Origin: Botryllus schlosseri
Taxonomy: Eukaryota
Assembly (NCBI GenBank): GCA_051294905.1
Contig: CM119382.1
Coordinates: 10,540,001-10,604,000 of the forward strand
DNA: 64,000 nucleotides
Direction: 5' to 3'
In this document: piece after piece, positions 1 to 64,000 of the stretch
How the letters are laid out: every line of letters begins with the position of its first letter
Position numbering within the stretch: position 1 is the first letter of the stretch
The notes under the pieces: generated by a model
Told to the model about the DNA's origin: nothing
Database searches by the model: none
Seen by the model: only the letters and a program-made list of their open reading frames with translations
Made by a program: the position numbers and the translations under genes

Positions 1-684
1 ATCACACCTTAGGGGCTAGCAAGCATATTTGCCCCGGTTGCTCGGCCATTTTACGAATAGGAGAGAGTAAAGCAACGTTTCTTAATTGTGCGCAGCTTTG
101 AGAGAATAGATAGTGAAAGCTTGTTATGAGCGCTACCGGGGCAAGCCCCGGCTAGGCATTCACAAAGCGAAAACACAGAAGAGAATTCGATTTTCGCGGA
201 GACTTCGCTATGTATGGGCATTTGCAAGCGAAAGCACAAGAAGAACGCGGGTTTCGCTGTGATCTCGATATATATTGAGCGCTGTGCGTCTATAAATGGT
301 TAAATTGTTATTGAACAGAATTTTAGGTGGGGCAATGCCCCAGTTGCCCTATAGGACGAGCCGCCACTGATATTTTGCCTTCTCGGAATTGGACGTAAAT
401 TACGGCTGATTGTGACTATAGAGTGGAATCACAATCATCATCATCATCATTGGTTTATTAGCAATTTTATCAGTTCAATACACCACAAAAATGCGATACA
501 ATGTAAAGAAAGGAAGATGTCGAAGCGACTAGGAATTGTCTATGGAACACCACTGTCGGATGGTCATAATGTGACCTATGAACAATTGAACATACTTGAC
601 ATTTGCTATCCCAGGAGATTATTTGATTATAATATTTCATACAAAAAATCTCAACATTTGTAAGAAATGTGCTGGATAATATGG

Positions 685-1054
685 TAGGCTTACCATATTT
701 TGGAAATCTAAAAAGAGGACACTTTTTCAGAAATTTAAGACTTGCAAAACCGGAGAAGAATTCTCAAAAACCGGTAAAATTTTCCCACTTTGTGATCGGT
801 TGACTAAAAAAAAAAGGTCAACTTTTCGCTCAGAGCTAAAATCACCGTTTTTCACTCCGAAATACCCGCCGGAGCGTCACTTCTGTGCTAATTTACGGCA
901 TATCACTCGCAATTTGCTCTAAATCTGACCTAAATTGAAAAAAAAAGAGGACAAAATCCCAAAAAAGAGGACAAAAGGGCGTCCTCCGAGGACACTTTCA
1001 AAAAAGTCAAAATAGAGGACAAATTCTCTTAAAAGAGGACGTATGGTAACCCTA
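685..1054. mobile_element. hAT-type MITE (370 bp)
   Basis: Ends TAGGCTTACCATA...TATGGTAACCCTA; 8-bp TSD TAATATGG at 677-684 and 1055-1062. Confidence 0.85.
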
Positions 1055-1640
1055 TAATATGGCCATTTTTCAAAATAGCTTCGCGGGCCGTATGTTTGAC
1101 ACCCCTGCACTACACTATCTCCCCAGCCATGTGTGAGTTACGGATCTGATGTGTGAGCATAATACCAGTATAGAGTAGGGTTACCATTAGGGATGGTGTG
1201 AACCTCTGAAAGGTTCAGGTTCGTGTGAACGCGAACTTTTTTGAAAGGTTCTGTGTGAACACGAACGTGAACCTCATGACGTCACATGACGTCATATTGC
1301 TAATTCTAACCCTATCTTTCAATGAAGTGATAGCCTATATTAATGTACCTACACGATACCTAGCAACGACTCGGGCCACATAATGCCACAATGCTGAAGT
1401 ACATATTGGCGTACCAAATGTCGCTAAATGTATCAACTGATGCAATCAAGGATATAATGCTCCCATAAAATCAATATCTTCCCTCGCTTTGCCACCAATT
1501 TTCGCGAGGACTTACCAGGAAATATAAGCTTACGCCTTAGCGCGTTAGCGGTCTAGGCCAGACTGTACAATGTGTTCGGCGTCTGAGTATTGCTGCATTG
1601 ATATTGAGCAGAGTGTAAATCGGGTTTCTATACTTACTAC

Positions 1641-1978
1641 TGTGGATAGGCTCTAGCTCCCTCTCTCCTATCTGTATGGAGGAATACCACATCACGTGAC
1701 TTATCGCACAGTTATAACCGAGCGCATATCGCATATTAGCCCCTTTTGATATGAGACTCAACGTACGCCGTATAACCTACTGCTTGAAGTAACCATCCGT
1801 CCAATACATATGGAAAAGGCAATTGTCGTCTATTGAACTACCAGTCAAAGAGCTACACGCAGGACGTCGTTCGTATCCGCTAATGCCAGATAAGGATATT
1901 GTAAGCCGCTATCCATGACATACGGACTTGCGGTATATACCATCGCAGAATATCGGACAGACAGCTCCTTTCACCGCA
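1641..1978 (+). repeat. 5' LTR
   Basis: TGTGGATAGG...TTCACCGCA; identical by eye to 28269-28606. Confidence 0.92.
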
Positions 1979-2242
1979 TGATGCCCACGAGTGAATGACT
2001 TAGTTCAAACGAAAAGACTCTTTGCTACTCCATCAACGGACCATTAATACTCACCTGCGACGATACGGAAACTCACTGAGAACGCCAGGACTGCAAGACA
2101 CATCCGGTATTTACCCTTCTATACGATTTCTGGAATTGTTTGTCGGTCAGCAGTTCGCACATACCTTTCAGTTTAATTTTCCGTGTTATTCCGTGCTTTT
2201 GCCTATTACCATTTTCGTACATTTATTACGATATATATTAAT

Positions 2243-2666
2243 ATGGCAACCAGCAGCGAAACAGACGCAAGTGAAGCTCAAAATAAATCGCATAATTACG
2301 ATCTTAGAAACCGCAGGGATGAACCTGCTACTGGATCCGGCCTATCCGATGATAATGTTCAAGTCAACATAGGCCTACTTCGTGAAAATCAAAATGTCGA
2401 TGTCATAACTGCCGAAATTAACGGGCCTGTCTCTCAGACGGACGCCGAGGATAATGATGAGGCATCCTGGGGCGCGAGTAGTGAGATTCCCCGGAATGCA
2501 CCGCCTACCCGTGATCCGGTTCGCATGAATTTAGTTGTTGAACCACATTATCAATACGCTTCTCGCCCACGTGAGAACCGGCAAATTCCCTCATTCGGCT
2601 TGTCAAAGGAATATCGTGACACGTGTATTGAGGAAGCTGGACGCGCTATTAGTTCGGTTAAAGATG
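2243..2666 (+). pseudogene. gag-like ORF 5' part, interrupted by the Polinton
   Basis: MATSSETD...SSVKD; rejoining across the TSD gives VKDASFDRNAPALYF, similar to the Gypsy gag motif VKLPPFWxxDPxLWF. Confidence 0.55.
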
Positions 2667-3198
2667 AGTAGTTAGGTAAATGGGCGATTTGCCCGCATGC
2701 ACCCTATTTACTTAAACAAACCAAGATTATCATTATAATAAACAGTGTAAGAATTAGCTCATTCTCAGTTTTGCAGCAATACTCGAAGGGGAATTCCCTT
2801 CTGGCTGTGCGGCAATTAAAAAAGGGGGCTTGACTGAGAGAAAACGAACAAAGAATCTGGATTGACCTTTGTACTCAGACTGGAGTACTTCTACTTGTAC
2901 TTTTCCACTCCTGATTCTACCTCACCTCTGGACACGAGACTTGTATATTTGATATATATTATATTTTCCCGCGAATAACAATGGATTGACATTTAATTTC
3001 AATGGTGTGCACGCCGACGAATCGGTATAGTTCTCCTGTCTTGACGTGTCGTTCCGCGGTGGGTTGATTAATCCAATTGCGTGTAAACACGATGGGATTT
3101 GGAAATATTTGTCCGTCAAACATGACGTCAGTATAGTATTTGTTCCTCCGGATCCGTATGTGAGATCCCGGCTCGTGTTTTAGGTGGATTGTCAACGC
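2667..3198. repeat. Polinton left TIR (532 bp)
   Basis: Reverse complement of 24690-25221; four mismatches seen (2733, 2924, 3172, 3192). Confidence 0.95.
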
Positions 3199-3246
3199 GT
3201 TCGGCCAGACGAAACGATGCAAGGTAACGATTCTGGTCTGCGTCAT
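2959..3246 (-). CDS. Hypothetical 95-aa protein reading from unique sequence into the TIR
   Basis: ATG at 3246, co-oriented downstream of the protease gene; no recognised motif. Confidence 0.35.
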   Translation of the reverse strand: MTQTRIVTLHRFVWPNALTIHLKHEPGSHIRIRRNKYYTDVMFDGQIFPNPIVFTRNWINQPTAERHVKTGELYRFVGVHTIEIKCQSIVIRGKI

Positions 3247-3399
3247 ACTGTCGTAGTTGACCTCTTTTTGCTCCCTGGGTAGTAGCGAGTATGATATTTA
3301 TGATGCCAACGACTCCCCGAGCGCTCGTAAAAAGACTATAACGTATGCTGTACAAGGTTTATTGAACATACACAATCTGAAAATACAAGTCACGAGTGT

Positions 3400-3846
3400 T
3401 CACAAAGTAGATTTTTCTTTGTTTACAAAATCAAAAACGAGGCGATCATTCACACGTTTATCAGAACCAAAAGCATCTAAATAATCAAGGGTACCTACAC
3501 CTTGACCCTTTCTAATCAGGAAAGCGATACAATGTTCGCCGCACACAAACGAACGTAAAGACTGTAATTGCACACTAGTGAAGGTATAATCGTCCGCGCC
3601 CAATAACCTATAGATCTCCTTCTTCAGAGGCGGAATCCCGAAAGAGTCGTGAAAGTGCGTGCCATCTTGATCGGCGAAGATACAGATCCAATGCGAGCCG
3701 CCCTTCGCGTTAGGGTCGTAATTGATAACGACTGCGTACGGCTTAAGTAGCTTCGCTGGCAATAAATCGATAGCGAAAGTCCCGGCAAATAAATCTCGCG
3801 TGTCGCGATGATTGAATAAAATATGATTAATTTGATCGGTATTCAT
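3400..3846 (-). CDS. Adenain-like (C5) cysteine maturation protease
   Basis: GSHW (His), FHDSFG (Asp), QLQS...CGEHC (Gln/Cys); likely start MNTDQI at 3846 with ATGA overlap onto the MCP stop. Confidence 0.93.
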   Translation of the reverse strand: MNTDQINHILFNHRDTRDLFAGTFAIDLLPAKLLKPYAVVINYDPNAKGGSHWICIFADQDGTHFHDSFGIPPLKKEIYRLLGADDYTFTSVQLQSLRSFVCGEHCIAFLIRKGQGVGTLDYLDAFGSDKRVNDRLVFDFVNKEKSTL

Positions 3847-5117
3847 ACGGACACTACTTCCCGCTTCTCTGAGATCTCCAAAAGTTGTTGGTATTCTTTG
3901 GGACACAGTAGAGTCGCTCCTTCCGGCAACCCCGCGGTCAGGGTCATGTGAAGCTTCACGGACCCGGTCTTCTCGAGTTGAAAGCAGCCTTGATGCGTAC
4001 GGTCTGGAGTCAAATCGAACGCAAACAGAGTGTATCCCGCCTTATAATTCTCAGAGTCGATAAAAAGATCTTCCTGAGCATCCCACTTCCCGGTGGATTG
4101 GTAGACGCTGAAAAACCCCTCGAGGTTTGTGTTTTTATCAAAATCGAATCTGAAATTACGCCCGTACAAAAGCTTCCCGTTCACGTTGATAGCCAGATTT
4201 CCGACGTGATAGTGACAGAAATTAAAGGGGTTTCGAGTCTTACTACCGTTATAGGCAGCTGTCGGGACCAGACCAATCACGATACGTCGAGGCATGACCC
4301 CAGAAATCAGCGTTTTCTCAATGGAGGTATCACCCGCTCCAAAAGAGTGATTACTCATTTCGAGCTTTATAATAGGGTATTTCGCCGTGTGCGTACGAAG
4401 CATCGTTTTGTGTGCCAAACTGACAGAGTCTGAAACTTGGATTTGCTTGACGTGCAATTCCACTTTTTTCAGTATGATTTTAGAGTCGGCAGACCCGAGG
4501 AGACAGAAATCGTCATCGTTACGGATTAATCGCAACGACAGATCCACGTTATCCAGTAAATATCTGTCCTGGTCGAATAAACCGAGCGGTATCTTGCCGA
4601 TGACCTCGAGCGTTGCACTGTCGGCGGTCAGGGCTTTTCGTGCCGTGAAGCCGACGTTGTCTGCCGTGAAAGTATCCTGCTGTTTCATCGTATCTGGGAT
4701 CCAGCCGATACATTTCAGATAGGTTTCGCCGGCCGCGCGAGAGCTATTTAGTAGATGGAAAATGAAGCTTTTGTAGGCGTGATTGTTGTCCGATGTGGTG
4801 ATCAGCTTCGAGCCCAGATACAGATCGATCTGCTTGAATAAGGCGTCGAATATATCCGACACGACAGCGACGTTGTCTCCCCCGATCGTGGTGCAATCTT
4901 TTTTGGTCACTTGCAGTTGTATTTTCATAAACGAGCTGGACAAATCCAAGTAGTGATCGCTACCTTTCACGTTAATCTCAATGACATCGCCCAATTTATC
5001 CGGTGTGGCGATCAACGTGCTGGTGTCGGCGACCGCCGTTTGCGTCGGGGGTACCGTGAAAATATCTAATCCGCTGTTGAGGCACTCGGCCGAATTTTCG
5101 TGCATCAATTTAGCCAT
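3843..5117 (-). CDS. Double jelly-roll major capsid protein (hexon-like)
   Basis: MAKLMHENSAEC..GLDIFTVPPTQT start, YLDLSSS, NPFNF and YTLFAFDLTPD motifs typical of Polinton MCP; about 424 aa. Confidence 0.92.
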   Translation of the reverse strand: MAKLMHENSAECLNSGLDIFTVPPTQTAVADTSTLIATPDKLGDVIEINVKGSDHYLDLSSSFMKIQLQVTKKDCTTIGGDNVAVVSDIFDALFKQIDLYLGSKLITTSDNNHAYKSFIFHLLNSSRAAGETYLKCIGWIPDTMKQQDTFTADNVGFTARKALTADSATLEVIGKIPLGLFDQDRYLLDNVDLSLRLIRNDDDFCLLGSADSKIILKKVELHVKQIQVSDSVSLAHKTMLRTHTAKYPIIKLEMSNHSFGAGDTSIEKTLISGVMPRRIVIGLVPTAAYNGSKTRNPFNFCHYHVGNLAINVNGKLLYGRNFRFDFDKNTNLEGFFSVYQSTGKWDAQEDLFIDSENYKAGYTLFAFDLTPDRTHQGCFQLEKTGSVKLHMTLTAGLPEGATLLCPKEYQQLLEISEKREVVSV

Positions 5118-5508
5118 CGAATATATCTCTCCGTCTACGTTTCTTGTTTGACGTAGTACCTCCCCGCGCACCCTTTTTAAGCTTTTTCGTGGCTTTTCGT
5201 TTACGACCCCCGATCGCGGTATCGAGAAGCTGTAGACCTCCTTCTTTACTCCGTGATATAGCGGATTGCTTGAACGAGCGCCCGGCCACCAAATCTTTTG
5301 CGATATTCGACCCGGTACGGAGGATTTGTTTCCCCAGTATCTTGGAGCCTTTTGATACTAGAGGTAAGACCGCCCGGCCTATGGTTCGAAAAATCGACGC
5401 GAGTCCGCTACCGCTTTGCCTGGACCCCCGGTAAAACCCGTAATTCCCAGCTCCGGTCTGATAGTGGTGCAATACGGCTTCTCGGTCACAGCAATAGTGC
5501 ACTTTCAT
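5110..5508 (-). CDS. Basic core protein with putative protease sites
   Basis: YQTGAG and RQSGSGLASIFRTIGRAVLPL (glycine motif followed by an amphipathic helix); K/R-rich tail. Confidence 0.75.
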   Translation of the reverse strand: MKVHYCCDREAVLHHYQTGAGNYGFYRGSRQSGSGLASIFRTIGRAVLPLVSKGSKILGKQILRTGSNIAKDLVAGRSFKQSAISRSKEGGLQLLDTAIGGRKRKATKKLKKGARGGTTSNKKRRRRDIFDG

Positions 5509-5870
5509 AACGACACCCTGAGATGTATCGTGAGGTCCAAACCCGAGATGTCCAATAATTCACCATACTCGTCCCTTATATAGATGTAGAAATACTCGAA
5601 ACGGTCGAGTCTGACTTTGGCGTAGTATCGATTTTGAAATATATGGTTTTGTCGCTCCCCCTCGTGTAGCGCAACGACTCTTAGCAACGGGACCAAAGCG
5701 TCACCCACCGGCGTCGACTCGATGTCATTACAGTAGATAAAGGCGTAGAGGCTTTCGCCCGACTCACGAACAAAGTTTATCTCCATAAGAGCAATCTCAA
5801 GACCTTTACAATCCATTCCGTGGGGTAGGGTAAATACGGGCCCGTCACCGGTCAGTGTTTGGAACGTCAT
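5505..5870 (-). CDS. Minor capsid (penton) paralog 3, minimal 121 aa
   Basis: EIALMEINF, FIYCNDIESTPVGDALVPLLRVV and IYIRDEYG match penton strands. Confidence 0.75.
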   Translation of the reverse strand: MTFQTLTGDGPVFTLPHGMDCKGLEIALMEINFVRESGESLYAFIYCNDIESTPVGDALVPLLRVVALHEGERQNHIFQNRYYAKVRLDRFEYFYIYIRDEYGELLDISGLDLTIHLRVSL

Positions 5871-6624
5871 CTCGTAAGTGAAGGGTCAATTCAATGTCAC
5901 CGCATTTAAGTTCTTTTCCAAGAGAATCTCTTATGCTGATGCGTACGCTACGGAAGCTGTTGGCATCGGCGGGTAGGTAAAACGGTTTCCTGAATGATAC
6001 GTGCTGTCGTTTCATCTCCGGTACCGTAACGGGGATGATTCGTAAAAGTCTGGACATATAATCACCTACCGGGAGATGGCGCACGCAATCGCAATATATA
6101 AATAAATACTGAGATTTTACTATCGACGGGATATACCACGCATCGAATTCAATGTGCTCAACCTCGCGTAATGAGATCGGGACCTCTCCCTCCTCCGCGA
6201 TGATGTCGTCAATATCGTATCTCTGATGCTCGTGTATGAGACGGTAGTTACCGAAATTCGCGTAAGGCCCGAGCGTAGATGTGAACAGAGAAGAATTCGG
6301 TGGGAATCCCTCGCATACCAATCGATTCTGGCTGGGCGTAAAGTACCAGTGATAACCGTTCACGAGTTCCTCGCTAATTCTTTGCATTAGTTGATCGACA
6401 TTATCGAAATCTCCGGTGGGTAACTCATAGACTTCGGTGACGTCTTTGACAATCGTATTCCAGAAGCTCATGGCCCGGGTGGGTTCTGTGATCACAATTC
6501 TTTCTTGAAAGTCATGATTGAAGCTAATCTCTCGGAGAGCGATCTGTTTACCCTCCGATTCGATTTCAACCGGTAATTCAACCGTGAAATCGGGTCCGCT
6601 TCCGAATATCGTGATATAGCTCAT
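5845..6624 (-). CDS. Minor capsid (penton) paralog 2
   Basis: IALREISF, FIYCDCVRHLPVGDYMSRLLRIIP, PFYLP and ISIRDSLG. Confidence 0.82.
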   Translation of the reverse strand: MSYITIFGSGPDFTVELPVEIESEGKQIALREISFNHDFQERIVITEPTRAMSFWNTIVKDVTEVYELPTGDFDNVDQLMQRISEELVNGYHWYFTPSQNRLVCEGFPPNSSLFTSTLGPYANFGNYRLIHEHQRYDIDDIIAEEGEVPISLREVEHIEFDAWYIPSIVKSQYLFIYCDCVRHLPVGDYMSRLLRIIPVTVPEMKRQHVSFRKPFYLPADANSFRSVRISIRDSLGKELKCGDIELTLHLRDDVPNTDR

Positions 6625-7424
6625 AACGCTTTGACGGCTCCTCGACGGATCAGTAAAGTCACTGTAACGGGAGCTGTTTTAAACGCGACAGGGTTATTGT
6701 TCTTGTCACGAAGATATACTCGTATATTTCGAATATTACTCTTGGCCAGGGGAAAAAAGTAAGGTTTATCATATACACAGTGCTGTATTTTTCCTTCTTG
6801 CGCGGTCACCGGAACGCTTCGAAGGAGAGGTACTAGCTCGCTCCCGAATACACGAGGTCTGATCAGATCGGTGTATATATAAACGGTGTCTACATCTTTC
6901 ACGATGGTTTTCGGTCTGATTAAGAACTCTATTGGTTTTTGTTTCTTCAAAACATGATGTTCCACTGTAAAATAACGCGGAAACGTGTCCTCGATGCTGG
7001 TGAGACGCGGACCCGCACCACTGATTTTTTTGACCCGTATCAAGGGCTCGTCGGCCGGTGGAAACCGACTCTTGAGATACTCAAAGTTCAAGCCGAACAC
7101 GCCACCGGTATATCGCTTGATTGTAATTTCTTTCTCGTATCGCAAGCGAAACTGTTCCAACATATCTGGGACACTGCGATACTTGCCGGGCGGTATGTAA
7201 TACACGTGACGATGGCCCCTGTCAGAAAATTCGATACCCGCACGCTTGTGGTCTACCGTGAACGTGGGCTGGAAGCTCACTGGGAACATGACCTCCGCAA
7301 GCGATGCCTCATATCTTTCTGTATCATATTTTAACTCGGAGAATAGTTGGGTTACAAAATCGTTCGCGGTGTTAGCCTTAAAAACGCTCATTGAAGAATT
7401 ACTCGGTAAAACCAGAAGAGTCAT
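6621..7424 (-). CDS. Minor capsid (penton) paralog 1
   Basis: Canonical LPSNSS..F..NT..DF start; YIYTDLI..RVFG...VPLLRSVP, PYFFPL and IRVYLRD. Confidence 0.9.
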   Translation of the reverse strand: MTLLVLPSNSSMSVFKANTANDFVTQLFSELKYDTERYEASLAEVMFPVSFQPTFTVDHKRAGIEFSDRGHRHVYYIPPGKYRSVPDMLEQFRLRYEKEITIKRYTGGVFGLNFEYLKSRFPPADEPLIRVKKISGAGPRLTSIEDTFPRYFTVEHHVLKKQKPIEFLIRPKTIVKDVDTVYIYTDLIRPRVFGSELVPLLRSVPVTAQEGKIQHCVYDKPYFFPLAKSNIRNIRVYLRDKNNNPVAFKTAPVTVTLLIRRGAVKAL

Positions 7425-7596
7425 CTTCGTCGGCGGTTTGGAGAGACAGTACCCTAGTTAGCGAGGATATATCCGTCTGGGTTTCGGTGAATAAGTTGTA
7501 CACAGTTACACCCACGATAAAAAACAGTATCGCGAGCTGTAGAACCACCAAAGGTATCCGTAACGTACCCCGCTGCGATAAATCCATGATTACCAC
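7399..7596 (-). CDS. Small single-pass membrane protein (65 aa)
   Basis: Hydrophobic IPLVVLQLAILFFIVGVTVYNLF; fits the gap between integrase and penton. Confidence 0.5.
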   Translation of the reverse strand: MVIMDLSQRGTLRIPLVVLQLAILFFIVGVTVYNLFTETQTDISSLTRVLSLQTADEDDSSGFTE

Positions 7597-7617
7597 GGTC
7601 GAGTTGTCGTGTCTGTT

Positions 7618-8619
7618 TTATACAAAACCGTCAACGTAAGAGTCCATCGATTTTGGATAACCCTCCCAGCGCACTAGATATCTCCGCTTGCGCCCCCTCC
7701 CGATCACTTTCTGTATCGATTCGACGCGATAGACATCGTCTTTTTTATCGATGGCTTGTAATTCGCTTTCGTAGAATGTTCCACTAATTACGTCCCCGTT
7801 ATAATCTCGGATGGTGTACGTAGCGGGGCTTCCCCATTTCCGTGTGTGCACGTAAAATATCTCGCGAGTCCAAGACCCCGCTGTCCCTTTTGCAAACGTG
7901 GCACGTCGGGTGGTAATTCTCACTGGTTGATCGACGGGTAGCTTGGGTGACACCGGAGGTCCGGTTCCGTTGTATAGTCTATCGAACACCAGAGACGCGT
8001 TGCTATTGGTAACCTCTGACGGTCGCATCAAAATCGCGGTGTGATACGTTTGGTTATAGCTCTCTGCGATATCTCCCAGCACGTCGATGTAGCGATGTGT
8101 GCGGTTCTTGACAAAGTATCGATTCAATACATTGCGGGTCGTACGAATTACACGCTCTACGACGCTAGCCTTAGTATCGCTGTTGGTAAAAAAGTGCTTG
8201 ACGTGGTTGTCTCTAAAAAACCTCTGTATAACCGACCCCGTGAATTCTTTCCCGGCATCAGTCTGAACGACGTGTGGTCTCTTATGAGCGAATACCTGGT
8301 TGAAGCCCTCGATCATATCTATCGGACGCTTTCGTTTCGTGGCGTATAAAAACATATATTTCGAAAAACAACAAATTGACACCAACACATAACGATAGCC
8401 ATCATTGCTACTAGAAATATTAGACAAGTCCATGAGGTCACTCTGGATCTGAATAAATGGCCCGCCGACGATCGTCTTCTGTCGTTGAAATTTGCCGGTA
8501 TACGGATAGAACAGGGTGTAGCTATCCTCTTGTTTCAAATCCTTCTTGTCGGGGTGCAAGTATTTACCGCGATAGCTCGCCGGGGCTTTGATATCAAAAT
8601 ATTTATCCTTACTCGTCAT
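7618..8619 (-). CDS. Retroviral-like DDE integrase with C-terminal chromodomain
   Basis: QSDLMD, QTDAGKEF and SVVERVIRT; chromodomain YRVESI..RYLVRWEGY. Confidence 0.95.
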   Translation of the reverse strand: MTSKDKYFDIKAPASYRGKYLHPDKKDLKQEDSYTLFYPYTGKFQRQKTIVGGPFIQIQSDLMDLSNISSSNDGYRYVLVSICCFSKYMFLYATKRKRPIDMIEGFNQVFAHKRPHVVQTDAGKEFTGSVIQRFFRDNHVKHFFTNSDTKASVVERVIRTTRNVLNRYFVKNRTHRYIDVLGDIAESYNQTYHTAILMRPSEVTNSNASLVFDRLYNGTGPPVSPKLPVDQPVRITTRRATFAKGTAGSWTREIFYVHTRKWGSPATYTIRDYNGDVISGTFYESELQAIDKKDDVYRVESIQKVIGRGRKRRYLVRWEGYPKSMDSYVDGFV

Positions 8620-9061
8620 CGTCGTAGGCCGTCCACGATCCGTAGAGCTGGGGCGGCTTCCTGTTAGCTCGACGGCTACGTTTGATGATCTCTTGCAGTG
8701 GCGGTGATCTTTTGGCTATCTTGCTTGTGGTGGGGGTACTTGGAGACGACGGGGCTTTCGGTGTTACTTTCGAGGTGACCCGACCCGGCTTCACCTCGTG
8801 CAGTAATTCACGGAGAGTGGCTATCTGATCGTTCGTGAACCCGTTGGAGGTGTCGGTCATCTTCATCTGAAGAGGCTTGTCGATCTGACCCCGTTGACTT
8901 TTATACTTTGAGATGGCAGAGTTATACATGGACAATTTCTTGTCGGCCGAAACGTCCATAGTCAAAATCGCGCTGATCGATCGGTCCAACTCGGAGTTCA
9001 AATCAGTCGCGTTAGAGGGAGCCAGAGGGTTAGGCGATATGATCACTTTTTTGAAATTCAT
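8609..9061 (-). CDS. Polinton hypothetical 150-aa protein
   Basis: Tightly packed with overlapping stop/start codons; LDRSISAIL..KLSMYNSAI helix; basic S/P-rich tail. Confidence 0.65.
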   Translation of the reverse strand: MNFKKVIISPNPLAPSNATDLNSELDRSISAILTMDVSADKKLSMYNSAISKYKSQRGQIDKPLQMKMTDTSNGFTNDQIATLRELLHEVKPGRVTSKVTPKAPSSPSTPTTSKIAKRSPPLQEIIKRSRRANRKPPQLYGSWTAYDDDE

Positions 9062-9432
9062 TTTTTGCCAAAAACAGATTTCAGCAACGATGCCGCCAAT
9101 GGCAGGATTGATAAGATACCGCTAATAAAACCGCCTCGTTGTGTGTTGGCGTGTAATACACGTCTCTTGGTCTTCAAGCTCAACTTTTTACTTGTCAGCT
9201 TTCGAATTTTGTCTTTATGCGGGTGTAAATTTTGTATATGGCGTTTTGACAGTCGCAGATTGCCGTTCAAAACATTCACACAGACTTCACAAAATGCCTT
9301 CACCAAACCGGAAGAGCTACCCAATAATATATCCTTCCTTACCGCGGGCGACGCCTTGGACAGAAATTTCAAAGTCTCGCCGTGCTTCTTAATATAACAG
9401 TGACGTTTCGGCAGCGATTTGGTCCGAGCCAT
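9058..9432 (-). CDS. Basic core protein with a QRGG-F site and C-terminal amphipathic helix
   Basis: FCEVCVNVLNGN core and QRGGFISGILSILPLAASLL, typical of a conserved Polinton small protein. Confidence 0.8.
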   Translation of the reverse strand: MARTKSLPKRHCYIKKHGETLKFLSKASPAVRKDILLGSSSGLVKAFCEVCVNVLNGNLRLSKRHIQNLHPHKDKIRKLTSKKLSLKTKRRVLHANTQRGGFISGILSILPLAASLLKSVFGKK

Positions 9433-9470
9433 TATGAATATAGTGTCAAAAGTGTCGGTACTTTCGCTAT

Positions 9471-10112
9471 TTATAGTGGCGTGTACAACACGAGTTCATC
9501 CCCAGGAAACACCCCTGTTTTAACACGACTAGAATCGGGTGTGGCTTGCGTCAAATCTATAAAAATGTACCCGTGAGCGTTCTTTGTCGCATCGGCATAC
9601 GCGTCAACTAGAAACTTGGCGTTACCGGGGTACATTTGCTTGCCAAGAACTCGAATCTGAGATCGATCTCTAGGATTACGCATGATAATCAAATACTGGG
9701 TGCTGAGACTGAGGTCCCTCGATCTTTTGGACTGGAAATATAGATTTTGGACCGCGAATATTGTGGTCACCGAGCCGTGATTCGCGTAGACTGTAAAAAA
9801 GGGGGTCACCCTGTCCGAAAATTCCATTTTATCATCAATAATTAATAGAGTAGGACACGGGCGGCTTGTCGCCAACTCATCCAAAATGGAGAGATCCGAG
9901 TAAAACTCAACGCCTTGTAGCTCGTTAAAGGAGTCTTGATAAGCCGTATAGCAATAGATAATTCTTTTAATTCGCCCCTTTGAAAGCTGATCGATATTTT
10001 TTATGACTTTAAATATAAAAGTACTCTTCCCCGAAAACGACGGTCCTGCTAAAAGACACGCCCTCCCTGTCGAGAAATCCATCACCAAGGCTGTTTTGAC
10101 GCGACGAGACAT
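9471..10112 (-). CDS. FtsK/A32-like genome packaging ATPase
   Basis: Walker A GPSFSGKST, Walker B LLIIDD, and AVQNLY. Confidence 0.93.
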   Translation of the reverse strand: MSRRVKTALVMDFSTGRACLLAGPSFSGKSTFIFKVIKNIDQLSKGRIKRIIYCYTAYQDSFNELQGVEFYSDLSILDELATSRPCPTLLIIDDKMEFSDRVTPFFTVYANHGSVTTIFAVQNLYFQSKRSRDLSLSTQYLIIMRNPRDRSQIRVLGKQMYPGNAKFLVDAYADATKNAHGYIFIDLTQATPDSSRVKTGVFPGDELVLYTPL

Positions 10113-10235
10113 GTATTCACAAACACACTTCTATATATATATAACAAGGATAGGTACACGAAAAAATATGGCGATTCAGAGCGTCACGCAAACCGTCCAC
10201 ACAGCGAATCTTACAATGTCCACGACCCCGTCTTT

Positions 10236-11796
10236 TTACACCAGAAGCGAGGTGTCATAATCGACGCGAGAAGACGTGGCATCATCAGGGCTCAGCGGTG
10301 TCATGGCCAAGACTCGAGGTCTACGAGGGGGAGGGTAAGGTGATACCCGCCCGGGTGACTTTTTTGTTACGATTTTAGTCAGATTCGGTCTTGGTAGCAC
10401 TGGCGACTGATGTATGTCTCTGGCACGCTGCGGTGTCGCCACGACAAACGGGGCAGTCAGATTCGGTCTTGGTATCACTGGCGACTGATGATGTATGTCT
10501 CTGGCACGCTGTGGTGTCGCCACGACAAACGGGGCGTCAACCACGGTGGGTGATGTGTCAACGGATTTAGGGGCGCGACGATCTTCTCTATGACCCGATC
10601 GGAGATAACCCTGGTTCATGAAGCGGTATCGGGTGTTGTCGTTTCTTTCGTGAGTCAAGCGCTGATCACGGCTCTGTACGCTGCAGGAGGCACGATCGGT
10701 TGGGTCTGTGAAGCCAACTTGACGACGATTCAAGATACGGGCATCAGTCAGCAGTCGGCTCGTCACATCATCGCCTTCATATGTGAACACAGGTAGAAAC
10801 TGCAGCTCCGTCACACACCGCAACAGGTCGTCTCGAAAGCTCATCCATTCTAGAACACAAAGGATAGTTACACATGTGTCGGGTAATGACTATTACTGCT
10901 TGGTTACCTGGTCTCAAGGTGGTGGCAGTGTGTAGACACTCCTGCAACTCTTTCTTGAAGTGAATCGTTTGCTGATCGGTCAGATTGTCTTCCAGCAGAA
11001 TATCTTTCAGCACAGAGACACGATGCCAGTTGGCTTGGGTGTCGCGGTGAAGTCTATTGAGTGAAAGCTGGCCACAAACATGACTAATGAAATCGCTAGC
11101 TGAGTTATGAGTCATCTGGAAAAACAAAAATAACACACGTATTACAAACTGAAACGCCGCCTTCGAAAACTAGTCACAAGCGACAGGCGTTGATGATAGA
11201 AAAAGCGTTCAATGTGGAATAAAATTTCACAGTGAGCACCAAAAGATATACAATGTATGCCAACAAAATAGTGTCTTCGTTTTAACATGTCTTTGACGTG
11301 CCGCCGAAACACTATAAAATAAAATAATAGTAAGACTCCATACTTGTGTCACAATATACAACCCCACCTGTTTTTAGGAATTCCATGTGACTCGACAGGT
11401 CTTGTAGCTGAGACGGGCGAGGAGGACGCCAGCAGATTCTTGTGTCTATGAATAAACGTGCCTTAGCAACGACAGAGAGCTAATAGCATATTTACACACC
11501 CCCAATCTCCTCCAAGATGTTTCTGAGTCTTCTGACGTCCATGTTCAAAGCCTCTATCTTCAAGACCTCAGCCAAAAGTTCCACCCGGTCTGCCCCGTAT
11601 TCGTGTCGTATGATCAGGCCAAACAGAACCCCAATCTCAAACTTGTCTTTCTGCTCGCATGGAGGTAAATGATCGTACCCAGACATGTACTCCCGCAGCG
11701 GGAAGAATTCTGCATGATCAATGTATTGATCCATCTGAGAATTGCGACAATTATGATTTCAATTTATGATGAATCATAACAGTTTCAACTCACCAT
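10236..11796 (-). CDS. Predicted spliced accessory gene, about 423 aa, unknown function
   Basis: Coding segments 11796-11794, 11734-11500, 11445-11368, 11311-11178, 11115-10908 and 10849-10236 join in frame through GT-AG introns of 59, 54, 56, 62 and 58 nt. Confidence 0.6.
10377..10535. repeat. Two tandem 78/81-bp coding repeats
   Basis: Encode APFVVATPQRARDIH(H)QSPV(I/L)PRPNLT twice. Confidence 0.9.
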
Positions 11797-12057
11797 GATT
11801 CCTTCTATACGCTGATAAAATCTGAAAAGAAAAACTCATTGTATTATACAATCATGAAACACAATACGCTTTTCCCCACCTGCTGTAAGCTATTGGCCTG
11901 TGGAGTTAATGCTATCGTCTGTAAACAACGCGAGAAAACGAGCACTATTGTGAAAGGTTCAAGATGCATAGAATAATTCGAATCAACATGAGAGCATAAT
12001 GCGAAAACAGGTTTAAAAAAAAAGCACAGAATACGGAAAGTGCACATTTGGAAAAAA

Positions 12058-13012
12058 TCATAGTTCCAAGGGTCTCGTATGAATACCGTCTGATTCGACT
12101 ATTCGTTTACAGTAGAAGTGAGACAGGGCCGATCGAAATTGCTCATAGGTAAAAATGGAGGCATTTTTCCGTACAAAACCCGAATTAATATCCCCATGAG
12201 GTTTTTTCTCAAACAACACTTTCCGGTAGATGTCAGCAGTCAGTTTGTTTACCTTTGAGAGCCCTTTACACGAGTACTTATCCTCATTGCAATAATAAGT
12301 CTTTGCGGACAGACCAACGAAAATATTCGATTGTGCCTCAATTTTGAAAAGACCACTGGTCCGTTGATCATATCGATTACGAGCTTTACAACAGGCACGT
12401 TTATCATTGAACGATAGAGGATTGGCCAAAAATTCGCTACGGTGCTCATCACAGGCGATTGCTGGAAAATATTTGTGAAAATTTTCAAAAAATTCTGCTT
12501 GTTTTTCGGGTTGTACAACTTTTAGCAGGCTGTCAGAGGAGATAGCGCCGTACCAGGAATCAGTGTCCGAGTATAATAGTTCAATGGACCGTGGCAGGAG
12601 GTAGGTGGACATATACGAATGGAACCGTAATAAGGCCAATTTCGCATAACCATACACAAAGTACCCAATGTGGTTAGGTTGGTTCCAAACATGTTTTCTC
12701 AATTTCATGGTCACCTCAAAAATATCTGGTGACAACTCAATCATTGATTTAAATCTGGAGTCATTTACCAAGACCATAGCTTTTTGACGGTTAACAATCT
12801 TGACATCAGAATATTTTGTACAATTCGAGATAGTTTTACCTATACAGGAATTTCCAATGTCCTTATAGAACTGCCCTAGTGGCTTCTGGGACGGGTCATC
12901 GTCAGCCCGTCTTCTAGCCTCGGTTATCGTATCTACAAGAGAATTGAAACATTCAATGGGTTCAAACTCGATAGCTTGAAATATCTTAGTAACGATTAAC
13001 CCATTCTCGAGG
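12058..13012 (-). other. Duplicate 3' part of pPolB, cut by the assembly gap
   Basis: Matches 18012-18966. Confidence 0.9.
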
Positions 13013-13112
13013 NNNNNNNNNNNNNNNNNNNNNNNNNNNNNNNNNNNNNNNNNNNNNNNNNNNNNNNNNNNNNNNNNNNNNNNNNNNNNNNNNNNNNNNN
13101 NNNNNNNNNNNN
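13013..13112. other. Assembly gap (100 N)
   Basis: Run of exactly 100 N. Confidence 1.
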
Positions 13113-13571
13113 AACATATCTGGGACACTGCGATACTTGCCGGGCGGTATGTAATACACGTGACGATGGCCCCTGTCAGAAAATTCGATACCCGCACGCT
13201 TGTGGTCTACCGTGAACGTGGGCTGGAAGCTCACTGGGAACATGACCTCCGCAAGCGATGCCTCATATCTTTCTGTATCATATTTTAACTCGGAGAATAG
13301 TTGGGTTACAAAATCGTTCGCGGTGTTAGCCTTAAAAACGCTCATTGAAGAATTACTCGGTAAAACCAGAAGAGTCATCTTCGTCGGCGGTTTGGAGAGA
13401 CAGTACCCTAGTTAGCGAGGATATATCCGTCTGGGTTTCGGTGAATAAGTTGTACACAGTTACACCCACGATAAAAAACAGTATCGCGAGCTGTAGAACC
13501 ACCAAAGGTATCCGTAACGTACCCCGCTGCGATAAATCCATGATTACCACGGTCGAGTTGTCGTGTCTGTT

Positions 13572-14573
13572 TTATACAAAACCGTCAACGTAAGAGTCCA
13601 TCGATTTTGGATAACCCTCCCAGCGCACTAGATATCTCCGCTTGCGCCCCCTCCCGATCACTTTCTGTATCGATTCGACGCGATAGACATCGTCTTTTTT
13701 ATCGATGGCTTGTAATTCGCTTTCGTAGAATGTTCCACTAATTACGTCCCCGTTATAATCTCGGATGGTGTACGTAGCGGGGCTTCCCCATTTCCGTGTG
13801 TGCACGTAAAATATCTCGCGAGTCCAAGACCCCGCTGTCCCTTTTGCAAACGTGGCACGTCGGGTGGTAATTCTCACTGGTTGATCGACGGGTAGCTTGG
13901 GTGACACCGGAGGTCCGGTTCCGTTGTATAGTCTATCGAACACCAGAGACGCGTTGCTATTGGTAACCTCTGACGGTCGCATCAAAATCGCGGTGTGATA
14001 CGTTTGGTTATAGCTCTCTGCGATATCTCCCAGCACGTCGATGTAGCGATGTGTGCGGTTCTTGACAAAGTATCGATTCAATACATTGCGGGTCGTACGA
14101 ATTACACGCTCTACGACGCTAGCCTTAGTATCGCTGTTGGTAAAAAAGTGCTTGACGTGGTTGTCTCTAAAAAACCTCTGTATAACCGACCCCGTGAATT
14201 CTTTCCCGGCATCAGTCTGAACGACGTGTGGTCTCTTATGAGCGAATACCTGGTTGAAGCCCTCGATCATATCTATCGGACGCTTTCGTTTCGTGGCGTA
14301 TAAAAACATATATTTCGAAAAACAACAAATTGACACCAACACATAACGATAGCCATCATTGCTACTAGAAATATTAGACAAGTCCATGAGGTCACTCTGG
14401 ATCTGAATAAATGGCCCGCCGACGATCGTCTTCTGTCGTTGAAATTTGCCGGTATACGGATAGAACAGGGTGTAGCTATCCTCTTGTTTCAAATCCTTCT
14501 TGTCGGGGTGCAAGTATTTACCGCGATAGCTCGCCGGGGCTTTGATATCAAAATATTTATCCTTACTCGTCAT
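13572..14573 (-). CDS. Integrase (second assembled copy)
   Basis: Identical to 7618-8619. Confidence 0.9.
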   Translation of the reverse strand: MTSKDKYFDIKAPASYRGKYLHPDKKDLKQEDSYTLFYPYTGKFQRQKTIVGGPFIQIQSDLMDLSNISSSNDGYRYVLVSICCFSKYMFLYATKRKRPIDMIEGFNQVFAHKRPHVVQTDAGKEFTGSVIQRFFRDNHVKHFFTNSDTKASVVERVIRTTRNVLNRYFVKNRTHRYIDVLGDIAESYNQTYHTAILMRPSEVTNSNASLVFDRLYNGTGPPVSPKLPVDQPVRITTRRATFAKGTAGSWTREIFYVHTRKWGSPATYTIRDYNGDVISGTFYESELQAIDKKDDVYRVESIQKVIGRGRKRRYLVRWEGYPKSMDSYVDGFV

Positions 14574-15015
14574 CGTCGTAGGCCGTCCACGATCCGTAGA
14601 GCTGGGGCGGCTTCCTGTTAGCTCGACGGCTACGTTTGATGATCTCTTGCAGTGGCGGTGATCTTTTGGCTATCTTGCTTGTGGTGGGGGTACTTGGAGA
14701 CGACGGGGCTTTCGGTGTTACTTTCGAGGTGACCCGACCCGGCTTCACCTCGTGCAGTAATTCACGGAGAGTGGCTATCTGATCGTTCGTGAACCCGTTG
14801 GAGGTGTCGGTCATCTTCATCTGAAGAGGCTTGTCGATCTGACCCCGTTGACTTTTATACTTTGAGATGGCAGAGTTATACATGGACAATTTCTTGTCGG
14901 CCGAAACGTCCATAGTCAAAATCGCGCTGATCGATCGGTCCAACTCGGAGTTCAAATCAGTCGCGTTAGAGGGAGCCAGAGGGTTAGGCGATATGATCAC
15001 TTTTTTGAAATTCAT
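14563..15015 (-). CDS. 150-aa hypothetical protein (second copy)
   Basis: Identical to 8609-9061. Confidence 0.6.
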   Translation of the reverse strand: MNFKKVIISPNPLAPSNATDLNSELDRSISAILTMDVSADKKLSMYNSAISKYKSQRGQIDKPLQMKMTDTSNGFTNDQIATLRELLHEVKPGRVTSKVTPKAPSSPSTPTTSKIAKRSPPLQEIIKRSRRANRKPPQLYGSWTAYDDDE

Positions 15016-15386
15016 TTTTTGCCAAAAACAGATTTCAGCAACGATGCCGCCAATGGCAGGATTGATAAGATACCGCTAATAAAACCGCCTCGTTGTGTGT
15101 TGGCGTGTAATACACGTCTCTTGGTCTTCAAGCTCAACTTTTTACTTGTCAGCTTTCGAATTTTGTCTTTATGCGGGTGTAAATTTTGTATATGGCGTTT
15201 TGACAGTCGCAGATTGCCGTTCAAAACATTCACACAGACTTCACAAAATGCCTTCACCAAACCGGAAGAGCTACCCAATAATATATCCTTCCTTACCGCG
15301 GGCGACGCCTTGGACAGAAATTTCAAAGTCTCGCCGTGCTTCTTAATATAACAGTGACGTTTCGGCAGCGATTTGGTCCGAGCCAT
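15012..15386 (-). CDS. QRGG-F core protein (second copy)
   Basis: Identical to 9058-9432. Confidence 0.75.
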   Translation of the reverse strand: MARTKSLPKRHCYIKKHGETLKFLSKASPAVRKDILLGSSSGLVKAFCEVCVNVLNGNLRLSKRHIQNLHPHKDKIRKLTSKKLSLKTKRRVLHANTQRGGFISGILSILPLAASLLKSVFGKK

Positions 15387-15424
15387 TATGAATATAGTGT
15401 CAAAAGTGTCGGTACTTTCGCTAT

Positions 15425-16066
15425 TTATAGTGGCGTGTACAACACGAGTTCATCCCCAGGAAACACCCCTGTTTTAACACGACTAGAATCGGGTGTGGCT
15501 TGCGTCAAATCTATAAAAATGTACCCGTGAGCGTTCTTTGTCGCATCGGCATACGCGTCAACTAGAAACTTGGCGTTACCGGGGTACATTTGCTTGCCAA
15601 GAACTCGAATCTGAGATCGATCTCTAGGATTACGCATGATAATCAAATACTGGGTGCTGAGACTGAGGTCCCTCGATCTTTTGGACTGGAAATATAGATT
15701 TTGGACCGCGAATATTGTGGTCACCGAGCCGTGATTCGCGTAGACTGTAAAAAAGGGGGTCACCCTGTCCGAAAATTCCATTTTATCATCAATAATTAAT
15801 AGAGTAGGACACGGGCGGCTTGTCGCCAACTCATCCAAAATGGAGAGATCCGAGTAAAACTCAACGCCTTGTAGCTCGTTAAAGGAGTCTTGATAAGCCG
15901 TATAGCAATAGATAATTCTTTTAATTCGCCCCTTTGAAAGCTGATCGATATTTTTTATGACTTTAAATATAAAAGTACTCTTCCCCGAAAACGACGGTCC
16001 TGCTAAAAGACACGCCCTCCCTGTCGAGAAATCCATCACCAAGGCTGTTTTGACGCGACGAGACAT
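15425..16066 (-). CDS. Packaging ATPase (second copy)
   Basis: Identical to 9471-10112. Confidence 0.9.
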   Translation of the reverse strand: MSRRVKTALVMDFSTGRACLLAGPSFSGKSTFIFKVIKNIDQLSKGRIKRIIYCYTAYQDSFNELQGVEFYSDLSILDELATSRPCPTLLIIDDKMEFSDRVTPFFTVYANHGSVTTIFAVQNLYFQSKRSRDLSLSTQYLIIMRNPRDRSQIRVLGKQMYPGNAKFLVDAYADATKNAHGYIFIDLTQATPDSSRVKTGVFPGDELVLYTPL

Positions 16067-16189
16067 GTATTCACAAACACACTTCTATATATATATAACA
16101 AGGATAGGTACACGAAAAAATATGGCGATTCAGAGCGTCACGCAAACCGTCCACACAGCGAATCTTACAATGTCCACGACCCCGTCTTT

Positions 16190-17750
16190 TTACACCAGAA
16201 GCGAGGTGTCATAATCGACGCGAGAAGACGTGGCATCATCAGGGCTCAGCGGTGTCATGGCCAAGACTCGAGGTCTACGAGGGGGAGGGTAAGGTGATAC
16301 CCGCCCGGGTGACTTTTTTGTTACGATTTTAGTCAGATTCGGTCTTGGTAGCACTGGCGACTGATGTATGTCTCTGGCACGCTGCGGTGTCGCCACGACA
16401 AACGGGGCAGTCAGATTCGGTCTTGGTATCACTGGCGACTGATGATGTATGTCTCTGGCACGCTGTGGTGTCGCCACGACAAACGGGGCGTCAACCACGG
16501 TGGGTGATGTGTCAACGGATTTAGGGGCGCGACGATCTTCTCTATGACCCGATCGGAGATAACCCTGGTTCATGAAGCGGTATCGGGTGTTGTCGTTTCT
16601 TTCGTGAGTCAAGCGCTGATCACGGCTCTGTACGCTGCAGGAGGCACGATCGGTTGGGTCTGTGAAGCCAACTTGACGACGATTCAAGATACGGGCATCA
16701 GTCAGCAGTCGGCTCGTCACATCATCGCCTTCATATGTGAACACAGGTAGAAACTGCAGCTCCGTCACACACCGCAACAGGTCGTCTCGAAAGCTCATCC
16801 ATTCTAGAACACAAAGGATAGTTACACATGTGTCGGGTAATGACTATTACTGCTTGGTTACCTGGTCTCAAGGTGGTGGCAGTGTGTAGACACTCCTGCA
16901 ACTCTTTCTTGAAGTGAATCGTTTGCTGATCGGTCAGATTGTCTTCCAGCAGAATATCTTTCAGCACAGAGACACGATGCCAGTTGGCTTGGGTGTCGCG
17001 GTGAAGTCTATTGAGTGAAAGCTGGCCACAAACATGACTAATGAAATCGCTAGCTGAGTTATGAGTCATCTGGAAAAACAAAAATAACACACGTATTACA
17101 AACTGAAACGCCGCCTTCGAAAACTAGTCACAAGCGACAGGCGTTGATGATAGAAAAAGCGTTCAATGTGGAATAAAATTTCACAGTGAGCACCAAAAGA
17201 TATACAATGTATGCCAACAAAATAGTGTCTTCGTTTTAACATGTCTTTGACGTGCCGCCGAAACACTATAAAATAAAATAATAGTAAGACTCCATACTTG
17301 TGTCACAATATACAACCCCACCTGTTTTTAGGAATTCCATGTGACTCGACAGGTCTTGTAGCTGAGACGGGCGAGGAGGACGCCAGCAGATTCTTGTGTC
17401 TATGAATAAACGTGCCTTAGCAACGACAGAGAGCTAATAGCATATTTACACACCCCCAATCTCCTCCAAGATGTTTCTGAGTCTTCTGACGTCCATGTTC
17501 AAAGCCTCTATCTTCAAGACCTCAGCCAAAAGTTCCACCCGGTCTGCCCCGTATTCGTGTCGTATGATCAGGCCAAACAGAACCCCAATCTCAAACTTGT
17601 CTTTCTGCTCGCATGGAGGTAAATGATCGTACCCAGACATGTACTCCCGCAGCGGGAAGAATTCTGCATGATCAATGTATTGATCCATCTGAGAATTGCG
17701 ACAATTATGATTTCAATTTATGATGAATCATAACAGTTTCAACTCACCAT
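16190..17750 (-). CDS. Spliced accessory gene (second copy)
   Basis: Identical to 10236-11796. Confidence 0.55.
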
Positions 17751-18011
17751 GATTCCTTCTATACGCTGATAAAATCTGAAAAGAAAAACTCATTGTATTA
17801 TACAATCATGAAACACAATACGCTTTTCCCCACCTGCTGTAAGCTATTGGCCTGTGGAGTTAATGCTATCGTCTGTAAACAACGCGAGAAAACGAGCACT
17901 ATTGTGAAAGGTTCAAGATGCATAGAATAATTCGAATCAACATGAGAGCATAATGCGAAAACAGGTTTAAAAAAAAAGCACAGAATACGGAAAGTGCACA
18001 TTTGGAAAAAA

Positions 18012-21000
18012 TCATAGTTCCAAGGGTCTCGTATGAATACCGTCTGATTCGACTATTCGTTTACAGTAGAAGTGAGACAGGGCCGATCGAAATTGCTCAT
18101 AGGTAAAAATGGAGGCATTTTTCCGTACAAAACCCGAATTAATATCCCCATGAGGTTTTTTCTCAAACAACACTTTCCGGTAGATGTCAGCAGTCAGTTT
18201 GTTTACCTTTGAGAGCCCTTTACACGAGTACTTATCCTCATTGCAATAATAAGTCTTTGCGGACAGACCAACGAAAATATTCGATTGTGCCTCAATTTTG
18301 AAAAGACCACTGGTCCGTTGATCATATCGATTACGAGCTTTACAACAGGCACGTTTATCATTGAACGATAGAGGATTGGCCAAAAATTCGCTACGGTGCT
18401 CATCACAGGCGATTGCTGGAAAATATTTGTGAAAATTTTCAAAAAATTCTGCTTGTTTTTCGGGTTGTACAACTTTTAGCAGGCTGTCAGAGGAGATAGC
18501 GCCGTACCAGGAATCAGTGTCCGAGTATAATAGTTCAATGGACCGTGGCAGGAGGTAGGTGGACATATACGAATGGAACCGTAATAAGGCCAATTTCGCA
18601 TAACCATACACAAAGTACCCAATGTGGTTAGGTTGGTTCCAAACATGTTTTCTCAATTTCATGGTCACCTCAAAAATATCTGGTGACAACTCAATCATTG
18701 ATTTAAATCTGGAGTCATTTACCAAGACCATAGCTTTTTGACGGTTAACAATCTTGACATCAGAATATTTTGTACAATTCGAGATAGTTTTACCTATACA
18801 GGAATTTCCAATGTCCTTATAGAACTGCCCTAGTGGCTTCTGGGACGGGTCATCGTCAGCCCGTCTTCTAGCCTCGGTTATCGTATCTACAAGAGAATTG
18901 AAACATTCAATGGGTTCAAACTCGATAGCTTGAAATATCTTAGTAACGATTAACCCATTCTCGAGGTACCACTTCAATAGTGGTGTTATTAACAATGTTT
19001 TTGTGGCCTGCAGAGTAGCAATCAAGAATTTCCGTGGCCGTTTCAAAAAACCATGTTGTTCAGCAAATGCTTTCATGTACGGGCCTATATCATCACGACT
19101 TACGTAAGCATGTTTGAACAGGGGACAGAACTCACTAAAATGCTCCTTGAGGTGACTAGGCACATGAATATCGACCTCAACGGCCCCAAAAAATTGATCT
19201 TTTGACACCAACTCTAAGAGTTTCGAACTTGAAAGGACCCGACATTTCACCATTTTACTGGATTCGAGCGTTTGAATAAAGGCAGCTATATCACTTCGTT
19301 GGCGCATAATGACCCATTGACATTCTGTGATGTACTCCAATTTATACCCCACTTTTTGAATATACTGGATTTTACGCTGCGTCGCGGCCCAGCGGGCTTG
19401 GCGATCCGGGCTGGCTCCCAACTCGCAGCCGTGACCATGGTGAAAACATCCAAACAGCTCAAGTGCAACAGGCCCTTGTGGAGTCCTATAATACCCATCA
19501 ATACAAATCTGGAGCAGGCCGATACGATGCTCAGGACCATTGAATTGATGTTGGATTTTGACCCCCCGACAGTGCGCAATGTAGCTTAGCCATTGGTGAG
19601 CCATTTTTCCATAGAGCGGGGCCGTTTTTGTCCTGGAGAATAGAGTAAAATCTTCATTAGGTGACCACAGACAAGGATAGCCCCCCGGTAATCGTGAACG
19701 GAGAGTATCCAAATAAAGACAATTCGAATCCAGACCTAGCACCTGTTCTACAGGTAGAGCGCTATCGCCATAGATTTGGGGTTTGATTTTTGTGACTTTA
19801 GCCTCTGCATATCGCAATGAAACAACAGAAAGCCCGCCACGTAGATTTTCACGTATCAAGGTGTGTATATGGCTATACTTTTGATTCAACAAGGTGAATA
19901 CAGGTGGTATGCTATTAAACACCAACCTTGAGGCCAGAGAGGGCAAAGATATACCATGTTTAGCCATGTCAATTGAGTAACGAGCAAAGAGTTGCTTGTG
20001 CTTTGTGAGGGCCTCCAGTAACGGCCCGACATCTAAACTGACATAGAAAGATAGATAGTCACGAAAAGTAGTCATTTTATGTTCCGCCCACTTTGATTGA
20101 CACCAAAGATATTGCTCATCTGTTATATTAGACCGTTTCAGCTTGTTATAAAAATGTATGTGGTCTGGGAGGGATTTTTCATCCAATACTGATAAATCAG
20201 TGAAATAGTTATATGGAAAAAAAGCCTTCGTTGAAGCACAGTTATGACAACGTATGTATGCGTCATAACTTGTGCCGGCGCCAAGATACAAGGTCACATC
20301 CAAAAATCGGAACCTACTAGTCGACAAAGACATATATGACGTACCCCTCTTAACAATACTGATAGGGTCTGATAAGTACTCCACCAGATACGGGATAATC
20401 AGAGGTATATCATAACGAGACCCATTGAAAGAGAATACAGGTAATTGACTCAAATAATTCAAAAAACGCTGTTTCAATAAGGTCGCTGGGCTCATACGTT
20501 TGACATCCGGTTCAGTGGTATGCATTTCTTCAGCAATACAATCTAATCGTTCCAACACATCATGAAATTGTTGACATAATGCCTCAAAACACTCACTTTG
20601 GATCAATTCAAAACGTGACATCATCCTAGCAACCAGCGCTCCAGGGTCGCCATCACTAATTAGTACTTCTGGGGTCTCGTACCCCGGGAAATTACATGCG
20701 AAGGCCACCGCGGCCGGTATATGACAGTCCACATAGTGCACATTAGTAGTATCGTTTGGAGTCGAGCCTTTTTGTAATATACTTTCATAGTCAAAAACCA
20801 AGTTATATGGATAGAAACGAGATGGTTTGGGCACGATTATCCCCAATTCGTCCAACGCTTCAAATATAGTAGGCTCAGGCTTGAACATACCTCCCCGATA
20901 GTGATTAGGAATGTCTTTAAAACAATTATGACGATCGAGATAATATTTTGAGCTGAACAGGCGATGACAAGTCTCACAGCTATAATTCTTGCAATATGAG

Positions 21001-21887
21001 TTCACGTTTTTAATATAACATGAATGTCTTCCTTCTAAATGTACGTTAATTTTCAACCCCTCCCGAGCACCGTGTCGTAGTATATAACCGACTCCTTCTT
21101 TCAATGTGTAGACACAGATGGATACTTTAAGACATGACTCGACTTTATGTAAATCGGCCATGCATACCCCAGAATCAGGGTCCCCATATAAAGCGGAATA
21201 TTGTGCCACCAGAGAGAGCGTTTTAGACTGCAAGTCGCCATCACTATAGTCAACACCACAAAGCATAACAGCGACACAGCGGAATATACAGTAATTATCG
21301 TCATATGGTACACCACGTCGATTTTTCATTAAAGTTAAAATACTACGCGAATTCACAATAGACTTTGGTATTTCGATTGTACTACACCCAATTAATCTGA
21401 AGTCAGATTTGTACACATAAAAGGTCACGTTTGTGACTGCCAAGACAACAAATTTAGTATCGTCTCTTTGAAAGCGAGCACTCTCGAAGCCAGCGGCCAG
21501 GTCTATATCGTCTACAAATTGGTCAAAGTCACTGCGATTGGCAATCATTTTAGGTGTATCCAACATAACACCCGCGTTCTCGGACGCATGATAGTATCTC
21601 AATTCGCTTGTCTCAACATTATCAAGTATGTGGGCAAAAGCGTAATTGATTCGAAAACCATACTGTTGTGAGACGAAGATGTCCTGTAGATCGTTGATGA
21701 CGTCACTTGGGTTGCGGCCGAGTATACGGAAATTGTGTAGACTGCGTATACTGTGTGGTGCGAGAGTGGAGCTGCGAATGGAGTGCCAGTTTTCTTCCAC
21801 GATCTCGATCAGATTTTCAGGTATACCCAAGCTGCTTGGTTGTGCGAAATCAGACACAATTCTAACAAGGTGTCGTCGCCTAGACAT
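18012..21887 (-). CDS. Protein-primed family B DNA polymerase (pPolB)
   Basis: Exonuclease motifs FDYES, FNGSRYD and FPYNYF; polymerase motifs LDSNCLY, KDIGNSCIGK and YSDTDS; first likely Met MSRRR at 21887, preceded by a splice acceptor. Confidence 0.96.
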   Translation of the reverse strand: MSRRRHLVRIVSDFAQPSSLGIPENLIEIVEENWHSIRSSTLAPHSIRSLHNFRILGRNPSDVINDLQDIFVSQQYGFRINYAFAHILDNVETSELRYYHASENAGVMLDTPKMIANRSDFDQFVDDIDLAAGFESARFQRDDTKFVVLAVTNVTFYVYKSDFRLIGCSTIEIPKSIVNSRSILTLMKNRRGVPYDDNYCIFRCVAVMLCGVDYSDGDLQSKTLSLVAQYSALYGDPDSGVCMADLHKVESCLKVSICVYTLKEGVGYILRHGAREGLKINVHLEGRHSCYIKNVNSYCKNYSCETCHRLFSSKYYLDRHNCFKDIPNHYRGGMFKPEPTIFEALDELGIIVPKPSRFYPYNLVFDYESILQKGSTPNDTTNVHYVDCHIPAAVAFACNFPGYETPEVLISDGDPGALVARMMSRFELIQSECFEALCQQFHDVLERLDCIAEEMHTTEPDVKRMSPATLLKQRFLNYLSQLPVFSFNGSRYDIPLIIPYLVEYLSDPISIVKRGTSYMSLSTSRFRFLDVTLYLGAGTSYDAYIRCHNCASTKAFFPYNYFTDLSVLDEKSLPDHIHFYNKLKRSNITDEQYLWCQSKWAEHKMTTFRDYLSFYVSLDVGPLLEALTKHKQLFARYSIDMAKHGISLPSLASRLVFNSIPPVFTLLNQKYSHIHTLIRENLRGGLSVVSLRYAEAKVTKIKPQIYGDSALPVEQVLGLDSNCLYLDTLRSRLPGGYPCLWSPNEDFTLFSRTKTAPLYGKMAHQWLSYIAHCRGVKIQHQFNGPEHRIGLLQICIDGYYRTPQGPVALELFGCFHHGHGCELGASPDRQARWAATQRKIQYIQKVGYKLEYITECQWVIMRQRSDIAAFIQTLESSKMVKCRVLSSSKLLELVSKDQFFGAVEVDIHVPSHLKEHFSEFCPLFKHAYVSRDDIGPYMKAFAEQHGFLKRPRKFLIATLQATKTLLITPLLKWYLENGLIVTKIFQAIEFEPIECFNSLVDTITEARRRADDDPSQKPLGQFYKDIGNSCIGKTISNCTKYSDVKIVNRQKAMVLVNDSRFKSMIELSPDIFEVTMKLRKHVWNQPNHIGYFVYGYAKLALLRFHSYMSTYLLPRSIELLYSDTDSWYGAISSDSLLKVVQPEKQAEFFENFHKYFPAIACDEHRSEFLANPLSFNDKRACCKARNRYDQRTSGLFKIEAQSNIFVGLSAKTYYCNEDKYSCKGLSKVNKLTADIYRKVLFEKKPHGDINSGFVRKNASIFTYEQFRSALSHFYCKRIVESDGIHTRPLEL

Positions 21888-21997
21888 TCTGGAAACAAAA
21901 AACACAGAATCAATAACAGGTAGCACAAAACACACATTAATACATATGATATTACAGCATAAGCATGCAATAAAAACATGATAGCACACCAAAACAG

Positions 21998-22483
21998 TTA
22001 CGTATTTGTATAAAATTTCATGGTAGCTCTGGCAGCTGACATCTCTTTGAGAAAGGCAACTTTTGCACGCATGATGCGTTCCAAGGGTAATTGCATACGC
22101 AAATCCTGTCCATTCGACTGAGAGAGTATTTGCGAAATTTCTTGTTCTATCCGGTTATAATCTTGAGTGAATGTTTCATGAGAAGGAAAACTAGATCTCG
22201 AAAGTATATCATCCACTTCCCCCAGAATAGTGAACATCGCTTCCGATGGGGCGATTGAGATAGCCTCAACAATGGTCGCCTTGAGGTGCTCCATCATTCG
22301 TCTACTATATTTCCCAAACCTCTCACCCCCAGGTCTACGTCTGGATGGGAATGCAGGAGGTTGGGCTGGATTTTCTACATTTTCTGGAATATCATTTGCA
22401 GGGCTAATCGCATCGAGCAGGTCTACCGGATAACCACCTTCCATCAATTCTGGTATCCCGTTATCAGCCATAGTCATGAGCAA
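21998..22483 (-). CDS. Hypothetical 161-aa protein, possibly the 5' exon of pPolB
   Basis: Open ORF whose stop lies inside a GTAACT donor-like site. Confidence 0.6.
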   Translation of the reverse strand: MLMTMADNGIPELMEGGYPVDLLDAISPANDIPENVENPAQPPAFPSRRRPGGERFGKYSRRMMEHLKATIVEAISIAPSEAMFTILGEVDDILSRSSFPSHETFTQDYNRIEQEISQILSQSNGQDLRMQLPLERIMRAKVAFLKEMSAARATMKFYTNT

Positions 22484-22499
22484 AGATTTGTGATTATAA

Positions 22500-22850
22500 G
22501 CTCAATTTACACTTACTTATAGACACTGTAGCCACATGACAAAGCAGAAGAAGGTACGTAACACAGTTTAACAGTGCCAGCAAAACGCGGGAAGGCATTT
22601 TATGACCCTCCACTCGCCTTTTCCCCCAACCATTTGAATATACATACAAGCCTCTTTTTTCTCTTGTGCCATACTCGCATACCCAATTTACACTTACTTA
22701 TAGACACTGTGAGCCACATGACAATTGGAAGAAGGTACTTAACACAGTTAAATAGAGCCGGCAAAACTCGGCAAGAAATTTTATGACAATCTACTCGGCC
22801 TTTTTCCCCCAACCATTTGAATATAAATACAAGACTCTTTTTCTCTAGTG
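22500..22850. repeat. Two imperfect tandem repeats of about 180 bp in the divergent intergenic region
   Basis: CAATTTACACTTACTTATAGACACTGT...CCCCCAACCATTTGAATATA occurs twice (from about 22503 and 22684). Confidence 0.9.
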
Positions 22851-22875
22851 ACATACTTACAGGCATAATTACATC

Positions 22876-23583
22876 ATGGCATGTAAATACAACCCGTACG
22901 AAAATATTGCCAGGAAGCGCAAGCTAGATACTGACTTGAAACAGGCTGCCCCGTCTCATATCCCAAATTTTGACAATGCTACCAGTCTCTATGGCACGCA
23001 AGTCAGCTTCGATGGACGTGTACAACTGGCGTCGACCAGACGACATGGACCCAAGATGACTTATATGAAAGTCTTGATCACAGATGGTAAAAAATCTCTA
23101 CCAGGAGTGATATTCAATGACAAATTACTGGACTGCATCGAAACTGCATACAGACAAGGTCATACTATGACATTCTGTAACATCAAGATCACTGCTGACG
23201 CAAGAACTGATGCCCCGTCATTAATCATTGGTCGCAATTCTACTGCTACGAAGAGCAAAGCACGCTTACCCTGTCCAGAGATGGTTGAATTCCAGTACGT
23301 GTCCGCAGAAGATATCCAAAAAGGCTTGTATGATGACAAGATTGTTAATTACAGAGGTCTCTGTATTGCCACGGATTCTGAATCCATTGGCACAAACTCG
23401 GAGAGACAGCTACATTCATATGCACTAGTGAATGGTGACATTTCTGTTGATCTGAAAAATTGGGGTATTATACCGTTATTCACTGCTGACAAATATTATG
23501 ATGTCACCCATCTACGTGTACAAGTCCGATCAGGCAAACGTGAGCTGTTCTTACAAGACTATTCGCGTATTTGCAAAGAATGA
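22876..23583 (+). CDS. Putative tandem OB-fold ssDNA-binding (RPA-like) protein
   Basis: 235 aa; RKRK NLS-like motif; OB-like strands VLITDGKKSLPGVIF, VDLKNWG and YDVTHLRVQVRSGKRELFL. Confidence 0.6.
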   Translation: MACKYNPYENIARKRKLDTDLKQAAPSHIPNFDNATSLYGTQVSFDGRVQLASTRRHGPKMTYMKVLITDGKKSLPGVIFNDKLLDCIETAYRQGHTMTFCNIKITADARTDAPSLIIGRNSTATKSKARLPCPEMVEFQYVSAEDIQKGLYDDKIVNYRGLCIATDSESIGTNSERQLHSYALVNGDISVDLKNWGIIPLFTADKYYDVTHLRVQVRSGKRELFLQDYSRICKE

Positions 23584-24689
23584 ACTGTTTCATGTATGAA
23601 ATAAAGAAACATGTGATTATTTTGTTGACACTATTTATCAGAGATTAGGGTTGGTTATAGTTAACTTTCTAACCTGCCAGAATACATCATCCTTCAATAT
23701 CATACTCCTAGCTATCGTCTCGACTCAGCAATCTCACACGAGCGGTATGGAAAAGAGGTTATCAGATTGTAAAACCGCATGTTTGTGAGAGCACTATACG
23801 CAGTGATAATTAAAACAGAGCGAGACAGTACCGCAGTACATTAACAGAGGGAAAATCGGCGTGATACTTAATCAATACTCAACTCTCGCTTCCAGTATAG
23901 TGACCAAGCGACGACCGAGACCAATGTCCAACGTTTTCGAACAAAGAGAATAATTCCTCGACCCAGCGGGGTGTATTACAGGACAAAGGCGCTGTGTACG
24001 AGGCGACATGGCTGTTTTCGAAAGCGAGATTATCGATCCTCGGCATAGCAGGATGGATCACAAAACAAAAGGCGCTATGCAGTCTACGCGCCCGCATGTC
24101 ATTTTCGAAAGCGATATTGATCATCGTAAATTAGGTCTTGGACAAAGCAACGATAGCAGCGCGTCGTATAATACCCGAGCTAGGTAGTTATAGTATACTA
24201 TAAACCTGATCCTCGCACCGCCAACGAGCCGTAACCACAATTCTAATACCGCGACAATCCATACACAATTATACACCATACCGAGAGCTTTCAAGGTATC
24301 CGTCGACGGGCTTCGAGCGATTGTCGACACGTGATCCGTGCTCTGTGACCCGTAACAATAGCGGGCTTTATTTACATGGGTATTTTTTCATATTCTCGAG
24401 AACTCGAGTTGGCACGTATATTTATAACTATAACAGATCATCTCCCCTACCACAATCTCGGTCTATAAGCAGAGTACGATTCGCGTATGACACAGGCCGT
24501 GGGCGTCGCTTTGCACAACCGAGCGTATGGACACCTAAAACACGCACCAGGATATCTCTATCAGGAGAAAACTCTACGACAGACAACCACTACCAATCCC
24601 CATCATGCTATATATTATTATGCTACAGATAGATACATATTATTTTATTGTAAATAAAGGAAAATCCACTTTATCAATTCATCCGCCCG

Positions 24690-25221
24690 GCGTTGGCAAT
24701 CCACCTAAAACACGAACCGGGATCTCACATACGGATCCGGAGGAACAAATACTATACTGACGTCATGTTTGACGGACAAATATTTCCAAATCCCATCGTG
24801 TTTACACGCAATTGGATTAATCAACCCACCGCGGAACGACACGTCAAGACAGGAGAACTATACCGATTCGTCGGCGTGCACACCATTGAAATTAAATGTC
24901 AATCCATTGTTATTCGCGGGAAAATATAATATATATCAAATATACAAGTCTCGTGTCCAGAGGCGAGGTAGAATCAGGAGTGGAAAAGTACAAGTAGAAG
25001 TACTCCAGTCTGAGTACAAAGGTCAATCCAGATTCTTTGTTCGTTTTCTCTCAGTCAAGCCCCCTTTTTTAATTGCCGCACAGCCAGAAGGGAATTCCCC
25101 TTCGAGTATTGCTGCAAAACTGAGAATGAGCTAATTCTTACACTGTTTATTATATTGATAATCTTGGTTTGTTTAAGTAAATAGGGTGCATGCGGGCAAA
25201 TCGCCCATTTACCTAACTACT
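24690..25221. repeat. Polinton right TIR (532 bp)
   Basis: Reverse complement of 2667-3198. Confidence 0.95.
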
Positions 25222-25227
25222 AAGATG

Positions 25228-28200
25228 CATCTTTTGATCGAAACGCGCCCGCTTTATACTTCATTAACTAGTACGTATGGCCACATCGATTTCAGACGCT
25301 AAAGCCACCGCTAATACTTTACAACACTAATGCCTAACCTAACCTAATGCCTCCTATTTGTTGTTTGTTTTTGACTACGGAACTAAACACGTATTTTAAT
25401 TGACTCGGGAAGTGCAAATAACTTCATAAAAGCCCTGACTGATTCATTTGGTAGTCCTACGGTCGCGTTCCGTTGTCCAAATGAAACGATACTTCTCGGC
25501 TATGGTCAATCGCAATTGACGCTTTCATTCGGTTCTTCGGTCGATTATACGTTCAGTTTTGAGATCGCATCGCTGCCCTATTGCATAATTGGCGCGGACT
25601 GCCTTCGCCATTTTGATTGGACTCTAAACATGCGCGAGCGCACGATTAGGGATGAGCACAATCAAATAACGATCTCAGCCGTTTCGGACGTTCAGAAGGC
25701 AGGTTTGGTATCTAACATGACGTTACATTGTAAAAATTACAGCATCGCAGCACTGCTATCACGCTACCAATCAGTTTTTGATTCTGAACTCGACAGACCG
25801 CCTCTACATGAATTTGAATTTGATATACAGTTAACACATCACGCGTCATTTGTTGGATCGTTTAATCTGTCGATTCCCCTTACGCTATTGTACTAAACGT
25901 GTTACCTAAATAAAACTAAGCATGACTGTTGTACACAAAATTTCGACTTCTGGGACGACGCTTGACGGCGCCTTGGAATTTGCAAGATTATGACCTGTCA
26001 TTAATTTTCGCAGAAAACTAGCTGCACATTTTATATCAATTTTGCCTCAATGACTTCGCCATTGTCTTGATGACAATAGCGTGGTCTCGGTTTTCTTTCA
26101 TCTTTTGTTCTAAGTCTATATTCATTATTAGACTACCTTGCTTGATTTTTCATTGTGCAGATATGGTCGCCATGCAATTTTAGTGCATGGCTACTGATAT
26201 CTGGTCACAGATATCCGTGAAACATTTTTGTATACTCACGATTCTCTTAACATCACCTATGCCCATTACAGCTATACTTGGGGAACTCGTGAAGTTGGGG
26301 TACGGTTGAAGTACGGGGTCTGTAGGTCTTCGCTTTCGCTCCCGGGTCGTATATGTAATGCCGTGAGCACGGGGAAATTACGCTTCCAAGTAATTTTCCT
26401 TGTACTGGCTTTGATATCTCGCCAAACCGTTTTTAGATATGGGGACTGCTGGTGCGCGATTCAGCAATTCTAATGCGCATGGAATTTATGATTTGCAACC
26501 CCCCAGTTCAAACTCATACTATTTACTTTCACGATTGCATAACGAAGCAGAAGTAGAGTCCCGCCGACTCGCGTCTCGCCCGTGCGCCATTTTCTCGAAA
26601 TGATCCACTGACCGGACATTATCATACGGTTTTTGGATAAAATAATTATCCAGCGTTTAGGCAAATTATACCTAGAACACCGTTATTAAGGCGTATTCCA
26701 CCGGTCGATACGCCATTATTATTATTAATCAGCCTTCGAAGCACACGAAAGTAGCTGGGCGCACGTTTACATTTGCGATATGTTAGGTGTGCGTGCTGTG
26801 ATTATTACTTATTTGATTATTCTTTATCTTTCGATTCGTTAGCGGACCGAGTTATTGATTAGCCCGCGTCGACATGGCGATTTGATATCGACACTCGACT
26901 TAGTTCGCCAGCACAATGCACGTGTTTCGACATGCCTTGTTGACCCGTTTGGTTTTCATTTTTATTCTGCGTCATGTGTATGACGTCACTACTACAAGTA
27001 GAAGTAATTGCAACATATAGCGGTGCTAGGATTCCACCTACAGAGCTGATCCGCAATCTGCTTCGTTGCCTGCCATATGTGCATTTCGCAATTTTGTGTA
27101 TACGTTTGCTTGCTACCAGTGTGTTTAACATTTTATTTTGCTCGCCTGTTGTTAGTATCCAATTTGCGACTGCTGCCGGCTTGTCTTACAATTCCAGAAA
27201 CTCGTACCCGACATTCGTGCCGCCCCACCGAGAGTCGCGCTAGAGTACCGGATGCCGGAGACGCTCATTCGAACTTTCACCTGCTGCCGATACCAGAAAC
27301 TGCATCATCACTTCGAATTGGAACGCTACACCGATTGCGTCCTATAGCCGATCGCGCGCTGGCTACGAATGCGTTTCGTACCAGAAGATTATTACGGCTT
27401 CCGCGACGGTTTTCGCGTTTAACGAAAGTCGACCACCTCCGATCGAGGGTCGTGAAAAGGCATCTGAGCAGTTCCTGCAGGCAGGTTCCCGCCATCGGCG
27501 GTGTTATGAAATATTACGATGAGCATTGACATTGGTACAACCCGGCATCCTCGCGACCCCACCACGTTGAGATATTTTTATTTTCGCCTATCCCACGTGG
27601 AAAGCACATTTTGCGTGCTCGACTGATTATGGCGGCACATTCGAATGGAATTTTGATTAACAGACGTTTCTCGCAACCATTTCGCAGCATGTCTTTGTTC
27701 TGCCTGGATATTTCCCATCGCTTTTTACAATTTTTCTCCCATCGCATCAACACTTACCGCCGCTCCCTTAAGCTTTATTCGATTATTAACTCCCAGCGGT
27801 TATGGAAATTAGAACATTGGTGGTTCACAATAACACACAACTGGTTGCTCTATTTTTCGTTCGTAAATAGGGTCACCACATCCTTCCCACACTAATTATC
27901 CATTCGTCTCAGTCGATTATGAATTAAGTGCGGCGGTAGTGCCCTATATTACAGCGGTTGGCGGCAACTTCTAATCCCTTGTCGATCTCCGCCATTCGCT
28001 TCCCTTGCCCTTACCTTTCTCTTCTCTCATTTAAATAAAACATCAAAAAAAACTTTTTTTGTTGCCTTTTCCAACCATCATGTAGTTGTATGCAATTGTA
28101 TCTTGGACCACGGGATTTGACCTCACATGATAACCATCCGCTGCAATCAATCCATACATTATGTATTTAACTGTATTGCGATTATTTCATTTTGTACTTG

Positions 28201-28268
28201 CATCCCCTGTTACATTTAGTAACCTATACGATTTGATTATCGCTATCACTCCCTTTTAGATGGGACAG
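25228..28268 (+). pseudogene. Degenerate Gypsy gag-pol remnants
   Basis: Protease LIDSGS (about 25395) and IIGADCL (about 25590); RT-like CLDDNSVVS (about 26060); RHFLE (about 26585); integrase-like SIDIG and TDYGGTFE (27520-27650); many stops and frameshifts. Confidence 0.7.
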
Positions 28269-28606
28269 TGTGGATAGGCTCTAGCTCCCTCTCTCCTATC
28301 TGTATGGAGGAATACCACATCACGTGACTTATCGCACAGTTATAACCGAGCGCATATCGCATATTAGCCCCTTTTGATATGAGACTCAACGTACGCCGTA
28401 TAACCTACTGCTTGAAGTAACCATCCGTCCAATACATATGGAAAAGGCAATTGTCGTCTATTGAACTACCAGTCAAAGAGCTACACGCAGGACGTCGTTC
28501 GTATCCGCTAATGCCAGATAAGGATATTGTAAGCCGCTATCCATGACATACGGACTTGCGGTATATACCATCGCAGAATATCGGACAGACAGCTCCTTTC
28601 ACCGCA
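28269..28606 (+). repeat. 3' LTR
   Basis: Direct repeat of 1641-1978, preceded by the short purine-rich tract AGATGGGACAG. Confidence 0.92.
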
Positions 28607-29214
28607 CTACCGATATTTCCCCATTAACAAGTTATACAGCAGTAGCCAACACCTCAATCGCACGGATTTGGTTTTAATGATGCAGTAAAAATATGAAGTC
28701 AAGATTAACCCCGTACGCCTGCTAGATTTTTTACATCAGAAAACGATATCAATCTCATTGATTGGTTGAATAAGCATCATTCGCTGACTATATGTATTTC
28801 GCTCGCGATGTTGTGTGATTGCGGGTCAAGCTCGCAGCAGCGAGTCAATAAATATTCTCCAACGGAGAGCTGGCTATTCCGAGCAAACTTTTGTAACAAA
28901 GCAAGTAAAACTTTTGAGATTGTCAAGGTGCATGCTCGTTTAATGTTGATTTTTTTATGCTGCCAGCGCCATGCACAGAGTGGCCCGCAGTTGAAATGCA
29001 ATAAATTGGAATCAAAGATGTTATAATGAAGTGAAAATTGTAATATATGAAAAAGGTTCACAGTGCAGAACCTACCAAGGTTCTGTTGTGAACGCGAACC
29101 TCTAAATTTCAGAGGTTCACACACAGAACGCGAACGTGAACCTCACGTTCACACCATCCCTAGTTACCATATTTCTGTGACCATAGAAAACTGTTTTCTA
29201 TGTTGTGACTATAG

Positions 29215-29791
29215 AATGTAAACGTGGAATGGCAGCGACCGATTTTGCAGCGTCGTTCCGCTTCGCTGAAGCTTTACTCAGACTTATTTTACGGCAGCTA
29301 CTGTAGGATTTCTGGCAATCCAAAAGTTGTCTTCCAGAGCTCAGAATTTACTGAATCTGGTCTTGTTCGAAAGCTACTGTCGCACTGATTCCGAAAATGT
29401 AAATAAACCTATGATCAGGCACTGAACCGCTTAGAATTCGCCCTCCAAGTCTGAATTATCGGCATTGTCCGAACAATCGAAGAGCCGCAATGGGTCATTG
29501 TTATGGTCATTGTTTTGCGGTCATCCGATTGTTCTGAACAATGCAGATTTTAGATGTTGAGGGTGATTTATCATCTCAGTACGGTGCTTCACCATATTTT
29601 GATTGGTATTTTCGAAATCAGTGCGACAGTAGCTTTCGATCAAGACCGGATTCAGTAAATTCCGAGCTCTGAAAGACAACTTTTGGATTGCCAGAAATTC
29701 TACAGTAGCTGCCGTAAAATAAGTCTGAGTAAAGCTTCAGCGAAGCGGAACGAAGCTGCAAAATCGGTCGCTGCCATTCCACGTTTACATT
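29215..29791. mobile_element. Fold-back MITE with inverted arms of about 180 bp
   Basis: AATGTAAACGTGGAATGGCAGCGACCG... inverted at about 29606-29791; no TSD identified. Confidence 0.75.
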
Positions 29792-31013
29792 GACCCAAAT
29801 TCCGGCAACTCTTTAGCGCCCACTAGTGGATTTTAAAATGAGTTATGACGTCACACTAGCAAAGCTTTGCTCATAGAACAGAGGTGGTCACGAACCGGTT
29901 CAGGAGTATGTGGCTGTGTGTTGTGTAACCGGGACCGAAAGCACATGTTTTCAGCCCCTTCCCGCCCAAATAATCAATGATTTTGAGCCCACCATAGGGT
30001 AGTCGATGTAACTTCTGGGACGGGTGGCTTGCTACATGAATCTGGTTTCTATAGGCATCTGGTCGTTAAATTTTTTGAATGAATTCTGTCAATAATATTG
30101 GTTGTTCTGTATATTACTAGATAGTTACTACTCTCCGCCCACATGATCAGAGTTAGCGGTAGAACTGGTTTGGATCATGAGTTTGAAAATACAGGGAGCG
30201 TAATTGTACATCCTTAAGTCGTGTTCATGCCCCACCGATAAGATCGTTTATCAGCCTTATGCCGGTGCGCACCACGGAGCTTTATAAACACCTCACATCC
30301 GGTGGTTTCCAACCTTTTATGGTCGCGACTCCATCTCCAATTTGAAAATGTTCCGTGGCCCAGATCAAAATTTGACGAGCTGATTACTAAAAGAAGTCAG
30401 CACCTTTGCCCAGACTTACTCACGGGCTATTTTGGAAGCTGATTACGTTCAACATATTCGCGAACCCCAGAATAAAGGCAAATGACCCCCACGTTTGGAA
30501 CCACTATCTTTGAATAAAGCATTTAAACGGCCTTTAGCGATCTCTAGGAATATACCGTTCTCCTATAATTGCGATTACAATTAGGCTTATTCCAGTGAAT
30601 GAAGGTTTTTTATTTTATTTATATTTTATTGCAGTTTTTGCGAGGGTGGTGTAGTCTTCATATTAAAACAATAAATATGGTAGTAAATCGCGCCCAGCGC
30701 GAAGAAAATTATCATGCATCAGCATAAATATTCCCAAAAATAATGTTTTTATGTTGATTTACGAAAAAATTATGAGCCTACGTCAAGTCTTCAAAATTCC
30801 GGACATTTGGCATATTTTAGAAATTCCTCCCGGACGCTAGTTTAAACAGTGAAATTCCGGACATGTCCGGGAAATTCCGGACGTATGGCAACCCTAGTAT
30901 AGAGACTCCTCTATAATGCCAGTCTGAAAGGTCCCGTCAAATAAAGCCTACTTGGAAATATTCTCTGCTTTACTTCTCATTCAGTGTGCATTCTTAATCT
31001 ATAGAGTATGACT

Positions 31014-31071
31014 ATAGAAAGTGACTAGTCACTTTCTAGTCACTAGTCACTAGTCACTAGTCACTTTCTAT
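31014..31071. repeat. 58-bp palindromic mini-element with TAGTCAC repeats and 9-bp flanking direct repeats
   Basis: ATAGAAAGTGACTAG..CTAGTCACTTTCTAT flanked by AGTATGACT at 31005-31013 and 31072-31080. Confidence 0.7.
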
Positions 31072-31908
31072 AGTATGACTCTAAGGTGCATGCCTCCTCT
31101 CTACATCGCCTAGGCCCAGGTGGGTGTCTGATTTCAAAGACAACTCCAAGTCGTTTCGAAACCATCCTATCGTTTCATTGTATCGTAGTTTTGTGGTGTT
31201 TTGAAATGATGAAAATACCAATATACTGATACTGATACTTTACGCTTTTACCGAAAGCGATCTCGTTTTTTTATAGTCTGGCAAGAAGGATTTCCGACAA
31301 ACCGTGGATTATGCAGAACAGGCCGCGCGTTTGCTTTGCTTGATGAGGTTCGAAATTCGATCGGTATACTCGTGTTTCGGCAAATGGCTGGATATTGCTA
31401 ACCTCTGAGATTGTATAAAATCCCGCGAACTGAAATTTGGTGTGATATTACTGCGATTTTCAAGCGACTGTACGTATAGACGTCGATTTTCACGGTAAGC
31501 ACATGCATCCATGAGCCATATGGCCCATATGCACCAACCATGGTGCTGCTAATGCTTGTCGACTGCATATTACATAGTGATGTGAAAACCAAGGGTAGAT
31601 TTTCGGTCAGTGAAAGAATGTGAATGACGCTTGCGAAAATGACACCGAATCGAATTACCATACATTGAGATGATGAAAGTTGTTGGAACGCAGTAAATGT
31701 TTCATAGATGATTCCATGCAAATTGCAAATACTGTCGTGCTCGTGAAATGGAAATGATTTCCAATCTTGATTTATTTGCGTTGCAGAGTTGATGCTAATG
31801 GATGTTGGATTCTGAGATATTTATATTGAAAGAATATTCGCCACTGTGATCGACTATAGTGAATTGCCATTATTACTGTAGCGCATACGTGTTCTGCAAA
31901 GATCAAAG

Positions 31909-34900
31909 ATGGACGCTGGATTTTTCAGAGTAAGTTTTGCTTGCAAATCTTGTATCATGGATCGAAATATAGTTTTATAGTGGTAGCGCAGAACTAATTC
32001 TAATTGCACAACCATTATCATTGAGTATCTCGTCAATTTTGTGCCGTATTCCCTGTGGATTTCGAAGTATTTTCATTGTAGATTTATCAAGTTAATTACC
32101 GGTATATTTAATAAATTAAGCTATGTGATTACCATGACTACAATAACTATATTTCTAAATAACTTGTCTTATGGTTTGATGTAGGTTGGGTTACTCTTAC
32201 TGGTAATTCACAACTTCACAAACTATTTCACCTTCCCATGCATGGTAATGGTTCACTTCTTTGTTTACTCGGATGTCTTTTAGTGTAATTTTATAAGTAT
32301 AACTATCCTATTAGTCATCGAATCGGAAACTGACAGAAAGTCATTCTGAAAATAGGACGCTCTTATATCTTATTCACGCATTCAGGGCACCAGCACCGAG
32401 CAAGATAACAGGTTTGCGAATAAGCAAAAGAAACTGTTGAAATCCATGAAGTTTGCAGAAGGATTGGATGCGAAGGTAATGAGACCGTTTCTAATTGAAT
32501 TTATATATAGGCCCTATATTCTTTTTCATGATCTTTAATCGAGATTCCCTTCTTGCAATAGCGTAGGTGTTTTTTGCCAGCACGGTACTATTTCCTTCAC
32601 AGACAAAGTATTGAACTTTGCACTTCATTAATTACAGATTAGTTCATATTATTTTTATAACCAAGTAATCTCCTTGTAGATCGATTCCAGTCCTAATCTG
32701 TCGTCGTAAAATGAGCTCGATAATTGTGAATTGCTTTTGTTTCGTAATTGTATTGCTGTGAATCGTTTTTCTTCTTTCCTAGATTGACATGCAAAAAGTT
32801 AACCTCGACACAGTGAAGCCTTGGGTGACCGAAAAGATTACAGAAATTCTTGGATTTGAAGACGACGTGGTCATTGGTTACGTTTTTAATCATTTGGATG
32901 AAAGGGTGAGTCGTGCTAGAAATTTCAAGTTCAATTCCATTTTTGTAATTATTATAAATCCCGATCCATAATCTCTGATATCCATTGGCTCTTTTCAGGA
33001 GAAATTGCAACCTTACCAGTTCACGCTGTGTGAGTCTCATTGTTTTTGTTTCTTAGTTTCCAGACCCGAAAACGCTTCAGATAAATCTGACCGGGTTCTT
33101 GAATGCAAAGAACTCGAGGTTGTTTCTCGGGGAGTTGTGGCCTCTTTTAACTTCCGCGCAAGACAATGCGACCGGGATACCGGTACGGTTCATCGAGCAG
33201 AAGAAGGAAGAGCTGAAACTTCGTCAGGTAGTGACAGTGATTTTTTGACGTTGGGATGAATGCTATGTCTGACATGTTCACAGTCCTGTGTAGTTGTTGG
33301 GGATGAATAATTTCCATTTGTGTTGATTTTTTGGCGCGTTAACGTCAGTAATGATTCAGAAATACCTACTTACTCTCTTGTGTCTCTGTTACTCAGTTTA
33401 TACTGACGTCAAAATGAATGTGAAAGCCTGTTTGTGACGTTGTGACAGTCATAAAACATAAGCGCTTATAGGGCACAAGTAGAAAGATTAGACAGTCTTC
33501 AAGTCTGCTAGCTTGTCGTTAAAGAGGCGTAGATGGCTTTGGAACAGTGTTATACCTCAATTTGCCCCTATTCAACCATCAATAGAACTTTTGTTGTATG
33601 CAAAGGCAACTGTAACGAAATGCTGCTACTTCTGCACTACTTCCTCAAGCGGTAATCTTTTTTTGACACTTCTACTTACTAGTTTGCAGGCAGAACTACC
33701 ATTTACGTTGTGGCTTCTGTAAAGTAATAAGTAGTTTAGGGACATATTTCTATCACTTTAACGAGTGAAATTGTCGTAAAACTGGAGAAATAGTCCCTGT
33801 ATCGCAGTTGTGGAGTTTCTTTTTTTAAATTTGTTATGTCATTTTTGTGTTGGACTCTAAGCTGCTCCACAAAATGAGCTACCTCCTATTAACAGCCTAA
33901 AGTATGCGACCGCTTGACCATATCTACTTTCTGAAGGTCCCGGCTGTAGCAGTTGCAATGCACGTATAGCTCGGAAACAAACATTAACGCTAGGTTGTCC
34001 CGCTGTTGTTTAATGCTGTGCTGGCTGGCGTTAGCCGTTGTTAACATGCTGTTCTATTGTAGGCGGAAGCGGAGAAGTTAGCAGCGCTGATCAAAGTGGA
34101 GGAGGACAGGAAGGAAAAGGACAAGAAGAGACAACGGTGAGGCGGACAGTTTGTTTCCACACATTTTTGACTGAATAAAGCAGAGAAACAGCTTTGTCCG
34201 AGTTGAGCGGTATATTCATTGTTTGCATCATGGTCATGTGTAAAGGCACGCAACACGTTCAACTTACGGTTGTGTTCCGTGATAAATCAATAGCATCTGC
34301 AGTCTGCACTATACTGCAGTAATTGGCACAGATCGCATAAAACGTACGTAACCTTCAGGTTAATTGTATTGTACAGTATTTTCGACACCAAACCGTTCAG
34401 TGAATACCGTATTACTGTGTAAGTGTAACACGCACATTGGGTTGAAATAGTACTTCTTGATATCCCCACCAACGCAATGGACTGTCAAGGAAGCTCATTG
34501 CTCATTTCTTCGAATGCTTTAATGACAATTTCACAAGATGCACGCAGCTCTACCCGATTTGAGTGACACTGAAGTTGGTACGACGTTGTATGAGTTCATT
34601 GTCAATTGTTACTGCATGAATCGTCATTGATTCACTATAATCACTCGTCTCGCGTTAAAAGGAACGAAGTACTGTGTACTGTGCCATAACCTTAGAACGA
34701 AAAGAATTGTGAGCCTGTGTACTGGTGAACCGGGGTTTTACTGGCAATTTTTCCTTTTTTTCCGTTCCTGAGTGGTTCCGCGGGATATCCGGTGTCCGCA
34801 TCAAGCGGAGTCAGTTGTAATTCCATTTACGGCTTCATTTCTTGGTATCAACGCTCATCAGCAGTGATATTGCTGCTACCATGCAAAACTTTGACCATTT

Positions 34901-37900
34901 ATTTTGGCCACGCTCTATCCGACAGGGGTAATATTACAGGCAGCGCCGTTAAATCTCCTGACGCCATGCATCAGAGCTTCTCGCAGTCAGCAACCCGTAA
35001 CCTTCTCGATAAAGGTGGGCTTGCAATTGCGTTTCGCTCGGTGTTGCGGGGAAAGTTAACTTGCCGTTGTCGAAACGCATTTTAGAGTCGGATGACGCTG
35101 AGAAATTCGCCGCTTCTCTCGTGACGACTTTTCGGCGGTTGGGCGTTGAGAAATTTCAAGAGGCCAAAGTCGAAATACACCGATTGCTTTATAATTTAGA
35201 ATTTGATAAGTGACATTTTGATAAATTAGTGATGATGAAAATGTAATTCTTAATTACACGTACGCATGTGTTGATCTGTACTTGCGTAGACGTAAAGAAT
35301 CGCGATACTTCCACATAGGTGTAAATGCGATCTAGTGAATGCCAATATCAATAACTAGAGAGATAGCTCGATAATTGAGTGGAATCAATGGCCTTGGGTG
35401 ACAGAGGGGGTCATTAACGAAGTACTTCTATTTTACGCTTGCACTATTTACTCTCTTTTACTTGGACAATTTTCAGCAAAACTTGGGTACAATACTTGCT
35501 TTTACAATGTTACTATGTTATTTCTACTTGAGTACGGGGGAGAGGCCTCGAGTTTTGTCACGTTTGGCTAATTTCTGTGAGCGTTTTAATTTCAATCATG
35601 TCGAGGCGATTTGAAAAATAAATTGATATGAAACATGAGATTCGATTTGTACCTGACCGGATGCAGTGTGTGAAATTATGGGAAAGTAAGTCCAACTGTG
35701 TGCTACACTGATATGTGAAATAGGGTAAGTAAGTTGGTTAATACAGATCCGCGACTAATAAAAGAACAGGTCGAGGTGAATCGGTACAACAATATGTATT
35801 GGGTGTCACGTTTGTTTAGTGGGAGTGAGAAGCTTTTGATACAAAATTAAGTCCACTCAGTGACCATTGTGCTTACATTTTATTGGCGTTAGCAACTGAC
35901 CACGTATGTAGTGTCAGTGCCAGCAAAGGGTCCCTCATTGGTCCTCTGCTGCCCCGTTGTTTTTCCAGTTGCTGCCGACACTTCATTCTCGCTCTCTCTT
36001 CCACAGATCCAGGAGCCGGTCTCGGAGTCGTTCCAGAGACAGGAAACGTCACAGACGAAGCAGGAGGTCCCGGACGCCGTCCCCACGTAGAAGTCGCCGT
36101 GGCGAAAGAGAGAGGTTTGGCCTTCTGACGATATACTGTATACCTGTGGTTCTCAACCGGTACTTGTGAACTTTCCCACTGGACTGCCGAGTATATTTCA
36201 ATTTTGTTAATTAGTGAAATGAAACACCAAATTTTCACTGATTTCAGAACGCTTTCCGACATGATATATAGAGTCCATGGTATACTTACGACTTGTCCAA
36301 CACCAAAAATCTGCAGTTGTCCTCGAAAATTAACCTGGGACTAATTTAAGACCAGAAATATATGAAAACTAAGATCAAATTTTACAGTAGGCTACTATTC
36401 AGCGGCAGAATCAAGTTAGTGTCACGATTCTATCTTTCCGGCAAATTTCTTGTTCTTAGTTTCGAGTTGTATACTTTGTCTTTTGATATTTGAAAGCTCA
36501 TGACCCTCAAAATTTGTTTTGCAACTTTACCTGTCCGCAAGCCGAATAGGTTGAGAACCACTGCTGTATACGATCGAATACCTCACTTTGTCGCTAAGAT
36601 TCTTCGCAAATGGACCGGCTTTTTTTGCAGACCTGAGGATTCCGGTAACAAGAAAGAAGAAATTGAAATCAGCATCAAGACCGAGGCCCAACCCAACACA
36701 GTTGCTTCTGGTAACAGAGCTGTGCCGATGCTTTCCCAGATTCGATTATTTTCGGCCTTGGCTCAAGCTTATTTTCTGACGTGGTGTTACGGAGCGGTTA
36801 CTATATCTTAATTTACATTTATTTTTCAATGTGTCAGTATTGTGATGTCATGATCTTAACGCTAACAGCGTCGGAGATTTGCTTTCTCCATACGAGCAAA
36901 TGCAGGCTGTAAGTTATCCTGAATGTTACCCGCCGTCATCAGGATTGTAATTTACAGAGAATGGAACGGCGAAAACGGAAGAGGAGAAAGAGAAGCACGA
37001 CGAGGAGGAGAAAGAGAAAACTGCGGAGGATGCGGAACCAGATAAAGAGCAGGAGGAAGTGAACGGAGTAGAAACGAAGGAGTGAGTAACGCCTTTGTGC
37101 GTGCTGGTTTTTTCCTTGTGCGTTCAACCTTGAAGCGTTTGCGCAGGGATGATGCGAAAACGGATGAGGTGGTGAAGAAGGAAAAAGAGGAGAAGGATTC
37201 TAAGGAGGAGAAAGGGAGCGAGAGGAAGAGAGCGGACGGGAGGGATCGGTCTGGAAGCAGAAAGAGATCTGGGTTAGTTGTTACGTGCGATGCTGTATAC
37301 TCTCGGGATCGATTGTTTGGTATTTGTTGTGAAGAAGAGCAGTGGTGTAGTCAGAGGGGTCGAAATGGAGCGCTTGACATATCCTGCGGTGTTGTAGTCT
37401 CACGTGCCAACCAAATATCACCATCGTATATCTTTGTTTTGTCTTCATGTTCTTATCGTAGTACGCGAAAATGGAGCCTCGAAATATTTTCTACTACGCT
37501 TTTTTCTTGGCTGTATACGCGCATGACGTGTCTCGAGTCTGAATCCTAATTGCATTCTGTCAGCTCCTCACTGGATGGGAAATATTCGACTAGAACTGGT
37601 ATAAGAACTAAGAAGGTGCCCTAGTCGCTGCTTGTAGAAACTCTGAGCGAGTTTTTTCCTTTTCCGAGTGAAAAGAAGAGTCTGTGCTGCGATTTGAAAC
37701 TTAACGTGGTAGTGATGTCGAGTCTGGTTGTGAAGGGGTTTCGCCTGTCAAGTTTTTCGACTCCGCAATCCCACACACGCGATACACTTTAAGGCAGGCG
37801 CTTTCTGTTTGCAAGAAAGCATGTTTCTTTATGAATTATTCAAAGAGTTGAAACATCGTGTAACCCTTGCGTCAGCGTTGTTTTTGATGTGATTAGTGGG

Positions 37901-40900
37901 CTTGGTTTTGAATGTCTCGATGTTTCATATGATTATTAGTAGCAATCTCATGATTGCATTCCACTATGGCCGTAATCGGCAATTATTTTAGACAGGGTAC
38001 CGAGACTGCAACGTTATTGTGCATGATCATTTGATCAATTGCAGGCAAGTAACAGTGTTTGGACAGTCCTGACTGCTACAGTAATCCTCTCATAATCACT
38101 TGGCTTACGGGTTGGTCGATCGATTATGCTTGTGAGGCATTTGTTTTCTGGAATCGTTACATGAATATTTCAATGGTAGCGTGAATTCTCCACTCCAAAC
38201 ACGTGCACTCGTGCAGTGTTGAGCCCACCTCCAGCTCGGTAAACCGGGCGCAGTTTTAACGTGCGCGGTGTGCTACAGGAGCAGATCGCGAAACAGGAGG
38301 TCCCGTTCAAGATCGAGGAGACGCGACTCTAGGAGGTCCAGGTCCCGCGGCAGGAACAGGCGGTCAAGATCTCGGAATAGGGGGCATTTCTCGAGGTATG
38401 TAGCCGGTTTTCGACGCTACTGAAAAGTTCGAAACATGCAGGACCTTCATAAAAGTCAATGGTAATGAAACCTTCGCAAAGTAATCAAATATTATATCCG
38501 GTTAGCGATTGCTTCAAGCGATTTGACTAAATCTCTGTACAATTTTTGGCCATGTTGTGATTGTGAATATGTGATGTCGTAATATATTCATATTGAATGG
38601 CCAGAATTTTTTGACTGACACAATTGTCAGGGGTAATCATCATGTAGTCATATTTAGTGATACGATTGGTGATATACAATGTTCTTTCCAATTCTCTACT
38701 AGTTGCTGACGATCAGCCTACCCCTGACGAGTGAGTGAGTGACGAAAATATTGGAGTTTATTTCGATATGATATATTATAATAATTCAATTGTAACTTCC
38801 ATTTCATGGTTATTTACTGGTAATGGGAAAAAACACTCTTTTCCTGCCTGCATGTTTTGAACTTTTCCGTTGTTCCAGAAAAGACGTTATACCGTTTTGA
38901 GTAGGTTGTTGCGAAAACGTAGATGTGATAGCGCAAGGCTTTATTGAAATTGGTCACGGGACTTCTCTCTAGATACTGCGGAAACAACCCTACTCGGATA
39001 TCTGTTACGAAAACGCAATACATCGCATATTTGACCTAATCTTAGGGTTGACATGATCGTCATATCTTGATGAATATGACCTTGTAATCTTTCTGGGAAT
39101 AGATTAGCAATTTCATTTTGATGCGGATTTGTGGACGCATTATATTAGATAATATGCCAGGCGTGTCGCAATCTGTAATGATCAATCGATTTCTATTTAT
39201 CATATGTTCCCCGATGCAAGCTGCTGGCAGTTGTCAACCACGTTTTATCGTTGTGAACTTATTTGCTGATGCTGGGCAACACTAATTTTTAGAGTTGTGC
39301 ACCTAGAAAAGCAAGTCTTGTGTAAATTTCCCTGAATTTTATGCCACTTTTGTAACCAATAACCTGCACCATTGGTAAAAAGAATACGCTGGACAAATGG
39401 AAATGTGCGTGCGTGGAATAGCGCATCTCGCGGCGTCATGCCGCTTTATCGTGAAAACTAAAGTCGGATGTTAACTTTCTATCTATTCTTCTCAGCCGTA
39501 TAAAACCGATTTGCTTGAGAACGATTTTTGCTTGAAGGAGGAGGAGTCGCTCGTATTCTGGAAGCAGACGGAGGAACGTGCCCAGGAGGTCACGATCTCG
39601 CTCGCCTAGAGCGGCGAGAGACCAAGGTAGTTTATTCTAGTGCCTGTGCAGTGATCTATTATCTTTTGGTATTAACCGTGTGTCCATTACTCACCGGCCT
39701 AGGCGTTGATCGCAACTCGCTTTGCGATTAGCATTCATTTTTGGAAAAACTCTCCAGTTATTCTGATTTGTCTGAGATGGAGTCATTTTATTGTAACCTG
39801 GAAGATCATTTCCAACCTGTCAAGTCTGTTCTCCCCAGTTTTTGAGATCGCACAAATTATAACAATACGAATCGTCCATATTTCATGGCGGACACCCGAC
39901 CGACTCGTTGAGATGGCGGTAAATTTTCAAAATGTGAATGTCCCTCGCGTTCTTGACTCGGAAATTTGAACGTTTAAAATGTTGCTCGAATATCAAGTCA
40001 TGTTTGTCTAGGATTGGAATTTTCATGTCGAATGTAATTAATTCCGAATTTATCGATACTGCCTACACGTTTTGCGAGATTATAATAGCCTGCACGTTTG
40101 TGGTCTGAAATAAGTTCCAACGTTTGTACAATAGCTGCTGATTTCGACTAGTGACTAAGTTCAACGAGCTACGGTGAATGTGGTCCAATCCCGACCGGGA
40201 TTCCACAGTGTATCAATCGAAAAGTGTAACGGTTTTGCCTAGGAGTAATCCTTCGATATGGTGTTGTACGCTGTGTAGTTGCGTAGTGTTGTGCCATCAT
40301 AATATGATGTTGCTCTGCGGTGAAAGCGCTCCAGATGATATCTCTTTGGATTGGGGAAGGGCGAAGATGTTAGATTGTTTGGTTCCTCCGCTGAATGGTA
40401 TCGTTTTCAGACCGAGGAGCGCCGCGTAGGAGGAGGGCTTCGACTTCTTCCTCTTCGTCTTCATCTGGATCAAGGTCGCCGTCTCCATCAAAGGCATCTG
40501 CGAAAAAACAGTGAGTTTATTGACGCGGCTATTTCTTGATGCAATGCTTCACAATACTAAGCGCTGGTAGGTTGGAGGAACTTACAATCACTGATGTGAT
40601 CCTGAGAATGCAACCGTACAATATCGACTGATAACTATATGAAGCATGTGGCTGCTGTGTTGTGTGATAAGCAAAGCAGTGTTGGGATGAAGTTGCTACC
40701 TTCGAGTCACAAGTCAATTCGAGTCAATTCGAGTCTAGGTATATTTGCGCATTTTGACTCGAGTTAAGTCAAGTCGTTTGACTTTTGAAGGTGACTTGAG
40801 TCAAGTCACTAAGTCATGCTGAATTTTCGGAGTTCCAGGCAGGATTCATGCCCTTGCATCTTGAAACATGATTGAAGTATAGATTTATTTACTACTAATT

Positions 40901-43900
40901 ATGAATCGAGTAACGAATGTAGCTTTAATTAATGGCTCGCATATTCGTGTATAGGCTACTAGGCCACGTCGGTGACTGTGGACTGTAGACGATACGATAT
41001 GAAACCTCAGAAAGTTGAAACAAGTGGATATGATCTAATATACAATCCACCAACACATCCGCACGATATAATTACCAACCAACTGTTGACGAGTAGTATA
41101 AATGTATTAACTGTTATATCATTCCGATTTAAATTATGCAAGAGGTTATGAGCAGAAAGACACTGCTGTACTACCGGTCTCGAAATTTTTGCTTCGAAAA
41201 AAGTTAACCCGAGTTGTCCCAACACTGACCGGTATCTTGGGCCGAAGTATAATAGGACAATAGTTGAATTGATTTTCTGTGATGCTACAGGTAATAACGC
41301 GTTCATTTCTTCATTGAACACGAATTACTTTGTGCCCACAACTGTGCAAATGAGCCCGATTATCACGGCAACCGTGTTTTGGAAAATTGTACCCGTTTGT
41401 AGTGTCTCGAAGATTGCACCCCGCAATTCCTAGTGACTACTTCCGATTACTTAATTTCCTACTTCTACTTGTAATTGATATGAAATTTACAGGGTTACTT
41501 AAACGTGAGTAGCAAAGCTGGCAACTTTGATCGCCTCTAAATGGAATGGGATTTTTTTGTCGTGCGGTGAATTATCGGCCGATGGCCGTCGGAAACCGCT
41601 CGCTGATACAGGAGCTGAACGATGTTTTCTCGCAGGCCCGCCAAACCGGAGAATGCGGACAGCGGGAAAGCGGAGGACGCGAAGGGATCGGACAAAGAAG
41701 AGGGAAGTAAATCCGGGAACAGCGGAGACGAGAAGGAGGACGCGGCGAAGAAGGAGAAAGACGGAAGCTCGCTTCAGAAGAGGAGGCAGTATCGCGCTCG
41801 GAAGACCGAATCGTCAGGTATATTGATGCGGTGGCGGCGTGGCTTCCGGGACACGATGCTTGTTGTGGACGACGTCTTTATCGATTCCGCTTGTGCTTGG
41901 TGTCTCGCCGTTGTGTGTAGCGGATGAGCAGATTAACGATTTTCATGTCCAAATCTAGTATTGATTTTGTGTTATGTCCAGATTCAGTAGCAAGTGAAAT
42001 ATCATGTATATTCGAGTCAAATAGGAAATTATTAGTTTTGGCTGATTTCACTGGGCTGGGCAAAAGACTAGACCAGTGGTTCCCAACCTTTTTCGACTCA
42101 TCGCCCCCTTTTGAAGCTCCACACCGATCATCGCCCCCCAATTATTGGGAACCGAAAAAGGTCAACTTTTCGGCTCGACCTCGAAATTACACTTTTACAG
42201 CTAAATTTTCGTTGGGGCGCCTACGGACAATTAAACATTAGGGTTGTTCAGATTTGGGCAATTTTTTGGAAACTCGTTTTGCGTAATTCCAAATGATAGT
42301 TTAGTGCATAAAAACACCTCTAAAACCGATTTTATTCATTTTCATTGCGGTCTTCCTTGCGCGCAAAGCCCCCAAAGACCCACAGGCCAATTCTCCTTAC
42401 TAGCGACGATTCACCATTGCTGGTTTGTAGCTTTTGTGAAGTTTGCGGTAGAAAACGGCTGAGTAGAGCTGGGAAATATCAGGTTGAATTATCTTTTTGA
42501 CAATTGAACTTACCTACATTCCTATACATGCTAATTGCGTTTCACTTTCCCGTATTTGGTATAGGTAGCCGGGTGGTAGGCTTATGTATGAACGAATACA
42601 GGCATTTTCAGCCGGTTTTAACTCTGTAAATGTTAATCAAAGGCATATTGTATATGAATGTAATTTCACCTTTATAGTAGCTCCAATTCACCTAATCCGC
42701 ATCAGGTTTGCAGTATTTAATGAGTCTGAAAGAAAGTTGACACCCCCTTCCCCCACCTCCGAACACAGAAACTCAGGCCTGTCCTGTCCAAGACGTTGTC
42801 ACAGTAGCGAATACGGCCAGAATGCAAATATCAAAAGCTCACGACACAAGGCTTCTTCTCGAAAGATCATGACAGTTAAGTCTAAATGGGGGTTCTGATC
42901 CTCAACTACCAATGCATTCTGTCAGAAAACGTCCACGGTGTTCTTACGGAAACTGAATCAATAATCTCAATACATATTAGTCACTGTCGTCACCCACTTT
43001 GTTATGTGCTTACAACTGAGTTAACATAAGAAAAGAAATCTGGCCAGACTATGTTTCTGAAACTTGATGAATTTATTGTAAGGAAATTTGCATTATCAAA
43101 CTTGAAAAGCAGAATAAGGCAAACACAAATCCGGACCTAGTAGGCCGACCATTTACGTGACTTGAGACAATTGTGAAAGATGAAAATACAGTTATTATCA
43201 TTGAAGAACATGTTGAGAATTAGGTAAGCTTAAAAACAAAAGGTGGATAACAACAGGCTCTAGTCTCATGCAGGCTTATAGGATTTCAGTGCGGATTTAT
43301 TGAAGTTGTGATACTTCTGACGGTGTAGCTCAACAACTTGCAGCAGACTTTTCTTTTGGCGCTCATCATCTGTGATGATCGAAGCAAAGTCGGTGTTGAG
43401 TTTAACTCCTCGTTCAGCAGCGTCATTAACGACTTTGACATTGCTTACAAAATGGCTCATTTAATTGTATGATTCATGCTGAGGCCATTGTTCCACAGGC
43501 TGATTCAACAATTCTCCAGAACACTCAAATTCGTTGAACAAATGCCATGACTGAGGGCCCACTAAATCAGCCAAAGTGGTGTTATCCTCTATAGTCCTTT
43601 CTGACGAGAGAATGGGTGACCCACGTCGATAAGATTGAGGTTTTTCAACTTTCAGTAGGCGGCTTGCAATGCTTTTTCTGGTATCGCGACTTTCTTTTTC
43701 TGAGAACAAGGCATAAACCACAGTTTCTTCCACAATGTACCATGGATGCTTCTTCAACTTATTGAGAGCAGATTCAGCAACATCTTTATCGGTAGTTGCG
43801 TAACCGCGTATCTCTTGAATGAACCGCAAGTCGTTTCCCGGCGCGTCACGCCCAATGCTGCAGTCCAGCCAAGCAGGAACATAAAGTTTAGAAAAAGTTC

Positions 43901-46900
43901 ATGCGTTCCAGTTGAGTCGAGCAAATACTGTAGAACTTGGAGTGAATAATACACTCAGATGATTATCCAATTAAATAATGACCAGACTTCGATCTCGTTC
44001 TTGGTGGGTCCGACACAACCTTTCTCCGCTTTGTTTCAGACATTCTTCTTCAACCAAGTTCTAGCCTACCAGCAAATTGGATAACTCAGTATTTTACAGT
44101 AACACTAAAATTGAGGTAAAGATTACTGACATAACATATTACATACCTTCCAGTAACATTTACTAGCTTAACACCAGCTGGAATTATCTGCACATCTGTT
44201 GTCGAGCTCGACTCACAATCACAACACGATGGTGCTTCTTCGGTATACGATTCATAACAAACGTGCAACCAATACATCTTTCCCATGAACACGATAGACC
44301 GGTTCTGCATGGTATAACGAAGATACATCTGGCATTTATAGGACTGCATTTCAGTACAGTTATGAATACAGATATATTTCCCATCCTTACATAGCCGTCT
44401 TGAACTGATAACTCCACAAAAGCTCCAAACCAGTGACATGGTCAACACTACAGATAAAGATATGACGTAAACACTCTGGTGGATCGTCAGAAGTAAGGAG
44501 AATTGACTCGTGGGTCTTTGGGGGCTTTGCGTGCAAGGAAGACCGCGATGAAAATGACCAAAATCGGTTTTAGAGGTGTTTTTATGCACTTAACTATCAT
44601 TTGGAATTAGGCAAAACAAGTTTCCAAAAAATTGCCCAAATCTGAACAACCCTATTAAACATATATGTATATATATCGAAGTTTTCGGTCAGTACACGGG
44701 CATTCCTTTTCGGCCAAGGTCTTCTCGCTGCTGATCGTTCTGGCATACTTCTCGGAGTCGTATGTTACATGGTGTATAACTTTATATGTCTTGGAGCGTC
44801 GTGGCGCAGTAATGGCCATCGCCGGTGTCTCAATTTCCATAAATCATGCGTATTGTTGAAGGGGGAAGGGTACCCCAAAATCAATATAGATATCACAATA
44901 TTAAATCGCGCACAGCGCGAACATTTTTTGAAAAAGTTGAGAGAATTTCTAAAAAAATTACTCTATAATTTATGTTAATTCACAAAATTATTTTTGGCCC
45001 CTTCGAGTTCGCCCCCAAAATTGGGGGTTTGAGGTGCGGCAGTTACTGTCCTGACTCCATGTTGCCGTTTTAACGCGCCATCGCCCCCTATCGCCCCCTC
45101 CGTCCGTTTTCGCCCCCTTATCGCCCCCTTCGGTATTTTTGCCCCCCTAGACCGCCAAATCGAGGGGGCGATATCGCCCACGTTGGGAACCACTGGACTA
45201 GACTTTTATATTTTGAGATTTCAGCTTCACAGTTAGGCTACCCCTGATTTGATAACTTCGTTTATACCTGTATTTAAGTAACAACGCTGACTGCTTTGAG
45301 AATAAGTGTGTAACGGGGATTGAAATCTGCAGGATCTGCGGACTCGTCATCCAGCTCATCGGAGGAGGAGCAACGCAAGCCTTCGCCGCCTAGAAACGCG
45401 CGTCGTGGTTCGCGTTCCCCGCGCCGTAGACGCAGGTCTAGGAGCAGGGACCGGCGTCCGTCTCCGAGGAGGTTTGTGCGATAGGGTGCACGAGAGTTTG
45501 TGGGCCCAGCTGTTGATCAGTCTTGTTTCTCAGCTACCGCGGAGCCTCGGACTGGTATCGCAGGAATCGTTCTCCGTCGCCCAGGCGCAGGTATTAGCTT
45601 TGTGGTGTTGGCGGTGGAACTTGTGTCTAGCTTCTAAATGTGGGTACCTGGATCAGACGTCTCAAGGCATATTCCCGGTTTACTGTTATTCAGGTATCGA
45701 ACCGGCCGGAATTACGTCTGATTAACATTGCCCTTGCTGATAACAGTTGCCTTAAATTGGCATTGCTGGCGTTATGCAACACAGTGTTTTATTGTGGGTA
45801 GTTAATTATTTGGGTTTGCGTGGACGCCCTTTGCGAGGTAGTTTGAGAGAATCTTGTTACATAGAAAACATGGTGGTTTTAGTTCTCGTACAACCAAATA
45901 AAATATATCTATTCTTCGCTCTTCTTTCTTGATATGGGATTACAAGTAAATTAGATAGAAGGCTAATTTTAACGGAGCCAGTCAAATTATTGTTTTATCT
46001 AATGGTCTCGTTGGAAACACCAAACTAGCAATCATCAATTTCTATTCTCGTTGGTATTATACTATCATTGATAACGTGGCAAAATTATATTGAGTTTTGA
46101 ATGAAAACATTAAGACTAATGTCGTTCACTTTTCCTGGACCCCTTAAAGCTAGTCCACAGACCCTCACATCCCTGATACCATCAGACTACTAGAGCTTTA
46201 TTCCACCCCCTTTTTTAATCGATATCCAGATCGCCACCGAGATTCATGGACCGGCGGAGGTTCGACTACTCCCGCGACCGCAGGCCGTCCCCGCCACCGC
46301 GTTCTCGTGACCGAAGAAAGTCCCTGGACAGGTCCCGCGACCGCAGGAGATCGCCGGACCGGTCCAGGGATCGCGGGCGACGGAGCCGCAGCCCCAGGAG
46401 AGACTCGGGCAGGCAGGAACGGCGCAGGAGGGCGTCGGAAAGGAGCGGGTCCCCGAAAGCTCCGGACAGGAAGGCCAGGAGGGGTTCGCCTTCCAAGGCT
46501 AGAGATTCTGAGGAGGAAAAGGAGAGGCGGGTGAAGAAGACAGTTGTGAAAGCCAAGCCGGAGGATTCTTCGGAGGTAAGGATTTGTAGTTTACCACTCG
46601 TAGCATGGTATCGAGCATCGGAAAATTGAAACGGTAGCTCGATGCTATGTGTGCTAGTGGTAACGGCGTGAGAGCTAAGTTTATGTGATCAACTATAGAT
46701 GACAGAAGTTTCGATGAAAACAGCTAACTCCAGTGGCATATACACGGGAGCGACTCTTTCCAACTATATTTTTTGTTTTGAAGTTGTTCATTCAATTACG
46801 TGAAAGTAAGAACATGAAATAATCAGAATAACACCCGAGTCTACATGCTGATTTTGGCTATGCTTTTGAAGCCGTTAGAAACTGCTCGTGTTGCTACTGT

Positions 46901-49900
46901 CTGAGACTTCGATGATGATACTGACAACCAGACGCGTAGCCGGGGGGTTTCGGGGGTCGGACCCCCTCCTTTCGAAGCGCGAAAGCCCCTCCTTAAACGC
47001 GAAACCCCGTCCTTTTCAAATGACCGTTCTGACGCTAATACTCTGTTGCAATTCAATAAGTCGTATTATCAGTTGCAATTCAATAAGTCGTATTATCAGT
47101 AACGAAAGGCGTGTTGCCAATTAGCGAGATTCATCCGTGCGCGCTGCGTATTGCACTGCACAATGTAACGCGACGCGAGCTCCCGCTGAGATGATTGCAA
47201 AATTAGGTCATTCATTGCCCGGTGTGCACGATATCATCGCTGGCCTACACAATCGAATCTACAATTAAATAGTATATTCATATTGAAATGAACCCGAATA
47301 TTTTCGGCTGACACTCGTCAGGGGTAATCGTCAGCAACTAGTAGAGAATTGGAAAGAACATTGTATATCAACAATCGTATCACAAAATATGACGTAACCA
47401 GCATGAAATTTCGAATGAGAGAGCGTTCAATGTACTATTTTTAGGTGATACACGAACTCCTTTTGTTGACAGAGTTTTGGTTGGTGTATTTTGATATTGT
47501 GATACGATTGTTGATATACAATGTTCTTTCCAATTCTCTACTAGTTGCTGACGATTACCCCTGACGAGTGTCAGCCGAAAATATTCGGGTTCATTTCAAT
47601 ATGAATATACTATTTAATTGTATATTGAAGTTCTGTACCTCCAAGAAGCTCTACAATCGAATCTGCAATAGGCCTAGTACCGAAGATATCGCTAGCCTAA
47701 CTACCGTGTCTCGGGTCTACCATGTTTTGGCTCAAATTTCCCGATGTCTTGGATGCAATGCCGTTAAGTATATGCTGATTGTGATTAAAGAGTGACATCT
47801 CGAAACTGAATAACATCGAATGTCCGCAAACATGTGTGACGTGCGCGTACATGCGTAAATTAAATAGTATATTCATATTGAAATGAACCCAAATATTTTC
47901 GGCTGACACTCGTCAGGGGTAATCGTCAGCAACTAATGCAACATGCGTAAATGATTTTCGCTACTAATAATAATTGTAAAATAGGTAAGGTTTGAACCAC
48001 CTGAAATCGGCGTCATTATAGCACATATTCCATACATTTTGACTTGCGCCAAGCGTCACCGAGGCTGCGTAAGACGCATTGATAAGCGCGCATATTCAAT
48101 TGTTCACGACATACCGGTGAGTCGCTAATTAACAGCACTTCCGGACTCGTCGACAAGCTTATAATACGCGTATAATCGTCAACACCAGGATTTGTATAAT
48201 CGCTATTCACACATGTACTTAACCCTAATGAATTGATGCAATATTACTAAATGAGAAAAAAAAAATCGAACCCCCCCCCTTATTTTTCGGCTGGCTACGC
48301 GCCTGCTGACCATTCCTTCTCGTTATCCAGAGCTCTGACGAGGAAGAGATTAAAAAGAAAAAGAAAAGAAGCGAGAGGAAGCAGAAGAAGAAGGAAAGCA
48401 AAAAGAAGAAGAAAAAGAAGAGCAAGTCCAAGAAGAAGAAGCACGGCAAGAAGGCAAAGAAAGAAAAGGTCGAGTCGTCGGACGAGAGCGACGACGCGGA
48501 AGAAGTCAAATCCAAGGTTGTTGGAAAATAACTCATTTTTTTTAATTTGACTGGTTATTTAGTCGCTGCGGAATCTTTCTCTGCTCCAACCTGTAAAAGC
48601 GAAATTATTAGGTTGCAAAATTTTGGGTTTGTTTCAAAAAAAATTACTGGCTACCCCATGAATTTTTCATGTTGAAAAACGAATACAAATTAATTTGACT
48701 CAATTCCAGCGTAAAAGCGAAGGTATCGCAATGCATTTATAACTAAATGATAGAATTTCCATCCACATTCACTCCACTGTTATTTTCAAATATAAAATTA
48801 CTTCTACTCCAATAACTACGCTTCTATCGGTTGAAATCGAGCCAAATTTGTTATGAGCGCCGTGACGGCTACCGATTTTTTCATTTGTGCGACTGCGACG
48901 TCATACAGGTGAGGAGGAGTTCAGGAGCGACGTCGGGCGAAGATGACTCGTTGCCACCCCCGCCGGGCACCAAAGATCCGTCATCGTCCGAGGAGGAGGT
49001 GTCTGAAAAGAAGCCGGTTAAAAAGCCGCGACAGTATGTTGTGAATGATTTTTTGTCGGCTGATTGACATAGGCTTGGGGCAACTAGATGGTTATAATGC
49101 AGGGAATTCTAATCTAATTTTTGGAATGTTTCGACGCTCTGATGTTAATTTCTGGTTTTCGGAGTCGGTGTGACAGTTGCTTTCCATCAAGATCAGATTT
49201 AATATATTATGCGCTCTGGTCCTCTGGACGATAGCTTTTGGATTGCCTGTAGTCGCTGCCGCGAATCAATCCAGTTTCCTGCATCAACGAAGCAGAAGAA
49301 TCGGTCGTTGCCATTCCATGTTTACATTCGATCATGAAATACTACTGATGTGAAGGCGTTTATGTTCGAATCGAATCATAACAATTGGCACTCGACTCGA
49401 TTGGAGTACTCTAATTGTTGATCCTGGACCTAAACGTAACCCAATTTGAATTGACTGCAATACTTGTACGACATTCAATATACAACTTTGTCGCCAAGCC
49501 GATAGTCTCATGCTCAATCCATGTTTGCAATGGACCAGCGTCCATTGTGACGTTAAGTGTCTGTGTACGAGGCCTATCGATTGTTTCGTTCTCAAAATAG
49601 TCCACACACACACACACAAGTATACTACTATGAGTTGACCAGGCGATCATGAATGGTTCGTTTGTGCTTTGCAGAAAAAAGCAATCATCCGACAGCGAAG
49701 ATGAACACTCACCTGATAGGGAACCGGTCAAAGTGACCAAGGTATGTAGGACTTGTTTGACCCAATAATCCAGAGTTACTGGACCCCCGTCAAAAGAAAC
49801 GGCTTTCCGATCGGCTGTCAAAGAAGTCGTCGCCACAATAGAAGTAGAAGTAGAGGTAGCGTCGTATCATCCTGCTGATCGAGTAGAAATAGCGATGTCG

Positions 49901-51072
49901 GAGTAATGAAAAAGGAAGTATTCTAGGCCAGCTTATGCCTAAAAAATGAAAAAGTTTTACGTGGAAGTAGTCTAAAAGCAAAACCACTTTGTAGGTATGC
50001 CAAACTAGTAGAAGTAGCGATTTCCAAGTAAAATAAGTAAGTATTCTAGACCGAAATTTGTCAATCTGTCCAAAAATGGGACTGCTTTAGTAGGTACTGC
50101 AAACCTGCTTCAGTATTCCGAAAAATCAGGACTTCTGTTACTAACCTGTGCATTTTTTTTTGGCGCAACCGGAAACCTTTTGTGGAATTTTACGTCCTCC
50201 TCCGTTTGCAGCAGGTGGTCAAGCGTCAGGCCGCTAAACCGCGGCCCAGAGACGCGTCATCACACTCTGACGACTCGGAGCCGGAGGACTCGGCCAAGGA
50301 CAGCTCCGGATCAGGCCGGGACAGCTCGGACGGGGCCAGAAAAAACGCCAGAAAGCAGTCCGCCGCCCGAAAGAAAGGCCGAAAATCGCAGTCCGCTTCT
50401 CCGAAGCCCCGTCGATCGGAGAAGTCGGGAAAGCGAAGTGCCCCGCCGCAGCGTAAAGTTGAGTCCAGCAACGAGCAGTCCTCTTCGGAAGAGGAGGGTC
50501 CCGTGAGACAGAAAGGTGGCGGGTCAAGAGAGAAAGTGGCGGAGTCAAGAAAGAGTGAAAAGTCTATCCCGGCCCAGGATACCCGGCGGCGTTCGAAACC
50601 GGTCAAGCAGAAGACCCCGTCTGACGGGTCGAGTGACGACGAACAGGGAAAATCCAGGAAAAAACGTGCCCCGCCGAAAAGAAAGCCGCCATCATCGGAA
50701 GACTCGTCCGAGTCATCGTCAGACGAGTCTCCACCACCGCCACCACGAAAAGCTCGACGACCTGACCCAGCCCAGGACGCACGCCAGAAACCGAGAGAAA
50801 AACAGCGTGGGCGTGATCGCGTAATCGACGCTCCCAAGAAAAAGGCACGCAGTAAAAAGTCCTCGTCTGAGGAGCCGGCCCCTCGGCCTGGAAAGCGTCG
50901 GGACACGTCGTCCGACTCTGACAGTGACCCGCCAAAGCCACCGGCGAAAGGACAGCGCCGCCGGCCGAAGCAATCGTCATCCTCGTCTGGTAGCAGCAGC
51001 GAGTCGGACCACCGGCAGGACGAGAAGAAATTGAGGCGAGAGGCCCTGGCCACTATAGCGAGGAAGCGGTGA
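31909..51072 (+). CDS. SRRM1: Serine/arginine repetitive matrix protein 1 (SRm160), multi-exon
   Basis: PWI-domain exons 31909-31929 (MDAGFFR), 32386-32475 (GTSTEQDNRFANKQKKLLK), 32783-32905 and 33057-33227 (QINLTGFLN..LWPLL). RS/charged exons 34063-34136, 36007-36114, 36631-36710, 36958-37081, 37147-37272, 38279-38395, 39538-39626, 40411-40510, 41636-41817, 45333-45471, 45534-45590, 46230-46575, 48331-48516, 48909-49033, 49675-49741 and 50212-51072. GT-AG with matching phases; C-terminal EKKLRREAL. Confidence 0.93.
42239..44654 (-). mobile_element. Internally deleted hAT-related transposon
   Basis: TIRs of about 190 bp starting TAGGGTTGTTCAGA; 8-bp TSD TTAAACAT. Confidence 0.88.
43266..43960 (-). 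pseudogene. Transposase C-terminal fragment with nonsense codon
   Basis: KKHPWY, LADLVGPQSW and KVVNDAAERGVKL motifs; TAA at 43461-43463. Confidence 0.75.
47260..47622. mobile_element. Fold-back repeat (arms about 130 bp); related pieces at about 38560-38740 and 47860-47935
   Basis: CTGACACTCGTCAGGGGTAATCGTCAGCAACTAG present in inverted orientation. Confidence 0.75.
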
Positions 51073-51516
51073 GCGCCGGGACACGGTCGGCGTAAGGATT
51101 TTTTTCGAGACGAGGCCTGTTGCCATTGCGCGTTTTGCGGCCACGGTTGTCGGGACGAGCGTACGTGGAATCTTGTGTGACATGTTATGACACTTTTCGC
51201 GACGGCCCGAATTGAGGGGCAATAAACCTGTTTTCAGTCAGTTTTCTTTCTATTGTTTTGTAGGAATTTAGATAGAATTTAGAGCAGGGATGTAATGACT
51301 TTAGTCGTATCAATTTAGACATTATTTGTTGTTAATTATATTTGTTGACCGACTGACCAAAGCACTTGAAGTTTGCGCAAAGTTGCACGAAACAAAATCA
51401 GGGCCAAGGTGTTCTGGCTTACAATGCAAATCTTACCAATTAATTCTGGTTACAATCCGAAACTAACGTCGTTGATACTAATCATTTGTTACGCCTGTAG
51501 AAAGGTAACCAAGTAC

Positions 51517-53615
51517 CAGGGTTGTAACCAAGTCACATGGTCACGAGTCAATCTGACTTTTGTGGTTTTGACTCGAGTCGAGTCATTTTCAATTCATCAC
51601 CGACTCGAGTCCGAGTCCAAGTCACCGTTTTAAGGGTCAAGTCCGAGTCATAGTGTTATGACTCGAGTCGAGTCCAAGTCACAGTATTGAAGTCATGTTC
51701 AACTTATGTTTTCAATTCTGCTTGGGTGATATCGAATTCCTTGCTTGCCAAACATGCATATTTTGTCCCTATCATAGTCTTGGCACAAGTTTATTTAGTT
51801 AGGCAGATAACAGGCAGTTCCTGGCCTCATATACCGATGCTACAGATAGACGAGACATGCCGCCAATACGATAACGTTACTAATCTTAGAACTTTAAATC
51901 AAATATCTGTATTGTCAGTCTGATATTTTACAAATAAAAGCATTCAGTTTTTATTACGAGCACATCGACGACCGCTCACAAATAGCTTATAGAGAATTAA
52001 CGAATTCACGTCTACATACTATCTGATAGAAGACCTACGAATTCACGTCTAGCTAGATACAAGCTGGTAAAGAATCAACTGATAAACGCTTATGTAGAGG
52101 GACAGTTTTGCTTTCACATCATATCAGGTGGTTGACCAGAAAAAAGGTCAACTTTCCTGCTCAGCTGCCGAAATAGTCGCCGGAGCGTTACTTTAGTGCT
52201 GATTTACTGTTGTCTTAGTCGAATTTGCCCTACATTTAACAAAAAAAATCCAAAAAATGAAGACAGAATCTCAAAAAAGAGGCTACTTCTTAAAATTGTT
52301 AGATTATCTAAAACAACTTAAATTTGGCTTAATTCCAACCAGTAGAAAGCAATGCTAAGAGAAAATATTTGGATTAATTACAAATAGAGACTTTCGAAAT
52401 ATACCGGCTACCTCATGATATTGTTAGATTGTGTAAAAATATGAATCATAGAAAATTTGCCTCAATTCCAACTAGAAGAAGCGGAGTTATTAGAGTGGAA
52501 TATTTTGGATATGAAAAATAGTCGACTTACTGCTAGTATGTAATTATATTATATGAAATCATTTCTCACTAAAAATACTCCATGTATTTTCAAATCCAAA
52601 ATTTTCTCCTCTCATTTCATTGATTCCACTTTTTCAAATTAGGCCAGATTCAGTGTTCTTTTTATGCAACGTAGCAATTTTATCAAGTAGCCACCCAGTA
52701 GAATAAAAAAGAAGGTATTTTTGATCGGCCCTATTGTACAAACATCACACAATATTAGCCAGTCATTATCATCACGTGCACAATGCACATACCTAACAAA
52801 ACGTCAAACGGACGGAGGGTATTGTGTGTTTTCACAGACAGCAGATCAAATCAATGAGTTACACTTGAAAAATACTAAAGTGGAAAGGAGATTCTCATAT
52901 ATGTTGAGGCGGCATGGCCTTAGAATAATCCACATCGACTGGATACACGTTCCTCTGGCGCATTAGATGCAGGAATTGAAAAGCAATTTTGAACCACACT
53001 GAAGAGCATTAGATACTCATCCATTCTAGTCGGCCAAAAATGCAAAAAATCATCGCCTTCATATCTACCTGTGAGCTTATCAGTCTCTTCCAAGTAGGCT
53101 ACTTCACCATCTGAGTCATTTCTTTTGCGCTAATTGGACTTTGCTTCGATTGGTTGCTTCTTTTGCTTGTATAATTGAAATGTCTTGAGTACTTTGATGG
53201 CGGAGGATCTATTACCTCTTCATCACTGGATGATTTTGTACAATGCATTGCTCTTTGCTACTATGTACCATTGTCTTTTGCTTTTACGGCGGCGCATATC
53301 TGATGTCAGACGAGTGCAACGAAAGCAGTGGTGACAAATAGCGATGTCGACAGAATTCGTCACATGCGTTGATCTAACCATTGTGATTCGCAACTTTCTT
53401 CACCTTCAAGTCATATAAAATAAGCCGAGTCAATGACTTGAGTCGAGTCATGCGAAATGACTCGAGTACAAGTCGAGTCAATCAAAATATTGACTCGAGT
53501 CGAGTCGAGTCATTTTCCCATTTCAAGAAAATGACTCGAGTCAAGTCGAGTCACAAAAAAATCGTGACTCGAGTCTGACTCGAGTCGAGTCATGACTCGA
53601 GTCATTACAACCCTG
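51517..53615. mobile_element. Non-autonomous hAT-type element with subterminal GACTCGAGTC arrays
   Basis: TIR CAGGGTTGTAA / TTACAACCCTG; 8-bp TSD CCAAGTAC. Confidence 0.87.
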
Positions 53616-55550
53616 CCAAGTACACCAAGTAACCAAGAACACAAATACCGCGAGCATGACTTGACTGAATGTACGGACTACGGATGGCTCGATGCAACTT
53701 GTAAATAAGGATGATAAGCTATCATTGCGCTAGTTGCGGATTTTGAATAGTATTTCTAGGACTAGCTGAATTGAAATATTTATGGCGAGTATGACAGATT
53801 CTTAGGCTAAAGAAGGATGGTGGATGCAGGACAATAACAGCAAAAGAGAAAGCGTCTTACGAACATCGTAAATATTAGTTATTACCAGAAATATAACAGT
53901 CATAGTCGCAGGTCTTCTTCATATATTATACGTTCTAGTAATTTTTGATCGCCAAGGCTGTACAGGCAGTGACCAATACAAGAGTGAATGACTGAATAAC
54001 AAGAAAAAAACGAAACAGTCACGGTCGTGTCAGCATTTTAGGGCTGTTCAAAAAAACTTTGTTTTCCTGATTCCAGCCATTCACTGATTAAATTGTCAGG
54101 TTCCCCTAAAAAACGCTACACACCAAATTTGGTTCCATTCAAACAAGTATAAGACTCCGCAGACCCAATTGAAATTTTTAATTTATTAATGAAAATTTTT
54201 AAAAAATCAAATATTTCTGTCAACCCCATGAAATTGGTGAGTTGTCTTCAAAGACGATGCAAAACAAATATGACTCAATACCAACTAGTAAAATCGGAGT
54301 TATTTGAGTTTTTCTGTCAAAATTGCGATTGCTAAGCAAGATACATTTCAAGAACTTCCGACTTTGTATTTTGACTTATCATAATCAGCTGGTATTTCTG
54401 GATGAAATTTGGTTTCAAAACACACGGTATACGCTATAATGAGGTGGAGAAGCATGTATAGGCAGGGCCGTAACAGCTCTTCGTCAGGCCCCCCCAAAAC
54501 TTTGGTCTTGGGCCCCCCATAGGGTTATAGACCGAACTCCCCCTCCCGCGATACACTGCTCACCGCTATTCATCATGTTCATTGGGAGTTTGTTTAGCGA
54601 TCGAATGAGCTTTGGTCGCCTAAGCGCGGAAAATTTCTAGAATTCATGATTTCATCGGTCAGTATGATCGGGAATTGCATATATTGTTATCAATTTTTAT
54701 CTTCTCTCTGCTCACGTAATCAGATTTGCCGGTAGAGCTGAGTGAGGCGTGTTTGAAAAGGTGAGACCTGCACTCAATAATAATAATTAAACATCTTCGG
54801 GCGTATACCCGTTGGCAGGAACGAAACAGCACCTCGTCAGGCCCCAAAAAACATGGGTCTTGGGCTCCCATAGGGCGATAAAACGACCCCCATCACGTTG
54901 TTCGCGTTTGTCACGAAATTATCCGTACTGTATTGTGAGTCAGCGCGAAGCGCGAAAATTTTCGATAATTCATGATATAATCGGTCAATCAGATCGGCGA
55001 TTGCATATATATTATGCTATCAATTTATTGTCCTCTCTACTCACGTAATTAGATTTACCGGTAGAGCTGAATGAAGTGTCTTTAAAACGGGAGGGCCCGT
55101 AAATAATGATTAAACATCTTCGGGCGGGCGGACCCGTTGATATGACTTCGTTACATGATGTTATTTCGTGACTTCCAGTCTGCTATATCAAAATATATAG
55201 AATCGCCCAAACGTAGGCTTCTAAACTAAGAGACGCACACGATTTCAAATTGGTATTTCTTCACTGGCATGAAATTTTTCCCAGCGGGATGGTATTTGTC
55301 TTGTGAGGTTCAGATTGCAAAGACAGGAACATTCGGCGCCAGTCATTTAGGCGCCTATGGACAATTAAACCTATATGTATTTTGTATAGCCTATATAACG
55401 AAGTCTTCGGTCTGCATAAGGGCATAGACCTTTTCGGCCAAGCTTTTCTCGCTGCCGATCGTTCTGGCACACTTATTGGAGTCGCATGTTATATGACCTA
55501 AAACTTGATTGTATGTCTTGGTGGGTCGTGGCGCGGTAATGGCCCTATAC

Positions 55551-56264
55551 CAGGGGTGGCCAACCTTTTCAGCCAAAGGGCCACATTTGAATGATGAACT
55601 ATTGCGCGGGCCATTAGCCGCGCGAAGCGCGAATTTTTTTTAAAGTTCATAGGTCAATAATATTGTCACTTGACTATATTGTGGGCCTGCTGTATATCGC
55701 TGGATTCAGTTTGCAAGGACTGGACTATTCGGCGCCTGGACGTATTGATATCCAAGGCTTCGACCAACATGCGTCAATCAGTTTTTGCCTCTAGGTTTCA
55801 TAGTCGACGGTCTTTTTGCGAGCGCAAACGCAAGGTGGCATATGTTGAACGACACTTTGTCTCGTAATCGCGAATATATTTGGCAATCTGATACATTAGG
55901 AGTTCTTTCATTTTCACAAAGGAGCAACAATATTAAAAGCAAGAAATCGAGTGACAACATGTTGCATTGGTTGCGCGAAGCGTGTAGAAAATTTTTACTT
56001 TTGACAAATCTATCGCAAATTATTCTGCTTTATTGTAGTGTACGAAGATCTACCAAAATGTGACTGGCTCTTGGATCTGCCAATGCGTCGGAACTGATAT
56101 TGTAGTCATCACATATCAAGTGTTGCAGCCAGACTAGTCAAATTTTTGGTTGGCCTCGCAAGTTCGCAATCTGTGCAATCCATTTTTGATAATATTTGAA
56201 ATTTCGGAAATTACCTCGCGGGCCACTCAAAATCTTCTCGCGGGCCACGGGTTGGCCAGCCCTG
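55551..56264. mobile_element. hAT-type MITE (714 bp)
   Basis: CAGGGGTGGCCAAC / GTTGGCCAGCCCTG; 8-bp TSD CCCTATAC. Confidence 0.85.
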
Positions 56265-57753
56265 CCCTATACCCAATAATATAGATAAACGGTTACTTGA
56301 ATTCGCGCGCAGCGCGAAAAAATTTTAAAAAAATTGCATAAATTTTCAAAAAATACTCTATGATTTATGCTAATTCACGAAATAATTTTGGGCCCCCTTC
56401 GAGCTCGCCCCCCCCCAATTGGGGGGTTTGGGGTGCGGCAGTTACGGTGCTGTGTATAGGTCTGTATAGGGATTAAATATTTGTGGGTTACTGAGTGGCA
56501 TGCGGTAGGCTATTTAGTAGGGTATGAGAGGGTAAAAAGTCAGTCGAGGCGTTTTGCCCCACCCATGTAACAAAACGTCAAATTGACGGACTTAGATGAA
56601 TGATAATTGATACTTTGACTTCCAGACGATCGTGATAGAGTGGGGACGATATCTCGCGCGCAAATTCCGAAACTCAATCTGTTTCGACTAGTTTGGTGGA
56701 TATTACGACGTTTCGCGCTTAGGGTAGGCGTGTTGCACCCTCTACCCTATACATTAGATATCAACATTACACAACAAAAATGTAACAGTGAAATGCGACA
56801 TGCAATGTAGAGACGGGAGGCTCGATATGACAAAGTCCTCATAGCCGAGCCACCCAGGCTTCTTTCTCAAGCAATCTAGGACTTCTGAGACGCGGTACAT
56901 AATTTGTAATTATTTTGATTGAAAAGAGTGCTTGAACATGAAACCATTTCAAAAATTGCTGCAGTCTACTTAGGGCTGCATTTTCAACGGAAGTCAGGGG
57001 CGGTAGTATATGCTCCTATACGCCACTGCATTCATTGCGAAAATATAAATTTTATTTTGCTCGGGCACCTGGAGCCCCCCAAAATCAGCCTCGAATGTCG
57101 CATTGTAACGAAGTTTGATATCGTGACGCAACCATGATGTCTGAGAAGCTCGGGAGCAAGTGTGCACGAGAGTGAGAGGGTGAATGCTCATGCTCATTGC
57201 TCAATCGGTTGCGCAACAATGGCTAATAGGCTTGCATTTTGCGCTGCTCATCACCCATCACTATGGTAGCACGGTTGCACTCTAGAATGTAATACTATAG
57301 AATGTAATAATGTTTACATTCCATAGTTGCACCCACGATGATTGAGCTAAATTTGAACTAAAGCTGGGGGTGCGCGGGGACCGTGACGGCCGAAAGGGGT
57401 CCGCGAAGACAAAAAAGTTGATAAGCACTGTCCTAGAATGGCATTCGTGTGAACCTTTGTAGTATCGAATGACGAACACCATCGGGACGAAACCGTTCTC
57501 GTTGAGCTGTGAATGATTGAGAGGCCACGTAGTCACAGTTCTAGTTTTCTATGGTCAGACGAGAGACGATTTATAGTATTGTTACGTCACTTCCGTTACC
57601 TGTGAGAGCTTGATCTGCGAAAAATTCTTCTTTGCCCATGCAATGCTCGCTAGTCGCTGCCTTATACGTGCATTTGTTTTGTCGTTTGTGATCAGTACCT
57701 ATTGAGAGTAATTGTGCGTTCTCGGTGCTCAGGAAACATAAATTAGACCGAAG

Positions 57754-60700
57754 ATGGCGTGTGGAGATGAATCGTCGGCTCTGTTTAGACTCATCAGCAG
57801 CCTGACCAGTGAAATTGAGGAACAGAAACGACAGATTGCTAAGGAAGAGGAAATCGGCAAAAGTGGGTTGATTTAAACACGACTTGGTAGCCTTTGATAG
57901 TGATGCTATAATGCCAATGAAATTCCGAAAACTCAATGGAGACAACTCTGTCTATCGCTTTTCTTGAAAAAGCTTTTATGTTAGCTGGGTTGCTATTTCT
58001 GGCCAAATCGTTCATACAACCATGACTAGAAATTCGAAAAGAGAAATACTCACCGATTCACATTAAATTTCTGCAATTTTACATCATGTTTTAACATGTT
58101 CTAACCGTCGAGAACATTGTTACTTGCATATATTGCACATATTGCGGATCAAAATTGTACCGTGGTGCTCAGATTGTAAGTCAGGAGTATTTGGCGCCTG
58201 GAGACATATCAATATCGAAGGTTTCGGCCAACACGCGCCCACCGCCCATCATTTTGGACCAAGGTTTCATATCATTCTGACAAACTCTCATGTTGGCCGT
58301 TCTATATCTTGTTCTATTTTTGGTAATGCACCTTTTAGAAAATGACCGTGCGTACCACTCAAAACTACTACATGTGGCCCGCAGGTTGGCCACCTTTGTT
58401 CTTGGCCAAGGTTGGTTGTTTTATTCTGTTCTGGCATAGATAACCAGCTCTGACAACTGATCGAATGAAATGACACGGATGCATCCTTTTTTGAGCTCGT
58501 TCTGTAATCTTTCATTTTAGGACTGAATCAAATGTTTGAGGCAAAGTCAAAAGAGTTTGACGAACTCAGAGCAAAGCGGATCGAAATGGAGGAAGCAACG
58601 GAGCAAAATCGCAGAGTGTACGCCAGCCAAAAGCAAGTGTTGGAAAGGTGAATCCAAGGGTCAATTTCCGGGGGCGCGGTGTCACTATTGATATGAATTT
58701 GCAGTACCTACTAATCATTGATTTGCATATTTTATGATATCCCCCAAAAAAGCATTTTTCATCGCCATGATGAGAGTAAATTCGGCCGTAAAATATTAAC
58801 ACCCTTGAGTGTTGTGGCGAAGTCGCTATATTTCAGTCATAAATGATTTCTAGTAAATGCAAATTTTGATTTAAGTCATTTCATAATTTGTCAATTCTCG
58901 TGTCGAGTCACAGAAATTTTTAAAGTGACTCGAGTCAAGTCATCTCGATTTCAAGTCATCAAATGTATTCAATTTGAGGAACTGTTAGATGTATACATCA
59001 TGACTACCTCATACATATACTGATATAGTTTATGCTAGACCACATGAAGCTTGGTGAAGCTTGGTACCCTGTCACTCCTTAACTACTAAGACACAGGGCT
59101 TCTACTTCCTGGAACTGTGCTGTGTTTTCAAGTATTCATTAATACAATGTTAATAAATTCTGATCGGATGGGTTATCTATCACATAATTGTCTTGAAGGC
59201 TTGACCACACCGCAGCGCTGTTACGTGAAAAATTGATCTACAAAAAGGAAGAGTTGGAAAAGAAGAAGAAAGATGCAGAGCTGACTAGGTTGTTATCATA
59301 ATTATACATAATAATATCAATTATAATTACTGAATATCACCCAGGCAAAGACGTCAAGAAACCTTGAATAGCACAAGGCGCAAGTTTCAAGAATACATGA
59401 AGTTATACGAAACCCTACCCGGAGTGCGCGAATATCTCGAAGCCAAAAAGCAAAATGAGGAGCTTGAATCGCGATTGGATGCCGCAAAAGAGAGGCTTGT
59501 TCAATTACAGAAAAAGAAGGACATGCAAGTCTCCAAAAGTGAATTGAATTTGTTTGTCCAATTGTATGCGTTATGTAACAGTGCTTGTGATCTTCCGAGC
59601 AGAAAATCCATCGTCAAAGCCATTTGATTCTCTAAGGAGCTGGGGAGTTGCAGTGTGAGTACAGCTTGTGTTAGGATATTTATTGGTTTGCAATTTATAC
59701 GGCGATGTGACTAATAAACTCAGATGTGTCCAGATTCTCTAACATTTCACTGATAAAGATATTTGCCTAATGTCTTCAAGCCATAACAGTTGCAGAAGAC
59801 ATGAATAATTACTTCTTTCCATAACATCACAGAAGACGCAAAAATTATTCCTTTCAGCAACATATTTGTCATGCCCCATATAGCAGCATTACCGTTATAA
59901 TGTATAATTGGACTGTCTCTCACAAGTTCATTTTGGTGAAACTCTCATCTATTTCTTTCCATTTTCCTAGAGCCCATAAGTATATTGCGTATGTGGCACA
60001 TCAGAAGAGCATGAATAAGAAGTTATCAGATATTGCTGAGAAAAAAAAGAATATTGAGGATCTAAAGCAGGTTCGTAGGATATTATTCTTTTTCAGTCAC
60101 ACTCGATAACATTGCCAAACAATATATGTGGTAATTTTTGCTTGTGATTAAAAGCGATTTTTATCACTCGGAATTCGGCCTTATATCCTGACTTGAGTTA
60201 AAACTTGAAATGAGTAGGCCTTGTGTAGTTTAATTGCAGGCTCTTTGATGACAAATTAGTTTTAATGAATGATTATAGTTGATACACTTGACACATTAAA
60301 AGTGAGTCAAATTTTTGCGATCCAGAAGTTGAAAGACAAGGAAAGAGCAAAAGTAGATTTGGAACGCAAAAAAGAATTTCAGAATCGTGTTTCGTCGCAA
60401 TCGAATCCTCCTGCAACAAAGACATCACGTTCCAGTGATTCGCATACATTCAAGGTATTTTTGATATGATTGTAAGTAAATGGACAATATAGACAACCCA
60501 TTTATGACGTGTACTGATGCACTATAGGTAAACAGGTCTGCCATTCGGAACAGATACGCATTTGTACGGGAATATCGTCAACTCCAGGTGTAGGCTACTG
60601 GTTTTAGAATAGCCACATTGATTTAAAATGATATAACTCCATTCCTTACCAAGCTACTGGCCTGCTTGTAACAGCCTTTAGCTCCTTACGGGGGTTTAGT

Positions 60701-61740
60701 GTCTCTACTGAAAGTTGCACGACTACCGTCTGTAATTTCAGAAAAACTCTGGATTGAGCGATTATAGATTCACGAGCAAGTCGCCATTCCGGCTGTCCTC
60801 CCCAAATCTGGCCACGGAATCGCACAAAAAGACGTTGCAGATTCATATGCCGAGTTTTACGGTAAAGTTCTTATCATTACTTGTCATTCACCTGTGTAGT
60901 CATCGATTTCTCCAAGAAACTTGGTAGTAGTGTGTAGTAAAAATTACGATTTGGATTGAGTTGATATTAATTCAACATCAAAAAAGTAATGCTTTTTTAA
61001 TTTGAATATCAGTCTGTCACTACTTGCAACGTTATCAATTCACACTATTTTTTTTTTCAAATTTTACTGTAAACCTCGTGAAATTGTTGATTCCAACCAG
61101 GGACGTAGCCAGGGCGGTGGTGTCACACACCCCTTTCCAAACTAGAATATCCCCCCTTTTTAAATCCCGAATCTAGAGGTAATATTTCGTGGCATAATCG
61201 CGCATTTGTAATTGATGCACAGCGAGTGTTTTCACTGAACGATCAATGCCAATGTGCCCTTTTTCTCCGATTCCTCTCTCGTCTGTGATAACGGGAGTAC
61301 TTCAGGTGTCATGTTACAACACAGCGGGAGATCTCGCTATTTCACGTACAAATAAATTGGCGACCCGACTTGATATCTTGCCATATTTTTATCAAATGTT
61401 CAATGCGGAATCTGTTTGATACATGAATGAATTTGATACGACTCGGTTGTGTGATTAACGACTGCCCGCCTTTCAGTGCTATGGTATCTCTTGTCCTGCT
61501 TTCACACATTCAGCCAAAAATGGAAACAATCATAGACACATCGGAGGCGCGAAAAATTAGGTATTTCAGCGATTAGCTATGTATTACAGTTCTATAAATG
61601 TTCAATGTGACCTGGTGATAACGAGACGAGATAGTCCTGCAAAATCCACATTTGTCTCTTTTGCATCGAAATCCAATTCAGGAATGCTTTTTCGATTACG
61701 AGCCTGAGCCTAAGCCTGGGCCTGAGACGGGCTACTGACA
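57754..61740 (+). CDS. SIX6OS1: Coiled-coil protein resembling SIX6OS1/C14orf39 (synaptonemal complex central element); 3' end uncertain
   Basis: Exons 57754-57862, 58521-58647, 59199-59288, 59345-about 59538, 59971-60070 and 60326-60454; EYMKLYETLPGVREYLEAKKQNEELESRL resembles the human sequence QYQLKYSETPFSREYYEKKREHEEIQSRV as recalled from memory. Confidence 0.55.
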
Positions 61741-62081
61741 TACACGATTGCATCGTACTTTCGCACACATTTGGTCTACTCTTTACCATCCCAACATAGA
61801 AAAAATGCTACATCAATTTAGCGAACGATATTATGTTGAAACAAAACTCATGGTACATAATTTGAATTAATCCAGATTCGTAGAAACGATCTGTGAACAT
61901 TGCATAGCAAAGGCGAAGGTGTATTTGCGTGAATATTAAACCATGACAATCAGGAGATGTGTTAGAGGCCGAGTAACGATTAGCAAGACGGCCAGCCGTT
62001 ACTTCAACAACCGAGCTAATCTATCGCCAATTTCATCAATCAATAAGAGATTCCGCATTCAACATTATCATTTGTGAAATC

Positions 62082-62525
62082 TGTTATGATACCCGACTCG
62101 AGGTCGCGTTGTTATGTGAGCGCGAAACGGCAATATTTCTGGCTGTATTGTAACTTGATCACACTGCTCACTTTTGGTAATTAAGGGCAAGTTATGTCTG
62201 TTTCTGCTGTTATCTCAGCTTACCAGTTGTGGGCTATATCGTAATAATACAACTGGGTTATGTGGAGGAGTTACGGGCCGAAATGAAAAAGATCGGAACG
62301 TCGGACGGGCGTTACATCGAACTGAATCATGTCACAAGTTATCACGATATATCCGATTCCGACTGCATATATTTGTGGTATTGTGATGTGCATCATGTGA
62401 ACCATTGCACAAAGTAGTGTATGGCGGCGGCCTTTGGTCGGGGGAGAGCTGTGGGGGAGTGTGCGCGTGCTATGTCAGTTGTCGTCGTTGTTTTCTGCTT
62501 TTGAATGAATACATCTTCAATTACA
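62082..62525 (+). repeat. Possible 5' LTR of the terminal Gypsy element
   Basis: TGTTATG...AATACATCTTCAATTACA immediately upstream of gag; no partner LTR in the window and no clear PBS. Confidence 0.35.
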
Positions 62526-62866
62526 AGCTATCGCGGCCAAGATGGCAAACGTAAAGTTGACGGACATCGTTAAGAATTATGTGGATTGGGAGACGTCAGG
62601 CGACTTTGCTAAATGGATAGAGAAATTGGAATTGGTTGCCGAACTGAAAAAGATGGAGTCTCTTGTGACTACATTACCGTTATTGCTCGAAGGCCCGGCA
62701 TTTGCGGTGTATAAACAATTGTCCGAGGATATCAGAAAAGACTACGAACTGCTTAAAGGAGAAATGTTGGCAGCTTTTTGAGTGGATTGCTATGTGGCAT
62801 ATGAACAGTTCCGTAACAGGGTACTTCAAGCGGGGGAATCAGTTGATGTATTCTTGTCTGATTTGA

Positions 62867-63132
62867 AGAGAGAGAGAGAGAGAGATATGATATTCTTTCT
62901 CGCCTGCACCATCGAGATGCTTTGGCGACGGAGTTGCGATACGGCCCCATGAGGTCATCTAGTCTGCGCCCCCGTTTTTTTTTCTCCTCCATGCTATCCG
63001 TGATTGCTGAGCGCCTAGCAGGATAGCCGCGGATACCATTTTTCGAGTCTTTGGTATGACCCGGCCGGGGATCGAACCCACGACCTACCGCTCGAGAAGC
63101 CGGACGCATAACCATTACACTATCTCGCTCGG
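62867..63132 (-). mobile_element. tRNA-derived SINE (Meta-domain-like core, (CT)n tail)
   Basis: A box TAGTGTAATGG, B box GGTTCGATCCC, core AAAATGGTATCCGCGGCTATCCTGCTAGGCGCTCAGCA. Confidence 0.85.
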
Positions 63133-63574
63133 AGGCTGGAAACGTTGATAGGGTTGAGCGGGGCTGCGGCAGAGCCAATAATCAAGTGTGCATTCGTTGC
63201 TGGTCTGCATGCGGATGTCAAGATACAGCTTAAGTCTGTCGCCGAGGCGGAGAAATTGGAGTTAAGTGCTATTGCAAAAAGGGCACGTATATTATTATCC
63301 ACAAGAGATGGTGAAAGTGTGTTCTGTGCGGCTGGGGCTCGACGTAGATTGGACGGCCCCTGTTTCAGGTGTCATAATGTGGGTCACATCGCCAGAGACT
63401 GCCCGAATGGAAATAATACTGGTGCTGTACGAACCCAAGGATTTTAGGACAGTGTCCAGCGGCAGTGCTTTGCATGGGGACGTATGGCCTGGCAATGTAG
63501 AGGATTGCCGGCTGCAGGAAAAGACCTAGGAGGGACGTTGGCACCGGACGTCCCCTCCGCATCGCACTAGGGGG

Positions 63575-63831
63575 AAGAGAGAGAGATATGATATTCTTTT
63601 TCGCCTGCACCATCGAGATGCTTTGACGACGGAGTTGCGATACGGCCCCATGAGGTCATCTAGTCTGCGCCCCCGTTTTTTTCTCCTCCATACTATCCGT
63701 GATTGCTGAGCGCCTAGCAGGATAGCTGCGGATACCAATTTTCGAGTCTTTGGTATGACCCGGCCGGGGATCGAACCCACGACCTACCGCTCGAGAAGCC
63801 GGACGCATAACCATTACACTATCTCGCTCGG
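63575..63831 (-). mobile_element. tRNA-derived SINE, second copy
   Basis: Near-identical to 62867-63132. Confidence 0.85.
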
Positions 63832-64000
63832 TAGGTGCTACCATTTGTGCCTGTGGAGATTTGTGGCATTGTGACAAATGGTCTTGTTGACACTGGTTGT
63901 GAACAGTCAGTCATTCGTGAAGACTTGTGTAAGCAATTGGGTTTTACACTTAAAGGACCGTATAGAGTTGTAGAAATTTTAAATGGGGCACTCACTAATT

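Follow-up and report, generated by a model that had tools for sequence, protein, structure and literature searches.

Clusters of nested transposable elements (TEs) occur in maize as well as in other genomes. Published accounts, in the parts available to us, describe nested TEs as frequent and guests as preferring older TEs (Levy et al. 2010, on human, PMC2836564; PMC6911290). In these human and plant nests, guests with a target-site duplication (TSD) of their own interrupt their hosts, and the same parts also report nests several levels deep and a preference for certain targets (PMC2836564 and PMC6911290).

The nest described here lies in a 64-kb stretch of DNA (the window) and is made up of four different mobile elements, each within the next. 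In contrast to the human and plant nests, hAT, Gypsy and Polinton elements are linked in a single chain with every TSD unmutated. Full-text literature searches listed no paper that presents such a chain in its title or the start of its abstract, which is weak evidence of absence. The nest is best read as a case of ordinary nested transposons (probability roughly 80%), new only as a further instance of a known phenomenon, a judgement drawn from this one 64-kb window. It nevertheless makes a clean teaching example and supplies presence/absence markers with which four families can be dated relative to one another. Its interest would grow only if counts across the genome revealed that insertions are directed to hAT ends, or if a MITE proved to move a Polinton as cargo.

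The outer hAT elements and the LTR element

Element ends were set apart from the TSDs, using the terminal inverted repeats (TIRs) of the hAT-type elements, the long terminal repeats (LTRs) and the Polinton TIR. All four TSD pairs are exact, with 26 of 26 letters matching. At each site only the TSD length given below matches when k = 3–11 are compared, and, given the base composition, four such matches would arise together by chance at fixed ends with a probability of 3.9e-16. The preliminary description had claimed a four-level nest with intact TSDs, and both the nest and its element classes and containment order are upheld by these ends and TSDs.

Layers 1 and 2, as well as an element adjacent to the nest, have the 8-bp TSDs and short TIRs of hAT transposons. 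With their subterminal repeats and lack of coding sequence, they resemble hAT MITEs as portrayed in the available parts of PMC8961557 and PMC3517528. Layer 1 is a non-coding hAT-type element; at 1.7 kb, inner insertions included, it is long by MITE standards. Its TSD, GTATAGAG (1168–1175 and 30897–30904), is compatible with both the Ac and the Buster consensus. The TIR is 13 nt long with one mismatch; its outer 12 bp on the left (1176–1187, plus strand) end in the 8 bp that served as the target of layer 2. The body and right end follow at 29171–30896 (plus strand), with subterminal CCGGAC repeats at 30799–30877.

The left end of layer 1 also holds about 610 bp of extra insertion or insertions (29183–29790, limits and TSD length uncertain), overlooked in the preliminary description. 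This part contains a 21-nt hairpin and a palindrome with 213-nt arms, flanked by two copies of TGACC, and the family motif AAATTCCGG picks up again at 29797. When scanned for further TIR+TSD elements, layer 1 yielded only the 21-nt hairpin as convincing, and layer 2 and the internal part of layer 3 yielded none.

Layer 2 is a high-copy hAT MITE, 1,005 bp long without its guest, with a 16-nt perfect TIR and subterminal GTGAAC-type repeats. It occupies 1188–1640 and 28611–29162 (both plus strand) between two copies of GTTACCAT, at 1180–1187 within the layer 1 TIR and at 29163–29170. Contigs from public runs were compared over positions 1–3300 in four of the 24 listed runs. None of the listed contigs spans that whole stretch, and their summed depth served only to flag repeated DNA roughly and was not read as a copy number. 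Loose ends before 1188 occur in 278, 240, 67 and 75 contigs of the four runs (agreement 0.36–0.39), and such mixed flanks mark layer 2 as multicopy. The flank consensus is (G/C)T....AC in all four runs, that is, nTnnnnAn, given as the Ac-type hAT target in the available part of PMC8961557. GTTACCAT fits this consensus, as do 159 of the 1,719 positions of the layer 1 body.

The public-run contigs also served to look for the empty sites named in the preliminary description. Layer 2 without the LTR element was found in two of the four runs (32 contigs in X5, 24 in X6), and the consensus of loose ends behind 1640 agrees with 28611–28640 at 29 of 30 letters. Among the contigs listed, none represents a partly filled allele at this locus. 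The 24 loose ends listed include none for 1168–1175, which bears neither way on the outer empty site.

Layer 3 has the paired TG..CA LTRs and a TSD within the 4–6 bp of Ty3/Gypsy elements. The TSD is CTAC (1637–1640 and 28607–28610, exact), and the 338-bp LTRs (1641–1978 and 28269–28606, plus strand) are identical at 338 of 338 positions. The element is 4.4 kb long. Its leader and the start of an ORF at 2243 fill 1979–2666 (plus strand), where the Polinton breaks the frame. This ORF had no Pfam match and, from its position, is presumably the start of gag. The internal part resumes at 25228–28268 (plus strand) with an aspartic-protease-like stretch (25387–25830), which is preceded by stops. After the 5' LTR the sequence reads TGA instead of TGG, and a purine-rich 11-mer lies ahead of the 3' LTR.

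A full HMMER search with the protease returned 124 relatives at E<=0.001. Among 30 of these that were scanned, 8 carried RVT_1 and 12 an aspartyl-protease family, and integrase, where present, came after reverse transcriptase (RT) in the order gag-PR-RT-RH-INT. A word-index search among longer proteins gave 0 of 515 candidates, and there was no meaningful PDB match. RT, RNase H and integrase were not found in layer 3. Because RT and integrase are missing from what was found, the element appears from its sequence to be a deletion derivative and not an autonomous member of Ty3/Gypsy. It shares TG..CA LTRs, a 4-bp TSD and a protease with gag-PR-RT-RH-INT relatives with Ty3/Gypsy deletion derivatives, and differs in having no detected RT, RNase H or integrase and a primer site assigned to no tRNA. 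Two of the contigs listed follow layer 3 as far as the point where the Polinton begins and then continue beyond 2666, record 32 (X6) for 40 letters and record 15 (X11) for 26, and these letters presumably match 25228 onward.

The Polinton and the gap within it

The Maverick/Polinton elements of Barreat and Katzourakis (2021, PMC8097293, in the part available) have a mean length of 16,862 bp and TIRs ending in (AGT)2//(ACT)2 or (AG)3//(CT)3. Layer 4 is like them in its ends, its 6-bp TSD, its 532-nt TIR and its length of about 16.6 kb with the overlap described below counted once. The TSD, AAGATG, is exact (2661–2666 and 25222–25227). The left TIR (2667–3198, plus strand) begins with AGTAGT and the right TIR (24690–25221, minus strand) ends with ACTACT; 528 of the 532 nt match, with 4 mismatches. 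The likeness extends to the ORFs for pPolB, integrase and major capsid and, as candidates, to an ATPase-like and a protease-like ORF. The core genes share one strand, as in Xenopus tropicalis and unlike most vertebrate elements in that part of the account (PMC8097293). Layer 4 differs in having three paralogous minor-capsid-like ORFs.

The genes on the first contig (3400–12777, minus strand) were identified from ORFs, Pfam and Atlas clusters. The major capsid gene (3843–5117) falls into double-jelly-roll clusters of the Atlas (0.98), 14–30% of whose members carry PF21738; it had no PDB sequence match and no confirmed relative in viral_contigs. Next to it is a 148-aa protease-like ORF (3400–3846) with one unnamed relative at 74%, no Pfam match and no meaningful PDB match. 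Its H/D/C motifs, picked out by eye, may reflect an adenovirus-type cysteine protease pattern, and a single-sequence fold reached a pLDDT of only 33.6. Between the major capsid and the integrase lie the three mutually paralogous ORFs (5505–7424; E 5e-12 and 1e-14), which from this position are probably minor capsid genes. The retroviral-like integrase (7618–8619) matches PF00665 (rve) at E 5.1e-08, above the cut-off, and alone among the Polinton queries matched in PHROGs. The 213-aa ATPase-like ORF (9471–10112) has Walker-like motifs by eye and only sub-threshold P-loop Pfam matches (E 0.003–0.004). A 132-aa ORF, small ORFs and the end of pPolB are also on this contig. The pPolB ORF itself (18012–21887, minus strand, 1,291 aa) falls into clusters of DNA_pol_B_2 (PF03175; Atlas, 0.96–0.97), as expected of a protein-primed family B polymerase, without a direct Pfam, PHROGs or PDB match. 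Layer 4 would be a Polinton that inserted recently and whose frames are open.

A 100-N scaffold gap (13013–13112), overlooked in the preliminary description, interrupts the Polinton. The sequence behind it (13113–18966) repeats 7159–13012 exactly, at 5,854 of 5,854 letters, and the left and right halves of the nest are therefore different contigs. The repeat is probably an unmerged contig overlap, that is, a false duplication of a kind reported as a common assembly error at contig ends beside gaps (bioRxiv 2020.05.22.110833, in the part available), and it would inflate Polinton gene counts in this assembly. Since the overlap is probably false, the true length of the nest is probably about 23.8 kb, not the 29.7 kb assembled.

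The junction thus passes through a gap within a repeat, and near-identical Polinton sequence is present in other runs, so that two contigs ending in different Polinton copies might have been joined and the nest be a scaffolding artefact. This is extremely improbable. All 26 TSD letters agree across the gap, as do the two LTRs and the paired ends of both hAT layers, the halves of layer 2 are contiguous in other copies, and the overlap runs for 5,854 letters without a mismatch. The matching of these scars across the gap argues that the join is correct.

Order of insertion

The nest would have built up step by step, as one element after another landed in non-coding repeats that lie about 1 kb upstream of an SRRM1-like gene. 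In the proposed history, a non-autonomous hAT-type element, presumably moved by a hAT transposase acting in trans, would have inserted first, leaving its TIR and 8-bp TSD. The high-copy Ac-type MITE would then have inserted at GTTACCAT, a near-consensus target inside the layer 1 TIR, and probably immobilised layer 1. The Gypsy deletion derivative entered the MITE with its 4-bp TSD, its integration presumably driven by the enzymes of an autonomous relative, and the Maverick/Polinton entered the first Gypsy ORF with its 6-bp TSD. These insertions may have persisted because the host does not need the DNA that was hit, and every layer would have widened the neutral target. Finally, the assembly probably broke in the multicopy Polinton, leaving the 100-N gap and the 5.9-kb overlap.

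The preliminary description held that the order of events could be reconstructed completely. The guest-into-host order stands, but it does not fix the sequence of insertions at this locus: the ends of layer 2 are intact, and the MITE could have arrived with the inner layers already inside it. In that case layer 2 would have received the LTR element elsewhere, either alone or together with the Polinton, and a unit of 5–22 kb would then have been cut out and pasted into the outer TIR. No allele with layers 1 and 2 only is among the public-run contigs listed, as such a history would have it. It is nonetheless quite unlikely, as it requires a rarer event than insertion in place. Moreover, layer 2 departs from its family majority at 7 or more of 453 positions (among the contigs listed), which beside identical LTRs fits a MITE that is older than the LTR insertion, though it gives no date for the MITE's last move. 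Insertion in place remains the preferred history.

An apparent age paradox, with 4 of 532 differences between the Polinton TIRs and 0 of 338 between the older LTRs, was rejected as not significant (Fisher p 0.16). TIR differences may also be inherited, or LTRs converted, according to the part of PMC7251063 available.

Target preference and the repeat surroundings

The recurrent insertion hotspot proposed in the preliminary description was not borne out: similar nests occur in the window, the flank is rich in repeats, and the site in the TIR fits the target consensus. Three nests of hAT in hAT, all with their 8-bp TSDs intact, lie in the 64 kb (1176>1188, 42074>42239 and 54463>55551), among nine hAT-like TIR+TSD elements.

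In a true hotspot, the left end of the TAGGGTT-type hAT family or this promoter-proximal site would draw more insertions than its match to the consensus predicts; bound transposase, or open chromatin close to the SRRM1-like promoter, might be the cause. Layer 2 does lie within a TIR, and the second insertion about 12 bp inward is one point in favour of a hotspot on a small scale. The adjacent MITE lies 121 bp away, and the right end of its family is joined to the left end of layer 2 (1054->1188) in three of four runs (4, 3, 0 and 1 contigs). Position-specific hotspots within target TEs are known from the available part of PMC2836564. These joints and the closely spaced insertions are compatible with some local preference. 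However, the layer 2 site matches the general target consensus of its family, and the eight joined contigs, whose middle letters are unread, stand beside 660 loose ends at 1188. Layers 3 and 4 entered outside the TIRs, and introns elsewhere in the window hold comparable nests. A true hotspot is thus improbable.

It is likewise doubtful, if slightly less so, that either one hAT family offers, in the last 25 bp of its ends, a true recurrent landing site for other transposon families or layer 2 moved as a 22-kb cargo. In the first case, elements would disarm the ends of their rivals and seed deep nests; in the second, a MITE would have carried a retrotransposon and a virus-like Polinton. Ordinary nesting remains the preferred reading.

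The surroundings are themselves repetitive. The left flank of the nest consists almost entirely of repeats, and 14 of 15 depth bins over 1–1650 resemble high-copy repeats. The window gave no tRNA and no Rfam match over its 64 kb. The neighbouring MITE claimed at 685–1054 is real, a 370-bp hAT-type element with the exact TSD TAATATGG (677–684 and 1055–1062). This TSD is of the nnnTAnnn type, so that the neighbour is Buster-type and layer 2 Ac-type, as these targets are set out in the parts of PMC8961557 and PMC3517528 available. Loose ends with mixed flanks lie before 685 (X6, X11) and behind 1054 (X5, X6, X11), as at 1188, and mark both this element and layer 2 as dispersed copies. This MITE in turn lies within another repeat, which the preliminary description overlooked; the joint 681->1067 is present in all four runs.

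Boundaries of the nest and the gap within it

The four-layer nest with intact TSDs is real, and the preliminary description of it is correct in outline; every boundary and TSD that it gave was found in the window sequence. The outermost element (layer 1, hAT-type, 1176-30896, TSD 1168-1175/30897-30904) contains a high-copy hAT MITE (layer 2, 1188-29162, TSD 1180-1187/29163-29170), which contains a Gypsy deletion derivative (layer 3, 1641-28606, TSD CTAC), which in turn contains a Maverick/Polinton (layer 4, 2667-25221, TSD AAGATG). The ends of these elements are set independently of the TSDs by a 13-nt TIR with one mismatch, a perfect 16-nt TIR, two identical 338-bp LTRs (TG..CA) and 532-nt TIRs with 4 mismatches, respectively. 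For each element, only the reported TSD length matches among lengths 3-11, and the chance of four joint matches is 3.9e-16 with ends fixed and the base composition as given.

A scan of the window for 8-bp direct repeats flanking 12-nt inverted ends, excluding rows entirely within the duplicated 7100-19000, gave 20 rows, against a mean of 1.25 in 20 block shuffles. Nine of the 20 have hAT-like ends, six are palindromic words within the Polinton TIRs, and five lack hAT-like ends and look like chance.

The nest is of an ordinary kind and probably holds an assembly artefact. Polinton-like viruses with retrotransposons nested in them have been described (PMC12220804); a literature search that lacked most subscription journals listed no paper on a hAT-hAT-Gypsy-Polinton chain. 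The preliminary description overlooked a run of exactly 100 N at 13013-13112, inside the Polinton. The 5,854 bases before the run are identical to the 5,854 after it (7159-18966), so that the ORFs for the integrase, the ATPase-like protein and their neighbours appear twice, and two fragment ORFs arise at the gap. Assemblies commonly err in this way, with duplicated sequence at the contig ends that flank a gap (bioRxiv 10.1101/2020.05.22.110833). The overlap is probably such an artefact, with several Polinton genes falsely duplicated in the assembly. By arithmetic, counting the overlap once leaves a Polinton of about 16.6 kb and a nest of 23.8 kb (layers 1 to 4 alone: 1,738, 1,005, 4,405 and 16,601 bp). 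Since the N run lies inside the Polinton, the nest depends on a scaffold join within a repeat. With 26/26 TSD letters, both LTRs and both hAT end pairs matching across the gap, this join is very probably correct.

Composition of the layers

Layer 4 has (AGT)2//(ACT)2 ends and a 6-bp TSD, and encodes an integrase, a double-jelly-roll-like capsid protein and pPolB, together with ATPase-like, protease-like and three paralogous minor-capsid-like ORFs; its 16 ORFs make up 76% of the element. These features fit the Maverick description given in PMC8097293. A 175-bp non-coding unit occurs in two copies, 86% identical, in the interval that separates the divergent 159-aa and 235-aa ORFs (22503-22857), and may be a duplicated promoter. 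The 235-aa accessory ORF (22876-23583) is encoded on the other strand from the core genes and has no match in Pfam or PHROGs.

Layer 3 retains the first 142 aa of an ORF and a protease-like stretch with 124 relatives at E<=0.001. In a scan of 30 of these, RT was present in 8 and an aspartyl-protease family in 12, arranged in Gypsy order; neither RT nor integrase was found in layer 3's own frames. Because its LTRs are identical, their divergence is at most 0.9% (95% bound), although conversion can mask LTR age (PMC7251063). A Gypsy-like gag-protease remnant with a zinc knuckle and aspartyl protease (Pfam) lies at 62500-64000, split by two 97%-identical 258-bp copies (62875-63132 and 63576-63831) that by eye resemble a tRNA-derived SINE, with no tRNA by ARAGORN or Rfam.

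Layers 1 and 2 contain no ORF of at least 75 aa. Layer 1 belongs to a sister family of the adjacent hAT-type MITE (685-1054), because the two share a TIR but differ in their subterminal repeats (CCGGAC in layer 1, GAGGAC in the MITE). The left end of layer 1 has a second interruption: 11 bases further on, two TGACC copies enclose a 21-nt hairpin and a palindrome whose arms are 213 nt long, and the family motif AAATTCCGG picks up again at 29797 with the spacing of the MITE's left end. Short palindromic elements whose ends are of the TATAG/CATAG type, with direct repeats of 7 bp, occur at 31013-31072 (exact repeats), 57279-57325 and 29182-29202.

Other samples and the order of insertion

Of 24 public sequencing runs listed for window 1-3300, four from four samples and four studies (X1, X5, X6 and X11) were compared with it as contigs. 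X1 gives the best match and could be the source sample. Loose ends before 1188 with mixed flanks occur in 278, 240, 67 and 75 contigs of the four runs, and the position is therefore the end of a high-copy family, layer 2. The flank consensus terminates in (G/C)T....AC in all four, which is the Ac-type hAT target nTnnnnAn (PMC8961557). The adjacent MITE has mixed-flank loose ends at 685 and 1054, with flanks mostly nnnTAnnn, of the Buster type (PMC3517528). The joint 681->1067 is present in all four runs; this MITE is therefore also inserted in another repeat.

In 32 contigs of X5 and 24 of X6, the loose ends that follow 1640 have a consensus matching window 28611-28640 at 29/30 letters, so that other layer 2 copies without the LTR element are joined exactly as predicted; none were among the contigs listed for X1 or X11. 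Two contigs (record 32 in X6, record 15 in X11) track layer 3 to 2666 and then diverge from the window for 40 and 26 letters, as would be expected of layer 3 copies without the Polinton. The window's layer 3 copy probably derived from a diverged parent, because these records differ from it by 3-4% and positions 1688 and 1883 of its LTRs, though identical between the two LTRs, are unlike the majority in all runs. Neither a layer 1 empty site nor a partly filled allele of the locus is among the contigs listed for 1-3300 in the four runs.

As read from the sequence, layer 1 was in place before layer 2 arrived, because the layer 2 TSD is layer 1 TIR, which layer 2 separates from the subterminal motif. 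Layer 3 had very probably integrated before the Polinton entered it, since other layer 3 copies appear without the Polinton and an RNA intermediate of 21 kb would be unlikely. Layer 2 received layers 3 and 4 either at this locus or before its own last move. The containment order is secure; the order of insertion at this site, which the preliminary description took to be completely reconstructible, is probable but not complete.

Insertion preference and neighbouring sequence

The preliminary description read the nest as a recurrent insertion hotspot. Nine hAT-like elements with intact TSDs lie in the window, three of them inside another and a fourth within an unlisted repeat; four cover 23% of 30905-64000. 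Summed contig depth in X1, a rough sign only, is 1e5-1e6 in 14/15 bins of 1-1650 as against 1e2-1e3 in the layer 3 interior, and the Gypsy remnant near 63 kb hosts two copies of another repeat. On the strength of this nested share, the high-depth bins and the remnant, most new insertions in this region fall in older ones. The position of layer 2 inside the layer 1 TIR requires no special cause, because its target site GTTACCAT agrees with the family flank consensus and nTnnnnAn fits about 9% of layer 1 positions. Published work describes both preferred sites within target elements and a bias toward insertion into older elements (PMC2836564; PMC6911290).

Some local insertion preference, at the locus or in the end of the layer 1 family, is favoured by the second insertion about 12 bp from the layer 2 site, by 8 contigs that appear to join the right end of the sister family to the left end of layer 2, and by the location of the nest, whose right end lies about 1 kb upstream of a gene with PWI domains. 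This multi-exon, SRRM1-like gene (31909-51073) has RS-rich exons as well as exons for the PWI domain at 32783-32905 and 33057-33227; its name and its start at 31909 are tentative assignments based on the expected N-terminus. An apparent second multi-exon gene at 57757-60900 encodes, by eye, a charged coiled-coil-like protein.

Further hAT-in-hAT nests with exact 8-bp TSDs lie at 42239-44654 within 42074-45195, where the inner element has TIRs of about 180 nt and may hold a decayed transposase, and at 55551-56264 within 54463-56452. A palindromic repeat family with 133-nt arms is present in several partial copies (47256-47626, 38647-38779 and 47858-47935).

Follow-up and report, generated by a model that had tools for sequence, protein, structure and literature searches.

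Polintons, or Mavericks, are defined by terminal inverted repeats (TIRs) with (AGT)2 or (AG)3 ends and a 6-bp target site duplication (TSD) (PMC8097293). Intact Polintons are already well known, and one more alone is ordinary. It has long been asked whether Polintons of animals produce particles that infect the germline anew; published evidence includes selection and one co-purification from insect cell lines. Duplicate pentons have been mentioned for a few adintovirus genomes (PMC11071296), and Polintons of the pPolB2 class, with a VSR insert in the polymerase, have been reported from molluscs and a marine nematode (10.1101/2023.08.22.554363). Helper-dependent adenovirus vectors rearrange when their genomes fall outside 75-105% of wild-type length, those of half size enter particles as dimers, both direct and inverted, and only the ends and a packaging signal are required (PMC4189039).

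Here, we describe a virus-like Polinton/adintovirus element at positions 2667-25221 of the window, a 64,000-nucleotide stretch of Botryllus schlosseri contig CM119382.1. We consider it probable that this is a very young adintovirus-type copy with every gene open, belonging to a family that still spreads via virions and that also copies and packages gene-less palindromic satellites. Beyond the initial annotation, the analysis adds two accessory genes spliced at introns that reads support, a DNA-binding protein with a predicted OB fold, and transcripts of the family.

The element has both features of the Polinton definition. Its TIRs are 532 bp each with 4 mismatches (99.2% identity), and AAGATG stands on both flanks, confirming the near-identical repeats (about 99%) and perfect TSD of the initial annotation. 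TIR identity was rejected as an insertion clock, because a sister copy at another site shows the same 99.248% left-right identity. The element lies within an LTR element whose LTRs are identical (338/338 bases) and which is flanked by CTAC on both sides. The gag-like ORF of this host (from 2243) is broken by the Polinton, and sister LTR elements carry gag-like ORFs. In one of three sister LTR elements checked, the one where the 8-base search motif matched, AAGATG is single at the empty site. A search for tRNA genes found none. With an internal duplication collapsed, the element measures 16,601 bp (22,555 - 5,954), as had been estimated (about 16.6 kb); a gap-free sister copy, 99.3-99.5% identical, measures 16,602 bp. 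Neither side of the internal scaffold gap contains the entire element, so that calling it complete depends on the TSD, on the continuity of the LTR host, and on comparison with sister copies.

All virion and packaging genes are uninterrupted, as are those for replication and integration, in agreement with the initial annotation, whose reading of the gene set, termini, and artefactual duplication is supported (polymerase, integrase, ATPase, capsid, pentons, and protease; Table 1). That the element is virion-competent and still active or inducible, as it also proposed, we infer. A second family, with 50-79% protein identity, has the same gene order. Across 20 ORFs, Pfam returned only rve, Chromo, and weak P-loop matches. 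Predicted folds were needed because PDB sequence searches gave no match for the capsid, polymerase core, penton, or OB protein, and only a weak one for the protease. The structure prediction that had been called for yields a double jelly-roll capsid (AlphaFold pLDDT 90), with Foldseek matches to iridovirus, PBCV-1, Sputnik, and mavirus capsids (E 3e-15). Of 91 aligned sequences, 7 match PF21738; the best relative is 49% identical and the next 38% or less. Penton paralogue 1 (pLDDT 87) has the mavirus penton as its top Foldseek match (E 7e-7), alongside adenovirus penton bases and Sputnik. Its single jelly roll is assigned by predicted fold, and the other two paralogues follow by sequence similarity.

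The remaining virion assignments are more cautious, with those of the protease, the ATPase, and the OB-fold protein drawn from motifs or weak scores. The 148-aa ORF, a putative adenain/Ulp1-like protease by motif, has His52, Asp67, Gln95, and Cys102 in the expected order, invariant in 4 sequences; its best PDB sequence match is ASFV S273R (weak, E 0.15). A homologue search gave 1 match, and a search of a phage collection gave none. The putative ATPase, presumably of the A32/FtsK type by its motifs, has Walker A and B and downstream motifs, and its Pfam matches are generic P-loop ones, weak and below cut-off. The match in the second family begins at residue 11. The basic 132-aa protein is likely a virion core or cement protein, and the basic 124-aa protein, judged by eye, likely a core protein.

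Table 1. Features of the element and its insertion site (window positions; family 1, the family of this element; family 2, the second family).
Feature	Position	Strand	Basis or remark
Left LTR of host LTR element	1641..1978	+	TG..CA ends
Left TSD AAGATG	2661..2666	+	
Left TIR	2667..3198	+	begins AGTAGT
Maturation cysteine protease, adenain/Ulp1-like (putative), 148 aa	3400..3846	-	motif order; omega 0.058
Double jelly-roll capsid, 424 aa	3843..5117	-	predicted fold and Foldseek
Basic 132-aa protein	5110..5508	-	23% K+R; 75-77% identical in family 2; omega 0.028
Penton paralogue 3, 121 aa, almost insert-free	5505..5870	-	BLASTP E 2e-13 to paralogue 2; omega 0.071
Penton paralogue 2, 259 aa	5845..6624	-	BLASTP E 7e-11 to paralogue 1; omega 0.19
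Penton paralogue 1, 267 aa, single jelly roll with insert	6621..7424	-	AlphaFold, Foldseek
Duplication, first copy, 5,854 bp	7159..13012		exact; likely assembly overlap
Retrovirus-like integrase, 333 aa	7618..8619	-	D61/D121/E155; putative C-terminal chromodomain
Conserved 150-aa protein	8609..9061	-	50-54% identical in family 2; omega 0.14
Basic 124-aa protein, C-terminal amphipathic stretch	9058..9432	-	68-69% identical in family 2; omega 0.028
Packaging ATPase (putative), 213 aa	9471..10112	-	probable start 10082; Walker A at 23, Walker B at 89
Spliced accessory gene B, 273 codons	10236..11115	-	exons 11115-10908, 10849-10236; poly(A) at 10094
Spliced accessory gene A, 160 codons	11142..11734	-	exons 11734-11500, 11445-11368, 11311-11142
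Scaffold gap, 100 N	13013..13112		
Duplication, second copy, 5,854 bp	13113..18966		exact
Protein-primed family B polymerase, 1291 aa	18012..21887	-	motifs; relatives with PF03175
Conserved 159-aa protein	21998..22477	-	two copies in family 2; omega 0.089
Predicted OB-fold protein, 235 aa	22876..23583	+	candidate single-stranded DNA-binding protein
Right TIR	24690..25221	-	begins AGTAGT
Right TSD AAGATG	25222..25227	+	
Right LTR of host LTR element	28269..28606	+	TG..CA ends

The polymerase has an N-terminal region, viral OTU-like (vOTU) Cys/His motifs, a C2H2 finger, Exo I-III, a Vsr-like insert (E 3e-4, profile 795-868), and Pol A-C. It has no direct Pfam match. There are 27 relatives, several of them with PF03175; in an alignment of 14 relatives, 4 of which match PF03175, the motifs Exo I-III, Pol A-C, and KxY line up. 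The OTU-like region is a motif reading rather than a profile match (Cys motif 196-202, kept in 12/14 relatives; His motif 286-292). The weak PF03175 signal and the Vsr insert suggest a Beta-adintovirus-like placement. The integrase matches Pfam rve above the curated cut-off (E 5e-8) and Chromo below it (E 0.031, residues 298-328). An in-frame splice joining the 159-aa ORF to the polymerase gene (polB) is possible in 16/16 family-1 loci and was not found in family 2. The OB-fold prediction draws on an Atlas feature score of 0.95 to RPA-type OB clusters and on a family-2 orthologue that matches PF01336 (E 0.013).

Both accessory genes have spliced transcripts. For gene B, the joint appears in run X5 and poly-T loose ends in run X24; its GT-AG intron preserves frame, and the splice sites are conserved. 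Splicing of gene A (omega 0.059) is supported in X24 by 21 and 4 reads and in X5 by joints, and the gene has an extra 59-nt intron directly 5' of the start codon. The 80-, 112-, and 202-aa ORFs were rejected as stand-alone genes, being exons of these two. Apparent frameshifts in the 202- and 112-aa ORFs mostly vanish when read exon by exon, with net exon indels that are multiples of 3 in all but one aligned locus. The first-exon ORFs of the two genes show no similarity to each other.

About 22 loci in the genome carry this capsid gene, and sister copies are about 16.4-16.6 kb long. Of the 14 with both ends, 13 sit at different sites between perfect 6-bp TSDs, and the length is 16.37-16.60 kb in 12. 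One sister, at another site, has 1 difference in ~15,170 compared bases. Young relatives, whose absence the initial annotation had named as grounds for refuting it, are thus numerous. A TSD that seemed to be shared by the two closest sisters was rejected as BLAST over-extension; each has its own flanks. All 13 unspliced genes are open in 10 of 19 other copies; in each of the remaining 9, at least one is frameshifted, interrupted by a stop, or incomplete.

We estimated selection from variants common to at least 2 of 20 copies, which are only 3-5% apart, and compared these with singletons. The dN/dS analysis that had been proposed reveals strong purifying selection: common variants in the capsid gene are 54 synonymous and 4 non-synonymous (omega 0.021, p 2e-30). 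The corresponding counts are 29/3 for the ATPase, 19/4 for the protease, 55/13 for the integrase, and 249/88 for polB, and omega is below 0.28 for all 15 genes. Singletons are less constrained (omega 0.05-0.64), as expected for mutation after insertion. Such selection testifies to function in the lineage's past rather than to activity now.

The family is transcribed, another point on which the initial annotation might have failed; the transcripts belong to the family and are not assigned to this insertion. At the level covered here, none of the three results that the annotation named as refuting was obtained. In X24 (single-cell; 3 in 100 of the run read), most of the 242 reads fall within 9818-12323, and both spliced joints and poly(A) are seen. 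The same sample has no read on 3732-8385 (capsid, pentons, and most of the integrase) and only ~2 on the protease 3' end. Because 191 of the 242 reads are only 95-99% alike (19 reach at least 99%), they come mostly from other copies or alleles. In X5 (bulk RNA), contigs occupy 30/30 bins, over all of the 10.7 kb, left of 13113, that the RNA comparison covered, and include a 2,467-base contig across capsid and penton genes at depth 77. This run represents RNA, since a host gene has spliced exons at depth 69-103 and intron contigs at 0-12. Strand and level are not readable from its contigs, whose depth could be raised by DNA carried over from ~20 copies. In four runs, only two of which are raw RNA reads, no accumulation of read ends was listed; contigs cannot show ends.

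These data bear on the strongest alternative, that the family spread recently in virions and is now latent or silenced in the germline, so that only spliced early genes are read and the late bulk-RNA contigs are read-through or DNA carry-over. The absence of capsid and penton reads from X24, the 9 damaged copies, and the relaxed singletons all favor it. We nonetheless judge it unlikely: the twin elsewhere differs once in ~15 kb, late-gene contigs in X5 have a depth similar to that of a spliced host gene, and two host intron bins are at zero.

The element's ends are more numerous than its genes. A 22-base TIR word has 220 exact genome matches (reversed control, 0). From the first 100 of the 220 matches listed we drew 38 TIR pairs, 6 with the capsid gene and 32 without. 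Of ten capsid-less pairs sampled, nine have an inverted arm of at least 4 kb, making them giant palindromes, and none matches any of 16 ORFs. All 15 capsid-less elements sampled for alignment match TIR positions ~2717-2866, and perfect TSDs flank 5/10 sampled and 3/4 with both ends found. The capsid-less elements are mobile and have common cis termini with the Polinton. Among these first 100 matches listed, the capsid-less pairs have a median length of 14.5 kb, and 23/32 are at 75-105% of helper length. This clustering suggests packaging in helper capsids. The Polinton is likely the helper for a larger crowd of gene-less palindromes, sized as expected for its particle.

A second alternative is an intranuclear self-synthesizing transposon, with capsid genes kept for a rare or other role, either the occasional horizontal jump or co-option; descent, or limits of the polymerase or integrase, would then set how long satellites are. 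In its favor, the evidence here consists of sequence and transcripts; 9/32 capsid-less pairs lie outside 75-105%, one of them a clean palindrome of 11,960 bp flanked by a TSD; and satellite length was compared without a null model. Against this, capsid, ATPase, and core genes are constrained at least as strongly as polB and integrase among copies 3-5% apart, and half-arms of different palindromes share a median of 49% of their sequence, yet their lengths cluster. We regard this explanation as somewhat less credible than latency. Least plausible is a real duplication, which would make this a rearranged element of 22.5 kb whose second polymerase is truncated and whose length exceeds what can be packaged: although the gap is unsequenced, the two copies are identical at 5,854/5,854 bases and both stop exactly at the 100-N gap, the stretch is a single unit in all sister copies, and no joint back from 13012 occurs in X3 or X5 contigs (possibly other individuals), so the duplication is very likely an unmerged assembly overlap. 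Because the element spans this gap and has a near-identical twin that likewise stops at a gap, its sequence may be pooled from several copies.

For the virion-spread family that we prefer, replication would start at the AGTAGT ends, where the polymerase's own N-terminal terminal-protein domain would serve as primer, and would proceed by strand displacement, with the OB-fold protein coating the displaced strand. An early phase would comprise the spliced accessory genes and polB, and a late phase the ATPase, integrase, pentons, core proteins, capsid, and protease. The ATPase would fill a capsid sized for ~16.5 kb, and the integrase would re-insert the genome, leaving 6-bp duplications. Gene-less palindromic satellites with the same ends would be copied and packaged by the helper. 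A bolder version, which we offer tentatively and rate below even chances, is an animal DNA virus that is live and integrates into the germline, with a spliced early/late program like that of adenoviruses and its own ssDNA-binding protein. Its gene-less inverted-dimer satellites would be ~5x as numerous as the helper, held by packaging at 80-95% of helper length, and would swap 10-base terminal blocks. If so, the size of the satellites would record, in the genome, that Polinton virions form in the germline of an animal. One host unites very young full-length copies, strong capsid selection among copies a few percent apart, an RNA sample with late-gene contigs and another that is early-only, and abundant same-ended palindromes fitting a packaging rule. 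With this combination, both the formation of particles and the packaging of satellites become testable.

Adintoviruses (Starrett et al. 2021, PMC8502044; Buck et al., PMC11071296) resemble this element in their animal hosts, protein-primed PolB with an OTU domain, rve integrase, FtsK-type ATPase, hexon, penton, TIRs, and integration; their integrase chromodomain and adenain-like protease have putative counterparts here. The element differs in its three penton paralogues, spliced accessory genes, and predicted OB-fold protein, and the LXCXE oncoid motif is absent from the five small ORFs scanned. With pPolB2-class Polintons (Jeong et al., 10.1101/2023.08.22.554363) it has in common a divergent polymerase with a Vsr-like nuclease insert. 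The likeness lies in the polymerase and its insert, and the nearest named relative of the polymerase is from the ascidian Clavelina lepadiformis (37%). Helper-dependent adenovirus vectors, being engineered, non-integrating, and of another virus class, offer an analogy only. In the open-access literature listed, we found no matching description of palindromic or foldback non-autonomous Polintons, of introns or splicing in Polintons, or of OB-fold proteins in Polintons. Intact vertebrate Mavericks, as described by Barreat and Katzourakis 2021 (PMC8097293), likewise have (AGT)2 ends, a 6-bp TSD, core ORFs that are intact, morphogenesis genes under strong purifying selection, and constrained genome size, with virions not observed. 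Their criterion is eight intronless ORFs, whereas the two accessory genes described here contain four short introns, all conserved. Relative to these Mavericks, the Botryllus family adds selection among young copies in one genome, RNA evidence, and palindromic satellites.

The intact adintovirus-like Polinton reported in the initial annotation is real, as its termini, target site duplication (TSD), genes, and sister copies attest. Its terminal inverted repeats (TIRs), described there as about 99% identical, comprise 532 bp with 4 mismatches and AGTAGT at the outer ends, and the perfect TSD is AAGATG on both sides. The Polinton breaks the gag-like ORF of a host LTR element, and a sister copy of that element has an empty site with a single AAGATG (the search motif matched in one of three sisters). 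The two 338-bp LTRs, with CTAC on both sides, are identical at all bases, which bounds their divergence at ~0.9%. The Polinton insertion is therefore young. No long pol ORF is present in the host LTR element. The palindromic pre-insertion site probably reflects chance, because the TSDs of other copies differ.

A segment of 5,854 bases occurs twice within the element, without a difference, and both occurrences adjoin a 100-N gap. The duplication is seen in none of the sister copies. Subtracting 5,954 from the element gives 16,601 bp, in line with the ~16.6 kb first proposed for the collapsed form, and a gap-free sister with 99.3 to 99.5% identity measures 16,602 bp. From sequence comparison, the duplication is very likely an unmerged assembly overlap; neither side of the gap contains the whole element.

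Capsid structure prediction, as proposed in the initial annotation, gives a 424–amino acid (aa) ORF a double jelly-roll fold (pLDDT 90), nearest to the capsids of iridovirus, PBCV-1, Sputnik, and mavirus. The predicted fold of a 267-aa ORF (pLDDT 87) resembles mavirus and adenovirus pentons, and its 259-aa and 121-aa neighbors are paralogs. The integrase has an rve match above cutoff and a weak chromodomain match; the ATPase and protease are assigned from motifs plus weak scores. The 1291-aa polymerase (polB) has 27 relatives, with PF03175 matched by 4 of 14 aligned relatives. It carries a Vsr-like insert, and its vOTU, Exo, and Pol motifs align with those relatives. For a plus-strand 235-aa ORF, the Atlas score to RPA-type OB-fold clusters is 0.95, and its ortholog in a second, diverged Polinton family (family 2) matches PF01336 (E 0.013), while a PDB search by sequence gave no match. 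This predicted single-stranded DNA–binding protein would suit strand-displacement replication.

The capsid gene has 20 full-length genomic matches at ≥93% identity, counting the window, in addition to a partial locus and a split one. Among the 19 other loci surveyed, 14 have both ends, 13 of these with perfect 6-bp TSDs and 12 measuring 16.37 to 16.60 kb. All 13 unspliced genes are open in 10 of the 19; in the other 9, at least one is frameshifted, interrupted by a stop, or incomplete. The initial annotation had taken a lack of other young copies as evidence against it, and such copies are present: one twin, with its own flank and ending at a gap, shows a single difference from the window in ~15,170 bases compared, a near-identity that pooled reads could inflate. 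Family 2 (G000 C12:15855701, C7:27264222, and C1:29037286; L059 to L064) has the same genes in the same order at ~38 to 79% protein identity. Its capsid gene has 72% DNA identity, it has AGTAGT ends of its own, and its 159-aa gene is present twice.

The dN/dS comparison suggested earlier was made on single-base codon variants common to at least two of 20 copies, by simple site counting with no tree and with non-independent copies. Omega is 0.021 for the capsid (54 synonymous and 4 nonsynonymous variants), 0.030 for the ATPase, 0.058 for the protease, 0.066 for the integrase, 0.098 for polB, and 0.07 to 0.19 for the pentons; singleton variants give 0.05 to 0.64. Across the 15 genes, the window and its twin have only two amino acid states not seen in the other copies. 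Selection thus acted on the virion genes during recent family expansion. The same argument is made for cyprinid Mavericks by Barreat and Katzourakis (PMC8097293).

RNA was examined over 2300 to 13012, and family transcripts were seen, as the initial annotation had proposed to check. In a single-cell run (X24, ~3 in 100 of the run read), 242 reads align, mostly at 9818 to 12323. CT..AC joints are crossed by 21 and 4 reads, and poly-T ends lie at 10094. Because 191 of the 242 reads are 95 to 99% alike, X24 reports on the family, not on the window insertion; TIR reads are ambiguous in origin since satellites carry the same TIR. Within the portion read, none fall on 3732 to 8385 and ~2 on the protease 3′ end. 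This lack of late reads is not simply 3′ bias, because X24 reads on a host mRNA are spread over its length. In a bulk run (X5), all 30 bins have contigs, which include three of the spliced joints; one contig, 2,467 bases long and at depth 77, extends over the genes for capsid, core, and penton proteins. Spliced host exons at depth 69 to 103, against intron contigs at ≤12 (two bins at zero), show that X5 is RNA. X5 suggests late-gene transcription, although its contigs are strandless and DNA of ~20 copies could contribute.

Four GT-AG introns of 54 to 59 nt, of which the three within coding sequence keep the frame, yield spliced accessory genes A and B (160 and 273 codons). Both the family-1 (the window element's family) loci that cover them and the aligned parts of family 2 keep their splice sites. 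The start codons of A, B, and polB each follow a pyrimidine tract and AG acceptor at a distance of 0 to 1 base (2 bases in family-2 polB), which suggests a spliced 5′ leader, in cis or trans; no comparable tract precedes the late genes. Splicing at a donor-like GTAACTG would fuse the 159-aa ORF in frame to polB, an arrangement not found in family 2.

Features of the window
Feature	Position	Strand	Remark
Host LTR element	1641-28606		~4.4 kb minus Polinton; gag-like ORF; ~14 close copies
Pre-insertion site	2661-2666 / 25222-25233		AAGATGCATCTT; perfect 12-base palindrome
Polinton	2667-25221
Duplicated segments	7159-13012; 13113-18966
Tandem repeats	10377-10539		Two, in frame, 78-81 bp, within spliced gene B
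Acceptor, spliced B	11116-11136	minus
Acceptor, spliced A	11735-11755	minus
Acceptor, polB	21888-21910	minus
Donor-like GTAACTG	21889-22001		Overlaps stop of 159-aa ORF; 16/16 family-1 loci
Direct repeats	22503-22675; 22684-22857		173 bp, 86% identical, between the divergent genes for the 159-aa and OB proteins; candidate enhancer or bidirectional promoter
Small inverted-repeat elements	29215-29791; 42239-44654; 47256-47626		MITE-like, plus one 2.4-kb element
Transposase-like fragment	43461-43898		By eye; in 2.4-kb element
Multi-exon host gene	31462-38400 and onward	plus	Expressed
Arginine/serine-rich frames	46219-46629; 50050-51072		May belong to this host gene or a neighbor

A 22-base TIR word has 220 genomic matches (reversed control, 0). 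The first 100 of these places gave 38 pairs and 13 unpaired sites. Six pairs, spanning 15.0 to 16.6 kb, hold the capsid gene; the 32 without it span 8.2 to 31.4 kb (median 14.5), 22 of them at 13.4 to 15.7 kb. Most of the satellites sampled are giant inverted repeats. The five top capsid-less TIR matches have arms of 5.9 to 7.3 kb at 99.5 to 99.9% identity, and a hand-picked set of 10 of the 32, seven of them close to the modal length and three away from it, includes nine with arms of at least 4 kb and one with only 1.7 kb. The outer TIR is matched by all 15 and the 24500 to 24550 segment by as many as 12; apart from 31 protease codons in one, none matches a viral ORF. The terminal 50 bases are shuffled blocks in capsid-bearing helpers and palindromes alike; across loci L011 to L084 they form a mosaic of ~6- to 10-base blocks in many combinations, and some elements have unlike left and right ends. 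One palindrome interrupts an ORF (L015 164-940 and L016 6778-7745) with Ulp1-like and ubiquitin hydrolase–like motifs by eye, probably another mobile element. Half-arms of different palindromes have a median of 49% of their length in common, at 84% identity; their like size is thus more than identity by descent alone.

According to PMC4189039, rearrangement occurs in adenovirus genomes whose length lies outside 75 to 105% of wild type, and vectors of half size are packaged as dimers, both direct and inverted. Against 75 to 105% of 16.6 kb, 23 of the 32 satellites from the first 100 places fall inside, 5 below, and 4 above (hand count), an analogy with no null model for lengths.

Apart from the protease, a candidate with the expected motifs but a weak score, the element shows the Polinton features tested. 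It fits the adintovirus description (PMC8502044), with further features from PMC11071296 and the terminal protein and vOTU from PMC11071308; the Vsr insert of its polymerase is reminiscent of pPolB2 (10.1101/2023.08.22.554363). In the literature listings examined, we did not find palindromic satellites, spliced accessory genes, or an OB-fold protein described for animal Polintons; supplements may describe introns, OB-fold genes, or triple pentons. We infer, as was first suggested, that the element may still be active or inducible. Intact Polintons are already known, 134 in vertebrates alone. Distinctive here is that several things come together: a young insertion, virion genes under selection, transcripts of early and possibly also of late genes, and same-ended palindromes sized like packaged genomes.

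Follow-up and report, generated by a model that had tools for sequence, protein, structure and literature searches.

The locus described here raises the question of how a run of short open reading frames (ORFs) on the minus strand of a Polinton, lying between its putative polymerase and its putative ATPase, is turned into protein. An earlier note on the window (the whole 64,000-nt stretch of Botryllus schlosseri DNA analyzed here, in whose coordinates all positions are given) had claimed that six introns conceal a single gene and that the small ORFs splice into one protein of approximately 423 residues. Our analysis of RNA reads, related copies and sister elements leads to a different answer. 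We consider it probable that the locus holds two separate intron-containing genes, designated A and B, and that each of them receives a spliced leader; as in sea-squirt operons, both mRNAs likely derive from a single shared transcript.

The element that carries these genes was examined at its ends, in its core ORFs and in its copies. The Polinton arms are 532-nt terminal inverted repeats with 99% complementarity; the ends read (AGT)2/(ACT)2, and a 6-bp target duplication flanks both sides. The integrase is recognized by Pfam rve with an E of 5e-8, which passes the curated threshold. The 1291-aa ORF, which we take to be a PolB-like polymerase from motifs identified by eye, gave zero matches in Pfam, PHROGs, PDB sequences and phage records, and the 213-aa putative ATPase ORF contains a Walker A motif and has Pfam P-loop matches below cut-off only. 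Positions 7159-13012 are identical to 13113-18966 (a 5,854-nt block at an offset of +5954) across a 100-N gap at 13013-13112. Because two further 100%-identical copies in the genome each give a single match, the repeat over 7159-18966 is likely an assembly duplication or overlap. The duplicated block makes the element look 22.5 kb long instead of approximately 16.6 kb. About 20 near-full matches to the A-B region were found genome-wide at 94-100% identity, and the ATPase candidates scored (150 of 230) indicate many more Polintons, of other families, in the same genome.

Since the region occurs twice in the window, RNA reads were mapped on the second copy (+5954). The runs comprised the reads of X24, the 3'-biased single-cell reads of X22 and X23, and the contigs of X1 and X2, whose RNA origin is only presumed; X21, which carries another organism label, placed zero reads on the locus. 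Splice junctions were listed at a 1% threshold with at least three reads required. All six GT..AG stretches proposed by the earlier note exist with the positions and lengths that it gave, and five of them produced junctions in reads or contigs. The junction of intron 1 was recovered in 14 X24 reads and an X2 contig, and that of intron 2 in 9 X24 reads (one letter at the end of the exon being variant), in an X1 contig with an exact 59-nt skip and in an X2 contig. Intron 3 is spanned by 25 X24, 4 X22 and 3 X23 reads; intron 4 by 20 X24, 21 X22 and 1 X23 reads together with X1 and X2 contigs; and intron 6 by 62 X24 reads and an X2 contig. Introns 1, 2, 3, 4 and 6 are real and are removed in cis. 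These RNA junctions confirm that the small ORFs hide intron-containing coding sequence that ORF calling had missed. The X24 reads differ from the window copy at fixed sites (34 of 34 reads at 17203, for example), and they therefore come from sibling copies or other individuals and report on the family rather than on this exact insertion. Coordinates of all features are given in Table 1.

Table 1 Positions of the A-B unit and of the surrounding Polinton features within the window
Feature	Position	Strand	Remark
Left terminal inverted repeat	2667..3198	.	AGTAGT end; 6-bp target duplication 2661-2666
Gene B poly(A) site	10094..10098	-	15-19 nt inside ATPase ORF; poly(T) loose ends
Gene B coding exon 2 to stop	10236..10849	-	27-aa repeat (81-nt spacing) in Pro/Arg-rich tail
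Intron 6	10850..10907	-	58 nt, phase 1, gene B
Gene B coding exon 1	10908..11115	-	54-55% identical in sister family
Gene A 3' UTR and pyrimidine tract	11116..11141	-	26 nt; ends in AG receiving gene B leader
Gene A last coding exon	11142..11311	-	Includes 11 codons formerly taken for intron; reads run through
Intron 4	11312..11367	-	56 nt, phase 1
Gene A coding exon 4	11368..11445	-	78 nt; junctions on both sides; 72% identical in sister family
Intron 3	11446..11499	-	54 nt, phase 1
Gene A coding exon 3	11500..11734	-	Open in all copies; 52% identical in sister family
Intron 2	11735..11793	-	59 nt
Gene A exon 2, 5' UTR	11794..11821	-	28 nt; terminal ATG not conserved
Intron 1	11822..11879	-	58 nt, GT-AG, in gene A 5' UTR
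Gene A exon 1, 5' UTR	11880..11918	-	39 nt; copies differ in length, not in steps of 3
Gene A leader acceptor AG	11919..11920	-	14 X24 leader reads; AG kept in 20/20 loci
Second identical A-B unit	16048..17874	-	+5954; directly downstream of full polymerase ORF
Polymerase B-like ORF, 1291 aa	18012..21887	-	Stop 139 nt upstream of gene A leader acceptor
Right terminal inverted repeat	24690..25221	.	6-bp target duplication 25222-25227

The sixth stretch, the supposed intron 5 (11177-11116), behaves differently from the other five. No cis junction over it was listed at the 1% threshold (at least three reads) in the RNA runs mapped. X24 depth across the stretch is approximately 19-21, compared with approximately 1 within the real intron 4, and X1 and X2 contigs traverse it unspliced. 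All 20 X24 reads that cover the donor are likewise unspliced, 12 of them with the GT allele of the window and 8 with GC; X22 and X23 have almost no reads downstream of this stretch, hence they carry little weight on its junction. Among the genomic copies, 4 of 20 loci have a GT donor, all representing 1 of 16 distinct sequences, and the other 16 loci have GC. The length of the stretch ranges from 62 to 66 nt among copies, with the variation falling almost wholly in the pyrimidine tract that follows the stop of gene A. The region 11177-11116 is a gene boundary and not an intron: it begins with the last codons and the 3' end of gene A and closes with the acceptor at which gene B takes its leader.

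The acceptor at the end of this boundary receives sequence from elsewhere. At this position (equivalent place 17071) 67 X24 reads exit the genome into a foreign 5' leader, and 14 X24 reads carry the same leader at the 11919 acceptor (equivalent place 17874). The letters beyond the leader are presumably those of a template-switch oligo, which would place the leader at the 5' end of the cDNA. The leader letters are absent from the whole window and have 254 occurrences elsewhere in the genome, 131 matches being followed by GT. They are those of the 'Chordata 1' (tunicate) spliced leader as it appears in Table 1 of PMC3795323, which marks the host as an animal of tunicate type, and trans-splicing is described in a botryllid in the part of PMC3691228 used here. 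Both acceptors (11919 and 11116) are trans-splice sites. The leader was seen in one of six runs, X24, the others being readless (X21), 3'-biased (X22 and X23) or contigs (X1 and X2). The earlier note had taken the 11919 acceptor to imply an exon far upstream; the acceptor is indeed used, but it takes the host spliced leader (14 reads) rather than a distant exon. A viral leader shared among genes in the manner of adenoviruses, and supplied by a distant exon, was also considered and was rejected for both acceptors, the letters being absent from the window and matching the host leader. The genomic leader+GT copies (L063-L087) are dispersed and not tandem. In L077, L078, L080 and L081 the leader continues with a consensus-like donor, making these candidate leader RNA genes, and 14 of the 25 copies share another downstream motif, suggesting a leader-carrying repeat family.

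Comparison with a sister Polinton family addresses the same boundary through conservation. This family has four loci that are 50-52% identical in exon 3 of gene A; the layout is the same in three of them and rearranged in the fourth, and copies L049, L051 and L052 are damaged. In L050, protein A has 159 aa (57% identical) and protein B 258 aa (53% identical over the first 120 residues). Introns 3, 4 and 6 of the sister family occupy the same position and phase, and its intron 1 was seen by eye. The basic tail and stop of gene A are kept (6 of 11 residues identical), as is the AG|ATG of gene B. In the sister family no GT or GC stands where the donor of the supposed intron 5 aligns, and AATAAA precedes the B acceptor. 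Between the families, gene A shows a pS of 0.87 and a pN of 0.27. Two of the checks that the earlier note had proposed, spliced RNA reads and frame conservation in related Polintons, divide in the same manner: junctions exist at five introns and the sister family keeps three of them in place and phase, but none is listed at 11177-11116 and the donor there is missing from the sister family.

These data bear directly on whether cis-splicing of intron 5 yields a 423-aa protein, be it the principal product or a minor isoform of some consequence. The frame of the joined product is open as claimed, with 423 codons from ATG 11796, and on removal of the stretch it remains open in 20 of 20 loci (396-422 aa from ATG 11734); the acceptor is strong, and GC-AG introns are established. 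Against these points stand fewer than three possible X24 cis reads compared with 67 leader reads at the same acceptor, the X1 and X2 contigs that cross unspliced, a GT in 1 of 16 distinct copies only, and a sister family that conserves the tail residues and the stop rather than the donor. The single 423-aa protein was accordingly rejected, and we regard it as scarcely credible in either role; a rare cis product, below a few percent, may be compatible with the present data. The locus is better read as two genes than as one. When tunicate genomes are annotated, a leader site should be the first reading of any acceptor that lacks a good donor, and a long exon fusion only the second.

Translation of gene A begins at ATG 11734 and gives 160 aa in 18 of 20 loci, with a TAA stop at 11144-11142; the remaining two loci (L016 and L018) read past this stop to 171 aa. 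Because only 7 of 20 loci have ATG 11796, exons 1 and 2 are assigned to the 5' UTR. The 26-nt 3' UTR of gene A has no canonical AATAAA in this family. The C-terminal basic tail of the protein is conserved and ends in an arginine run, and the within-family pN/pS is 0.14. An AlphaFold model of exon 3 (78 of the 160 aa) predicts five helices with a pLDDT of 86.8. As a separate observation, the sequence of 9 X24 reads departs from gene A within exon 4, at 17378 (11424 in the first copy), and continues as foreign AT-rich sequence.

Gene B has its ATG directly behind the acceptor and encodes 273 aa. Its 3' end is marked by poly(T) loose ends at equivalent place 16048 in 19 X24 and 4 X22 reads. X24 depth jumps from approximately 19 to approximately 117 at the start of gene B, which is thus about 6-fold deeper than gene A. 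The protein consists of a conserved domain of about 120 aa and a flexible Pro/Arg/Ser-Thr tail, with within-family pN/pS values of 0.19 for residues 1-120 and 0.40 for the tail. Within the tail lie S/T-P-x-R sites, the 27-aa repeat, and an R-x(2-3)-PY motif that the sister family retains; the S/T-P-x-R and R-x(2-3)-PY patterns are putative proline-directed kinase and nuclear-import motifs. Descent of A and B from an ancient common gene, hinted at by a weak tblastn match, was not supported: the profile comparison gave a probability of 0.7% and the B-family profile scores A negative.

Nine places in distant Polinton families were compared, with L062 lying outside the detailed comparison. L054 and L061 carry two tandem B-like genes behind the polymerase, each at an AG|ATG and one of them intronless, and neither has a match to gene A. 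L060 is a near copy of L054, and L053 holds a damaged version of the B-like arrangement; in L055-L057 the ATPase lies directly behind the polymerase. A profile built from three distant sequences scored B at 18.7 bits and the sister-family B at 14.5 bits, the best of 500 shuffles reaching 10.0 bits and A scoring negative. Because distant families carry B-like genes without A and the profile matches, B constitutes a free-standing gene family of these Polintons. Two further features were seen in the distant loci. In L053 and L061 the N-terminal part of the polymerase occurs twice (a 162-aa ORF and the start of the long ORF), each time behind an AG|ATG. L055:7445-7831, in another Polinton family, holds a 128-aa ORF with a putative BIR-like (apoptosis inhibitor) Cys/His pattern.

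A mechanism can be proposed by which the two genes would be expressed together. The host RNA polymerase II would read the polymerase gene, A and B in a single transcript, and the five short introns would be removed in cis. The leader snRNP would attack the two AG acceptors that lack a usable upstream donor, generating capped single-gene mRNAs. The 3' end of A would form at or just before the B acceptor, so that any one molecule would be a source of A or of B but not of both. We infer the single-transcript step from contigs and spacing. One X2 contig runs from 18158 across the polymerase/A boundary and the A acceptor into spliced A, and X1 and X2 contigs cross the A/B boundary, although as contigs they are not proof of single molecules. 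The spacers measure 139 nt from the polymerase stop to the A acceptor and 26 nt from the A stop to the B ATG. Of the features that define a Ciona-type operon, same-strand spacing below 100 nt is found between A and B, and a leader on the downstream gene is found at B (67 X24 reads, one run).

The distribution of 3'-biased reads adds to this picture. X22 and X23 reads pile up at 17105-17268 (peak depths of 44 and 22, respectively) and fall to approximately 1 at the B acceptor; similar piles lie before the proven poly(A) site of B and, weakly, before the A acceptor. Because reads pile up before the B poly(A) site and before both acceptors, the data suggest separate 3' ends for the B, A and polymerase mRNAs. 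No poly(A) tail at the 3' end of A was present among the loose ends listed. The polymerase ORF is likely the first cistron. For the ATPase ORF downstream, there were no X24 or X22 reads over 15400-16021, and a TATA-like run precedes it, which fits a separate late unit. Two other junctions were observed near the polymerase. Six X24 reads join an exon ending at 23270 (minus strand, antisense to a 235-aa plus-strand ORF) to an acceptor before the polymerase ATG (21888-23270); the donor at 23270 is not conserved in the sister family. In four X24 reads a stretch of 2,777 nt within the polymerase ORF (18887-21663, minus strand) is missing, with GT-AG borders and a shift of frame, possibly limiting polymerase output or representing noise.

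Trans-splicing of both genes would also be expected if B, and perhaps A, had its own promoter just upstream and addition of the leader removed an outron, with no true operon. The roughly 6-fold greater depth of B in X24 agrees with such a promoter, as do the distant families, in which A is absent and B-like genes follow the polymerase immediately; the same leader also occurs on single-gene mRNAs in Ciona in the portion of PMC7986045 used here. A promoter for B would, however, have to sit within the coding exons of A or its 54-56-nt introns, with only 26 nt available between the stop and the ATG. The 3'-tag reads of A moreover end at the B acceptor and need transcription across the boundary, an argument taken from the accessible part of PMC1488885. 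We give independent promoters a small chance. Returning to the shared transcript, we lean modestly towards an early programme that is a host-style operon of three genes (polymerase, A and B), resolved by the leader, in which 3'-end formation versus leader addition would set the product ratio. If this three-gene operon is true, the element would be tied to hosts with leader trans-splicing, and Polinton catalogues built on plain ORFs would miss a conserved, intron-bearing early gene family.

The origin of the two genes was approached through homology and structure. The earlier note had offered a captured host gene as one explanation, and this found no backing: the matches of A (26 places) and B (24 places) in this genome coincide with element DNA or the ATPase, and no relative emerged from outside searches. 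Its suggestion to search and fold the spliced protein, carried out on single exons, returned no homolog and no informative fold match. These searches used single exons or the intronless B relative, from which a distant relative could escape. Candidate homologs were confirmed in 0 of 221 cases for the 202-aa ORF, 0 of 198 for A exon 3 against longer proteins and 0 of 32 for the intronless B-like ORF, and 0 of 28 pattern matches were confirmed in viral contigs. A profile of A exon 3 gave one hit among 1.84 billion proteins, a tandem-repeat translation that was judged spurious. For the A and B sequences searched, Pfam and PHROGs gave nothing above cut-off, and the B-family profile reached a best E of 0.084 against PDB sequences. 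The A exon 3 model gave nothing in Foldseek at E<=0.001 in the PDB or the viral library, and in a wide structure search its top match (Z 6.2) was to designed helical bundles and is uninformative; the model of the intronless B-like ORF is poor (pLDDT 54.6).

Capture of a host gene by the Polinton, introns included, would account for the host-like intron sizes (54-59 nt) and processing, and vertebrate Maverick core genes are reported to be intron-free in the part of PMC8097293 considered. It is nevertheless very unlikely, as there is no match outside element copies in the genome and no relative in outside searches, and B-like genes occupy the same position in distant Polinton families. The intronless B-like paralog in those families fits intron gain inside the element. 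A tentative role for A and B is that of small nuclear early proteins acting as regulators of the element, which we consider possible rather than probable.

To our knowledge, Polinton gene expression is largely unstudied. Several known systems nevertheless resemble parts of the present locus, and the comparisons below draw on portions of the cited papers. In Ciona intestinalis, operons mostly lack intercistronic DNA, and in the argument of Satou et al. (2006, PMC1488885) a single molecule may be the source of either the upstream or the downstream mRNA. The A-B unit shares with Ciona operons (PMC1488885, PMC7986045) the same-strand neighbors less than 100 nt apart, the leader at an AG that probably abuts the upstream 3' end and the missing canonical AATAAA in the 26-nt 3' UTR of A. 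It differs in that the unit lies inside a virus-like mobile element, that the A poly(A) site is deduced from a 3'-tag pile-up and that the sister family has AATAAA before the acceptor. The element resembles the vertebrate Polintons/Mavericks of Barreat and Katzourakis (2021, PMC8097293) in its inverted repeats, (AGT)2 ends, 6-bp duplication, rve integrase and compact run of ORFs. Genes of intact elements in the covered part of that set are without introns, whereas here two genes contain introns and have no match in the libraries that were searched.

Other comparisons concern trans-splicing and small accessory genes. In Hydra (bioRxiv 10.1101/2024.03.13.584568) transposable element RNAs likewise use host leader trans-splicing (approximately 30% of TE long reads); the examples are full-length CR1 and Tc1 transcripts, and the parts covered contain no gene-level or operon resolution for Mavericks. 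The adintovirus 'Oncoid' genes (Starrett et al. 2021, PMC8502044) are also small non-core genes near PolB and are proposed regulators of the host cell. As defined in the portion of that paper used here, Oncoids have LxCxE near a CK2 site and paired CxxC and are typically upstream of PolB; A and B, read from their translations, have neither LxCxE nor paired CxxC, lie downstream of PolB and fall outside this definition. Polinton and trans-splicing also occur together in C. elegans eri-6/7 (bioRxiv 10.1101/2024.01.15.575659), where host gene-to-gene trans-splicing proceeds via Polinton-derived repeats rather than by leader addition to Polinton genes. In the literature searched, which had incomplete coverage and excluded supplements, no paper was found on leader trans-splicing or operons of Polinton genes. 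Within the parts consulted, PMC10541103 treats these topics apart from one another, PMC12721341 reports no splice sites and PMC12220804 reports only group I introns.

Leader use by transposon RNAs (Hydra) and spacer-less operons (Ciona) are thus already known from the parts of the work cited. This locus adds five introns proven at the level of reads, leader addition at two acceptors in succession, and conservation of the junction between stop and acceptor. Two conserved genes that annotation by ORFs fragments are thereby shown to carry spliceosomal introns and to receive the host leader by trans-splicing. If the operon is true, a virus-like element would have adopted host-specific RNA processing to obtain several capped mRNAs per transcript. 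Horizontal transfer between animal groups would then be limited in a way that can be tested, and the unit would serve as a small natural substrate on which to ask how tunicate operons without spacers are resolved.

Outside the A-B unit, several further features of the element and its flanks were recorded. The 424-aa and 148-aa ORFs, putatively capsid and cysteine protease, had no significant match in the libraries searched. ORFs of 267, 259 and 121 aa in 5505-7424 are mutually similar (cross-family tblastn, E to approximately 1e-14) and look paralogous. In the late region, ORFs overlap from stop to start and lack acceptors. Outside its ends the Polinton is flanked, at 1641-1940 and 28269-28568, by a direct repeat of 100% identity over at least 300 nt, which perhaps represents the ends of another element that hosts the Polinton insertion.
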